From assembly GCF_032444005.1 (NCBI RefSeq), contig NC_091284.1, positions 826,646,001 to 826,710,000 of the forward strand: 64,000 nt of DNA. Reading direction: 5' to 3'. Source of the stretch: Ranitomeya imitator. Taxonomy: Eukaryota. The notes below the pieces were generated by a model. That model did not search any database. It saw only the letters and a list, made by a program, of their open reading frames with translations, and was not told the origin of the DNA. Of the stretch, positions 1 to 64,000 are shown one piece after another. The position numbers were made by a program, and so were the translations under genes. Each line of letters opens with the position of its first letter. Positions within the stretch are counted from its first letter, which is position 1.

Positions 1-3000
1 TCACTGTTATGGGGTTACTATGATATCACTGTTATGGGGTCACTGTGATGTCACTGTTATGGGGTCACTATGATGTCAGTGTTATGGGGTTACTATGATG
101 TCACTGTTATGGGGTCACTGTGATATCACTGTTATGGGGTCACTGTGATGTCACTGTTATGGGGTCACTATGATATCACTGTTATGGGGTCACTGTGATG
201 TCATTGTTATGGGGTCACTATGATGTCACTGTTATGGGCTCGCTGTGATGTCACTGTTATGGGCTCGCTGTGATGTCACTGTTATGGGCTCGATGTGATG
301 TCACTGTTATGGGGTCACTATGATGTCACTGTTATGGGGTCACTATGATGTCACTGTTATGGGGTCACTGTGATGTCACTGTTATGGAGTTACTATGATG
401 TCACTGTTATGGGGTCACTATGATGTCACTGTTATGGGGTTACTATGATGTCACTGTTATGGGGTCACTGTGATGTCACTGTTATGGGGTCACTATGATA
501 TCACTGTTATGGGGTCACTATGATGTCACTGTTATGGGCTCGCTGTGATGTCACTGTTATGGGCTCGATGTGATGTCACTGTTATGGGGTCACTATGATG
601 TCACTGTTATGGGGTCACTATGATGTCACTGTTATGGGGTTACTATGATGTCACTGTTATGGGGTTACTATGATGTCACTGTTATGGGGTTACTATGATG
701 TCACTGTTATGGGGTCACTATGATGTCACTGTTATGGGGTCACTATGATGTCACTGTTATGGGCTCGCTGTGATGTCACTGTTATGGGCTCGATGTGATG
801 TCACTGTTATGGGGTCACTATGATGTCACTGTTATGGGGTCACTATGATGTCACTGTTATGGGGTTACTATGATGTCACTGTTATGGGGTCACTGTGATG
901 TCACTGTTATGGAGTTACTATGATGTCACTGTTATGGGGTCACTGTGATGTCACTGTTATGGAGTTATTATGATGTCACTGTTATGGGGTCACTATGATG
1001 TCACTGTTATGGGGTTACTATGATGTCACTGTTATGGGGTCACTGTGATGTCACTGTTATGGGGTCACTATGATATCACTGTTATGGGATCACTATGATG
1101 TCACTGTTATGGGCTCGCTGTAATGTCACTGTTATGGGGTCACTATGATGTCAATGTTATGGGGTCACTATGATGTCACTGTTATGGGCTCGCTGTAATG
1201 TCACTGTTATGGGGTCACTATGATGTCACTGTTATGGGGTCACTATGATGTCACTGTTATGGGGTTACTATGATGTCACTGTTATGGGGTCACTGTGATG
1301 TCACTGTTATGGGGTCACTATGATGTCACTGTTATGGGGTCACTATGATGTCAATGTTATGGGGTCACTATGATGTCACTGTTATGGGCTCGCTGTAATG
1401 TCACTGTTATGGGGTCACTATGATGTCACTGTAATGGGCTCGCTGTGATGTCACTGTTATGGGGTCACTATGATGTCACTGTAATGGGCTCGCTGTGATG
1501 TCACTGTTATGGGGTCACTGTGATGTCACTGTTATGGGCTCGCTGTGATGTCACTGTTATGGGGTCACTATGATGTCACTGTTATGGGGTCACTATGATG
1601 TTAATGTTATGGGGTCACTGTGATGTCACTGTTATGGGCTCGCTGTGATGTCACTGTTATGGGGTCACTATGATGTCACTGTTATGGGGTCACTATGATG
1701 TTAATGTTATGGGGTCACTATGATGTCACTGTTATGGGCTCGCTGTGATGTCACTGTTATGGGTTTACTATGATGTCACTGTTATGGGGTCACTATGATG
1801 TCACTGTTATGGGGTCACTGTGATGTCACTGTAATGGGCTCGATGTGATGTCACTGTTATGGGGTCACTATGATGTCACTGTTATGGGCTCGCTGTGATG
1901 TCACTGTTATGGGCTCGATGTGATGTCACTGTTATGGGGTCACTATGATGTCACTGTTATGGGGTCACTATGATGTCAATGTTATGGGGTCACTATGATG
2001 TCACTGTTATGGGCTCGCTGTGATGTCACTGTTATGGGGTCACTATGATGTCACTGTTATGGGGTCACTGTGATGTCACTGTTATGGGGTCATTGTTATG
2101 GGGACACTGTTATGAGGTCACTATGATGTCACTGTTATGGGGTCACTGTGATGTCACTGTAATGGGCTCGATGTGATGTCACTGTTATGGGGTCACTATG
2201 ATGTCACTGTTATGGGCTCGCTGTGATGTCACTGTTATGGGCTCGATGTGATGTCACTGTTATGGGGTCACTATGATGTCACTGTTATGGGGTCACTGTG
2301 ATGTCACTGTTATGGGGTCACTATGATGTCACTGTTATGGACTCGATGTGATGTCACTGTTATGGGGTCACTATGATGTCACTGTTATGGGGTCACTGTG
2401 ATGTCACTGTTATGGGGTCACTATGATGTCACTGTTATGGGGTCACTATGATGTCACTGTTATGAGGTCACTGTGATGTCACTGTTATGGGGTCACTATG
2501 ATGTCACTGTTATGGGGTCACTGTGATGTCACTGTAATGGGCTCGATGTGATGTCACTGTTATGGGGTCACTATGATGTCACTGTTATGGGCTCGCTGTG
2601 ATGTCACTGTTATGGGCTCGATGTGATGTCACTGTTATGGGGTCACTATGATGTCACTGTTATGGGGTCACTATGATGTCACTGTTATGGGCTCGATGTG
2701 ATGTCACTGTTATGGGGTCACTATGATGTCACTGTTATGGGGTCACTATGATGTCAATGTTATGGGGTCACTATGATGTCAATGTTATGGGGTCACTATG
2801 ATGTCACTGTTATGGGCTCGCTGTGATGTCACTGTTATGGGGTCACTATGATGTCACTGTTATGGGGTCATTGTTATGGGGACACTGTTATGAGGTCACT
2901 GTGATGTCACTGTTATGAGGTCACTGTGATGTCACTCTTATGTCGTCACTGTGATGTCACTGTTATGGGGTCACTGTGATGTCACTGTTATGGGGTCACT

Positions 3001-3283
3001 ATGATGTCACTGTTATGGACTCGATGTGATGTCACTGTTATGGGGTCACTATGATGTCACTGTTATGGGGTCACTGTGATGTCACTGTTATGGGGTCACT
3101 ATGATGTCACTGTTATGGGGTCACTATGATGTCACTGTTATGAGGTCACTGTGATGTCACTCTTATGTCGTCACTGTGATGTCACTCTTATGTCGTCACA
3201 GTGATGTCACTGTTATGGGGTCACTGTGATGTCACTGTTATGGGGTCATTGTTATGGGGTCACTGTTATGGGGTCACTGTGAT
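1..3283. repeat. Minisatellite, 25-bp unit (TCACTGTTATGGGGTCACTATGATG), in the UCP intron after exon 3; runs off the left edge
   Basis: Periodicity read directly; variant units such as ...GGGCTCGCTGTGATG. Confidence 0.97.
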
Positions 3284-3454
3284 TTTACTATTTTAGATAT
3301 ACTGTGGCTGCCACCGATATGGGGCACATTTGATTATTTAGGGCCTTTGTAACGTTTCCCCCCAAGAAGATCCCACATTAGAGTGAGGTCTTTACAAAAC
3401 ATAATGAAGGTTGTCCTCCATTCACACAGATGCGGGGTGATGGCCGCCGCTCAC

Positions 3455-3662
3455 TTTCTGACTGCCGACAGTAAAACTGCTTCACGGAGTCGTACATCCC
3501 GATGCGGATAGAGGCGAAGGTCATCTGCCGCTGCAGCCCGGCCACCAGCCCATTGTAGAGACTGGCCGGCCCCTCCATCTTCACCATGGTGGAGATCGTC
3601 CCCATCACCCCCTTGTACTGCACGACTCGGACGCTGGGCTGCGCCGGACCCTCCCCTTGGAT
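3455..3662 (-). CDS. UCP3: Uncoupling protein, second coding exon ([69 protein letters not shown])
   Basis: UCP-type [22 protein letters not shown]; acceptor cacctgcag|ATC, donor A|gtgagc; 208 nt, phase 0 to 1. Confidence 0.93.
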
Positions 3663-3735
3663 CTGCAGGTGGGACAGGGAGTGAAGACTTTTTCATATAT
3701 TTACACCCCTCCCCCCATCGGGTCACCTTATTTAC

Positions 3736-3861
3736 CTGCAGTCGGACTTTCGCCGTGTCTAAGGGGAATGTGAGCAAATCGGCAATACAGGCCGCCGTGC
3801 CAGCGCCCACAAACTTCACCATCAGCGTGGGGGGAACCTCGGAGGGCTTCAGTCCCACCAT
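3736..3861 (-). CDS. UCP3: Uncoupling protein, first coding exon ([42 protein letters not shown]); exon incl. 5'UTR spans 3736-3915
   Basis: Carrier motif PLDTAK; 126-nt coding part ending CAG|gtaaat; acceptor ttctatcttcacag| at 3916-3917; 73-nt intron to the next exon. Paralogue assigned from the MVGLKPS start plus same-strand adjacency to C2CD3. Confidence 0.9.
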
Positions 3862-4623
3862 CTTTACTTTTGTAGGTTTTGTAGTCGTCGACCAGTGATA
3901 CTCTTCACACGTTACCTGTGAAGATAGAATATTCTGACATTATCATCATGTAGTGGAGTACGTCTCCATACATTCCATTCATGTTCTTAAAGGGACAGTC
4001 CCTTTAAATAACGCTTAAAGGGCCTGGGGACAGACGTTTTTTTCTCCACTTATATACCTGTATTTCGGGCTAAAAATAAAGTATTTGCTATTGGGTTTCA
4101 TTACACATTTTGCACCGTTTGCCTTTTACAGGCTATCTTATGACCACAGATGACCCAAATACGTGGATATAAACACAAAAAAAGTTACTAAAACAATCCC
4201 TTTAATTACTCATTGTTTTCATGTGGTCTCCGGGACCAACAGAGGTGCTGGATTGTCAGATATTCTGGACTAGTGGGCTAAGATATGGTGCCGGACTATC
4301 AGAATTATTGGACTGTTGGATGCCAGATTAAAGGGATTCTGCATTGTGTGCAGAAGGGAAGCTGGAGCGTAACGGTGACTCCGATCATCGCTGATCTCAC
4401 ATTTCTTCACACGACTTCCCGTTTCGATCAGTTAATTTTCTGCTTGGTCATTAAATAAAACTCGGTGAAAGTTTTCGATATGTTCCTTAGTGACAAAGTC
4501 AGAAACCTCAAATTAAAGGACATCGTCCAATAAATGCTTCCATTTTCCTTACAAGACTTCTGCTTCCTGTCAGTGAATGAAAATCGGGACAGATCTAAGC
4601 ATACCCCCATCACCAAAAAATGG

Positions 4624-7600
4624 ATACAGACCCCGGACCGGACCCTGCAGATAAATACAGAACCCAGACCGGACCCTGCAGATAAATACAGAACCCAGAC
4701 CGGACCCTGCAGATAAATACAGAACCCAGACTGGACCCTGCAGATAAATACAGACCCCAGACTGGACCCTGCAGATAAATACAGACCCCAGACCAGACCC
4801 TGCAGATAAATACAGACCCCAGACTGGACCCTGCAGATAAATACAGAACCCAGACCGGACCCTGCAGATAAATACAGAACCCAGACCGGACCCTGCAGAT
4901 AAATACAGACCCCAGACTGGACCCTGCAAATAAATACAGACCCCGGACCGGACCCTGCAGATAAATACAGACCCCAGACCGGACCCTGCAGATAAATACA
5001 GACCCCAGACTGGACCCTGCAGATAAATACAGAACCCAGACCGGACCCTGCAGATAAATACAGAACCCAGACTGGACCCTGCAGATAAATACAGAACCCA
5101 GACCGGACCCTGCAGATAATTACAGACCCCAGACTGGACCCTGCAGATAAATACAGAACCCAGACCTGACCCTGCAGATAAATACAGAACCCAGACCGGA
5201 CCCTGCAAATAATTACAGAACCCAGACCGGACCCTGCAGATAAATACAGACCCCAGAGCGGACCCCGCAGATAAATACAGAACCCAGACCTGACTCTGCA
5301 GATAAATACAGAACCCAGACTGGACCCTGCAGATAAATACAGAACCCAGACCGGACCCTGCAGATAAATACAGGCCCCAGACCGGACCCTGCAGATAATT
5401 ACAGACCCCAGACTGGACCCTGCAGATAAATACAGAACCCAGACTGGACCTTGCAGATAAATACAGAACCCAGACCGGACCCTGCAGATAAATACAGAAC
5501 CCAGACTGGACCCTGCAGATAATTACAGACCCCAGACTGGACCCTGCAGATAAATACAGAACCCAGACCTGACCCTGCAGATAAATACAGAACCCAGACC
5601 GGACCCTGCAGATAATTACAGACCCCAGACTGGACCCTGCAGATAAATACAGAACCCAGACCGGACCCTGCAGATAAATACAGAACCCAGACTGGACCCT
5701 GCAGATAAATACAGAACCAAGACCGGACCCTGCAGATAAATACAGAACCCAGACCGGACCCTGCAGATAAATACAGACCCCAGACCGGACCCTGCAGATA
5801 AATACAGACCCCGGACCGGACCCTGCAGATAAATACAGACCTCAGACCGGACCCTGCAGATAAATACAGACCCCAGACCGGACTCTGCAGATAAATACAG
5901 ACCCCAGACTGGACCCTGCAGATAAATACAGACCCCAGACCGGACCCTGCAGATAAATACAGAACCCAGACCGGACCCTGCAGATAAATACAGACCCCAG
6001 ACCGGACCCTGCAGATAAATACAGACCCCAGACTGGACCCTGCAGATAAATACAGAACCCAGACCGGACCCTGCAGATAAATACAGAACCCAGACTGGAC
6101 CCTGCAGATAAATACAGAACCCAGACCGGACCCTGCAGATAAATACAGACCCCAGACCGGACCCTGCAGATAAATACAGAACCCAGACTGGACCCTGCAG
6201 ATAAATACAGAACCCAGACCGGACCCTGCAGATAAATACAGAACCCAGACTGGACCCTGCAGATCAATACAGAACCCAGACCGGACCCTGCAGATAAATA
6301 CAGACCCCAGACCGGACCCTGCAGATAAATACAGAACCCAGACTGGACCCTGCAGATAAATACAGACCCCAGACCGGACCCTGCAGATAAATACAGACCC
6401 CAGACCGGACCCTGCAGATAAATACAGACCCCGGACCGGACCCTGCAGATAAATACAGACACCAGACCGGACCCTGTAGATAAATACAGACCCGGACCGG
6501 ACCCTGCAGATAAATACAGACCCCAGACCAGACCCTGCAGATAAATACAGACCCCAGACCGGATCCTGCAGATAAATACAGACCCCGGACCGGACCCTTT
6601 AGATAAATACAGACCCCGGACCGGACCCTGCAGATAAATACAGACCCCGGACCGGACCCTGCAGATAAATACAGACCCCGGACCGGACCCTGCAGATAAA
6701 TACAGACCCCGGACCGGACCCCACAGATAAATACAGACCCCGGACCCTGCAGATAAATACAAACCCCAGAGCGGACCCCGCAGATACATACAGACCCCAG
6801 ACCTGACCCTGCAGATAAATACAGACCCCAGACCGGACCCTGCAGATAAATACAGACCCCAGACCGGACCCTGCAGATAAATACAGACCCCGAACCCTGC
6901 AGATAAATACAGACCTCAGACCGGACCCCGCAGATAAATACAGACCCCGGACCAGACCCTGCAGATAAATACAGACCCCAGACCGGACCCTGCAGATAAA
7001 TACAGACCCCAGACCGGACCCTGCAGATAAATACAGAACCCAGACCGGACCCTGCAGATAAATACAGAACCCAGACCGGACCCTGCAGATAAATACAGAC
7101 CCCGGACCGGACCCTGCAGATAAATACAGACCCCGGACCGGACCCTGCAGATAAATACAGACCCCAGACCGGACCCTGTAGATAAATACAGACCCCGGAC
7201 CGGACACCACAGATAAATACAGACCCCGGACCGGACCCTGCAGATTAATACAGACCCCAGAGCGGACCCCGCAGATAAATTCAGACCCCAGACCGGACCC
7301 TGCAGATAAATACAGACCCCAGACCAGAACCCTGCAGATAAATACAGACCCCAGACCAGACCCTGCAGATAAATACAGACCCCAGACCGGACCCTGCAGA
7401 TAAATACAGACCCCGGACCGGACCCCGCAGATAAATACAGACCCCGGACCGGACCCTACAGATAAATACAGACCCCAGACCGGACCCTGCAGATAAATAC
7501 AGACCCCAGACCGGACCCTGCAGATAAATACAGACCCCAGACCGGACCCTGCAGATAAATACAGACCCCAGACCGGACCCTGCAGATAAATACAGACCAC

Positions 7601-10600
7601 GAACCCTGCAGATAAATACAGACCCCAGGCCGGACCCCGCAGATAAATACAGACCCCGGACCGGACCCTGCAGATAAATACAGACCCCAGACCGGACCCT
7701 GCAGATAAATACAGAACCCAGACCGGACCCTGCAGATAAATACAGACCCCAGACCGGACCCTGCAGATAAATACAGACCCCGGACCAAACCTCGCAGATA
7801 AATACAGACCCCAGACCGGACCCTGCAGATAAATACAGAACCCAGACCGGACCCTGCAGATAAATACAGACCCCGGACTGGACCCTGCAGATAAATACAG
7901 ACCCCGGACCGGACCCTGCAGATAAATACAGACCCCAGAGCGGACCCTGCAGATAAATACAGACCCCAGACCGGACCCTGCAGATAAATACAGAACCCAG
8001 ACCAGACCCTGCAGATAAATACAGACCCCAGAGCGGACCCCGCAGATAAATACAGACCCCGGACCGGACCCTGCAGATAAATACAGAACCCAGACCGGAC
8101 CCTGCAGATAAATACAGACCCGGACTGGACCCTGCAGATAGATACAGACCCCGGACCGGTCTCTGCAGATAAATACAGACCCCGGACCGGACCCTGCAGA
8201 TAAATACAGACCCCGGACCGGACCCTGCAGATAAATACAGACCCCAGAGCGGACCCAGCAGATAAATACAGACCCCAGACTGGACCCTGCAGATAAATAC
8301 AGAACCCAGACCGGATCCTGCAGATAAATACAGACCCCAGACCGGACCCTGCAGATAAATACAGAACCCAGACTGGACCCCACAGATAGATACAGACCCC
8401 AGACCCGACCCTGCAGATAAATACAGACCCCGGACCAGACCCCGCAGATAAATACAGACCCCAGACCGGACTCTGCAGATAAATACAGACCCCGGACCAG
8501 ACCCCGCAGATAAATACAGACCCCAGACTGGACCTTGCAGATAAATACAGAACCCAGACCGGACCCTGCAGATAGATACAGACCCCGGACCAGACCCCGC
8601 AGATAAATACAGACCCCAGACCGGACCCTGCAGATAAATACAGAACCCAGACTGGACCCCACAGATAAATACAAACCCCGGACCGCACCCTGCAGATAAA
8701 TACAGGCCCCGGACCGGACCCTGCAGATAAATACAGAACCCAGACCGGACCCTGCAGATAAATACAGACCCCGGACTGGACCCTGCAGATAAATACAAAC
8801 CCCGGACCCTGCAGATAAATACAGACCCCGGACTGGACCCTGCAGATAAATACAAACCCCGGACCGCACCCTGCAGATAAATACAGGCCCCGGACCGGAC
8901 ACTGCAGATAAATACAGAACCCAGACCGGACCCTGCAGATAAATACAGACCCCGGACTGGACCCTGCAGATAAATACAAACCCCAGACCGGACCCTGCAG
9001 ATAAATACAGGCCCCAGACCGGACCCTGCAGATAAATACAGACCCCGGACCGGACCCTGCAGATAAATACAGGCCCCAGAGCGGACCCCGCAGATAAATA
9101 CAGACCCCGGACCGGACCCTGCAGATAAATACAGAACCCAGACCGGACCCTGCAGATAAATACAGAACCCAGACTGGACCCCACAGATAAATACAGACCC
9201 CAGACCGGACCCTGCAGATAAATACAGACCCCGGACCGCACCCTGCAGATAAATACAGACCCCAGACCAGACCCTGCAGATAAATACAGACCCCAGACCG
9301 GACCCTGCAGATAAATACAGAACCCAGACCGGACCCTGCAGATAAATACAGACCCCAGACCGGATCCAGCAGATAAATACAGACCCCAGACCGGACCCTG
9401 CAGATAAATACAGAACCCAGACCGGACCCTGCAGATAAATACAGACACCAGACCGGACCCTGCAGATAAATACAGACCCGGATCGGACCCTGCAGATAAA
9501 TACAGACCCCAGACCAGACCCTGCAGATAAATACAGACCCCAGACCGGACCCCACAGATAAATACAGACCCCGGACCGGACCCTGCAGATAAATACAGAC
9601 CCCAGAGCGGACCCTGCAGATAAATACAGACACCAGACCGGACCCCGCAGATAAATACAGACCCCGGACCGGACCCTGCAAATAAATACAGAACCCACAC
9701 CGGACCCTGCAGATAAATACAGACCCCAGACCGGACCCTGCAGATAAATACAGAACCCAGACCGGACCCTGCAGATAAATACAGACCCCAGACCGGACCC
9801 TGCAGATAAATACAGACCCCAGAGCGGACCCCGCAGATAAATAAAGACCCCAGACTGGACCCTGCAGATAAATACAGACCCCAGACCAGAACCCTGCAGA
9901 TAAATACAGACCCCAGACCGGACCCTGCAGATAAATACAGACCCCGGACCGGACCCCGCAGATAAATATAGACCCCGGACCGGACCCTACAGATAAATAC
10001 AGACCCCAGACCGGACCCTGCAGATAAATACAGACCCCAGACCGGACCCTGCAGATAAATACAGACCCAAGACCGGACCCTGCAGATAAATACAGACCCC
10101 AGACCGGACCCTGCAGATAAATACAGACCCCGGACCGGACCCTGCAGATAAATACAGACACCAGACCGGACCCTGTAGATAAATACAGACCCGGACCGGA
10201 CCCTGCAGATAAATACAGACCCCAGACCTGACCCTGCAGATAAATACAGACCCCAGACCGGATCCTGCAGATAAATACAGACCCCGGACCGGACCCTTTA
10301 GATAAATACAGACCCCGGACCGGACCCTGCAGATAAATACAGACCCCGGACCGGACCCTGCAGAAAAATACAGACCCCGGACCGGACCCTGCAGATAAAT
10401 ACAGACCCCGGACCGGACCCCACAGATAAATACAGACCCCGGACCCTGCAGATAAATACAAACCCCAGAGCGGACCCCGCAGATAAATACAGATCCCAGA
10501 CCGGACCCTGCAGATAAATACAGACCCCAGACCGGACCCTGCAGATAAATACAGACCCCAGACCGGACCCTGCAGATAAATACAGACCCCGAACCCTGCA

Positions 10601-13600
10601 GATAAATACAGACCTCAGACCGGACCCCGCAGATAAATACAGACCCCGGACCGGACCCTGCAGATAAATACAGACCCCAGACCGGACCCTGCAGATAAAT
10701 ACAGAACCCAGACCGGACCCTGCAGATAAATACAGACCCCAGACCGGACCCTGCAGATAAATACAGACCCCGGACCGAACCCCGCAGATAAATACAGACC
10801 CCAGACCGGACCCTGCAGATAAATACAGAACCCAGACCGGACCCTGCAGATAAATACAGACCCCGGACCGGACCCTGCAGATAAATACAGACCCCAGACC
10901 GGACCCTGCAGATAAATACAGAACCCAGACCGGACCCTGCAGATAAATACAGACACCAGACCGGACCCTGCAGATAAATACAGACCCGGACCGGACCCTG
11001 CAGATAAATACAGACCCCAGACCAGACCCTGCAGATAAATACAGACCCCAGACCGGACCCCACAGATAAATACAGACCCCGGACCGGACCCTGCAGATAA
11101 ATACAGACCCCAGAGCGGACCCTGCAGATAAATACAGACACCAGACCGGACCCCGCAGATAAATACAGACCCCGGACCGGACCCTGCAGATAAATACAGA
11201 ACCCACACCGGACCCTGCAGATAAATACAGACCCCAGACCGGACCCTGCAGATAAATACAGAACCCAGACCGGACCCTGCAGATAAATACAGACCCCAGA
11301 CCGAACCCTGCAGATAAATACAGACCCCAGAGCGGACCCCGCAGATAAATAAAGACCCCAGACCGGACCCTGCAGATAAATACAGACCCCAGACCAGAAC
11401 CCTGCAGATAAATACAGACCCCAGACCGGACCCTGCAGATAAATACAGACCCCGGACCGAACCCCGCAGATAAATATAGACCCCGGACCGGACCCTACAG
11501 ATAAATACAGACCCCAGACCGGACCCTGCAGATAAATACAGACCCCAGACCGGACCCTGCAGATAAATACAGACCCAAGACCGGACCCTGCAGATAAATA
11601 CAGACCCCAGACCGGACCCTGCAGATAAATACAGACCCCGGACCGGACCCTGCAGATAAATACAGACACCAGACCGGACCCTGTAGATAAATACAGACCC
11701 GGACCGGACCCTGCAGATAAATACAGACCCCAGACCAGACCCTGCAGATAAATACAGACCCCAGACCGGATCCTGCAGATAAATACAGACCCCGGACCGG
11801 ACCCTTTAGATAAATACAGACCCCGGACCGGACCCTGCAGATAAATACAGACCCGGACCGGACCCTGCAGAAAAATACAGACCCCGGACCGGACCCTGCA
11901 GATAAATACAGACCCCGGACCGGACCCCACAGATAAATACAGACCCCGGACCCTGCAGATAAATACAAACCCCAGAGCGGACCCCGCAGATAAATACAGA
12001 CCCCAGACCGGACCCTGCAGATAAATACAGACCCCAGACCGGACCCTGCAGATAAATACAGACCCCAGACCGGACCCTGCAGATAAATACAGACCCCGAA
12101 CCCTGCAGATAAATACAGACCTCGGACCGGACCCCGCAGATAAATACAGACCCCGGACCGGACCCTGCAGATAAATACAGACCCCAGACCGGACCCTGCA
12201 GATAAATACAGAACCCAGACCGGACCCTGCAGATAAATACAGACCCCAGACCGGACCCTGCAGATAAATACAGACCCCGGACCGAACCCCGCAGATAAAT
12301 ACAGACCCCAGACCGGACCCTGCAGATAAATACAGACCCCAGACTGGACCCTGCAGATAAATACAGAACCCAGACCGGACCCTGCAGATAAATACAGACC
12401 CCAGACCGGACCCTGCAGATAAATACAGACCCCGGACCGAACCCCGCAGATAAATACAGACCCCAGACCGGACCCTGCAGATAAATACAGACCCCAGACC
12501 GGACCCTGCAGATAAATACAGAACCCAGACCGGACCCTGCAGATAAATACAGAACCCAGACCGGACCCTGCAGATAAATACAGACCCCGGACCGGACCCT
12601 GCAGATAAATACAGACCCCGGACCCTGCAGATAAATACAGAACCCAGACCGGACCCTGCAGATAAATACAGACACCAGACCGGACCCTGCAGATAAATAC
12701 AGACCCGGACCGGACCCTGCAGATAAATACAGACCCCAGACCAGACCCTGCAGATAAATACAGACCCCAGACCGGACCCCACAGATAAATACAGACCCCG
12801 GACCGGACCCTGCAGATAAATACAGACCCCAGAGCGGACCCTGCAGATAAATACAGACCCCGAACCCTGCAGATAAATACAGACCTCGGACCGGACCCCG
12901 CAGATAAATACAGACCCCGGACCGGACCCTGCAGATAAATACAGACCCCAGACCGGACCCTGCAGATAAATACAGAACCCAGACCGGACCCTGCAGATAA
13001 ATACAGACCCCAGACCGGACCCTGCAGATAAATACAGACCCCGGACCGAACCCCGCAGATAAATACAGACCCCAGACCGGACCCTGCAGATAAATACAGA
13101 CCCCAGACTGGACCCTGCAGATAAATACAGAACCCAGACCGGACCCTGCAGATAAATACAGACCCCAGACCGGACCCTGCAGATAAATACAGACCCCGGA
13201 CCGAACCCCGCAGATAAATACAGACCCCAGACCGGACCCTGCAGATAAATACAGACCCCAGACCGGACCCTGCAGATAAATACAGAACCCAGACCGGACC
13301 CTGCAGATAAATACAGAACCCAGACCGGACCCTGCAGATAAATACAGACCCCGGACCGGACCCTGCAGATAAATACAGACCCCAGACCGGACCCTGCAGA
13401 TAAATACAGAACCCAGACCGGACCCTGCAGATAAATACAGACACCAGACCGGACCCTGCAGATAAATACAGACCCGGACCGGACCCTGCAGATAAATACA
13501 GACCCCAGACCAGACCCTGCAGATAAATACAGACCCCAGACCGGACCCCACAGATAAATACAGACCCCGGACCGGACCCTGCAGATAAATACAGACCCCA

Positions 13601-16600
13601 GAGCGGACCCTGCAGATAAATACAGACACCAGACCGGACCCCGCAGATAAATACAGACCCCGGACCGGACCCTGCAGATAAATACAGAACCCACACCGGA
13701 CCCTGCAGATAAATACAGACCCCAGACCGGACCCTGCAGATAAATACAGAACCCAGACCGGACCCTGCAGATAAATACAGACCCCAGACCGGACCCTGCA
13801 GATAAATACAGACCCCAGAGCGGACCCCGCAGATAAATAAAGACCCCAGACCGGACCCTGCAGATAAATACAGACCCAAGACCGGACCCTGCAGATAAAT
13901 ACAGACCCCAGACCGGACCCTGCAGATAAATACAGACCCCGGACCGGACCCCGCAGATAAATATAGACCCCGGACCGGACCCTACAGATAAATACAGACC
14001 CCAGACCGGACCCTGCAGATAAATACAGACCCCAGACCGGACCCTGCAGATAAATACAGACCCAAGACCGGACCCTGCAGATAAATACAGACCCCAGACC
14101 GGACCCTGCAGATAAATACAGACCCCGGACCGGACCCTGCAGATAAATACAGACACCAGACCGGACCCTGTAGATAAATACAGACCCGGACCGGACCCTG
14201 CAGATAAATACAGACCCCAGACCAGACCCTGCAGATAAATACAGACCCCAGACCGGATCCTGCAGATAAATACAGACCCCGGACCGGACCCTTTAGATAA
14301 ATACAGACCCCGGACCGGACCCTGCAGATAAATACAGACCCCGGACCGGACCCTGCAGAAAAATACAGACCCCGGACCGGACCCTGCAGATAAATACAGA
14401 CCCCGGACCGGACCCCACAGATAAATACAGACCCCGGACCCTGCAGATAAATACAAACCCCAGAGCGGACCCCGCATATAAATACAGACCCCAGACCGGA
14501 CCCTGCAGATAAATACAGACCCCAGACCGGACCCTGCAGATAAATACAGACCCCAGACCGGACCCTGCAGATAAATACAGACCCCGAACCCTGCAGATAA
14601 ATACAGACCTCAGACCGGACCCCGCAGATAAATACAGACCCCGGACCGGACCCTGCAGATAAATACAGACCCCAGACCGGACCCTGCAGATAAATACAGA
14701 ACCCAGACCGGACCCTGCAGATAAATACAGACCCCAGACCGGACCCTGCAGATAAATACAGACCCTGGACCGAACCCCGCAGATAAATACAGACCCCAGA
14801 CCGGACCCTGCAGATAAATACAGACCCCAGACCGGACCCTGCAGATAAATACAGAACCCAGACCGGACCCTGCAGATAAATACAGAACCCAGACCGGACC
14901 CTGCAGATAAATACAGACCCCGGACCCTGCAGATAAATACAGACCCCGGACCGGACCCTGCAGATAAATACAGACCCCAGACCGGACCCTGTAGATAAAT
15001 ACAGACCCCGGACCGGACCCCACAGATAAATACAGACCCCGGACCGGACCCTGCAGATAAATACAGACCCCAGAGCGGACCCCGCAGATAAATTCAGACC
15101 CCAGACCGGACCCTGCAGATAAATACAGACCCCAGACCAGAACCCTGCAGATAAATACAGACCCCAGACCAGACCCTGCAGATAAATAGAGACCCCAGAC
15201 CGGACCCTGCAGATAAATACAGACCCCGGACCGGACCCCGCAGATAAATACAGACCCCGGACCGGACCCTACAGATAAATACAGACCCCAGACCGGACCC
15301 CGCAGATAAATACAGACCCCGGACCGGACCCTGCAGATAAATACAGACCCCAGACCGGACCCCGCAGATAAATACAGACCCCGGACCGGACCCTGCAGAT
15401 AAATACAGACCCCAGACCGGACCCTGCAGATAAATACAGAACCCAGACCGGACCCTGCAGATAAATACAGACCCCAGACCGGACCCTGCAGATAAATACA
15501 GACCCCGGACCGAACCTCGCAGATAAATACAGACCCCAGACCGGACCCTGCAGATAAATACAGAACCCAGACCGGACCCTGCAGATAAATACAGACCCCG
15601 GACTGGACCCTGCAGATAAATACAGACCCCGGACCGGACCCTGCAGATAAATACAGACCCCAGAGCGGACCCTGCAGATAAATACAGACCCCAGACCGGA
15701 CCCTGCAGATAAATACAGAACCCAGACCAGACCCTGCAGATAAATACAGACCCCAGAGCGGACCCCGCAGATAAATACAGACCCCGGACCGGACCCTGCA
15801 GATAAATACAGAACCCAGACCGGACCCTGCAGATAAATACAGACCCGGACTGGACCCTGCAGATAGATACAGACCCCGGACCGGTCTCTGCAGATAAATA
15901 CAGACCCCGGACCGGACCCTGCAGATAAATACAGACCCGGACCGGACCCTGCAGATAAATACAGACCCCAGAGCGGACCCAGCAGATAAATACAGACCCC
16001 AGACTGGACCCTGCAGATAAATACAGAACCCAGACCGGACCCTGCAGATAAATACAGACCCCAGACCGGACCCTGCAGATAAATACAGAACCCAGACTGG
16101 ACCCCACAGATAAATACAGACCCCATACCGGACCCCACAGATAGATACAGACCCCAGACCGGACCCTGCAGATAAATACAGACCCCGGACCAGACCCCGC
16201 AGATAAATACAGACCCCAGACCGGACCCTGCAGATAAATACAGACCCCGGACCAGACCCCGCAGATAAATACAGACCCCAGACCGGACCCTGCAGATAAA
16301 TACAGAACCCAGACCGGACCCTGCAGATAGATACAGACCCCGGACCAGACCCCACAGATAAATACAGACCCCAGACCGGACCCTGCAGATAAATACAGAC
16401 ACCAGACCGGACCCTGCAGATAAATACAGACCCTGACCGGACCCTGCAGATAAATACAGACCCTGACCGGACCCTGCAGATAAATACAGACCCCAGACTG
16501 GACCCTGCAGATAAATACAGATCCCGGACCGCACCCTGCAGATAAATACAGACCCCAGACCGGACCCCGCAGATAAATACAGACCCCGGACCGGACCCTG

Positions 16601-17775
16601 CAGATAAATACAGACCCCAGACCGGACCCTGCAGATAAATACAGACACCAGACCGGACCCTGCAGATAAATACAGACCACAGACTGGACCCTGCAGATAA
16701 ATACAGACCCCAGACCGGAACCCGCAGATAAATACAGACCCCAGATCGGATCCGGCAGATAAATACAGAACCCAGACCGGACCCTGCAGATAAATACAGA
16801 CCCCGGACCGGACCCTGCAGATAAATACAGACACCAGACCGGACCCTGCAGATAAATACAGACCCCGGACCGGACCCTGCAGATAAATACAGACCCCGGA
16901 CCGGACCCTGCAGATAAATACAGACCCCAGACCGGACCCTGCAGATAAATACAGACCCTGACCGGACCCTGCAGATAAATACAGACCCCAGACTGGACCC
17001 TGCAGATAAATACAGACCCCGGACCGGACCCTGCAGATAAATACAGACACCAGACCGGACCCTGCAGATAAATACAGACCCCAGACCAGACCCTGCAGAT
17101 AAATACAGACCCCGGACTGGACCCCACAGATAAATACAGACCCCGGACCGGACCCTGCAGATAAATACAGACCCCAGACTGGACCCTGCAGATAAATACA
17201 GACCCCGGACCGGACCCTGCAGATAAATACAGACCCGGACCGGACCCTGCAGATAAATACAGACCCTGACCGGACCCTGCAGATAAATACAGACCCCAGA
17301 CCGGACCCTGCAGATAAATGCAGACCCCAGACCGGACCCTGCAGATTAATACAGACCCCAGACTGGAACCTGCAGATAAATACAGACCCCGGACCGCACC
17401 CTGCAGATAAATACAGACACCAGACCGGACCCTGCAGATAAATACAGACCCTGACCGGACCCTGCAGATAAATACAGACCCCAGACCGGACCCTGCAGAT
17501 AAATACAGACCCCAGACCGGACCCTGCAGATAAATACAGACCCCAGACTGGAACCTGCAGATAAATACAGACCCCGGACCGGACCCTGCAGATAAATACA
17601 GACCCCGGACCGGACCCTGCAGATAAATACAGACCCCGGACCGGACCCTGCAGATAAATACAGACCCCAGACCGGACCCCGCAGATAAATACAGACCCCA
17701 TACCGAACCCCGCAGATAAATAGAGACCCCGGACCGGACCCTACAGATAAATACAGACCCCAGACCAGATCCCTG
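4624..17775. repeat. Minisatellite, 31-bp unit (CAGATAAATACAGACCCCAGACCGGACCCTG), ~13.1 kb, ~420 copies, in putative UCP3 intron 1; degenerate tail to ~18120
   Basis: Periodicity read directly; source of the 200-1500 aa minus-strand ORFs. Confidence 0.97.
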
Positions 17776-18346
17776 AATATATACAACCCCCAGACCAGAC
17801 CCCTAAGTAAATATAGACCCCAAACCAGACCCCATAAACTAATGCAGACACCAGACCAGACCCCTGACTATATACAACCCCCAGAGTAGACCTCTAAATA
17901 AACACAGACCTCAGCCCAGACCCCTAAATATATACAGACCCTCAACCCAGACCCCTAAATATATACAGACCCTCAGCCCAGAGCCCCTAAACTAACACAA
18001 ATGCCAGAACCAAGACCAGACCTCTTACACCAATGCAGATCTGAGATCAGGTTTCTAGATTAATGAAAGTCCCCCAAAACTACAGACATCAGTCTCCATA
18101 ACACCAATCCAGACCCCTTTAATAAGTGCCACAGACCAGACTGCCCCCATTATATATATAACCAGTTTGCAGCAGGACATTTTGTGACATTTTGCAGAAA
18201 ACAGCTGAATGGAAGGGACTCACTGGGAAATGTAGTATTTTGGGGGTAATGTGCTAGTGCGGGGGCACCCGGCCTCTAGGAGATCTGTGGACGGAATCTG
18301 GGTGAAGGGTGAGACTTGTTGACACGTATATAATCACCGGGTGCCA

Positions 18347-18359
18347 TGACTTGTGACCT
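18347..18359 (-). promoter_or_regulatory. Candidate DR1 / PPAR-RXR element AGGTCA-C-AAGTCA in unique sequence of putative intron 1
   Basis: Plus strand TGACTT-G-TGACCT, one mismatch to DR1 consensus; motif only. Confidence 0.35.
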
Positions 18360-19199
18360 TACCCGGGTGTGCTGATCACTGACATATGTGAAGCCTTTCC
18401 CCCTGCCAAGTCAGATCTGCGCTCACGTCCTCCGCTGACCCGACGTCCTCTGTGGTCACCGGCACCAGAACATCACAGAGGTTTTAATCTTGGTGAAAAT
18501 AGAAATTTCTTCAAAAATTGTGTCAGTTGTCACCGCCGTCTTGGAATTCTATTCGTAAAGTCTGACATATGGAGATGGGTAGGATCGGGGTCCTATGAGG
18601 ACCACAGGCGACCGGTCGTGCGACCACCGCGTGCTTGTAGCTCTAATTATACAAATAAATTATTTTATTAAAAAAATGGAAAAAATTACCTGACTTTCCG
18701 GAAGAGGCTACTCTGTGGTCTGGAGACATCATCTCACCGATATTCTATGGGTGTATGTACACCGTATATATATATATATATATATTTGTTTTGGGGCTTA
18801 TTTTTACATCAGTTCCCAAGCCCTCGCCTCGGGCGGCGGGGGCGGCCTTTCAACCCTTCATTTTACGTCAGATCTGATTCATTCTTTCTATTCTATTCTG
18901 TCCGGAGACTTAAACCGAAATCTCTCTAGAGAATAGAACGGTCTCATTCTCAGGACTGAGGATAGAAAGACGGAAAGACAAGACAGTAAATTCCTTTCTT
19001 TTTATAGATCTTCTTAATCCCGAGGCGGGCGGGACTGAAACCCCACGAGTACAGGTGCCGATGTACGTACAGAGGTGCTGAAAACATTCACTGAATAATC
19101 CCGGGGGCCGGGAAAGAACCCAGGGATGTCGCCGAAAATACAGGAAGGATTCTGCACATGAGTTTTATCCAATTTTATGACAATTTAGGGGAGCGGGAA

Positions 19200-19810
19200 A
19201 TTAGGGATTTTAAAATATTTGGAAAAAAAAGTTTATTTTATCCTATAATGTACTGAAAAATTAGAAAAAAAAATTCAATTGCAGTGAAATGGTGAAAAAA
19301 TAAACAAAATTCCGCTGTTTTTGTGTTTTGCAGAGTTCATTAGGGAAGGAAAATTGATCCGACATTATGGTTCTCCGGCTCAGTATCATTACGGTGACAG
19401 ATTACATAAGTGGTGAATAAAAATGCAGAACTTTGTAAAAAAAAAAAAAAATGTTATGTTTCCATTTTTGGAGTTTCGTAACATTTTTACTTTGGATCTG
19501 TTTTTTTTTTAGCTGTTGTTTGTATTGATACAGAATTGTGGTGCATGCAATGTTTTGGTTGCTCTTTTTTGCAATTTTTGGGTGACTGAAAAAACAACAA
19601 TTGTGGCATTTCGATTATATTTCCTAATGAACTCGTTAATTTTTAATTGTAATACATCATGTGTGTAGTAATATTGAATATATTTATTTTTTTATAAATT
19701 TTTTTTTAACCTTTTTTATTTTTTTTTTAAATATATATATTTTATTTTTTTTCATTATTTATTTTTCTTACTCTCCATAGGGTATATTGGCCTATGATAT
19801 ATATTGATTG
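19200..19810 (+). mobile_element. Degraded fragment of the TTAA/piggyBac-like family also seen at 45251 and 57105
   Basis: Similar blocks by eye (AAAAAAATTCAATTGCAGTGAAATGGTGAAAAAA vs AAAAAAATCCAAGTGCGGTGAAATTGTAAAAAA; ATTATGGTTCTCCGG vs ATTATGATTCTCCAG). Confidence 0.5.
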
Positions 19811-20339
19811 GAAATAATCCCAACGAAACAGTGATGATTGATGAAAACTAACAAAATTAATATACAATATATTTCATCTTTTTGAAAGTTCTGTAAATAT
19901 GAATGATACATCTATATTTTATAGATTAGTGTTTTATGTATATTTTTTAATTTATTTTTAAATATAATATATTTTTATTTTTCAATATATTTAATAATTA
20001 TTTTAAATAAAAATAATATAATAATAATGATGCATATTCTCTTATTACAACCATTTATATGGTCATGTTTTTTTTTATATTACATTATTCTTTATGGAGG
20101 AGGCCATTTTCTGGTCTATTTGTAATTTAAATGATTATGTTATTTTATATTATATAACATTTTCTATTATTATTATCATTTATAATATGTATATTTTCTG
20201 TAGCTTAGTTGATTATATTATTTTACATTATTTTTACATTATAATTTATGTTTCGTTATATTATTATTACTATTATTATTATTATATTTTCCATACATTC
20301 TCATTGTATTATTTCTCTTCCCACATTTTCCCTTCCTAC

Positions 20340-20392
20340 CTATGGTCCACGCTCCTGGTCTCGCTGCGTCTCTCTCTCGCTCTGAGTCCAGT
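20340..20392 (-). other. UCP3: Putative non-coding exon 1 of UCP3
   Basis: Starts ~25-30 nt downstream of a TATAAAA, ends at donor CATAG|gtagga (20340/20339); mammalian UCP3 has an untranslated exon 1; TSS approximate. Confidence 0.55.
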
Positions 20393-20413
20393 GTTGACTC
20401 GTGGGACCTTCGC

Positions 20414-20420
20414 TTTTATA
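20414..20420 (-). promoter_or_regulatory. TATA box (TATAAAA) of putative UCP3 promoter; tandem CANNTG E-boxes at 20484-20489 and 20491-20496
   Basis: Plus strand TTTTATA, correctly spaced from the putative exon 1. Confidence 0.55.
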
Positions 20421-20902
20421 TTTTGGGCACAGCAGCCTCATCTAATTACAACATCTCCTGGAACAGGGGCCGAAAACACGGATCACTTGTCACTTGTGTA
20501 AATCAGTGTGTGTGACAGAACAAAGCACAAAGAGCTCAGGCCTCGTTCACACTGACCCTGGACCGGAACCAAAGTTCTATATTATGTCTGTCCAATATGC
20601 GTTCCATCCCCTATAGTGAAAAATGACGGTACTCATGGGGTTACATTTCGAAATGGGTCTTTCTGGAGTTCTTCTTACAAATTTGGAGTTTGGGAAAGCT
20701 TGGTGACAGTCCTGGCGAGAGCTGTAATGGTAGTAACAAGACTACCCCCGGGCCCCACCAACCATCTCGGATCCAGGGGCACAGTCCCTGGTTTTGGGGT
20801 CTTGTCCTGCTTTCAGCTGCATCTAGGTCTTTAGGTGCAGATACATAGTGAACATAGTGGTGGAGCGGAGGAGAGATGGGCACTATGTAGAAACACACTG
20901 GA

Positions 20903-21990
20903 GGCATCATACGGTGTGCAGGGACCATCATACTGTGTGCGGGGCATCATACTGTGTGTGGGGCTGTGGGGCATCATACTGTGTGTGGGGCTGTGGGGCA
21001 TCATACTGTGTGTGGGGGCTGTGGGGCATCATACTGTGTGTGGGGCTGTGGGGCATCATACTGTGTGTGGGGCTGTGGGGCATCATACTGTGTGTGGGGC
21101 TGTGGGGCATCATACTGTGTGTGGGGCTGTGGGGCATCATACTGTGTGTGGGGGCTGTGGGGCATCATACTGTGTGTGGGGCCTGTGGGGCATCATACTG
21201 TGTGTGGGGGCTGTGGGGCATCATACTGTGTGTGGGGGCTGTGGGGCATCATACTGTGTGTGGGGGCTGTGGGGCATCATACTGTGTGTGGGGGCTGTGG
21301 GGCATCATACTGTGTGTGGGGGCTGTGGGGCATCATACTGTGTGTGGGGCTGTGGGGCATCATACTGTGTGTGGGGCTGTGGGGCATCATACTGTGTGTG
21401 GGGCTGTGGGGCATCATACTGTGTGTGGGGCTGTGGGGCATCATACTGTGTGTGGGGGCTGTGGGGCATCATACTGTGTATGGGGCATCATACTGTGTGT
21501 GGGGGCATCATACTGTGTGTGTGGGGCATCATACTGTGTGTGGGGCTATGGGGCATCATACTGAGTGTGGGGGCTGTGGGGCATCATACTGTGTGTGGGG
21601 GCTGTGGGGCATCATACTGTGTGTGGGGGCTGTGGGGCATCATACTGTGTGTGGGGGCTGTGGGGCATCATACTGTGTGTGGGGGCTGTGGGGCATCATA
21701 CTGTGTGTGGGGGGCTGTGGGGCATCATACTGTGTGTGGGGGCTGTGGGGCATTATACTGTGTGTGGGGCATCATACTGTGTGTGTGGGGCTGTGGGGCA
21801 TCATACTGTGTGTGGGGCTGTGGGGCATCATACTGTGTATGGGGCATCATACTGTGTGTGGGGACTGTGGGGCATCATACTGTGTGTGGGCCATCATACT
21901 GTGTGTGGGGCTGTGGGGCATCATACTGTGTGTAGGGACTGCCTGTGGGGCATCATACTGTGTGTAGGGGCTGTGGGGCATCATACTGTG
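20903..21990. repeat. G-rich minisatellite, 27-28-bp unit (GGGCTGTGGGGCATCATACTGTGTGTG)
   Basis: Periodicity read directly. Confidence 0.95.
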
Positions 21991-22699
21991 AAGGGGCACT
22001 CTGGGGAAATCAATTTCTGTAGGTGGACTCTGGGGGCATCATATTGTGTAAGAGGATTCTTGGGGCATCAGGGGGCACTGCAGGGTCATCATATTATGAA
22101 AAGAAGGCACTGTGTGGGCGTCATGTGTGGGGGCAATGTTGGGGTATCGTACTGTGTGAAGGGCATAAAAAGGTATTAACCTGTGAGGGACCTCTGAGGG
22201 GCGTTACTGGTGGCACACGGTCTGTGTTTTTCCACAAGGCCTGGGTGAGGTTAGAGGGGCGTCTCCTGTTCCTTTGGTAATAATGGCCGTCATGGCCGGG
22301 ACATTTCTTTGCTCCTCCAGTAATGTAGGGGGGGACACAGTCTATGTCTTCCCCGCATCCTCATATTTCCAGGTCGGGGCCCACACCCACTTCTGTACTT
22401 GCCACAGAGACACGCCAGCGCCTGCTGCCAACGATCCCATTATGGGGCACGTCCTGGGCTGTGAGCAGCTGGATTTATGGAGACTTCGCCCTAACCTGTG
22501 GTGTCATCGGGGTGGGGTAATAACATTGCATTTCGTCTGGTGGTGTATCATCGGATCGCCCCTTTGTGGGGTGAACAGGGGGTCAGTGGCTGCGGGTGAG
22601 ACCCCGCTATGGTAAACATTGGCGGATCAGTGGCAGCCTCTAGGACCATGGCGGACGGGGTCACGGGGAAAGCTGTCTGACAACCCTATGGCCACACGG

Positions 22700-23784
22700 C
22701 ATTATAGAGGTTGTCAGACAGATCTACTACAGGACAGAGCGGCCGCCATGTTTGTTGTCGTCCATCTTCCCCAGCTCTCCCCTCGCCTGCTGTGCCCTCA
22801 CCATCCCCTGCAGACTGTGAGCCCTCGCGGGCAGGGTCCTCTCTCCCCCTGCAGACTGTGAGCCCTCGCGGGCAGGGTCCTCTCTCCCCCTGCACACTGT
22901 GAGCCCTCGCGGGCAGGGTCCTCTCTCCCCCTGCAGACTGTGAGCCCTCGCGGGCAGGGTCCTCTCTCCCCCTGCACACTGTGAGCCATCGCGGGCAGGG
23001 TCCTCTCTCCCCCTGCAGACTGTGAGCCCTCGCGGGCAGGGTCCTCCCTCCTCCTGCAGACTGTGAGCCCTCGCGGGCAGGGTCCTCTCTCCCCCTGCAG
23101 ACTGTGAGCCCTCGCGGGCAGGGTCCTCTCTCCCCCTGCAGACTGTGAGCCCTCACGGGCAGGGTCCTCTCTCCTCCTGCAGACTGTGAGCCCTCGCGGG
23201 CAGGGTCCTCTCTCCTCCTGCAGACTGTGAGCCCTCGCAGGCAGGTTCCTCTCTCCTCCTGCAGACTGTGAGCCCTCGCAGGCAGGTTCCTCTCTCCTCC
23301 TGCAGACTGTGAGCCCTCGCGGGCAAGGTTCCTCTCTCCTCCTGCAGACTGTGAGCCCTCGCAGGCAGGTTCCTCTCTCCTCCTGCAGACTGTGAGCCCT
23401 CGCGGGCAAGGTTCTCTCTCCCCCTGCAGACTGTGAGCCCTCGCGGGCAGGTTCCTCTCTCCTCCTGCAGACTGTGAGCCCTCGCAGGCAGGTTCCTCTC
23501 TCCTCCTGCAGACTGTGAGCCCTCGCGGGCAGGTTCCTCTCTCCTCCTGCAGACTGTGAGCCCTCGCGGGCAAGGTTCTCTCTCCCCCTGCAGACTGTGA
23601 GCCCTCGCGGGCAAGTTCCTCTCTCCTCCTGCAGACTGTGAGCCCTCGCGGGCAGGTTCCTCTCTCCTTATGTACCCGTGTGCCTTCTTGTTTCACTCAT
23701 GTTTATTGTGCTTGTCTATCTCTGCCCCTTTCACATGTAAAGCGCCGTGGAATAAATGGCGCTATAAAATGTCTGATAATAATA
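22700..23784 (+). mobile_element. 5'-truncated L2-type LINE/SINE 3' end with an internal tandem expansion
   Basis: Ends TGTAAAGCGCCGTGGAATAAATGGCGCTATAAAA...TAATAATA, resembling the terminus of the L2 at 62321-62386; left edge uncertain. Confidence 0.7.
22808..23668. repeat. Minisatellite, 41-bp unit (CTGCAGACTGTGAGCCCTCGCGGGCAGGGTCCTCTCTCCCC), ~21 copies
   Basis: Period 41 checked at 22808/22849/22890. Confidence 0.95.
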
Positions 23785-24101
23785 GGAGGCCGGGGGCTGA
23801 TGTCCTGCTGCCGTGGTCACGGTGTTCCTGCTGACACCGGGTGGAAAGTGCCACATCTCCGCGCGTCACGGAAGATTATTCCTAGAAGTGACAGCGAACG
23901 TCTCATCCCGTCACCACACAGCCCCGTGATTGGCTGGAGGCGTGGAGCTCAGCCAATCAGCATCAGGGGCTGGTGGAGGGCCCGGTCCTGGTGACATCAC
24001 AAGGCGATATCCAGCACCTTGTTTACCGGAGACGGAGGAAACCCGACCCACGCAGTGCACCCGAGCTACTGTACCACAGCGCGCAGGCTGAGATACCACA
24101 C

Positions 24102-27100
24102 AGCAGCCAGTATCACACAGGACAGGATTAGATACACGGCTCAGCAGTCAGTATCACACAGGACAGGATTAGATACAGCGCAGCAGCCAGTATCACACAG
24201 GAGAGGATTAGATACACGGCTCAGCAGACAGTATCACACAGGACAGGATTAGATGCAGCGCATCAGACAGTATCACACAGGATAGGATTAGATACACGGC
24301 TCAGCAGACAGTATCACACAGGACAGGATTAGATACAGCGCAGCAGTCAGTATCACACATGATAGGATTAGATACACGGCTCAGCAGACAGTATTACACA
24401 GGAGAGGATTAGATACATGGCTCAGCAGACAGTATCACACAAGATAGGATTAGATACATGGCTCAGCAGACAGTATCACACAGGACAGGATTAGATACAG
24501 CTCAGCAGACAGTATCACACAGGACAGGATTAGATGCAGCGCATCAGACAGTATCACACAGGAGAGGATTAGATACAAGGCTCAGCAGACAGTATCACAC
24601 AGGATACGATTAGATACACGGCTCAGCAGACAGTATCACACAGGACAGGATTAGATACACGGCTCAGCAGACAGTATCACACAGGAGTGGATTAGATACA
24701 CGGCTCAGCAGACAGTATCACACAGGATAGGATCAGATACAGCGCAGCAGTCAGTATCACACATGATAGGATTAGATACAGCTCAGCAGACAGCATCACA
24801 CAGGATAGGATTAGATACATGGCTCAGCAGACAGTATCACACAAGATAGGATTAGATACACGGCTCAGCAGACAGTATCACACAGGACAGGATTAGATAC
24901 AGCTCAGCAGACAGTATCACACAGGACAGGATTAGATGCAGCGCATCAGACAGTATCACACAGGAGAGGATTAGATACAAGGCTCAGCAGACAGTATCAC
25001 ACAGGATACGATTAGATACACGGCTCAGCAGACAGTATCACACAGGACAGGATTAGATACACGGCTCAGCAGACAGTATCACACAGGAGTGGATTAGATA
25101 CACGGCTCAGCAGACAGTATCACACAGGATAGGATCAGATACACAGCTCAGCAGACAGTATCACACAGGAGAGGATTAGATACACAGCTCAGCAGACAGT
25201 ATCACACAGGAGGGGATTAGATACACGGCTCAGCAGACAGTATCACACAGGAGAGGATTAGATACACAGCTCAGCAGACAGTATCACAGGAGGGAATTAG
25301 ATACACGGCTCTGCAGACAGTATTACACAGGATAGGATTAGATACAGCTCATCAGACAGTATCACACAGGAGAGGATTAGATACACAGCTCAGCAGACAG
25401 TATCACACAGGAGGGGATTAGATACACGGCTCAGCAGACAGTATCACACAGGAGAGGATTAAATACACAGCTCAGCAGACAGTATCACACAGGAGGGGAT
25501 TAGATACACGGCTCAGCAGACAGTATCACACAGGAGAGGATTAGATACACAGCTCAGCAGACAGTATCACAGGAGGGAATTAGATACACGGCTCTGCAGA
25601 CAGTATTACACAGGAGAGGATTAGATACAGCTCATCAGACAGTATCACACAGGAGAGGATTAGATACACGGCTCAGCAGACAGTATCACACAGGATAGGA
25701 TTAGATACACGGCTCAGCAGACAGTATCACACAGGACAGGATTAGATACAGCGCAGCAGTCAGTATCACACATGATAGGATTAGATACACGGCTCAGCAG
25801 ACAGTATTACACAGGATAGGATTAGATACAGCTCAGCAGACAGCATCACACAGGATAGGATTAGATGCAGCGCATCAGACAGTATCACACAGGAGAGGAT
25901 TAGATACACGGCTCAACAGACAGTATCACACAAGACAGGATTAGATACACGGCTCAGAAGACAGTATCACACAGGACAGGATTAGATACAGCGCAGCAGT
26001 CAGCATCACACATGATAGGATTAGATACACGGCTCAGCAGACAGTATCACACAGGATAGGATTAGATGCAGCGCATCAGACAGTATCACACAGGAGAGGA
26101 TTAGATACACGGCTCAGCAGCCAGTATCACACAGGACAGGATTAGATACAGCTCAGCAGACAGTATCACACAGGACAGGATTAGATACAGCTCAGCAGAC
26201 AGTAACACACAGGACAGGATTAGATACAGCTCAGCAGACAGTATCACACAGGACAGGATTAGATACAGCTCAGCAGACAGTATCACACAGGACATGATTA
26301 GATACACAGCTCAGCAGTCAGTATCACACAGGATAGGATTAGATACACAACTGAGCAGACAGTATCACACAGGATAGGATTAGATACAGCTCAGCAGACA
26401 GTATCACACAGGACAGGAATAGATAAACGGCTCAGCAGCCAGTATCACACAGGACAGGATTAGATACAGCTCAGCAGACAGTATCACACAGGACAGGATT
26501 AGATACAGCTCAGCAGACAGTATCACACAGGAGAGGATTAGATACAGCTCAGCAGACAGTATTACACAGGATAGGATTAGATACAGCTCAGCAGACAGCA
26601 TCACACAGGATAGGATTAGATACATGGCTCAGCAGACAGTATCACACAAGATAGGATTAGATACACGGCTCAGCAGACAGTATCACACAGGACAGGATTA
26701 GATACAGCTCAGCAGACAGTATCACACAGGAGAGGATTAGATACAAGGCTCAGCAGACAGTATCACACAGGATACGATTAGATACACGGCTCAGCAGACA
26801 GTATCACACAGGACAGGATTAGATACACGGCTCAGCAGACAGTATCACACAGGATAGGATCAGATACACAGCTCAGCAGACAGTATCACACAGGAGAGGA
26901 TTAGATACACGACTCAGCAGACAGTATCACACAGGATAGGATCAGATACACAGCTCAGCAGACAGTATCACACAGGAGGGGATTAGATACACGGCTCAGC
27001 AGACAGTATCACACAGGAGAGGATTAGATACACAGCTCAGCAGACAGTATCACAGGAGGGAATTAGATACACGGCTCTGCAGACAGTATTACACAGGATA

Positions 27101-29893
27101 GGATTAGATACAGCTCATCAGACAGTATCACACAGGAGAGGATTAGATACACGGCTCAGCAGACAGTATCACACAGGATAGGATTAGATACACGGCTCTG
27201 CAGACAGTATTACACAGGATAGGATTAGATACAGCTCATCAGACAGTATCACACAGGAGAGGATTAGATACACGGCTCAGCAGACAGTATCACACAGGAC
27301 AGGATTAGATACAGCGCAGCAGTCAGTATCACACATGATAGGATTAGATACACGGCTCAGCAGACAGTATTACACAGGATAGGATTAGATACAGCTCAGC
27401 AGACAGCATCACACAGGATAGGATTAGATGCAGCGCATCAGACAGTATCACACAGGAGAGGATTAGATACACGGCTCAGCAGACAGTATCACACAAGACA
27501 GGATTAGATACACGGCTCAGCAGACAGTATCACACAGGACAGGATTAGATACAGCGCAGCAGTCAGCATCACACATGATAGGATTAGATACACGGCTCAG
27601 CAGACAGTATCACACAGGATAGGATTAGATGCAGCGCATCAGACAGTATCACACAGGAGAGGATTAGATACACGGCTCAGCAGCCAGTATCACACAGGAC
27701 AGGATTAGATACAGCTCAGCAGACAGTATCACACAGGACAGGATTAGATACAGCTCAGCAGACAGTAACACACAGGACAGGATTAGATACAGCTCAGCAG
27801 ACAGTATCACACAGGACAGGATTAGATACAGCTCAGCAGACAGTATCACACAGGACATGATTAGATACACAGCTCAGCAGTCAGTATCACACAGGATAGG
27901 ATTAGATACACAACTGAGCAGACAGTATCACACAGGATAGGATTAGATACAGCTCAGCAGACAGTATCACACAGGACAGGATTAGATACAGCTCAGCAGA
28001 CAGTATCACACAGGACAGGATTAGATACAGCTCAGCAGACAGTATCACACAGGACAGGATTAGATACAGCTCAGCAGACAGTATCACACAGGACAGGATT
28101 AGATACAGCTCAGCAGACAGTATCACACAGGACAGGATTAGATACACGGCTCAGCAACCATTATCACACAGGACAGGATTAGATACAGCTCAGCAGCCAG
28201 TATCACACAGGACAGGATTAGATACAGCGCAGCAGCCAGTATCACACAGGACAGGATTAGATACACAACTCAGCAGACAGTATCACACAGGACAGGATTA
28301 GATACAGCTCAGCAGACAGTATCACACAGGACAGGATTAGATACAGCTCAGCAGACAGTATCACACAGGACAGGATTAGATACAGCGCAGCAGCCAGTAT
28401 CACACAGGACAGGATTAGATACCGCACAGCAGCCAGTATCACACAGGAGAGGATTAGATACAGCGCAGCAGCCAGTATCACACAGGAGAGGATTAGATAC
28501 AGCGCAGCAGACAGTATCACACAGGAGAGGATTAGATACACAACTCAGCAGACAGTATCACACAGGAGAGGATTAGATACACAACTCAGCAGACAGTATC
28601 ACACAGGATAGGATTAGATATATGGCTCAGCAGTCAGTATCACACAGGAGAGGATTAGATACACAACTCAGCAGACAGTATCACACAGGACAGGATTAGA
28701 TACACAACTCAGCAGACAGTATCACACAGGATAGAATTAGATACAGTGCAGCAGTCAGTATCACACAGGATAGGATTAGATACAGTGCAGCAGTCAGTAT
28801 CACACAGGATAGGATTAGATACAGCGCAACAGCCAGTATCACACAGGATAGGATTAGATACACAGCTCAGCAGCCAGTAACACATAGGATAGGATTAGAT
28901 ACACAGCTCAGCAGACAGTATCAAACAGGATAGAATTAGATACAGCGCAGCAGCCAGTAACACACAGGATAGGATTAGATACAGCGCATCAGACAGTATC
29001 ACACAGGATAGGATTAGATACAGCGCATCAGACAGTATCACACAGGATAGGATTAGATACAGCACAGCAGTCAGTATCGCACAGGATAGGATTAGATACA
29101 CAGCTCAGCAGGCAGTATCACAGAGGATAGGATTAGATACATCATTACGGTAGACAGTATCACACAGGAGAGGATTAGATACACGGCTCAGCAGACAATA
29201 TCACACAGGATAGGATTGGATACACGGCTCAGCAGACAGTATCACACAGGAGAGGATTAGATACACGGCTCAGCAGACAGTATCACACAGGACAGGATTA
29301 GATACACGGCTCAGCAGTCAGTATCACACAGGAGAGGATTAGATACACGGCTCAGCAGACAGTATGACACAGGATGGGATTAGATACACAGCTCAGCAGA
29401 CAGTATCACACAGGATAGGATTAGATACTTGGCCCAGCAGACAGTATCACACAGGATAGGATTAGATACACAGCTCAGCAGACAGTATCACACAGGATAG
29501 GATTAGATACACGGCTCAGCAGACAGTATCACACAGGATAGGATTAGATACACGGCTCAGCAGACAGTATCACACAGGAGAGGATTAGATACACAGCTCA
29601 GCAGTCAGTATCACACAGGAGAGGATTAGGTACACGGCTCAGCAGACAGTATCACACAGGATAGGATTAGATACACAGCTCAGCAGTCAGTATCACACAG
29701 GAGAGGATTAGATACACGGCTCAGCAGACAGTATCACACAGGATAGGATTAGATACACGGCTCAGCAGACAGTATCACACAGGATGGGATTAGATACACG
29801 GCTCAGCAGACGGTATCACACAGGATGGGATTAGATACACGGCTCAGCAGTCAGTATCACACAGGAGAGGATTAGATACACGGCTCAGCAGAT
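24102..29893. repeat. Minisatellite, 39/41-bp unit (CTCAGCAGACAGTATCACACAGGACAGGATTAGATACACGG), ~5.8 kb, intergenic
   Basis: Periodicity read directly. Confidence 0.96.
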
Positions 29894-31449
29894 AATGTAC
29901 AGGGATGATGGTATTTTACTGTCAGACATTACAGGCCCCATCAGAGGTGGTCTCGGACCCCCGGGGGATGATGGGTGTGAGGATCGGGGCGCTGACGTCT
30001 TGTGTACTCTGGTGTGTCTGCGCACTGTGTCTGTAAGAAAACTTTTCCTATAAACAGTCCGGTCCCAGATGAGGTTTCAGGTTATTTCTGTTTTTTTATT
30101 TAACCCTCCAATAAACATTAGGAACTGACGAAGAGCCTTCATTCATCACGTCCCACCGTTTTGTGTATACAGCTGCTATATAGAACAATGTGTCTCCGTG
30201 AGATACTTTCATGTTCTAATGCCGTGACGAGGGATTGATGTTATTGGGGGGCAGGTGGTCTCTCTACCACCCTGGGATATTATTGGTGGGCACACGGTTT
30301 CCGATGGCTGCTTTCAGATATTGCATTGGAGGGCGGCAGATGGATGAGAGGAAGAGCAGAATCCGACTACACAGGGTTTGTTTGTAGTCTGTCACCATGG
30401 AGACACATAGGTCTGCATTAAAGCTGTATGCTCAAAACGAGGATCTGTTTTTCAAGGCCGCTTCTTTTCTAATGACTTGTGCGGCCTTGACATGGACATT
30501 CCCTGCAGTGGAGACCCTTACACTCCCCTTGAGCAGTGGTCTATGGAGCTGCTATTCATACAATTGCCCTACGTGACCAGATGAGATATCATTCGATGAA
30601 CAGGGTCACGACCGGTGAACTCACCTGCACCCGGAGGACCTGACAGAACGTGAAACCAGTCCGGACATGGCGGGCACACGCCTTCTATATGATCGAGCCG
30701 AAAAATCAGTATGTGAAAATACACAAACGAGCCCAAGAGTCAGTACAGAACAGTCTGTAAGTGGAAACAATCATCATTACCATTCACTGACAGCAAGCAG
30801 AGAGAAGTATTGAGAAAAAAAAAGAAAATCACAAAGGCCCCAATGGTGAGAAGGCAGCCTCGTCACATCCATCCCCGGAGCGTCCCTCTAAATTCTGCAT
30901 CTTCTGTGATAAACTATCCCGGCGATTTAATGAGACAGTAGAAGATATTTTAAAGGGGTCGTCCAGCAACGCAATAGACCCGTGGCTGATGCCAAAAAAT
31001 AGCTAAATCTTTGCACCTTATTCTCTATAGGTTTTGCGCCACTTTTTGTAGTCTTTATTTTTCCTCGACAGCTTTCCTAAGGCTGCAGTCACACGGTCAG
31101 TATTTGGTCAGTATTTTACATCAGTATTTCTCAGCCAAAACCAGGATGATAAATGCAGAAGTGGTACATATGTTTCTATTATACTTTTCCGTTCTTTGTT
31201 CCTTCCTGGTTTTGGCTACAAATACTGATGTAAAATACTGACCAAATACTGCTAGTGTGACGGCAGCCTTAGCCAGGTTGCACAGATCCATGAAATGTCA
31301 ATTTTATTTTTTGGGGGTGCCTCTTACTCCAGTCCCCTCCAGTATAGTGAGGTTTCTGGACGAATTTTCCAATTTAGTGCGTTTTTTTTTCAACTTAAAA
31401 AAAAAAAGGATTTTTGGTGCTGAAAAAGATGCAAAAACTGATTAAAATA

Positions 31450-33293
31450 TCTACTGTATAATCGCCTAATTCTGTCTGTTTGTAACGGAAATCCCGCGTC
31501 GCTGATTGGTCGCATCAGCCGCCCATGACCAATCAGCGATATTGGCGTGGAATTTAACCCCACACTCACAGTGCCACGTAGTTCAGTCACGTTTACTGAA
31601 CAAGTTCTGTCAGTCACAGTGCCACGTAGTTCAGTCACGTTTACTGAACAAGTTCTGTCAGTCACAGTGCCACGTAGTTCAGTCACGTTTACTGAACAAG
31701 TTCTGTCAGTCACAGTGCAACGTAGTTCAGTCCCGTTTACTGAACAAGTTCTGTCAGTCACAGTGCCACGTAGTTCAGTCACGTTTACTGAACAAGTTCT
31801 GTCAGTCACAGTGCCATGTAGTTCAGTCCCGTTTACTGAACAAGTTCTGTCAGTCACAGTGTGACATAGTTCACTCACGTTTACTGAACAAGTTCTGTCA
31901 GTCACAGTGTGACATAGTTCACTCACGTTTACTGAACAAGTTCTGTCAGTCACAATGTGACATAGTTCACTCACGTTTACTGAACAAGTTCTGTCAGTCA
32001 CAGTGTGACATAGTTCACTCACGTTTACTGAACAAGTTCTGTCAGTCACAGTGCCACGTAGTTCAGTCCCGTTTACTGAACAAGTTCTGTCAGTCACAGT
32101 GTGACATAGTTCACTCACGTTTACTGAACAAGTTCTGTCACAGTGCCACGTAGTTCAGTCACGCTTACTGATTAAGTTCTGTCAGTCACAGTGTCACATA
32201 GTTCACACACGTTTACTGAACAAGTTCTGTCAGTCACAGTGCCACGTAGGTCAGTCACGCTTACTGATTAAGTTCTGTCAGTCACAGTGTCACATAGTTC
32301 ACACACGTTTACTGAACAAGTTCTGTCAGTCACAGTGCCACGTAGTTCACTCACGTTTACTGAATAAGTTCTGTCAGTCACAGTGCCACGTAGGTCATTA
32401 AAGTTTTCTGAACAAGTTCTGTCGGTCACAGTGCCACGTAGTTTAGTCACGTTTACTGAATAAGTTCTGCCAGTCACAGTGCCACATAATCCACGCACGT
32501 TTACTGAACAAGTTCTGTCAGTCACAGTGCCACATAGTTCACTCACGTTTACTGATTAAGTTCTGTCAGTCACAGTGCCATGTAGTTCAGTCACGTTTAC
32601 TGAGCAAGTTCTGTCAGTCACAGTGCCACGTAGTTCAGTCAAGTTTACTGAACAAGTTCTGTCAGTCACAGCGCCATGTAGTTCAGTCCCGTTTACTGAA
32701 CAAGTTCTGTCAGTCACAGTGCCACATAGTTCACTCACGTTTACTGAACACGTTCTGTCAGTCACAGTGCCACATAGTTCAGTCAAATTTACTGAACAAG
32801 TTCTGTCAGTCACAGTGCCATGTAGTTCAGTCACGTTTACTGAACAAGTTCTGTCAGTCACAGTGCCACGTAGTTCAGTCACATTTACTGAACAAGTTCT
32901 GTCAGTCACAGTGCCACATAGTTCACTCACGTTTACTGAACACGTTCTGTGAGTCACAGTGCCACATAGTTCACGCACGTTTACTGAACAAGTTCTGTCA
33001 GTCACGGTGCCATGTAGTTCAGTCACGTTTACTGAACAAGTTCTGTCAGTCACAGTGCCACATAGTTCACGCATGTTTACTGAACAAGTTCTGTCAGTCA
33101 CAGTGCCACGTAGTTCAGTCATGTTTACTGAACAATTTCTGTCAGTCACAGTGCCACATAGTTCACTCACGTTTACTGAACAAGTTCTGTCAGTCACAGT
33201 GCAATATAGTTCACTCACGTTTACTTTGTAAGTAAACTACATACAGTACATCTTCTAGAATATCCGATGCGTTAGAATCGGGTCACCATCTAG
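31450..33293 (+). mobile_element. Non-autonomous Helitron, copy 1
   Basis: A|TC 5' end, CTAG|T 3' end, hairpin CCGAT...ATCGG (33264-33281) 8 nt before CTAG, no TSD; both ends shared with copy 2 at 57885-60718. Confidence 0.8.
31564..33225. repeat. Minisatellite, 48-bp unit (CAGTCACAGTGCCACGTAGTTCAGTCACGTTTACTGAACAAGTTCTGT) inside Helitron copy 1
   Basis: Periodicity read directly. Confidence 0.95.
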
Positions 33294-34721
33294 TGTAAAA
33301 TAAACAGCAATTTTTTTTACTTTGGTGCAAAAAAAAAGTCACAACAAAATGCATATGATAAATTGGTCACCAATTGTCTGAAGACACATATCGTCCAGGA
33401 GAGTATGAGGAGAATCCCCAGGAAATGGAGACAAAAAATGATCCTGGTGGAGGCACGTCAGCAGAACAATACTGAAGCCATCGAGGGTCAGTAAAGAAAG
33501 TGGCTAGTGGATATAGCAGACGGCCACGAGTCTCCTGTATGGGGTAAAATACGACATTACCCCAGATAAACACTGGCTCTGGAAGCTCCATTCATTGCGA
33601 ATAACGGTGCACTGTAATTTGGCGCCCGTGCACAGGCGACGATTGGGCAGAACGAATATCGGGACTCATAGGTGTCCTGACATTTATAAAGCTTTACGGA
33701 CTCCAGACGATTTTTTTTATTTATTTATTTTTTTTTACAAAAATGCCTTTAAAAAAAAAAGGGAAAAAAACCAAAACCCCTAATAGATGCACCGTGTATC
33801 CATCAGATATTGTCTCCTCGCTGCAGAGGACCCTCACATGAGAGTGATTATGATTAGTGGGGGCCACACGTGGGGGAGTCGGTGACTCAGCACATGAAAT
33901 AATGTCCGCCAGCTGGGGGGCACGACCAATCGGAAGCCTCCTTACAGGAGGTGTGTGCCCCCATCTTCGGGGCCCATTTACATTGGAGCCATAAATATCC
34001 AGATGAGTACAGGACAAGTAAACGCCATGTTGTTTCCGGTGTGACCCATCACTGCCATGATTGATTACCAGTGGGTGTTGAACTAGTGGCCGCCATTGGA
34101 GTGCATAGATGTAGCAAAGTTGAATTTGTCACTTGTGCTACATATATACATTGAGCTCACAATGGTCAGCGTCTATACTGTAGGTCTGTGCTGAAAGCCC
34201 CCCACAGCGGCATGCTGGGAGTTGTAGTTTTTACCACAGCCGGGGACCACAGCGATTGCGTTGGCCTAAAGCTGGCACTAATTAATCATGCGCGGGTTCC
34301 CCTTGTGGTGAGGCATGCTATTACCACAGCAATGGCGGCCATGCAGTAAACAATGGATTCGCATCCACAATTTTGGTGAAAATCGCTGTAAATACATAAT
34401 TACAGTACAGACCAAAAGTTTGGACACACCTCATTTAAAGATTTTTCTGTATTTTCATGACTATGAAAATTCTACATTCACACTGAAGGCATCAAAACTA
34501 TGAATTAACACATGTGGAATTATATACTTAACAAAAAAGTGTGAAACAACTGATATTATGTCTTATATTCTAGGTTCTTCAAAGTAGCCACCTTTTGCTT
34601 TGATGACTGCTTTGCACAATCTTGGCATTCTCTTGATGAGCTTCAAGAAGTAGTCACCGGGAATGGTTTTCACTTCACACGTGTGCCCTGTCAAGTTTAA
34701 TAAGTGGGATTTCTTGCCTTA

Positions 34722-35102
34722 GGGTATGTTTCCACGTGCAGGAAACGCTGCGTGTCTGACGCTGCATAGAGCTGCAGCGTCAGACACGCAGCGTCCAGAT
34801 GTTACAGCATAGTGGAGGGGGTTTAATGCAATCCCGTCTGCACTATGCATGGTAACACGCACGCGGCGGCCCTGCGACTCCGGACATGCTGCGCGTCTTT
34901 TCAGATCGCAGCATGTCAGTATATCTTGCGGCGACGCTGCGTCGCCACAAGATATAGCACAGGGCCCTATGCGATGGGTGCGATGATGCCGGATGTGTGC
35001 TGTGAACGCATCATCGCGTCCCAGAAGGGGGCGGGGCTTACCGCAGAGCGGCAAAGCCGCTCTGACGATACCGCCGGCCATCCTGAAAGTGGACACATAC
35101 CC
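34722..35102. mobile_element. PIF/Harbinger-type MITE (381 bp) nested in the Tc1
   Basis: TIR GGGTATGTTTCCACGTGCAGG vs reverse complement of right end GGGTATGTGTCCACTTTCAGG (18/21); TTA duplicated at 34719-34721 and 35103-35105. Confidence 0.88.
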
Positions 35103-35197
35103 TTATAAATTGGGTTAGGACCATCAGTTGTCTTGTGCAGAAGTCGGGTGGATACACAGCTGATAGTCCTACTGAATAGACTGTTAGAATTTGTATT

Positions 35198-35790
35198 ATG
35201 GCAGGAAAAAAGCAGCTAAGTAAAGAAAAACGAGTGGCCATCATTACTTTAAGAAATGAAGCTCAGTCAGTCAGAAAAATTGGGAAAACTTTGAAAGTGT
35301 CCCCAAGTGCAGTTGCAAAAACCATCAAGCGCTACAAAGAAACTGTCTCACATGAGGACCGCCCCAGGAAAGGAAGACCAAGAGTCACCTCTGCTTCTGA
35401 GGATAAGTTTATCCGAGTCACCAGCCTCAGAAATCGCAGGTTAACAGCAGCTCAGATTAGAGACCAGGTCAATGCCACACAGAGTTCTAGCAGCAGACAC
35501 ATCTCTACAACAACTGTTAAGAGGAGACTTTGTGCAGCAGGCCTTCATGGTAAAATAGCTGCTAGGAAACCACTGCTAAGGACAGGCAAGAAGCAGAAGA
35601 GACTTGTTTGGGCTAAAGAACACAAGGAATGGACATTAGACCAGTGGAAATCTGTGCTTTGGTCCGATGAGTCCAAATTTGAGATCTTTGGTTCCAACCA
35701 CCGTGTCTTTGTGCGACGCAGTAAAGGTGAACGGATGGACTCTACATGCCTGGTTCCCACCGTGAAGCATGGAGGATGAGGTGTGATGGT

Positions 35791-35821
<31 letters not shown>

Positions 35822-36266
35822 GAGGTGCTTTGCTGGTGACACTGTTGGGGATTTATTCAAAATTGAACCAGCATGGCTACCACAGCATCTTGCAGCGGCA
35901 TGCTATTCCATCCGGTTTGCGTATAGTTGGACCATCATTTATTTTTCAACAGGACAATGACCCCAAACCACCTCCAGGCTGTGTAAGGGCTACTTGACCA
36001 AGAAGGAGAGTGATGGGGTGCTACGCCAGATGACCTGGCCTCCACAGTCACCAGACCTGGACCCAATCGAGATGGTTTGGGGTGAGCTGGACCACAGAGT
36101 GAAGGCAAAAGGGCCAACGAGTGCGAAGCATCTCTGGGAACTCCTTCAAGATTGTTGGAAGACCATTCCCGGTGACTACCTCTTGAAGCTCATCAAGAGA
36201 ATGCCAAGAGTGTGCAAAGCAGTAATCAAAGCAAAAGGTGGCTACTTTGGAGAACCTAGAATATAA
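35198..36266 (+). pseudogene. Disrupted Tc1 transposase
   Basis: MAGKKQLSKEKR...WSDESKF...HGG then TGA at 35777-35779; (GT)n/poly-G expansion and frameshifts; QQDNDPK and WPPQSPDLDPIE lie in different frames. Confidence 0.93.
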
Positions 36267-36779
36267 GACATAATTTCAGTTGTTTCACACTTTTTTGTTA
36301 AGTATATAATTCCACATGTGTTAATTCATAGCTTTGATGCCTTCAGTGTGAATTTACAATTTTCATAGACATGAAAATACAGAAAAATCTTTAAATGAGA
36401 AGGTGTGTCCAAACTTTTGGTCTGTACTGTATATATCACCATTGTGGTGAAACTGAGGCAAAACAGCAGCATTTTGACACAATAAACTGCAATTTGACTA
36501 CATAACGTCAATATACCACTATAAAAAACATGTGGCAGCTTTTAATTTAGTTTTTTTTTCCCAGTCAGCTCCCATGGCACCAAAATGGCAGCTAATAACT
36601 GTATCCATGGTGTAAAACAACCATGTATGACGTGGTGTAATTTATGTGTTAATACTACACGATCCCTGCAGGGGACCGCGTGACTCTGCACTGACGCCAT
36701 ACTGGCGCAGCGGCCCGTTCACAGCACAATATTAGGGCCCTCACACGGCAACAAGTAGAGCACGGGAGAAGTCAAGCTC

Positions 36780-36899
36780 TTGCCCATAGCAACCAATCAC
36801 AACACTCCTTTCATTTTGAAAAGGGCTTCTCAGACATGAAACCTTGAATCTGATTGGTTGCCAAGTCAGCTTTATATGGAGTCTTGTTGCTAAGGGCAA
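36780..36899. mobile_element. Small palindromic MITE-like remnant
   Basis: TTGCCCATAGCAAC ... GTTGCTAAGGGCAA inverted pair. Confidence 0.4.
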
Positions 36900-37138
36900 A
36901 CCTTATACAGGAGAGTGGGAAATGTCACCAGACTGGAGTCCACCATATTCCCCCTGTCTCCGCTCTCACTGGTGACCGCCTGGCAGTGCCCATGTGGTAT
37001 TATAACGCCAGCCTGGCACCTATGTATTAATGGGTCAGAAAGACTGCTGTGAGGCAGCGGACCGGTCCGGGACATTGAGCGGGGGACTTCGGCTGATTTT
37101 GCAGTCTACCCTCTCCATTCAATAATGACCGGCCTTCT

Positions 37139-37330
37139 TAAAGGGGTTATCTTAAATTAGAAAAACATGGCTGTCGTCTTTTAAAAACAGCGCCACCCCA
37201 GTCCACAGGATGTCTGTGGAACTGCATTGACAATAATGCAGAGCTGCAGTACCATACACAACCTGTGCTGGGGGGTGGCGCTGTTTTTTCAAAGAGACCA
37301 TTGTTTTTTTTTAATCCTGTTCAACCTCCT
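37139..37330. mobile_element. T2/Kolobok-like palindromic MITE
   Basis: TTAA|AGGGGTT start; internal inverted arms AAAAACAGCGCCACCCC / GGGGTGGCGCTGTTTTT. Confidence 0.55.
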
Positions 37331-37550
37331 GAACTTTTACCGTCTCTCCAACCAATGGCTATTGGGAAACTACAACTCCCAGCATGCCCAGACAGTGACT
37401 GCTCGGAATCCATACATACATACAGTCAAAGACTTCTGGCCGCTCTTAGGAGCCGGGTTATTGGACATTTTGGATGATCCGACGCCCTGCTAGCCCCTCA
37501 CTGGACACCACCTATCTAATAAGATGCGACTTCGCTGTTACAGACACATT

Positions 37551-37556
37551 TTTATT
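37551..37556 (-). terminator. Candidate C2CD3 polyadenylation signal AATAAA (3'UTR ~37530-38159)
   Basis: Plus strand TTTATT ~600 nt past the stop; ATTAAA variant near 37570. Confidence 0.5.
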
Positions 37557-38159
37557 CCAAACTTGTGAAATTTAATAAATTAAGACATAATTTGTGGAGA
37601 AATAAATAATTTATCCATAGAAAATTCCATAAATAGTTATAATACAGGAATGTAAAATATATGTACAAGATGTGCTGAAGGGGGCGCCGGCGAGTGACGC
37701 CATGACGTACAATGCCGAGACCGGACAGACAGGCTCCTATGGTGGTTTTATATATACTTCAGAGCTGCATTCACTATCCTGCAGGCTTCAGAGCTGAAAT
37801 CGTCACTGCTTGCATGTTCAGTGTCCGGTGATTTGATTACTGGGAAGTGTCGACGACGTCACACCGGACACGGTGAAGAGACCCCCCTGCAATATAGGAG
37901 CTCAGATAAGCCGCTAGGTGTGGGGGGTGTCTGTCTTCAAGCATGCTGTTTCTAATAACAACCAGCAGAATTATGAATACAGCTCTGGAGTATAATAGAT
38001 TTTTTTTTTTTTACTCAGCCCTCCAAACAGCTTCACCCCTGGATCCAGATCACTTGCTAGTGGCAGCTCCTGAACTACATGTCCCAGCACACCTAACCAC
38101 TCAATGATCCAGAGGAGTGGAGACCCCGGGTATCCAGGAGGGGTCCAGAGATGTCACCC

Positions 38160-38306
38160 TCATTTCTTATCAGGAAACTGTGCTGCAAAAATCCTGGCGA
38201 TGCGATTCACCTCGGCCTCCGGGAGTTCGGCCCTTGTCATCCTGGGGACTGGGCGATGGCGACGTCGGAAGGGGATTCCTCTAGGGGCCTCAGTGATATC
38301 CTCATC
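38160..38306 (-). CDS. C2CD3: C2CD3 terminal coding exon (DEDITEAPRG...LPEAEVNRIARIFAAQFPDKK*)
   Basis: ctttccctttacag| acceptor, phase 0; resembles the human C-terminus LPEEETLRIARIFSSQ as recalled. Confidence 0.9.
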   Translation of the reverse strand, partial: DEDITEAPRGIPFRRRHRPVPRMTRAELPEAEVNRIARIFAAQFPDKK

Positions 38307-38440
38307 CTGTAAAGGGAAAGGTCAGCGGTCAGTGTGTACAGCACCCTACATCTCACCAAGGACCACCGCAGTACGGCAGAGGGAGAGACAACGAAAAGCG
38401 GAAGAAATGTCCGACAGTGTCACTATCCCACAACACGAAC

Positions 38441-40222
38441 GTCAGCGTTATCCTGTACCCCGAGTGTCGGCGTCATTATCCTGTACCCCGAGTGTCAGCG
38501 TCATTATCCTGTACCACGAGTGTCAGTATCATTATCCTGTACCCCAGTGTCAGTGTCATTATCCTGCACCCCGAGTGTCGGCGTCATTATCCTGTACCCC
38601 GAGTGTCAGCGTCATTATCCTGTACCCCGAGTGTCAGTGTCATTATCCTGTACCCCGAGTGTCAGTGTCATTATCCTGTACCCCAGTGTCAGTGTCATTA
38701 TCCTGTACCCCGAGTGTCGGCGTCATTATCCTGCACCCCGAGTGTCGGCGTCATTATCCTGTACCCCAGTGTCAGTGTCATTATCCTGTACCCCGAGTGT
38801 CAGTGTCATTATCCTGTACCCCAGTGTCAGTGTCATTATCCTGTACCCCGAGTGTCAGTGTCATTATCCTGTACCCCAGTGTCAGTGTCATTATCCTGTA
38901 CCCCGAGTGTAAGCGTCATTATCCTGTACCCCGAGTGTCGGCGTCATTATCCTGTACCCCGAGTGTCGGCGTCATTATCCTGCACCCCGAGTGTCGGTGT
39001 CATTATCCTGTACCCCGAGTGTCGGCGTCATTATCCTGTACCCCGAGTGTCGGCGTCATTATCCTGCACCCCGAGTGTCAGCGTCATTATCCTGTACCCA
39101 GAGTGTCAGTGTCATTATCCTGTACCCCCAGTGTCAGTGTCATTATCCTGTACCCCAGTGTCAGTGTCATTATCCTGTACCCCGAGTGTCGGCGTCATTA
39201 TCCTGTACCCTGAGTGTCGGCGTCATTATCCTGCACCCCGAGTGTCAGCGTCATTATCCTGTACCCCCAGTGTCAGTGTCATTATCCTGTACCCCGAGTG
39301 TCGGCGTCATTATCCTGTACCCCGAGTGTCGGCGTCATTATCCTGTACCCCGAGTGTCATTATCCTGTACCCCGAGTGTCAGCGTCATTATCCTGTACCC
39401 CGAGTGTCAGTGTCATTATCCTGTACCCCCAGTGTCAGTGTCATTATCCTGTACCCCGAGTGTCATTATCCTGTACCCCGAGTGTCGCCGTCATTATCCT
39501 GTACCCCGAGTGTCAGTGTCATCCTGTACCCCGAGTGTCAGTGTCATTATCCTGTACCCCGAGTGTCAGTGTCATTATCCTGTACCCCGAGTGTCAGCGT
39601 CATTATCCTGTACCCCGAGTGTCAGCGTCATTATCCTGTACCCCGAGTGTCAGTGTCATTATCCTGTACCCCCAGTGTCAGTGTCATTATCCTGTACCCC
39701 CAGTGTCAGTGTCATTATCCTGTACCCCGAGTGTCAGTGTCATTATCCTGTACCCCCAGTGTCAGCGTCATTATCCTGTACCCCGAGTGTCAGTGTCATT
39801 ATCCTGTACCCCCAGTGTCAGTGTCATTATCCTGTACCCCCAGTGTCAGTGTCATTATCCTGTACCCCCAGTGTCAGTGTCATTATCCTGTACCCCCAGT
39901 GTCAGTGTCATTATCCTGTACCCCCAGTGTCAGTGTCATTATCCTGTACCCCGAGTGTCAGTGTCATTATCCTGTACCCCGAGTGTCAGTGTCATTATCC
40001 TGTCCCCCGAGTGTCAGTGTCATTATCCTGTACCCCCAGTGTCAGTGTCATTATCCTGTACCCCCAGTGTCAGTGTCATTATCCTGTACCCCCAGTGTCA
40101 GTGTCATTATCCTGTACCCCGAGTGTCAGTGTCATTATCCTGTCCCCCGAGTGTCAGTGTCATTATCCTGTACCCCCAGTGTCAGTGTCATTATCCTGTA
40201 CCCCCAGTGTCAGTGTCATTAT
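38441..40222. repeat. Minisatellite, 27-28-bp unit (CAGTGTCATTATCCTGTACCCCGAGTGT), last C2CD3 intron
   Basis: Periodicity read directly. Confidence 0.96.
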
Positions 40223-40710
40223 GACGCTTCGGGGTGACGAGTGTCTCCGGTCTCGGAGCTCCCTGTGGTGCGGGGGTTAACAGTACAGTCAGCAGCGGCC
40301 ATTGTGCAATGTCCCCGTCGGCGAGGACGCCGCCAAGTTTGCAGCTAATTTCGGAAGCGGCTGATCCCGCTCCGTCAGCCGGACTGAACCGGCTCCAGAT
40401 TATCAGCCGCTGAACCCTGTACACAGTGAGAAGTAGGAAGAGCCGGGGAGATAAGTGACACATGGCAGGTTACTGCATCAGGGTCAAAAACCAGGAGGCT
40501 CAGGATGAGCAGAGCCAGGCGTCACCCCCAGACAGGGAGTACATACAACTATGGGGGACAACCGGCTCTGAGCCCAGAGGAAAGGGTTAATGGCCCATAC
40601 AGGTCTCCTTTATTCGCAGGTTTGTGATACGAGACGCTCCGTGACCCTGACCTGCGGGGTAACGGCCACAGTGCTCCCCACTCCCTACCTGCACAAATAA
40701 AAAAGACGGC

Positions 40711-43238
40711 CCAATGGCTGCCCCCCGCATCACCCCGTGTACCAATGGCTTCCCCCCCGCATCACCCCGTGTACCAATGGCCGCCCCCCACATCACCCCG
40801 TGTACCAATGGCTGCCCCCCGCATCACCCCGTGTACCAATGGCCGCCCCCCGCATCACCCCGTGTACCAATGGCTGCCCCCCGCATCACCCCGTGTACCA
40901 ATGGCTGCCCCCCGCATCACCCCGTGTACCAATGGCCGCCCCCCGCATCACCCCGTGTACCAATGGCTGCCCCCCGCATCACCCCGTGTACCAATGGCTG
41001 CCCCCCGCATCACCCCGTGTACCAATGGCCGCCCCCCGCATCACCCCGTGTACCAATGGCCGCCCCCCGCATCACCCCGTGTACCAATGGCTGCCCCCCG
41101 CATCACCCCGTGTACCAATGGCTGCCCCCCGCATCACCCGTGTACCAATGGCTGCCCCCCGCATCACCCGTGTACCAATGGCTGCCCCCCGCATCACCCG
41201 TGTACCAATGGCTGCCCCCCGCATCACCCCGTGTACCAATGGCCGCCCCCCGCATCACCCGTGTACCAATGGCCGCCCCCCGCATCACCCCGTGTACCAA
41301 TGGCCGCCCCCCGCATCACCCCGTGTACCAATGGCCGCCCCCCGCATCACCCCGTGTACCAATGGCCGCCCCCCGCATCACCCCGTGTACCAATGGCTGC
41401 CCCCCGCATCACCCCGTGTACCAATGGCTGCCCCCCGCATCACCCGTGTACCAATGGCTGCCCCCCGCATCACCCCGTGTACCAATGGCTGCCCCCCGCA
41501 TCACCCCGTGTACCAATGGCTGCCCCCCGCATCACCCCGTGTACCAATGGCTGCCCCCCGCATCACCCGTGTACCAATGGCTGCCCCCCGCATCACCCCG
41601 TGTACCAATGGCTGCCCCCCGCATCACCCCGTGTACCAATGGCTGCCCCCCGCATCACCCGTGTACCAATGGCTGCCCCCCGCATCACCCCGTGTACCAA
41701 TGGCCGCCCCCCGCGTACCAATGGCCGCCCCCCGCATCACCCGTGTACCAATGGCCGCCCCCCGCATCACCCCGTGTACCAATGGCTGCCCCCCGCATCA
41801 CCCCGTGTACCAATGGCTGCCCCCCGCATCACCCCGTGTACCAATGGCTGCCCCCCGCATCACCCCGTGTACCAATGGCTGCCCCCCGCATCACCCGTGT
41901 ACCAATGGCTGCCCCCCGCATCACCCCGTGTACCAATGGCTGCCCCCCCCGCATCACCCCGTGTACCAATGGCTGCCCCCCCCGCATCACCCCGTGTACC
42001 AATGGCTGCCCCCCGCATCACCCCGTGTACCAATGGCTGCCCCCCGCATCACCCGTGTACCAATGGCTGCCCCCCGCATCACCCTTGTACCAATGGCTGC
42101 CCCCCGCATCACCCTTGTACCAATGGCTGCCCCCCGCATCACCCCGTGTACCAATGGCTGCCCCCCGCATCACCCCGTGTACCAATGGCTGCCCCCCGCA
42201 TCACCCCGTGTACCAATGGCTGCCCCCCGCATCACCCCGTGTACCAATGGCTGCCCCCCGCATCACCCCGTGTACCAATGGCTGCCCCCCGCATCACCCC
42301 GTGTACCAATGGCTGCCCCCCGCATCACCCGTGTACCAATGGCTGCCCCCCGCATCACCCCGTGTACCAATGGCTGCCCCCCGCATCACCCGTGTACCAA
42401 TGGCTGCCCCCCGCATCACCCGTGTACCAATGGCTGCCCCCCGCATCACCCCGTGTACCAATGGCTGCCCCCCGCATCACCCCGTGTACCAATGGCTGCC
42501 CCCCGCATCACCCCGTGTACCAATGGCTGCCCCCCGCATCACCCCGTGTACCAATGGCTGCCCCCCGCATCACCCGTGTACCAATGGCTGCCCCCCGCAT
42601 CACCCGTGTACCAATGGCTGCCCCCCCGCATCACCCCGTGTACCAATGGCTGCCCCCCGCATCACCCCGTGTACCAATGGCTGCCCCCCGCATCACCCCG
42701 TGTACCAATGGCTGCCCCCCCCGCATCACCCCGTGTACCAATGGCTGCCCCCCCCGCATCACCCCGTGTACCAATGGCTGCCCCCCGCATCACCCGTGTA
42801 CCAATGGCTGCCCCCCGCATCACCCCGTGTACCAATGGCTGCCCCCCCCGCATCACCCCGTGTACCAATGGCTGCCCCCCGCATCACCCGTGTACCAATG
42901 GCTGCCCCCCGCATCACCCCGTGTACCAATGGCTGCCCCCCGCATCACCCCGTGTACCAATGGCTGACCCCCCCCGCATCACCCCGTGTACCAATGGCTG
43001 CCCCCCGCATCACCCGTGTACCAATGGCCGCCCCCCGCATCACCCCGTGTACCAATGGCCGCCCCCCGCATCACCCCGTGTACCAATGGCTGCCCCCCGC
43101 ATCACCCGTGTACCAATGGCTGCCCCCCGCATCACCCCGTGTACCAATGGCCGCCCCCCGCATCACCCCGTGTACCAATGGCCGCCCCCCGCATCACCCC
43201 GTGTACCAATGGCTGCCCCCCGCATCACCTGTGTACCA
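40711..43238. repeat. C-rich minisatellite, 30-31-bp unit (CCAATGGCTGCCCCCCGCATCACCCCGTGTA), last C2CD3 intron
   Basis: Periodicity read directly. Confidence 0.96.
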
Positions 43239-44287
43239 GTGACCCCTCTGCCCTATCTATGGAGAGGACGGACAGTCGCCGGATATTTCCTCTGATCTGT
43301 GTATTATAATAAGTCTCCTGTGTAATCCCAAGGACGGGTGATATTGGGGGGCTCAATGTGACGCCCGGATACGGAATTCTTACAATTTCACGATTTTACT
43401 CCAAAAAAAATGAAAAAAATAAAAACACCCAGACAATGGCGCCCTCTGGAGGCTGCTACATGGAACTGCTTATTTAAAGGGACCATAACTAATGACAGTG
43501 GAGATCAGTAACACGCTGCACTCCAGCTGAGGGGGAATGGTGAGGGCATGCTTGGAGTTGTAGTTTCACAACAGCAGGAGTTCGCTATTTTATGACCTCA
43601 GGATATTCTTTTGGAAAGAAGGACATATTTAGCAATCGTCACTAGAAGCCCCCGTTACGGGCGATGACAGCGCACAAGACGTGCGTGTGTTATGGATCTT
43701 CGTCCGTGGCCGGCGCATATTTGCAGTATAAATTTACAACAATTTCCAGGGTAAGTTACCTGGCAGTTAGTGGCGGCCCCAACCCTCCCAGCTAAACTTC
43801 ACCCACTCCTCAAAACTTTTGAAAATTGACGAGAAAAAAAATCAAAATGGCGCAGGGCCAAAATGTAGATTTTTTTTTTTTAATCCAGAAGATTTAAAAA
43901 AAAGTCCCCAAAATTAATTCTTAGCAATCACTTAGTGCAGAGCAGATGTGGCAAATCACAAGGGTGCCACCTGGTGGTGAAAAAAGATGCTGCAGAAATA
44001 CATGAAGAGGAGGTTAAGGCATATAGGTGATCGATCCTCAGACGTCGGCCATCAATATGAGATCGGTGGGGTCCCATTGATCAGTTATTATTAGCTTTGG
44101 TGGCATCTGGACGTACGGCTCCGTATACTGTGGCCGCTGATCGGTGGTGGTGCTGGGCATGGGACCCCCACAGATCTGCCCGGTTTCAGATCCTGCGGGA
44201 CGGCCCCTCTGCACCCCATTCCCATAGTTATAAATGCACTGACAGCGCCTCTGATGATATATATAGGACCCCCGTGTAGACACGCAC

Positions 44288-44393
44288 CTTGGGATCCGAC
44301 GAGGGGATCGCGGGAGAAAGGCTCAGGAATCTCATCGACGCCTCCAAGTGCTCAGGAGGAAGGAAGAAGTTTGGGAGAAGGAGCGGATCCGAG
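44288..44393 (-). CDS. C2CD3: C2CD3 penultimate exon (SDPLLLPNFFLPPEHLEASMRFLSLSPAIPSSDPK)
   Basis: PNFFLPP..LEAS.R.LSLS motif; ccag|C acceptor (phase 2), AAG|gtgcgt donor; 106 nt. Confidence 0.92.
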
Positions 44394-44519
44394 CTGGACG
44401 TGAGAGAGTTAAGGAGGAGATAGAAAACAGCGACAAAACCACAGGGGGACGAGACGGAGATGACGAGGGCTGAGCCAGCTGCAAGTCAAGGGGACGACTG
44501 AGTAAAGTAAAAGGTCAAG

Positions 44520-44645
44520 AAGTGTTACAAAATATATAAGAAAAAAAATATATATAAAAATTAAAACAAAAAAATAAAATAAAAAAACCACACGTTTGGT
44601 ATCGCCACATTCAGAATCGCTCGATCAAGAAAAAAAATAATTATA

Positions 44646-44694
<49 letters not shown>

Positions 44695-45248
44695 TATATT
44701 CATCCGATCAGTTACGGCGTAACAAGAAAAAAATCAAAAAATCACAGAATTACTTTTGTCGCTGCAACATTGAAATAAAATACGAGGAGATCAAAAAAAT
44801 CATATCTACCCCAAAATGGTATCAATAAAAACGTCAGCAAAATAAGCCATCGCCCCAGAGCCTGGAAATGGAGACGCTACGGGGCTCGTAAAATAACGAC
44901 AAAACACAAAAACTTTTTTTTCATTCAAATTTTGGAATTTTTTTTTCACCACTTAAAAAAAAAAAAAGAAGCCAGACATGTTTGTTATGTGCGAACTCGC
45001 ACTGACCGGGAGAATCACAATCGCAGGTCCGTTTTAGCAGTGAGTAAATAAAAGTCCGTAAAACAATTGTGAAACTTCAGCGCACTTGGAATTTTTCCCC
45101 GTTTGCTATGTGGTTAAATCAATGGCGTCAATCAAAAGTACAACTCGTCCCCCATCAAGCGATGGGGACGGACAAATAAAAAAGTTATGGCCCCGAGACA
45201 AAGGGGAGCAAATAACGGAAACAAAAGATCGTCTGTGGGTGAAGGGGT
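44520..45248 (-). mobile_element. TTAA piggyBac-like non-autonomous element (reverse orientation)
   Basis: Minus strand begins TTAA|CCCCTTCA and is similar to the element starting at 57105; inner edge approximate. Confidence 0.65.
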
Positions 45249-45250
45249 TA

Positions 45251-46130
45251 ACCCTTTCCCGATCGGGCGACTTTTCCATCCACATATGAGATTTTGCTTT
45301 TTGCGGCACAAGTTGTACTTTTGAAGGACACAATTCATTTATCATGTGATACACCGGAAAGCGAAATAAAAGCTCAATTCCGCAAGTGTTTTGGGTTTTT
45401 CTTCCTTGTTTATTATACGGTAAAACTGACCTTCCAATATGATTCCCCAGCTCAGTGCGAGTCCACAGATACCAAACGGGTCTAGTTTTGTTTTTTTTTC
45501 TTCTTAAGTGGCACAAACATTTTTTCCCCAAAAAATTTGTAAAAAAAAATTCTGCTTATGTCGCCATTTTTCAAGCCCCGTATTGTTTTCAATTTTTGGT
45601 GGATGGGGCTGTGCGAGGGAATATTTTTTTTGACATCCTGACATTTTTATCGATACCATTTTGGGGTCGATATGATATTTTGATCACTTCTTACTGCATT
45701 TTTTGTTGCTTTGTTGCGGTTGCTGAAAAACCATAAATCTCGAGGTCAGAATATTTGTTTTTTTCTGATTACGGCATTTACTGATCGGGTTACTTAATTT
45801 AATATTTTTATAGATTGGACTTTTACAGACACAGCGATAACAAGTATGTGGATTTTTATTATTTTTTTTCTTTATTTTTAATGCAGGAAAAGGGGGATGC
45901 TTTCAGCTTTTTTTTTCATGTAGTTCTTAAAACTTTTTTTTTTTTTTTTACTGTATTTAATAGTCCCCTTAGGGGACTTGAAGCTGCGATCATCTGATTG
46001 CTCGTGCTGTATCAGCCCTGCTATGTGTTGTGATGACCACGGTCTCCTATGAACGCCGGCTACAGGATGGTAATCACAGGAGGATCGCCATGACAGGCAC
46101 GGGGGTCTTCAGCAGACTGTACATCAGAAG
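45251..46130 (+). mobile_element. Related TTAA piggyBac-like element, head-to-head with the previous one
   Basis: TTAA|CCCTTTCCCG start; shared blocks such as AGTTGTACTTTTGA and GCGATA(A/C)CAA; right edge approximate. Confidence 0.6.
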
Positions 46131-46284
46131 GGGCTGGTGAATGCAGAACACGCAGTGGTCTTACACACTGGCTTCTAGGGAATTTCTGCTTTCCCACCTT
46201 ATATAAAACATGGCGGTTGTTTGGCAGTAAGTCCCCGGCGGCTGCATCTCGCCGCTCCCTGCACCAGATCAGAGTAAAGGATAC

Positions 46285-47074
46285 AGTACGTGCCCGCTCC
46301 GCCTGCCTGGTGGCTCGGTGGGCTCCTCCTCTGACGGGCCGGTGTCCGGGTGGATAGGGTCTCCTTGCGATCTCCTCTCCTCCTGGTCATCCGCGGTATC
46401 AGATTCCTCCCCATGTACGTCATTAGTCTCCAGGTCAGCTGAGGTTTTATCGGCCTCCCCCGTGGTCTCGTCAGAGCCTCCGTCCTCACAAAGGTCGGGG
46501 GTTGGGATTGTGTGTAAATCTCGCTCTTCGATCTTAGCACAGCCCATGATTCGGGGGTCCTCATCTGAGCTTTGCAGTTCACTAGATCCATCAGAGCTGA
46601 GGGTATTGGTCCGATCGACCTCATATTCAGCGCCCTCGGTGTGACCTACGGCTGGCGGGCTGTCTGCTAGGTCCGGTTCCATGAAATCGGGCTCAGTGTC
46701 GGTCACCATACTGGACCAGGGGCTGGTCCTGTCCGTCATGGTGGTGATCTCATTAAGAGTCCGGGGTTCGATGACATTTTCCTCGTACTCCTCGTCGCTG
46801 CTGTTGTGGAGATCCAGGAAAAAGCGGCCTTCTCTCACCGCAGGGTCGGACAGGTCGTCCATGTTGTCCTCTCCATTATTAGAGAAGGGTGGAGTGTCTT
46901 CTCTGGGGTGATCACTCTCATCATCCACCTCCACCGTGTGACCTATGACCTCCGTACTCTCGGGTAGCCGGGCAGGAGATGGCGCCTGAGCTCCTGCCTC
47001 TGTGTGCTGGACCTGACATGCTGCATCGATCCCGCTGTTGGTCGATCCTCGAAAGAGACCATTTCCCTGAAGAC
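46285..47074 (-). CDS. C2CD3: C2CD3 large acidic exon (GLQGNGLF...SDEEYEENVIEPRTLNEITTMTDRTSPWSS...RSGHVL)
   Basis: EPRTLNEITT.TD.TSPWSS motif; ttgctccag| acceptor, phase 1; 790 nt = 2+262x3+2. Confidence 0.92.
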
Positions 47075-47245
47075 CTGGAGCAAAAAAAATAAAACAAAAT
47101 TATTATTTTTTTTCAAATTTAAGGAATTACTGTATGAAGCTCATGTTACAGGGGCATTCTGGCAACAGCCGCTTCCCAAGCGGTGCCAACGACACTGCAG
47201 ACCCCACATGAGCCGCGATCAGGAGGTCACATGTGACAGGAGACC

Positions 47246-48572
47246 CAATGATCTGAGGGGACGATGGTGCATGTATAGGGGGCTGCACGGCTAGTAATCT
47301 AAGGGGGTGATGGTTCACGTATAGGGGCTGCACGGCCGGTGATCTGAGGGGCTGATGGTGCATGTATAGGGGGCTGCACGGCCGGTGATCTGAGGGGGTG
47401 ATGGTGCATGAATAGGGGGCTGCAGGGTCGCTGATCTGAGGGGGTGATGGTGCACGTATAAGGGGCTGCACGGCATGTGATCTGAGGGGGTGATGGTGCA
47501 CGTATAGGGGGCTGCACGGCCGGTGATCTGAGGGGGTGATGGTGCACGTATAGGGGGCTGCACGGCCGGTGATCTGAAGGGGTGATGGTGCATGAATAGG
47601 GGGCTGCACGGCCGGTGATCTGAGGGGGTGATAGTGCACGTATAGGGGGCTGCATGGCCGGTGATCTGAGGGGGTGATGGAGCACGTAAAGGGGGCTGCA
47701 CGGCCGGTGATCTAAGGGGGTGATGGTGCACGTATAGGGGCTGCAGGGTCGCCGATCTGAGGTGGTGATGGTGCACGTATAGGGGGCTGCACGGTCGGTG
47801 ATCTGAGGGGGTGATGGGGCATGTATAGGGGGCTGCACGGCTGGTGAGCTGAGGGGGTGATGGTGCACGTATAGGGGGCTGCAGGGTCGCTGATCTGAGG
47901 TGGTGATGGTGCACGTATAGGGAGCTGCATAGCTGGTAATCTGAAGGGGTGATGGTGCATGAATAGGGGGCTGCACGGCCGGTGATCTGAGGTGGTGATG
48001 GTGCACGTATAGGGAGCTGCATAGCTGGTAATCTGAAGGGGTGATGGTGCACATATAGGGGCTGCACGGCCGGTGATCTGAGGTGGTGATGGTGCACGTA
48101 TAGGTGGCTGCATGGCCGGTGATCTGAGGGGGTGATAGTGCACGTATAGGGGGCTGCATGGCCGGTGATCTGAGGGGGTGATGGAGCACGTATAGGGGGC
48201 TGCATGGCCGGTGATCTGAGGGGGTGATGGAGCACGTATAGGGGGCTGCACGGCCGGTGATCTGAGGTGGTGATGGTGCACGTATAGGGGCTGCAGGGTC
48301 GCTGATCTGAGGTGGTGATGGTGCACGTATAGGGGGCTGCACGGCCGGTGAGCTGAGGGGGTGATGGTGCACGTATAGGGAGCTGCATGGCTGGTAATCT
48401 GAAGGGGTGATGGTGCACATATAGGGGGCTGCACGGCCTGTGATCTGAGGAGGTGATGGGGCATGACTAAGGGGCTGAACAGCGAGTAATCTGAGGGGGT
48501 GATGGTGCACGAACAGGGGGCTGCATGGCTCGTAATCTGAGGGGGTGGTGGTGCATTTATAGGGGGCTGCAC
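47246..48572. repeat. Minisatellite, 45-46-bp unit (GATCTGAGGGGGTGATGGTGCACGTATAGGGGGCTGCACGGCCGGT)
   Basis: Periodicity read directly. Confidence 0.95.
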
Positions 48573-48576
48573 GTAC

Positions 48577-48776
48577 CGCCGAGGAGGTCGCTGACTTGGG
48601 ACACTAGAAGGCTGGATCTCGTCAGCAGCAGACGGGTCTCCGTATCTTCGTTGCTCGGAGGTTTTGCCTCCACATCGTGCAGAGATTTCCCTCCCGCCGG
48701 TTCATAGCTCGGCAGACTCCGATACAACTTCTGCTTGAAATATTTCTGGATATCATCAAGTTCACGGAGATTCTTC
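48577..48776 (-). CDS. C2CD3: C2CD3 exon (KNLRELDDIQKYFKQKL...LLVSQVSDLLG)
   Basis: ttttgcag|G acceptor, G|gtacgt donor; 200 nt, phase 2 to 1. Confidence 0.92.
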
Positions 48777-48809
48777 CTGCAAAACATAGGAACGTTCCTG
48801 GATTATTAT

Positions 48810-49540
48810 GGAACACTCCTCCTCACAAGTTTTCTTCCTAATCCTGCCTGCCGGTCTGTAATGTACAGTAGGTGCGGTAATAAACTGATCGCCGTCGGCT
48901 CCCGTTTCCTGCGCTGCTTCGAGCCTCTTCTATGTCCCGTGACTTCTGACTCGCTGGGTCACACTGGGGTTTGGGTGGGGACTGGAAATCACTTTCACAA
49001 TGGAAGTCTATGGAGCTTGATTCTGAAGAAAGAAACTAGCGCAGTCCCTGTGTGAGCCAAAAAAGAAATGGAGCGCAGAAGAGGACCGGAGCGGCGTTGG
49101 AAACCGGCGATCAGTAACAATATTATCACACCTACACTACATCACATAGATAGCGAGACAGGATTAGGAAAAAGAATGGTGGACGTGCTTCTTTAACAGG
49201 GTTGTCAGGAATACATTCACTAAAGGCACAGACATGTTAAAAACAAAGCAAGACACCGATGCCCACCGTCCTCAGGTCCAGCGCTGCCTCTCTGGTCTCT
49301 TTCACAGGCTGCAGAGCATTGAAGTCACGACTATAGAGCACATCCCTGCTGCAGACAATCATTGAGCTCAGTCGACGTAGACTGCATAAGCCGCTGAGCT
49401 CAGTGATTGACTGCAGCAGTCACGTGAGCTGAAGTCACGTCGATTCCCCCGCAGAGTCGCCGCTGGGCCAGGGAGAATCAGGATGTATATTGTCTTTGGG
49501 GGTGAGGGTGGAGGATTGTTTTCTTGGACAACCTCTTTAA
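48810..49540. mobile_element. Adjacent T2/Kolobok-like MITE remnants
   Basis: GGACGTGCTTCT|TTAA at 49181-49196; TTAACAGGGTTGTC ... GGACAACCTCT|TTAA (49193-49540). Confidence 0.5.
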
Positions 49541-49769
49541 TTCAGGTAATACGTAAATGAAGCTGAAATATCCCTTTAAAAAAAAGGTTGTCCAAGATCA
49601 AGTGGAAAGAAAAGGGTCTTGCTTTGTTCTTTAGTAACTGTGTGCAGTTTTGCAAATCAAAACCAAAAGCAGCGAGTGGAAAAGAGAAAAACAAGCTGGT
49701 GCAATGGAAAGGAATTCTCGGCCCCCTCCAGTATGGTTCCATCATTACGGCAGGACCCCTCATCCTCAC

Positions 49770-49925
49770 CTGAGTGCAGTCAGCAGAGCGGTGCGTGACG
49801 CCTGCGGCAGAGCGTCCATGTGCTCTGCGCTCCACGTGTTCCTCTCCGCCTGCTGGACTGACTCTTGGAAGCGACGCATGGTCTCCATATCTTCATCATG
49901 TCCTATTGATGGGAATATATTCTCC
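49770..49925 (-). CDS. C2CD3: C2CD3 exon (RENIFPSIGHDEDMETMRRFQESV...TALLTALR)
   Basis: cttgcag|G acceptor, AG|gtgagg donor; 156 nt, phase 2 to 2. Confidence 0.9.
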
Positions 49926-49962
49926 CTGCAAGAGTAAGAAATGAAGAATGTAGGAAACACCG

Positions 49963-52900
49963 GAGCACAATCATACAGAGTACAATCACACCGGGCACAA
50001 TCACACCGGGCACATCACACCGACTACAATCACACCGAGCACATCACACCGAGCACATCACACCGAGTACAATCACGCCGAGTACAATCACGCCGAGTAC
50101 AATCACACCGACTACAATCACACCGAGCACATCACACCGAGCACATCACACCGAGTACAATTACACCGATACACACCAACTACAATCACACAGAGTACAA
50201 TCACACCGAGTACAATCACACCGGGCACAATCACACCGGGCACATCACACCGACTACAATCACACCGAGCACATCACACCGAGCACATCACACCGAGTAC
50301 AATTACACCGATACACACCAACTACAATCACACAGAGTACAATCACACCGACTACAATCACACCGAGCACAATCACACCGAGTACAATCACACAGAGTAC
50401 AATCACACCGGGCACAATCACACCGGGCACATCACACCGACTACAATCACACCGAGCACATCACACCGAGCACATCACACCGAGTACAATTACACCGATA
50501 CACACCAACTACAATCACACAGAGTACAATCACACCGAGCACATCACACCGAGTACAATCACACAGAGCACAATCACACAGAGCACAATCACACCGAGTA
50601 CAATCACACCGAGCACAATCACACCGAGTACAATCACACCGACTACAATAACACCGAGCACATCACACCGAGTACAATCACACCGAGTACAATCACACCG
50701 ACTACAATCACACAGAGTACAATCACACAGAGTACATCACACCGAGCACATCAGAGTACAATCACACCGAGTACAATCACACCGACTACAATCACACCGA
50801 GCACAATCACACCGAGTACAATCACACCGACTACAATAACACCGAGCACATCACACCGAGTACAATCACACCGAGTACAATCACACCGACTACAATCACA
50901 CAGAGTACAATCACACAGAGTACATCACACCGAGCACATCACACAGAGTACAATCACACCGAGTACAATCACACCGACTACAATCACACCGAGCACAATC
51001 ACACCGACTACAATCACACCGACTACAATCACACCGAGTACAATCACACCGAGTACAATCACACAGAGCACATCACACAGAGTACAATCACACAGAGTAC
51101 AATCACACAGAGTATATCACACAGAGTATATCACACAGAGCACATCACACAGAGTACAATCACACCGAGTACAATCACACCGACTACAATCACACAGAGT
51201 ACAATCACACAGAGCACATCACACCGAGCACATCACACAGAGCACATCACACCGAGCACATCACACTGGGCACATCACACAGAGCACATCACACAGAGTA
51301 CATCACACAGAGTACAATCACACAGAGTACATCACACAGAGCACATCACACAGAGCACATCACACAGAGTACATCACACAGAGTACATCACACTGGAGTA
51401 CATCACACTGGGCACATCACACAGAGTACATCACACAGAGTACATCACACTGGGCACATCACACAGAGTACATCACACAGAGTACATCACACAGAGTACA
51501 TCACACAGAGTACATCACACAGAGTACATCACACAGAGTACATCACACAGAGCACATCACACAGAGTACATCACACAGAGCACATCACACAGAGTACATC
51601 ACACAGAGTACATCACACAGAGTACATCACACTGGAGTACATCACACAGAGTACATCACACAGAGTACATCACACAGAGTACATCACACAGAGCACATCA
51701 CACAGAGCACATCACACAGAGTACATCACACAGAGCACATCACACAGAGTACATCACACAGAGTACAATCACACAGAGTACATCACACAGAGTACATCAC
51801 ACTGGGCACATCACACAGAGTACATCACACAGAGTACATCACACAGAGTACATCACACAGAGCACATCACACAGAGCACATCACACAGAGTACATCACAC
51901 AGAGCACATCACACAGAGCACATCACACAGAGTACATCACACAGAGTACAATCACACAGAGTACATCACACAGAGTACATCACACTGGGCACATCACACA
52001 GAGTACATCACACAGAGTACATCACACAGAGTACATCACACAGAGTACATCACACAGAGTACATCACACAGAGTACATCACACAGAGCACATCACACAGA
52101 GTACATCACACAGAGCACATCACACAGAGTACATCACACAGAGTACAATCACACAGAGCACATCACACAGAGTACATCACACAGAGTACATCACACAGAG
52201 TACATCACACAGAGTACATCACACAGAGTACATCACACAGAGTACATCACACTGGGCACATCACACAGAGTACATCACACAGAGTACATCACACTGAGTA
52301 CATCACACAGAGCACATCACACTGAGTACATCACACAGAGTACATCACACAGAGTACAATCACACAGAGTACATCACACAGAGCACATCACACAGAGTAC
52401 ATCACACAGAGTACATCACACAGAGTACATCACACTGAGTACATCACACAGAGTACATCACACAGAGTACAATCACACAGAGTACATCACACAGAGCACA
52501 TCACACAGAGTACATCACACAGAGTACATCACACAGAGTACATCACACAGAGTACATCACACTGGAGTACATCACACTGGGCACATCACACAGAGTACAT
52601 CACACAGAGTACATCACACAGAGTACATCACACAGAGTACATCACACTGGGCACATCACACAGAGTACATCACACAGAGTACATCACACAGAGTACATCA
52701 CACAGAGTACATCACACAGAGTACAATCACACAGAGTACATCACACTGAGTACATCACACTGAGTACATCACACTGGGCACATCACACTGAGTACATCAC
52801 ACTGGGCACATCACACTGAGTACATCACACTGGGCACATCACACAGAGTACATCACACAGAGTACATCACACTGGGCACATCACACTGGGCACATCACAC

Positions 52901-53204
52901 TGAGTACATCACACTGAGTACATCACACAGAGTACATCACACTGGGCACATCACACTGGGCACATCACACTGGGCACATCACACAGAGTACATCACACAG
53001 AGTACATCACACTGGGCACATCACACTGGGCACATCACACAGAGTACATCACACTGGGCACATCACACTGGGCACATCACACTGGGCACATCACACAGAG
53101 TACATCACACAGAGTACATCACACTGGGCACATCACACTGAGTACATCACACTGGGCACATCACACTGGGCACATTACACAGAGTACATCACACAGAGTA
53201 CATC
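49963..53204. repeat. Minisatellite, 14-15-bp units (ACAATCACACCGAGT / ACATCACACAGAGT / ACATCACACTGGGC)
   Basis: Periodicity read directly. Confidence 0.96.
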
Positions 53205-53277
53205 CTGCTCGCTTTGTCCGGATGCTTCACCTCTTATTCCATCTTGAGACCTGCATGTGATGGTGCAGTCATCTTAC

Positions 53278-53396
53278 CTATTACTGGCTTGGCACGGCAC
53301 GTCGGCGAGGTCTGCAGGAGGGGGCGCAGGGTACGCGGTGACCGGACCACACAGAGCCGGACTGGAGTGATAAAGAGAAGACGGATGTGACAAGAC
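53278..53396 (-). CDS. C2CD3: C2CD3 exon (VLSHPSSLYHSSPALCGPVTAYPAPPPADLADVPCQASN)
   Basis: Strong cgttttccag| and AG|gtaaga sites; 119 nt, phase 0 to 2 fits both neighbours; little recognisable sequence conservation. Confidence 0.78.
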
Positions 53397-53684
53397 CTGG
53401 AAAACGAAAATGAGACTATATTAAGTAAAGTGGCGCAGGCTGAACTATTCCAGGGGGTATACACTGCTCCCTTGCAATCACCACCATTTATATCTGAAGC
53501 TGGAAATGTCGTTGCAGGGCCCTATAACCATCAGCGGCCCGTAGGATGCTGGTATTTGTGTGCGGGCAGAGAACGTATTTGGACCAGGGGGCACATCCGT
53601 TCAGCCGACCCCTGCTCCATACAGTCTCACTACACAGCATCACCACCTACTTTCTTAGTAAACCTTTATAGGGGCATTACCCAC

Positions 53685-53890
53685 CTCAGGACATCTGGGT
53701 GAGGCTTCGTTCCTCAGCCTTCTCTCCTCCTTCAGATGCGAGATGTTTTCCAGAGGGGTGATGGACACTTTGATCTGGCCTTGGCAATGACCCGTGAAAT
53801 CGCCGATATTGTACCATCCGCACACGGACTGAAAGCCGGAAAGTAAAGGAGAGAGATCCACAGAGGCGAAGCCCAGGACTCGTTCCACAT
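53685..53890 (-). CDS. C2CD3: C2CD3 C2-domain exon ([48 protein letters not shown]...CPE)
   Basis: Highly conserved peptide; cttgcag|AT acceptor, GAG|gtgggt donor; 206 nt. Confidence 0.95.
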
Positions 53891-54453
53891 CTGCAAGACA
53901 TCAGAGAAAGGATTGATACCGTGAAGATTGGAGCAAACTGTGCAGTATGTTCACTTTCTCCACGTCAGGCGGGAGACTGCAAAAGGAGCGGGCAGAGCGA
54001 GGATAATCTGCACTGTGCAGCAGGATGGCATCGCTGGTAATGACCAAATGACCCGTCCACCTGCGGGGGTGCATGTGCATACACTAAAGGGGGTTACCGG
54101 CAAATGTAGGTAATCGGCAGGATAGAGCCGCCGGGACACCGAGGCTGGATGGATGGATACCGGTGCAAAACCCTGTAAGTAGTGCGCGCTTCATTGTATC
54201 GGAAACCGGCTACTCTGTCCCAGCAGTGGTGACCGGTAACCGAGGCAATCAGTGGCATGTAACAGGATCTGCAGGACCCATCCATTCTAGAGAACGGGGA
54301 GGATTTTTAATAAGTAAATTGCAAAGTTGCTTCTTTGTTGTTTTACAAGAAACTTTGCAAATGTTACCCAATTAATAAGATGAGAGGGTTAATAATGGTG
54401 CGGCTTTAAAAGCCCGGACAACCCCAGTCCTTGCTCCGTCATCAGTAACTTAC

Positions 54454-54521
54454 CGGCAGCTTTGTGCCACACCTTGAACACTAAGGTTTGTTGAGGGTCG
54501 ACAAGAAGCTCATTGCTCAAC
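54454..54521 (-). CDS. C2CD3: C2CD3 exon (LSNELLVDPQQTLVFKVWHKAA)
   Basis: ctgtag|G acceptor, G|gtaagt donor; 68 nt; not in the ORF track. Confidence 0.93.
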
Positions 54522-54923
54522 CTACAGACACGGAGAATAAGAAAGAAAAACGATGAGTCGGCGAGTCAGTCCAGGGCGCAGGAGTCTTGTCATTTCTGGT
54601 CCCATACAGGCCGTCGGGCGCAGCCGATACCTAGTTTCTATTCTTTCCATATGAATGCGGTTATTCTGCAGCAGGTGATTAGATTTCTGCAAACTCCTTT
54701 CAAATCATTGGGATTTTTGCAGAAATGTCTAATGTGAATCCACTAAATACAAATCTATAGGTTACTCCGTCGATGTCCAATAAGGGGCCACAGCGCCTGG
54801 TCGGGGGCGACAGGAGTAGCAGCAAATTATCCAATGCAAAAACTTTGGGTTAAAAGCGTTCTACATCCATCTGGGGACATTGATGACACATTTCTGACTT
54901 GTTAAAGGTTTTTTGGAACATAC

Positions 54924-55062
54924 CTGACTTGGTGCTGGAAATTCCAGGTTGGGGAGTCTGTACGGTCAATGATTGGGGTAGTTATGGGGGTTGTAGTACC
55001 AGCGACGGGGAAGGACACGGAACAACTAGGGACGGCCACGGCTCTCTCGGTCAGAGGACTGC
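54924..55062 (-). CDS. C2CD3: C2CD3 exon (GSPLTERAVAVPSCSVSFPVAG...TDSPTWNFQHQVR)
   Basis: ttgcag|GC acceptor, AG|gtatgt donor; 139 nt; 68-nt upstream intron. Confidence 0.93.
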
Positions 55063-55130
55063 CTGCAATGACCCGCTGATTAGTACGATTTCACATCTCC
55101 TGGATTTCAGTCCAAGCATCTAATCTGTAC

Positions 55131-55457
55131 CTTTTAAGCTGAGATGCATCGCGCGCTCCACCAGAACATTCACAGAGAACGTGGCTTCCAGCTCCGCGGC
55201 CGCCGGCTCACCGCCGAGACTCGGAGATTTATCACTTTGCTCTTTCTGGGCCGACTTCTTGTGACTGTCTGGCTTCTCGTCCGTATATTCCTGGGAGACT
55301 TCTCGCACCTCGTAATCCTCGGGAAAGCTCTCGTCCTCCGGAGAACTGGGGCATCGGGCGCTTGATGACGGATGATAGGCAGAGCTCAGGCACAGGTGAA
55401 CCCTCACCGCTGCGCCCCACAGATTGGGTGCATTGTGCTTAAAAAGGGGATAAACAC
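55131..55457 (-). CDS. C2CD3: C2CD3 exon (GVYPLFKHNAPNLWGAAVRVHL...TFSVNVLVERAMHLSLK)
   Basis: tttcag|GT acceptor, G|gtacag donor; 327 nt, phase 1 to 1. Confidence 0.93.
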
Positions 55458-55747
55458 CTGAAATATTAGAAGAATCTGAATTAAAGGGGCTGGAGGACAA
55501 GTAGGGTCAGCGCCTTATGCGGTTTAGTGGCCGTTCTCATGAAGAGATTGTGATCGGAGCTGCAGTATCAGCCACTAGACGGTGTACAAAGGTGCCACGT
55601 TCAAGCCGCTCCGGACCCCGATTAATCTGAGGATGATGACCTGCCAACAATATCTAAGTCCTGGACGACGGCTTTCCAGGATTTCTACGTTGATGGGTTA
55701 GGATCGTTGCATTTATTATGGGGGGGCAGCAATGGTCGTTCACCTAC

Positions 55748-56344
55748 CACTAACAGAGAGGGTCCGGGAGGTGTCTTCTGACAGGGCGGTAAGGTCCACG
55801 TAGGCACACCCAAGCAGACGGTCAGTGTCTTGAGGTCTCGGCCCGCTGGTGTCCTTCCCGTAGGAACGCCAGATCTGGATTTCCAGCTTCTCTTCCCGGA
55901 GATACCACACGAGCGGCTGATGCTTCGTCAGCTCCACAGTCCTCGTTTGCTCAAACCCCACCGTGGCCCGTTGGCCGTCCTCGGATACAGATGGCCTTCT
56001 TAACGGCGAGCAGACGGCGTCTTTATCGTACAGCTTGTACCTCAGGTAGCAGTAGGTGCTCTTGTGGAGGCGCTTGTGACCGGCCAGCAGGAGGCAGTGC
56101 AGCGGGAGCCAGATCTTGGGGATAGTAACAGAGAGATTGACCAGTTCGTCATCGCCAGCTGAATCGCCACCCTCATCCTCCGTCCATCCCAGGCCTCGGG
56201 CCGCCTCCAGGACACGTTCTCTGTCAGCGTGATGAGCAAAGCGAACACAAAGCTCCAGGCCGCCGACAACAGCGTCCAACACCCCCGCCGAACTGGGAAG
56301 TGTGGGGTCTTCAGAGACCATTACTGGGAACCAGCCGGAAATTC
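55748..56344 (-). CDS. C2CD3: C2CD3 C2-domain exon (GISGWFPV...GGLEL...YCYLRYKLYD...LREEKLEIQIWR...RTLSVS)
   Basis: cttctag|GA acceptor, G|gtaggt donor; 597 nt, phase 1 to 1. Confidence 0.95.
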
Positions 56345-56548
56345 CTAGAAGAGGACACAGAAGTGTAAGGCGGTCATTACCCAGATCATCAGAGGAGCTG
56401 TCCTCCTCCTACGGGACCGCTGCAGACACCTTTGGGTGTCAGGGCTCAAAATGAGATGTAAAAACCCTAACCCGCGGGTTAGGTCTACAAAGAAACCTGT
56501 ATAGACGTAGATCTGGAATAGTCGCAGTAATACTCAACCACAGGTCAC

Positions 56549-56635
56549 CTGATCTCTTGGTCAGCAGCTCTCTGGTCGGGATCCTCACCACTCCCAGCAG
56601 ATGGTCGCGCGCCGGCTGAGCTCTGCTTGCACCAG
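56549..56635 (-). CDS. C2CD3: C2CD3 exon (AGASRAQPARDHLLGVVRIPTRELLTKRS); earlier exons lie right of the window
   Basis: ttcttgcag|CT acceptor, G|gtgacc donor; 87 nt; LLGVV.IPT.ELL.KRSG motif. Confidence 0.9.
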
Positions 56636-57884
56636 CTGCAAGAAAAAAAAAACGTTCATTAATATCTTCATGTGCAAAATCCTCCGGGCAACATGTATAA
56701 CTGGAGCTTCTATCAGAGAGCGCAGCTGCAGTGCAAAGTATGGGAAGGGGTATGTGCCTTTAATAACGGCAACGACCGATCACTGCTGTTAACCCTTTAC
56801 AGTCTGAGAGGCCAGGAAAACTCGCAGCAGAACGTCCGCGTCTGCCTCTAGCTCGCTCCATCCTCCTCCATAGACCTTAAAGAACAGCGAGGTGACAGTC
56901 TGGATTCGCTGACGGAGCATTTTAGACTGCGATTTTAGTAGCTAGATACTGATCAAACGATCGCAGGGTCAATTCCCCCACAGGAACGTAAAAAAATAAA
57001 AGATATATATATAAAAAAAAAAAAATTCCTGTGTCACGCCAAAGACGCGCCCGGAAACATTAAATATATTTGTTAAATCGATGAATCCGTAAAAGTCCGG
57101 TCATTTAACCCCTTCATGACCCGGGGTATTTTCGTTTTAGTTTTTCGCTCCCCTTCTTCCCAGATCCATAACTTTTTTATTTTTCCGTCACTATGGCCGT
57201 GTGAGGGCTTGTTTTTTCGCGTGACGAGTTGCACTTTTGAACGACACCATTGGTTTTAACATATCTTTTACTGGAAAACAGGAAAAAAAATCCAAGTGCG
57301 GTGAAATTGTAAAAAAGTGCAGTCCCACACATGATTTTTGTTTGGCTTTTTTGCTAGGTTCACTAAATGCTAACACTGACCTGCCATTATGATTCTCCAG
57401 GTCATTACGAGTTCATAGACACCAAACATGTCTACGTTATTTTTTATCTAAGTGGTGAAAAAAAATTCCAAACTTTGCTAAAAAAAAAATAAAAATAAAA
57501 AATTTCGCCATTTTCCGATACCCATAGCGTCTCCATTTTTCGTGATCTCAGGTCGGGTGAGGGCTTATTTTTTGCGCCAAGCTGAAGTTTTTAATTATAC
57601 CATTTTGGTGCAGATACGTTCTTTTGATCACCCGTTATTGCATTTTAATGCAATGTCACGGCGACCAAACAAAAGTAATTCTGGTGTTTTGAATTTTTTT
57701 CTCGCTTTGCCGTTTAGTAATCAGGTTAATCCTTTTTTTCGGGTGATTCTGAACGCAGCGATACCAAATATGTGTATGTTTGATTTTTTTTTTAATTGTT
57801 TTATTTTGAATGAGGCAAAAGGGGGGTGATTTCATCTTTTAGATTTTTTTTTTATATTTTTATAAACATTTTTTTTTTCTGCCA

Positions 57885-60718
57885 TCTATATATATTTGTC
57901 TAAGGTACACTTCCGTCTGTTTGTCTGTAACGGAAATCCCGCGTCACTGATTGGTTGCGGCCGGCGGTCCGCGACCAATCAGTGACGGGCACAGTTCGGC
58001 CGCAAATTCGCCCCTCCCTACTCCCCTCCAGTCAGTGCCCCCATAGCGGTTTAGCAGTCCGCTAACGCTGCTATTAACCCTGAGTGACCAACTTTTTTAC
58101 TATTGATGCTGCCTATGCAGCATCAATAGTAAAAAGATTTAATGTTAAAAATAATAAAAAAAAGAAAAAATCATTATGTTCTCACCTTCCGGCGCCTTTC
58201 CCACTCCTCGCGACGCTCCGGTCCCAAGAATGCATTGCGGCAATGACAGGAGATGACGTAGCGGGCTTGCGAGATGATGACATAACGGTCTCGCGAGACC
58301 GCTACATCAGCAGGGGTTATTGCCGCAATACATTCTTGGGACCGGAGCGTCCGGGAAAGGCCTGGGCTGGATCCGGGGGCCGCGGGAAGGTGGGTATATA
58401 ACTATTTATTTTAATTCTTTTTTTTAACAGGGATATGGTGCCCACACTGCTGTATACTAAGTGGGCTGTGCTATATACTACGTGGGCTGTGTTATATACT
58501 GCATGGGCTGTGTTATATACTACGTGGGCTGTGCAATATACTACGTGGGCTGTGCAATATACTACGTGGGCTGTGCTATATACTACGTGGGCTGTGCTAT
58601 ATACTACGTGGGCTGTGATATATACTACGTGGGCTGTGCTACATACTACTTGGGCTGTGCTACATACTACTTGGGCTGTGTTATATACTACTTGGGCTGT
58701 GTTATAAACTGCGTGAGCTGAGTTATAAACTGCGTGAGCTGTGTTATAAACTGCGTGGCCTGTGTTATACAATGCGTCTCTACTATATACTATGTGGGCT
58801 GTGCTATAAACTATGTGGCTGTTATATACTGCGTGGCCCGTGTTATATACTGCGTGGCCCGTGTTATATACTGCGTGGCCCGTGTTATATACTGCGTGGC
58901 CCGTGTTATATACTGCGTCTCTGCTATATACTACGTGGGCTGTGCTATATACTACGTGGCTGTGTTATATACTACGTGGGCTGTGTTATATACTGCATGG
59001 CCTGTGTTATATACTACGTCTCTGTGCTATATACTACGTGGCTGTGTTATATACTGCGTGTCCTGTGTTATATACTGGGTGGCCTGTGTTATATACTACG
59101 TCTCTACTATATACTATGTGGGCTGTGCTATAAACTATGTGGCTGTTATATACTGCGTGGCCCGTGTTATATACTGCGTGGCCCGTGTTATATACTGCGT
59201 GGCCCGTGTTATATACTGCGTGGCCCGTGTTATATACTACGTCTCTGTGCTATATACTACGTGGCTGTGTTATATACTGCGTGTCCTGTGTTATATACTG
59301 GGTGGCCTGTGTTATATACTACGTCTCTGCTATATACTATGTGGGCTGTGCTATATACTATGTGGGCTGTGTTATATACTACATGAGCTGAGTTATAAAC
59401 TGCGTGAGCTGTGTTGAAAACTGCGTGGCCCATGTTATATACTGCGTCTCTGCTATATACTACGTGGGCTGTGCTATATACTACGTGGCTGTGTTATATA
59501 CTACGTGGGCTGTGTTATATACTGCATGGCCTGTGTTATATACTATGTCTCTGTGCTATATACTACGTGGCTGTGTTATATACTGCGTGTCCTGTGTTAT
59601 ATACTGGGTGGCCTGTGTTATATACTACGTCTCTGCTATATACTATGTGGGCTGTGCTATATACTATGTGGCTGTTATATACTATGTGGGCTGTGTTATA
59701 TACTACATGAGCTGAGTTATAAACTGCGTGAGCTGTGTTGAGAACTGCGTGTCCTGTGTTATATACTGGGTGGCCTGTGTTATATACTACGTCTCTGCTA
59801 TATACTATGTGGGCTGTGTTATATACTACATGAGCTGAGTTATAAACTGCGTGGCCTGTGTTATATAATGCGTCTCTACTATATACTACGTGGCTGTGCT
59901 ATATACTGCATGGGCTGTGTTATATACTATGTCTCTGTGCTATATACTACGTGGGCTGGTATATACTACGTGGCTGTGCTATATACTACGTGGCTGTGTT
60001 ATATACTGCATGGGCTGTGTTATATACAACGTGGGCTGTGTTATATACTACGTGGCTGTGTTATATACTACGTGGCTGTGCTACAAACTACATGGCTATG
60101 CAATATACTGCATGGCTGGGCAATATACTACGTGCCCTGTGCTATATACTACGTGGCTGTGCTATATACTACGTGGGCTGTGTTACATACGACGTGGGTT
60201 GTTATATACTACGTGGCCTGTGTTATATACTACGTGGCCTGTGTTATATACTACGTGGCCTGTGTTATATACTACGTGGCTGGGCAATATACTACGTGCC
60301 CTGTGCTATATACTACGTGGCCTGTGTTATATACTACGTGGGCAGTGTTATATACTGCGTGGGCTGTGCTATATACTACATGGGCTGTGTTATATGCTAT
60401 GTGGCTGTGCTATATACTACGTAGCCTGTGTTATATACTACGTGGGCAGTGTTATATGCTATGTGGCTGTGCTATATACTACGTGACCTGTGTTATATAC
60501 TACATGGGCTGTGTTATATGCTATGTGGCTGTGCTATATACTACGTGGCCTGTGTTATATACTACGCGGGCTGTGTTATATGCTAGGTGGCTGTGCTATA
60601 TACTACGTGGCCTGTGTTATATACTACGTGGGCAGTGTTATATACTGCGTGGGCTGTGCTATAGACTACTATACATATTCTAGAATACCAGATGCGTTAA
60701 AATCGGGCCACCATCTAG
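57885..60718 (+). mobile_element. Non-autonomous Helitron, copy 2
   Basis: A|TCTATATATA 5' end; TTCTAGAATACCAGATGCGTTAAAATCGGGCCACCATCTAG|T 3' end; same subterminal motifs as copy 1; no TSD. Confidence 0.82.
58446..60662. repeat. Minisatellite, ~20-21-bp unit (CTGTGCTATATACTACGTGGG) inside Helitron copy 2
   Basis: Periodicity read directly. Confidence 0.95.
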
Positions 60719-61461
60719 TGCTTCAATAATCTCCATGGGAGACTAGAAGCTGCCATAACCCGATCGCCAGAATTACTCACTTGCTATGAGCGCAGACCAC
60801 CGGGCGGCACTCATAGCAATCTGGCAGTAACAACTATAGAGGTCTGCAGGAGACCTCTGGTTGTCATGCCAACCCATTGGTGACCTGCGATCACCGATGG
60901 GCAGATTTCCGTCACGCTTGCCAGAAGTGCGTGTTAAATGCTGCTGACTGAGTTTGACAGTGGCATTTAAAGGGTTAACAGTCTCGGAAGGATCACAATT
61001 CCTCCCTCGGCTGTTAGAGGCACATGTCAGCTGTTCAAAACAGCTGACATGTGCCGGGAAAGATGTGGGCTCACCGCTGGGGCGTAATAACTAGTGGAGA
61101 CACAGCCAAGGGAGACCCCAGATTTCTGCTTGTTTGCATCTTGTGTATATAAAGCTGTGGCCGCCTTTCCTTTGATCTGGGCATTATATTGATGTGGTCT
61201 CCCTCGGCTGAGTGTCCACTAGTCGGCCCAGTCCCTCAGCCCTTATCTACATGCGTGTCACTTGATAAACGGTAAGATTTTTAATATTAGAGTTAGCACA
61301 GTCCCTATTACATTGCCTTGATGAGGCGGGATGGCTTTCGCTTTTTTTTTATAGCCAAAAAACATGTTACCTGGGAATCGTAAGTTATTTTTATGCACAA
61401 TGCTATTTATTTACTGCAGGGTCTTTAATCGTTAATCGTTGTGTTTCTGTCTTTGGTTTTC

Positions 61462-62320
61462 TCGGTATATAGTATCTGGGACTCAGTATATAGTATATTA
61501 TATACTCAGGAGTATACGGGACTCCATATATTATATACTCAGGAGTATACGGGACTCCATATATTATATACTCAGGAGTATACGGGACTCCATATATTAT
61601 ATACTCAGCAGTATACAGGACTCCATATATTATATACTCAGCAGTATACAGGACTCCATATATTATATACTCAGGAGTAAACGGGACTCCATATATTATA
61701 TGCTCAGGAGTATACGGGACTCCATATATTATATACTCAGGAGTATACTGGACTCCATATATTATATGCTCAGGAGTATACGGGACTCCATATATTATAT
61801 ACTCAGGAGTATACTGGACTCCATATATTATATGCTCAGGAGTATACGGGACTCCATATATTATATACTCAGGAGTATACGGGACTCCATATATTATATG
61901 CTCAGGAGTATACGGGACTCCATATATTATATACTCAGGAGTATACTGGACTCCATATATTATATACTCAGCAGTATACAGGACTCGGTATATTATGTAC
62001 TCAGCAGTATACGGGACTCCATATATTATATACTCAGCAGTATACAGGACTCGGTATATTATGTACTCAGGAGTATACGGGACTCCATATATTATATACT
62101 CAGCAGTATACGGGACTCGGTATATTATGTACTCAGGAGTATACGGGACTCCATATATTATATACTCAGCAGTATACAGGACTCGGTATATTATGTACTC
62201 AGGAGTATACGGGACTCCATATATTATATACTCAGCAGTATACAGGACTCGGTATATTATGTACTCAGGAGTATACGGGACTCCATATATTATACACTCA
62301 GGAGTATACTGGACTCCATA
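61462..62320. repeat. Minisatellite, 33-bp unit (TATATTATATACTCAGGAGTATACGGGACTCCA), abutting the L2 tail
   Basis: Periodicity read directly. Confidence 0.95.
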
Positions 62321-64000
62321 TAATAATAATAATAATAATAATTTTATTTATATAGCGCCAACATATTCCGCAACGCTTTACAAATTATAGAGGGGACTTG
62401 TACAGACAATAGACATTACAGCATAACAGAAATCACAGTTCAAAACAGATACCAGGAGGAGTGAGGGCCCTGCTCGCAAGCTTACAAACTATGGGGAAAA
62501 GGGGAGACACGAGAGGTGGATGGTAACAATTGCTTTAGTTATTCGGACCAGCTATAGTGTAAGGCTCAGGTGTTCATGTAAAGCTGCATGAACCAGTTAC
62601 CTGCCTAAGTATGTAGCAGTACAGACACAGAGGGCTAATACTGCATAAAGTGTATGAGAACATGATGCGAGGAACCTTTTTTTTTATTTTTTTTTTTATT
62701 ATAAATAGGCCACACAGGGATCGTTAGGTTAATGCATTGAGGCGGTAGGCCAGTCTGAACAAATGAGTTTTTAGGGCACGCTTAAAACTGTGGGGATTGG
62801 GGATTAATCGTATTAACCTAGGTAGTGCATTCCAAAGAATCGGCGCAGCACGTGTAAAGTCTTGGAGACGGGAGTGGGAGGTTCTGATTATTGAGGATGC
62901 TAACCTGAGGTCATTAGCGGAGCGGAGGGCACGGGTAGGGTGGTAGACTGATACCAGGGAGGAGATGTAGGGTGGTGCTGAGCCATGGAGTGCTTTGTGG
63001 ATGAGGGTAGTAGTTTTGTACTGGATTCTGGAGTGGATGGGTAGCCAGTGTAATGACTGGCACAGGGTAGAGGCATCGGTGTAACGGTTGGTGAGGAATA
63101 TGATCCTGGCAGCAGCATTCAGGACAGATTGGAGCGGGGAGAGTTTTGCAAGAGGGAGACCGATTAGTAGAGAGTTACAATAGTCCAGACGAGAATGAAT
63201 AAGTGAAACAGTCAGAGTTTTTGCAGAGTCGAAATTAAGAAAAGGGCGAATTCTAGAAATGTTTTTGAGATGCAGGTAAGAAGAGCGAGCCAGTGATCGG
63301 ATGTAGGGGGTGAATGAAAGGTCAGAATCAAGGATGACCCCAAGGCAGCGGGCATGTTGCTTTGGAGTAATGGTGGAACCGCACACGGAGATGGCAATGT
63401 CAGGCAAAGGTAGGTTAGTAGAGGGAGAGAACACGAGGAGTTCAGTTTTTGACAGGTTTAGTTTCAGATAGAGGGAGGACATGATGTTAGAGACAGCGGT
63501 AAGACAATCACTGGTGTTTTCTAAAAAGGTCGGTGTGATATCGGGAGCAGAAGTGTATAATTGGGTGTCGTCAGCATAGAGATGGTACTGGAAACCAAAT
63601 CTACTGATTGTTTGTCCAATAGGGGCAGTATACAACGAGAAGAGTAGGGGGCCTAGGACTGATCCTTGAGGAACCCCAACAGTAAGGGGAAGGTGAGAGG
63701 AGGAGGAACCAGCAAAACATACAGTGAAGGATCGGTCAGAGAGATAGGAGGAGAACCAGGAGAGAACGGTGTCCTTGAGGCCGATGGAGCGGAGCATAGT
63801 GAGGAGGAGCTGATGATCCACAGTGTCAAATGCTGCAGAGAGATCCAAGAGAATTAGCATGGAGTAGTGACCATTAGATTTAGCTGTTAGTAGGTCATTA
63901 GAGACTTTAATGAGGGCAGTTTCAGTAGAGTGTAAAGAGCGGAAGCCAGATTGAAGAGGGTCGAGAAGAGAGTTATCTGAGAGATAGCGGGTAAGACGGG
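62321..64000 (-). mobile_element. L2-clade LINE, 3' part, in a C2CD3 intron; runs off the right edge
   Basis: RT ORF, ~380-nt 3'UTR, terminal ...GCGTTGCGGAATATGTTGGCGCTATATAAATAAAA and (ATT)n tail at 62321-62341. Confidence 0.93.
62724..63998 (-). CDS. LINE ORF2 reverse transcriptase, C-terminal 424 aa, no stops to the window edge
   Basis: [56 protein letters not shown]; frame checked by hand upstream of the ATG at 63860. Confidence 0.93.

What the first reader, a model, noticed from the sequence alone, without database searches (positions are those of the whole stretch)
31450..60718. Two same-family Helitrons carrying completely different minisatellite cargoes
Seen: 31450-33293 and 57885-60718 share A|TC starts, the block GTCTGT...GTAACGGAAATCCCGCGTC, and a ~42-bp 3' end ending CTAG|T. 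One encloses a 48-bp array and the other a 21-bp array, with no evident similarity between the units. The 5' subterminal hairpins show a compensatory change: TCGCTGATTGGTC/GACCAATCAGCGA (31499-31539) versus GTCACTGATTGGT/ACCAATCAGTGAC (57943-57986). Established: these termini are Helitron hallmarks and Helitrons can host tandem repeats. Inference: a Helitron family acting as a minisatellite nursery or vector with a variable slot just before the 3' end and a structurally maintained hairpin; it could explain part of this genome's repeat load.
Basis: partly seen in the sequence, partly recalled or inferred. Interest (0 to 1): 0.7.

Follow-up and report, generated by a model that had tools for sequence, protein, structure and literature searches.

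The report
Two minisatellite-filled frog Helitrons
Two small non-coding rolling-circle transposons (Helitrons) of one family in a frog genome are each stuffed with a different short tandem repeat, which is real but is a pattern already described for such elements in oysters, flies, Xenopus and zebrafish.

Summary
Elements e1 (31450-33293) and e2 (57885-60718) share about 70 bases at the 5' end and about 60 at the 3' end. Both start A|TC and end CTAG|T, and they are the only two copies in the window. e1 holds a 48-bp array and e2 a 21-bp array, with no significant similarity between the units.

e2 is a proven insertion without target duplication. An uninterrupted copy of its host repeat lies in the window, and contigs of four frog samples join the two flanks.

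Contigs also suggest three further points:
- Many other copies end at the same CTAG.
- The 21-bp array is joined to this 3' end in dozens of sequence contexts.
- The array is abundant in two samples only, while the 5' end occurs in all four.

So a vector role is plausible for e2.

The claimed compensatory hairpin change is one CpG-decay pair and carries little weight. The arms are also CCAAT-box-like. Only 2 of the window's 12 arrays lie in these shells, and two others abut LINE tails.

Related shells with unrelated repeats are published for oyster Helentron elements and Drosophila DINE-1. This scan has noted satellite-filled Helitrons in at least five other windows of this genome. It is a new member of a known kind.

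The parts
31450..33293 (+). e1: non-autonomous Helitron, 1844 bp, A|TC...CTAG|T
   Evidence: The ends are homologous to e2 and the flanks are unrelated.
31450..31565 (+). e1 5' shell (left terminal sequence) including the palindrome
31499..31539 (+). e1 5' subterminal palindrome with a 13-bp stem; the arms contain inverted CCAAT boxes
   Evidence: -17 kcal/mol, z -4.6.
31566..33225 (+). e1 cargo: 48-bp minisatellite, 34.7 units, about 90% matches; each unit holds a 7-bp inverted repeat
33233..33293 (+). e1 3' shell: weak hairpin CCGAT..ATCGG lying 11-12 nt before CTAG
57885..60718 (+). e2: non-autonomous Helitron, 2834 bp, inserted A|T in a high-copy host repeat without target duplication
   Evidence: uninterrupted paralogue at 45860-46040; joint across the element in 4 runs; host-repeat loose ends ending ..GGCA before 60719.
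57943..57986 (+). e2 5' subterminal palindrome, a 44-nt near-perfect inverted repeat
   Evidence: -24.5 kcal/mol, z -6.1. One search shows that most family copies have G at 57946 and G at 57968.
57987..58452 (+). e2-specific unique interior, including the palindromes 58094-58135 and about 58181-58372
   Evidence: Depth shows that 58226-58467 is rare in organisms D and H.
58453..60669 (+). e2 cargo: 21-bp minisatellite, about 108 units, 82% matches, with a 300-bp block duplicated at lag 529 (58820-59119 and 59349-59648, 93%)
60662..60718 (+). e2 3' shell ending CTAG; the hairpin is broken by a C-to-A change
   Evidence: In one search, 310 contigs of X1 run on from here into varied AT-rich DNA.
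45860..46040 (+). Uninterrupted paralogue of the e2 host repeat (a paralogous empty site)

Best explanation
e1 and e2 are two non-autonomous canonical Helitrons, rolling-circle 'peel-and-paste' DNA transposons, of one family but different subfamilies.

They keep only what a Rep/helicase supplied in trans needs. That is a 5' end of about 70-140 bp starting TC, with a long subterminal palindrome, and a 3' end of about 55-60 bp ending CTAG. The interior is under no constraint. In each lineage it has been taken over by a different minisatellite.

Shown here:
- homology of the ends;
- insertion at A|T without target duplication (e2);
- a multi-copy 3' terminus;
- unrelated arrays;
- later growth of the e2 array by block duplication.

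Inferred:
- The 21-bp array was acquired after the family arose, in the lineage of organisms A and B.
- It was then spread by transposition of the array-bearing subfamily.
- Both arrays kept growing in place by unequal exchange or slippage.

How each array first arose (from the element's own sequence or from filler DNA) is not resolved.
For: - Ends. The last 30 nt are 27/30 identical.
- Insertion without duplication: the in-window paralogue aligns straight across the site. Joint 57877->60719 is seen in all 4 runs. Loose ends before 60719 have the consensus ...ACTTTTGGCA, which is the host repeat ending in A.
- Multi-copy terminus: 310 contigs of X1 match up to 60719 and then run on into unlike, AT-rich letters with agreement 0.4.
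- Array joined to the 3' shell in many contexts: joints from array units to 60670-60674 in 40 contigs of X1 and 10 of X3.
- Lineage pattern: the bin 57863-57983 has depth in all four organisms. The array bins are huge in A and B and near zero in D and H. The e2-type A at 57946 makes up 33-49% in A and B and 5-7% in D and H.
- In-place growth: 300-bp block duplicated at 93%.
- No coding capacity for Rep/helicase in the window.
- Precedent: PMC7492417 and PMC12001565.
Against: - The canonical 3' hairpin is weak in e1 and disrupted in e2.
- No empty site is available for e1. Its 5' end rests on homology that is only marginally significant.
- No autonomous partner was seen.
- The array-to-3'-end joints have short sides (20-27 nt). 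Contig depth is no copy number, so multiplication of the array-bearing form is suggested, not proven.
- Only one element could be laid on reads.
Confidence: 0.8

Rival explanations
1. The Helitron is a passive substrate. This genome expands minisatellites almost anywhere. The two arrays arose and grew in place after each insertion, so the Helitron neither breeds nor carries them.
For: - 59% of the window is minisatellite, in 12 unrelated arrays.
- Only 2 arrays lie in these shells.
- Two others abut L2-type LINE 3' tails.
- The e2 array shows in-place block duplication.
- No array unit is found elsewhere in the window.
Against: - Dozens of distinct contigs join 21-bp units to the Helitron 3' shell.
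- Abundance of the array goes with abundance of the e2-type variant at 57946 in organisms A and B.
- Earlier notes of this scan report several other satellite-filled Helitrons in this genome (unchecked leads).
Confidence: 0.3
2. The arrays were captured ready-made from genomic minisatellites. Capture would be by filler-DNA repair or template switching during rolling-circle transposition, not by birth from Helitron sequence.
For: - Neither unit resembles any retained shell sequence (all p > 0.5; p about 0.3-0.5).
- The genome is full of potential donor arrays.
- The filler model is favoured for insect Helitrons and discussed for Cg_HINE (PMC7492417).
Against: - No donor array with these units is in the window.
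- Array edges grade into degenerate units, as in-place arrays do.
- The ancestral interior may simply have been overwritten.
Confidence: 0.35
3. The conserved 5' palindrome is kept as a pair of inverted CCAAT boxes (NF-Y-type sites, a promoter-like module carried by the family). It is not kept as a DNA hairpin needed for transposition.
For: - The arms read GACCAATCAG(C/T)GA. From established knowledge of NF-Y sites (RRCCAATSR), this is a close match.
- The e1 loop has diverged while the arms are kept.
- A similar inverted CCAAT pair stands in a CpG-rich stretch at about 23929-23966.
Against: - With the family-majority G at 57968, the palindrome runs almost perfectly through its centre over 44 nt. 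That fits a structural palindrome better than two separate sites.
- No binding or expression data exist.
Confidence: 0.3
4. The elements are not Helitrons. The shared ends belong to another repeat or to a local duplication.
For: - Weak or absent 3' hairpin.
- Only two copies in the window.
Against: - TC and CTAG ends, an A|T target, no duplication, unrelated flanks, and a multi-copy terminus with AT-rich flanks.
Confidence: 0.04

Closest known systems
Cg_HINE_3 and Cg_HINE_6 (group 2) of the Pacific oyster, non-autonomous Helentrons (PMC7492417)
   Same: Related flanking modules enclose completely unrelated tandem repeats. The authors read this as independent incorporation events into shells of common origin. 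There is no target duplication, and the elements are often inserted in other repeats.
   Different: Those are Helentrons: oligo-T targets, subterminal inverted repeats, 140-180-bp monomers and mostly fewer than 5 units. Here the ends are canonical (TC..CTAG, A|T), the units are 21 and 48 bp, and there are 35-108 units.
DINE-1 / DINE-TR1 of Drosophila (as cited in PMC7492417)
   Same: A non-autonomous Helitron-type shell with central tandem repeats that differ between lineages and can seed satellites.
   Different: Helentron-type ends; insects; repeats of about 150 bp.
Heli2Xen / Helitron-N2_XT of Xenopus and Helitron-N1_DR of zebrafish (PMC12001565)
   Same: Vertebrate, including frog, non-autonomous Helitrons made up largely of minisatellite.
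   Different: Helitron2 group with a 166-bp unit, and one repeat type per family.
Heli1Xen1 of Xenopus (PMC12001565)
   Same: Canonical TC..CTAG ends with a TA-rich start in a frog; non-autonomous copies dominate.
   Different: It has a clear 3' hairpin CCCGTTA..TAACGGG and captures gene fragments. It is not described as minisatellite-filled.

Membership tests
Canonical Helitron (Helitron1 type) | 5' end starts TC | tested here: met
   e1 at 31450 and e2 at 57885. Homology between the two begins at this TC.
Canonical Helitron (Helitron1 type) | 3' end CTRR | tested here: met
   CTAG at 33290-33293 and 60715-60718. Other copies' contigs diverge right after it.
Canonical Helitron (Helitron1 type) | Insertion between A and T without target site duplication | tested here: met
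   For e2: the paralogous uninterrupted host repeat and the contig consensus ..GGCA|TGCTTCAAT. For e1: A|..|T is present, but no empty site is available. The nearby TAAAATA on both sides is offset by 2 nt and is not a duplication.
Canonical Helitron (Helitron1 type) | GC-rich hairpin about 10-12 nt before the 3' end | tested here: inconclusive
   e1 has a 5-bp stem CCGAT/ATCGG 11-12 nt from the end, at -4.1 kcal/mol, no better than shuffles. In e2 the stem is broken by C to A.
Canonical Helitron (Helitron1 type) | Dispersed multi-copy family with unrelated flanks | tested here: met
   Two copies in the window have unrelated flanks. 310 contigs in X1 run on from the 3' end into varied AT-rich DNA. 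The 5' end was not shown separately.
Canonical Helitron (Helitron1 type) | An autonomous partner encoding Rep/helicase with matching ends | not testable with these tools
   None in the window. The genome itself cannot be searched here, and two metagenome scans found nothing.
Same Helitron family (rule recalled from Yang and Bennetzen 2009: last 30 nt at least 80% identical) | 3' 30 nt at least 80% identical | tested here: met
   27/30 identical.
Same Helitron subfamily (same rule: first 30 nt at least 80% identical) | 5' 30 nt at least 80% identical | tested here: not met
   15/20 over the first 20 nt, then an 8-10-nt indel. The two are different subfamilies.
Helentron / HINE (DINE-1-like) | Insertion in TT or oligo-T, with subterminal inverted repeats at both ends | tested here: not met
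   The target is A|T. No inverted repeat links the 5' and 3' shells.

The most novel reading that the evidence does not exclude
This canonical Helitron family may be a main engine of the frog's very high minisatellite load. It would repeatedly swap its interior for new arrays and seed them across the genome. Its long 5' palindrome would be a required recognition structure for the transposase, which would be unusual because canonical Helitrons are known for a 3' hairpin, not a 5' one.
Probability: 0.12. Interest if true: 0.55.

Novelty: new member of a known kind. Interest (0 to 1): 0.25.

Why it matters
It adds a vertebrate, canonical-Helitron example to a pattern known mainly from Helentron-type elements: one shell carrying interchangeable tandem repeats. 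Poison-frog genomes are very large and repeat-rich. If array-bearing Helitrons multiply, they are one route by which short arrays get scattered and later grow. In this window, however, they account for only a tenth of the array DNA. The practical value is mostly for annotation: such arrays should be masked together with their shells and counted as transposon copies.

Tried and rejected
- **Unit similarity.** The two units share a 9-mer, CCACGTAGT, on opposite strands. This is not significant after shuffling (p about 0.045 among 66 pairs).
- **Units derived from the shells.** No signal; all p > 0.5.
- **e1 array as an expansion of the e2 segment that follows the shared 5' block (58029-58066).** Score 21 against a null of 20.9; rejected.
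- **A third, diverged copy or other Helitron-like 3' ends next to the other ten arrays.** None found by pattern search, hairpin+CTRR scan, blastn or nhmmer. The AAAATCGGG..ATCTAA at about 4580 is a chance look-alike.
- **A shared structural property of the units.** The e1 unit folds mildly (z -2.1). The e2 unit does not fold.
- **More copies from public collections.** Two metagenome scans with the 5' and 3' blocks found nothing, as expected for frog DNA.
- **Rfam.** No match in the window.
- **Earlier notes searched by sequence.** Blank, which means nothing.
- **A 7-bp TAAAATA on both sides of e1 as a target duplication.** Rejected, because the TG after CTAG belongs to the host in e2.
- **Partner letter at 57983.** The frequency of this partner of 57946 could not be read from the truncated table.
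Full report
**The observation**

- The 19-mer GTAACGGAAATCCCGCGTC occurs exactly twice in the window, at 31482 and 57927, with none expected by chance.
- The 41-nt 3' end occurs twice, at 33253-33293 and 60678-60718.
- The palindrome CTGATTGGT..ACCAATCAG occurs twice.
- Local alignment gives a solid 5' block (e1 31471-31539 with e2 57916-57985, about 81-83%) and a 3' block (e1 33233-33296 with e2 60662-60721, about 87%).
- The first 20 nt after the TC also align, 15/20, shuffle p about 0.05. The DNA just outside does not align. Homology therefore starts at the TC and stops after CTAG.
- nhmmer profiles of both ends, blastn and a generic hairpin+CTRR scan find no third copy and no other Helitron-like 3' end in the window.

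**The arrays**

TRF gives 48 bp x 34.7 at 31566-33225 and 21 bp x 108 at 58453-60669.
- The units share a 9-mer on opposite strands. Their similarity is no better than expected among the 66 pairwise comparisons of the window's 12 array units.
- Neither unit resembles any retained shell sequence.
- I tested whether the e1 unit derives from the e2 segment that follows the shared 5' block. It does not beat controls.
- The e2 array contains a 300-bp block duplicated 529 bp away at 93% identity. Part of its growth was therefore by larger-scale unequal exchange.
- The e1 array is a smooth 48-bp ladder.

**Are they Helitrons?**

e2 sits inside a high-copy host repeat, and an uninterrupted paralogue of that repeat lies in the same window (45452-46001). 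Joining the e2 flanks reproduces the paralogue without duplicated or missing letters.

I laid Logan contigs of four runs from four coded organisms on 57500-61100 at 80% likeness. This gave three results:
- A joint across the element (57877 to 60719) appears in all four runs.
- Loose ends before 60719 have the consensus ...ACTTTTGGCA. This is the host repeat ending in A, directly before the T that follows CTAG.
- In X1, 310 contigs match up to 60719 and then run on into varied AT-rich letters (agreement 0.4). That is what other copies of a Helitron ending at the same CTAG would give.

So the TC start, the CTAG end, the A|T target, the lack of target duplication and the multi-copy 3' terminus are all met. 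The 3' hairpin is the weak point. In e1 it is a 5-bp stem at the right distance but folds no better than shuffles, and in e2 it is broken by a C-to-A change. No Rep/helicase is encoded in the window. The only protein-family matches found there were a reverse transcriptase, a Tc1-type HTH and a mitochondrial-carrier exon.

By the 30-nt rule for Helitron families, recalled from Yang and Bennetzen 2009, the two are one family (27/30 at the 3' end) but different subfamilies.

**Vector or bystander?**

Contig depth is no copy number, but the pattern is informative.
- The 5' shell bin has depth in all four organisms.
- The 21-bp array bins are enormous in organisms A and B and near zero in D and H.
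- At 57946 the e2-type A makes up 33% and 49% of the depth in A and B. It makes up only 5-7% in D and H, where the e1-type G (a CpG) dominates.
- Forty contigs in X1 and ten in X3 join 21-bp units of various registers to the 3' shell at 60670-60674.

Together this suggests an old family shared by related frogs. The subfamily with A at 57946 would have acquired the 21-bp array in the A/B lineage and then multiplied. The joints have short sides (20-27 nt), so I rate this as suggestive.

**The hairpin**

Both 5' palindromes fold strongly as single-stranded DNA. With the family-majority G at 57968 (90-99% in all runs), the e2 palindrome would be nearly perfect over 44 nt.

The claimed compensatory change is real, but it carries little weight:
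- It is a CpG-to-CpA change in one arm and a CpG-to-TpG change in the other. These are the commonest vertebrate mutations.
- Once both CpGs have decayed, two of the four possible outcomes still pair.
- The change is subfamily-wide and so probably one event.
- A second CpG transition in the stem (57956) is left as a T·G mismatch.

The arms also read as inverted CCAAT boxes (GACCAATCAG), so conservation could reflect protein binding. I could not obtain further copies to test covariation.

**Context**

The window is 59% minisatellite, in 12 unrelated arrays.
- Only these two arrays, 10% of the array bases, lie in Helitron shells.
- The arrays at 22807-23668 and 61494-62322 abut L2-type LINE 3' tails.
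- Minisatellite growth is therefore a general habit of this genome, not a Helitron speciality.
- Earlier notes of this scan call the genome a poison frog's and report satellite-filled Helitrons in at least five other windows. I did not check those notes.

**Comparison with what is known**

- In the Pacific oyster, the Helentron elements Cg_HINE_3 and Cg_HINE_6 have related flanks and 'completely unrelated' tandem repeats. The authors interpret this as independent incorporation into shells of common origin. They cite the same for Drosophila DINE-1 (PMC7492417).
- In Xenopus, non-autonomous Heli2Xen/Helitron-N2_XT and zebrafish Helitron-N1_DR are largely minisatellite (PMC12001565).

The present pair differs in three ways. 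It is a canonical A|T, TC..CTAG family. Its units are very short and its arrays long. It also carries a long 5' palindrome.

**Verdict**

The nursery/vector idea is plausible for e2 but already known in kind. The hairpin-covariation claim is weak. This is a new member of a known kind, of modest interest.

Noticed in passing
window 1-64000: 59% of the window is minisatellite, in 12 arrays with unrelated units of 14-48 bp. One of them is 13 kb long (4624-17832).
   Followed up: partly
window 61494-62400 and 62724-63860: The 33-bp array directly abuts the (TTA)n and TGTAAAGCG..GGCGCTATA 3' tail of a minus-strand L2-type LINE. That LINE's reverse-transcriptase ORF lies at 62724-63860. The 41-bp array at 22807-23668 likewise precedes such a tail motif at about 23737-23768.
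   Followed up: partly
window 57400-57884 plus 60719-60770; 45452-46001(+); 44541-45007(-); 19402-19722: e2 is nested in a very high-copy repeat with a T-rich stretch, present in all four frog samples. Two more copies form an inverted pair at 44.5-46.0 kb.
   Followed up: partly
window 58094-58135 and 58181-58372: The e2 interior holds two palindromes. One is a perfect 19-bp-stem palindrome (z -10). The other is a roughly 190-nt imperfect palindrome (z -12.8). It is followed by a donor-like GGTGGGT and an acceptor-like T-run plus AG, as if a scrap of a captured gene start.
   Followed up: no
window about 23929-23966: Another inverted CCAAT pair (GTGATTGGCT..AGCCAATCAGC) lies in a CpG-rich, promoter-like stretch just upstream of the 41-bp array at 24101-29892. 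It is not homologous to the Helitron palindrome by nhmmer.
   Followed up: partly
window 3451-3861(-) and 35198-35779(+): A mitochondrial-carrier exon (UCP-like, which would fit a UCP-C2CD3 neighbourhood) and a Tc1/mariner transposase HTH remnant.
   Followed up: no
window 59315-59435 and 59557-59677: These two bins of the e2 array, which hold variant units with GAGCTGAGTTATAAACTGCGTGAGCTG, have high contig depth in organisms D and H. The rest of the array is nearly absent there. A related repeat may exist in those species.
   Followed up: no

Follow-up and report, generated by a model that had tools for sequence, protein, structure and literature searches.

A probable U12-type intron preceding the conserved C-terminal exons of the C2CD3 gene in the frog Ranitomeya imitator

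The locus and its repeats

The window analysed here is a 64-kb stretch (64,000 nucleotides) of the Ranitomeya imitator genome (NC_091284.1), whose minus strand carries a gene that we identify from its sequence as C2CD3. Pfam was silent on the C2CD3 exons (seven exon translations searched, 0 domains for those of C2CD3), and the name was therefore taken from a word search with the exon 56408-55743. This exon matched the Thamnophis sirtalis 'C2 domain-containing protein 3-like' protein (E 1.3e-51), bearing out the assignment to this centriole and cilium protein made in an earlier sequence-only reading, and was 98% identical to an unnamed-product Ranitomeya imitator protein in the same search. The C-terminal blocks TDRTSPW and PNFFLPP follow one another in the same order in homologues, and those matches bear no gene name; for P0003-P0005, listing their cluster members brought up no informative name either. 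A second gene lies on this strand beyond the 3' end of C2CD3:

3381-3939, minus strand: two mitochondrial-carrier exons, UCP-like (Mito_carr, E 2e-10 and 8e-07)

Human C2CD3 presumably adjoins UCP3/UCP2, and the downstream carrier exons at 3381-3939 would fit such a neighbourhood.

At least about a third of the window is minisatellite DNA. In the introns on both sides of the region described below, large GC-rich minisatellites show a strong skew between strands and give rise to long spurious ORFs: one in the last intron (40711-43238; 31-bp unit, 82 copies) and one in the intron that precedes the large exon (47249-48573; 46-bp unit in 29 copies, higher-order period of 275 bp). A 13-kb array sits in the interval separating C2CD3 from the carrier gene (4624-17832; 31-bp unit, about 429 copies, 91% matches), and further arrays are found at 20941-21990, 22807-23668, 24101-29892 (41/80 bp, 144 copies) and 31566-33225. 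At the opposite edge of the window, an open reverse-transcriptase frame (RVT_1) of 424 aa (62727-63998, minus strand; E 7e-29) continues beyond the last position and belongs to a LINE-type insertion in one of the upstream introns of C2CD3.

Another Ranitomeya imitator contig (CAUEEQ010059493.1, 10001-15746) is about 93% identical to the window at the nucleotide level, and its public annotation breaks C2CD3 into separate models (272 and 331 aa), each entered as 'unnamed protein product'. The alignment covers only window positions ~62490-49644 and not the U12 intron; no U12 donor-like motif was found in the stretch compared, which does not align to the intron.

Splice signals, reading frame and content of the intron

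The features at the 3' end of the gene are as follows, with exon borders marked by a slash in the motifs.

46285..47066, minus strand: large C2CD3 exon, fast-evolving and acidic (acceptor tcttcag/GGA at 47067/47066, read from the sequence; homologues P0001-P0007)
46274..46284, minus strand: U12-type 5' splice site GTATCCTTTAC (direct reading; the sole GTATCCTTT in the window)
46269..46271, minus strand: in-frame TGA met on retention of the intron (translation reading)
44394..46284, minus strand: intron of 1,891 nt, GT-AG, phase 2 (sequence reading, phase and homology)
44408..44415, minus strand: U12 branch-point box TCCTTAAC (sole copy in the window)
44394..44395, minus strand: 3' splice site AG (first AG past the branch box)
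44288..44393, minus strand: PNFFLPP exon, 106 nt (67-70% identity with P0004 and P0005, the alignments beginning exactly at the SDP or EP junction)
38160..38306, minus strand: last coding exon (acceptor tttacag/GAT, phase 0; encodes DEDITEAPRGIPFRRRHRPVPRMTRAELPEAEVNRIARIFAAQFPDKK and then a stop)

The large exon contains the conserved block EPRTLNEITTMTDRTSPWSS and ends in ...CAC GTA CT at 46285, in phase 2 (...GHV + CT). Together with the C at 44393 this CT forms a Leu codon, and the frame continues as SDPLLLPNFFLPPEHLEASMRFLSLSPAIPSSDPK. The PNFFLPP exon in turn ends in AAG/GTGCGT at 44288/44287, a good U2-type donor in phase 0. A 6-kb last intron separates it from the final exon (38306-38160, RIARIF and stop), to which it would join straight, as the phases (K/D, 0-0) suggest.

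Both ends of the 1,891-nt intron carry signals of the minor class. The donor motif /RTATCCTT stands right at the exon end, in the form GTATCCTTTAC. Near the other end, cTCCTTAAC at 44416-44408 matches the branch consensus TTCCTTRAY with a C in place of T directly before TCCTTAAC. The branch point is likely the A at 44409, at a distance of 15 nt from the final intron base (44394), and no other AG occurs between this A and the AG at 44395-44394. U12 introns have about 10-20 nt between branch point and 3' splice site and use the first AG; the 15 nt found here fall within that range. A branch box some 15 nt before the AG had been noticed in the sequence-only reading, and the positions of TCCTTAAC (44415-44408) and of the AG agree with it. 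Over both strands of the 64-kb window, GTATCCTTT and TCCTTAAC occur once each, where chance would give 0.39 and 1.41 copies, and the donor and branch box coincide exactly with exon borders that homology sets independently.

The join through CT had also been described as the only phase-correct one. It does reach the PNFFLPP exon in phase, and its uniqueness is to be qualified: enumeration of GT/AT and AG sites yielded one further phase-compatible donor, CCC/GTCAGA at 46335, a U2 donor of poor quality and without conservation. Retention of the intron would carry translation through L-Y-P-L-L to a stop at the TGA 46271-46269, as had been predicted. The exon is contained in 19 listed sequencing runs, whose RNA nature is only a guess.

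The interior of the intron was searched for repeats by local BLAST, with 44944-44983 masked. This detected two copies of a roughly 0.7-kb dispersed repeat, and a third copy elsewhere in the gene (no strand assigned):

44558..45226: repeat copy A, inverted relative to copy B (three pieces, 64-78% identity to 57807-57130)
45390..45944: repeat copy B, in the same orientation as 57341-57878 (66% identity over 572 nt, E 1e-29)
57130..57878: third copy, in an upstream C2CD3 intron (local BLAST)

The two inverted, diverged copies make up about 1.2 of the 1.9 kb of the intron (~65%), with 64-78% identity to 57130-57878; a (TA)n run at 44642-44699 brings the share, together with both copies, to about two thirds. 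The earlier description of an intron mostly filled by transposons is borne out only in part, by the old dispersed-repeat copies (~1.2 of 1.9 kb) and the (TA)n run. Over the full 64 kb, Rfam returned no family at gathering level; at E<=1, the intron parts and the third repeat copy gave no meaningful match. A reading of these repeats as Penelope-like elements or retrozymes found no support, as no hammerhead was detected with Rfam.

The junction in other species

A word search with the large exon alone as query returned seven proteins (P0001-P0007). Five of the seven are read-through ORFs of genomic contigs that end in ...L-Y-P, ...S-Y-P-L or ...P-Y-P, endings that result from GTATCC being translated in this phase. 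The contig DNA gave the following donors:

L001: ACT/GTATCCTTTC
L003: TTC/GTATCCTTTAC (Logan SRR27275996)
L005: CCT/GTATCCTTTT (Podarcis lilfordi)
L006: ACC/GTATCCTTC
L007: CCT/GTATCCTTA
L008: CTT/GTATCCTTA

The motif /GTATCCTT is therefore present at the same codon phase in six other loci, from at least five other species. When the seven donors (window, L001, L003 and L005-L008) are aligned, the eight bases of GTATCCTT are the sole invariant columns, and the exon and intron flanks have diverged. On the L003 contig of 9.8 kb, three more RTATCCTT matches (797, 3448 and 6180, gene strand), a number above the chance expectation, are not in any obvious exon context and were put down to coincidence.

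The acceptor could be compared in the window and in L003 and L005, the only two other loci that reach it:

L003: gTTCCTTAACagttctgctcag/ACCTGATCCTGTTGTTGTTCCCAACTTCTTC (intron of about 640 nt)
L005, Podarcis: cTTCCTTAACgctgccttgcag/ATCTGACCCCGTGGTCGTCCCCAACTTCTTC (intron of about 3 kb)

TCCTTAAC is invariant in all three acceptors, and in these two amniote loci 13 nt separate TTCCTTAAC from the AG that precedes the PNFF exon. With GTATCCTT common to seven loci and TCCTTAAC to three while the flanks diverge, the pattern argues for selection on the U12 signals themselves.

Podarcis lilfordi (GCA_947686815.1) also provides an annotated protein across the junction. The NCBI protein P0004 (CAI7935431.1) is spliced VVL/SDPVVVPNFF and reads ...EPSVVL/SDPVVVPNFFLPPQDLEASMRLLS, and the PNFF exon of the window aligns to it from residue 332, the S of SDP, exactly at the junction (67% identity). 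P0005 shows the same continuity. The alignment start and this continuity indicate that the join proposed here is the conserved, annotated one. The sequence-only reading had expected ab initio annotation to mis-splice this junction, which does not hold in general, as the Podarcis model has it right. The introns of Podarcis and L003 have the donor CT or TC/GTATCCTTT and, like the frog intron, lead to the PNFFLPP exon, and the annotated Podarcis protein uses the same junction as the frog model; they differ in length (~3.0 kb and ~0.64 kb, respectively) and in having 13 rather than 15 nt between branch point and AG.

Whether the orthologous intron was already catalogued had been left as a question, to which the answer is yes for human and mouse. 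The minor-intron database MIDB lists one C2CD3 minor intron in each species: chr11:74028399-74033350 in human (ENST00000334126, 4,952 nt) and chr7:100455492-100459776 in mouse (4,285 nt) (Olthof et al., 2019; PMC6717393). The published strings are, for human, the 5' splice site GCTGTATCCTTT (score 98.7) and the branch site TGTCCCTTAACT (87.9), and, for mouse, TCTGTATCCTTT (99.5) and TATTCCTTAACT (96.5) (PMC6717393). The donor 12-mers of all compared contigs differ from the published human string, and no contig was regarded as human. The window 12-mers ACTGTATCCTTT and TCCTCCTTAACT recur verbatim in introns of other genes in Table S2 of the same study, where they score 100 and 91.6. C2CD3 is listed with the human genes that contain minor introns and are linked to Joubert and Jeune syndromes (PMC7507305), and DDX59 knockout in human cells led to retention of its U12 intron, leaving U2 introns unaffected (PMC12095793).

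The human and mouse introns resemble that of the frog in lying in the same gene, in the CT at the exon end (GCT or TCT, followed by /GTATCCTTT), in an identical donor GTATCCTTT, in the branch core CCTTAACT and in their kilobase size (4.9 and 4.3 kb versus 1.9 kb). They differ in the third-last exon base, which is A in the frog and G or T in the mammals, and the frog intron is shorter and filled with frog-specific repeats. The human intron presumably sits near the 3' end of the gene, going by the gene's coordinates. Orthology is suggested by the exon-end CT, the near-identical motifs and the listing of a single intron; a codon-level correspondence is presumed from the strings and the listing. 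The minor introns of other cilium genes, among them TCTN1, TCTN3, TMEM107, ARMC9 and IFT80, belong to the same class, likewise lie in ciliopathy genes and are retained on impaired minor splicing, but these are other genes and positions, and the likeness to the frog C2CD3 intron is one of kind only.

Interpretation of the intron

The frog intron is, very probably, orthologous to the one minor-spliceosome intron (U12-type, GT-AG subtype) that C2CD3 has. It is a real and canonical U12-type intron, of a kind already known, and holds nothing surprising for a specialist. That a minor-spliceosome intron lies beside the conserved C2CD3 C-terminus was the central proposal of the sequence-only reading, and the signals, the phase, the conserved donor and branch box, the Podarcis junction and the human and mouse catalogue all support it. 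From these, we infer that the junction is used in the frog and depends on the minor spliceosome.

Several other readings of the same evidence were weighed. The junction might be correct and the intron nevertheless be excised by the major (U2-type) spliceosome, its U12-like motifs being relics, and the GT-AG termini and pyrimidine-rich 3' end are compatible with this. The donor itself, however, is poor by the U2 consensus (CT/GTATCC against MAG/GTRAGT), neither its eight U12 bases nor the branch box vary between distant species whose flanks have diverged, and the human orthologue acts as a U12 intron (PMC12095793), all of which makes excision by the major spliceosome very improbable. Much the same low probability attaches to a different splice pattern, with the donor at 46335 or with an extra exon, located either within the 1.9 kb of the U12 intron or in the stretch from the PNFF to the RIARIF exon. 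CCC/GTCAGA at 46335 is indeed compatible in phase, but this poor donor is not conserved, the lizard proteins P0004 and P0005 pass from the acidic exon into (S)DP- or EP-xVVPNFF without insertion, and the intron interior is old repeat DNA.

A chance coincidence of motifs, in a region that is no functional intron border, is the least probable reading and can be given almost no weight. A single GTATCCTTT does arise when the window is shuffled, in 32 of 100 cases; against this, the donor and branch box lie at homology-defined exon ends, in the right order, on one strand and in phase, and six other loci show the motifs again at the orthologous position. As far as sequence comparison can tell, these data effectively refute it.

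For a U12-type intron, the steps of removal can be drawn from established knowledge of this type of splicing. U11 snRNA would pair with GTATCCTTT at 46284, and U12 snRNA with UCCUUAAC at the branch box TCCTTAAC (44415-44408), leaving the A at 44409 bulged; the first AG, 15 nt past this branch A, would serve as the 3' splice site. The ...GHVL end of the large exon would thereby be joined to SDPLLLPNFFLPP..., and the mRNA would gain the conserved C-terminal tail, encoded by the PNFF exon and then the RIARIF exon. Were the intron not removed, the frame would stop five codons in.

The main value of the intron is for annotation. C2CD3 models are fragmentary in the repeat-rich giant genomes of frogs, as the split Ranitomeya imitator products exemplify, and attaching the conserved C-terminal exons of C2CD3 needs a splice model that is aware of U12 introns. 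The exact position and signals of the single C2CD3 minor intron are kept from amphibians to mammals, a further example in line with the deep conservation already known for minor introns of cilium genes; no new question arises from it.

The inverted repeat copies allow a more speculative scenario, to which we give very little credence. An old repeat would have invaded the intron in the frog lineage as inverted copies, and their pairing in the pre-mRNA might loop out the interior, tuning slow minor splicing or favouring retention, with a regulated C2CD3 isoform cut before the PNFF/RIARIF tail as the outcome. The best inverted match between copies A and B extends over 65 nt at 83% identity (44773-44837 versus 45638-45701), with the two segments lying about 800 nt apart.
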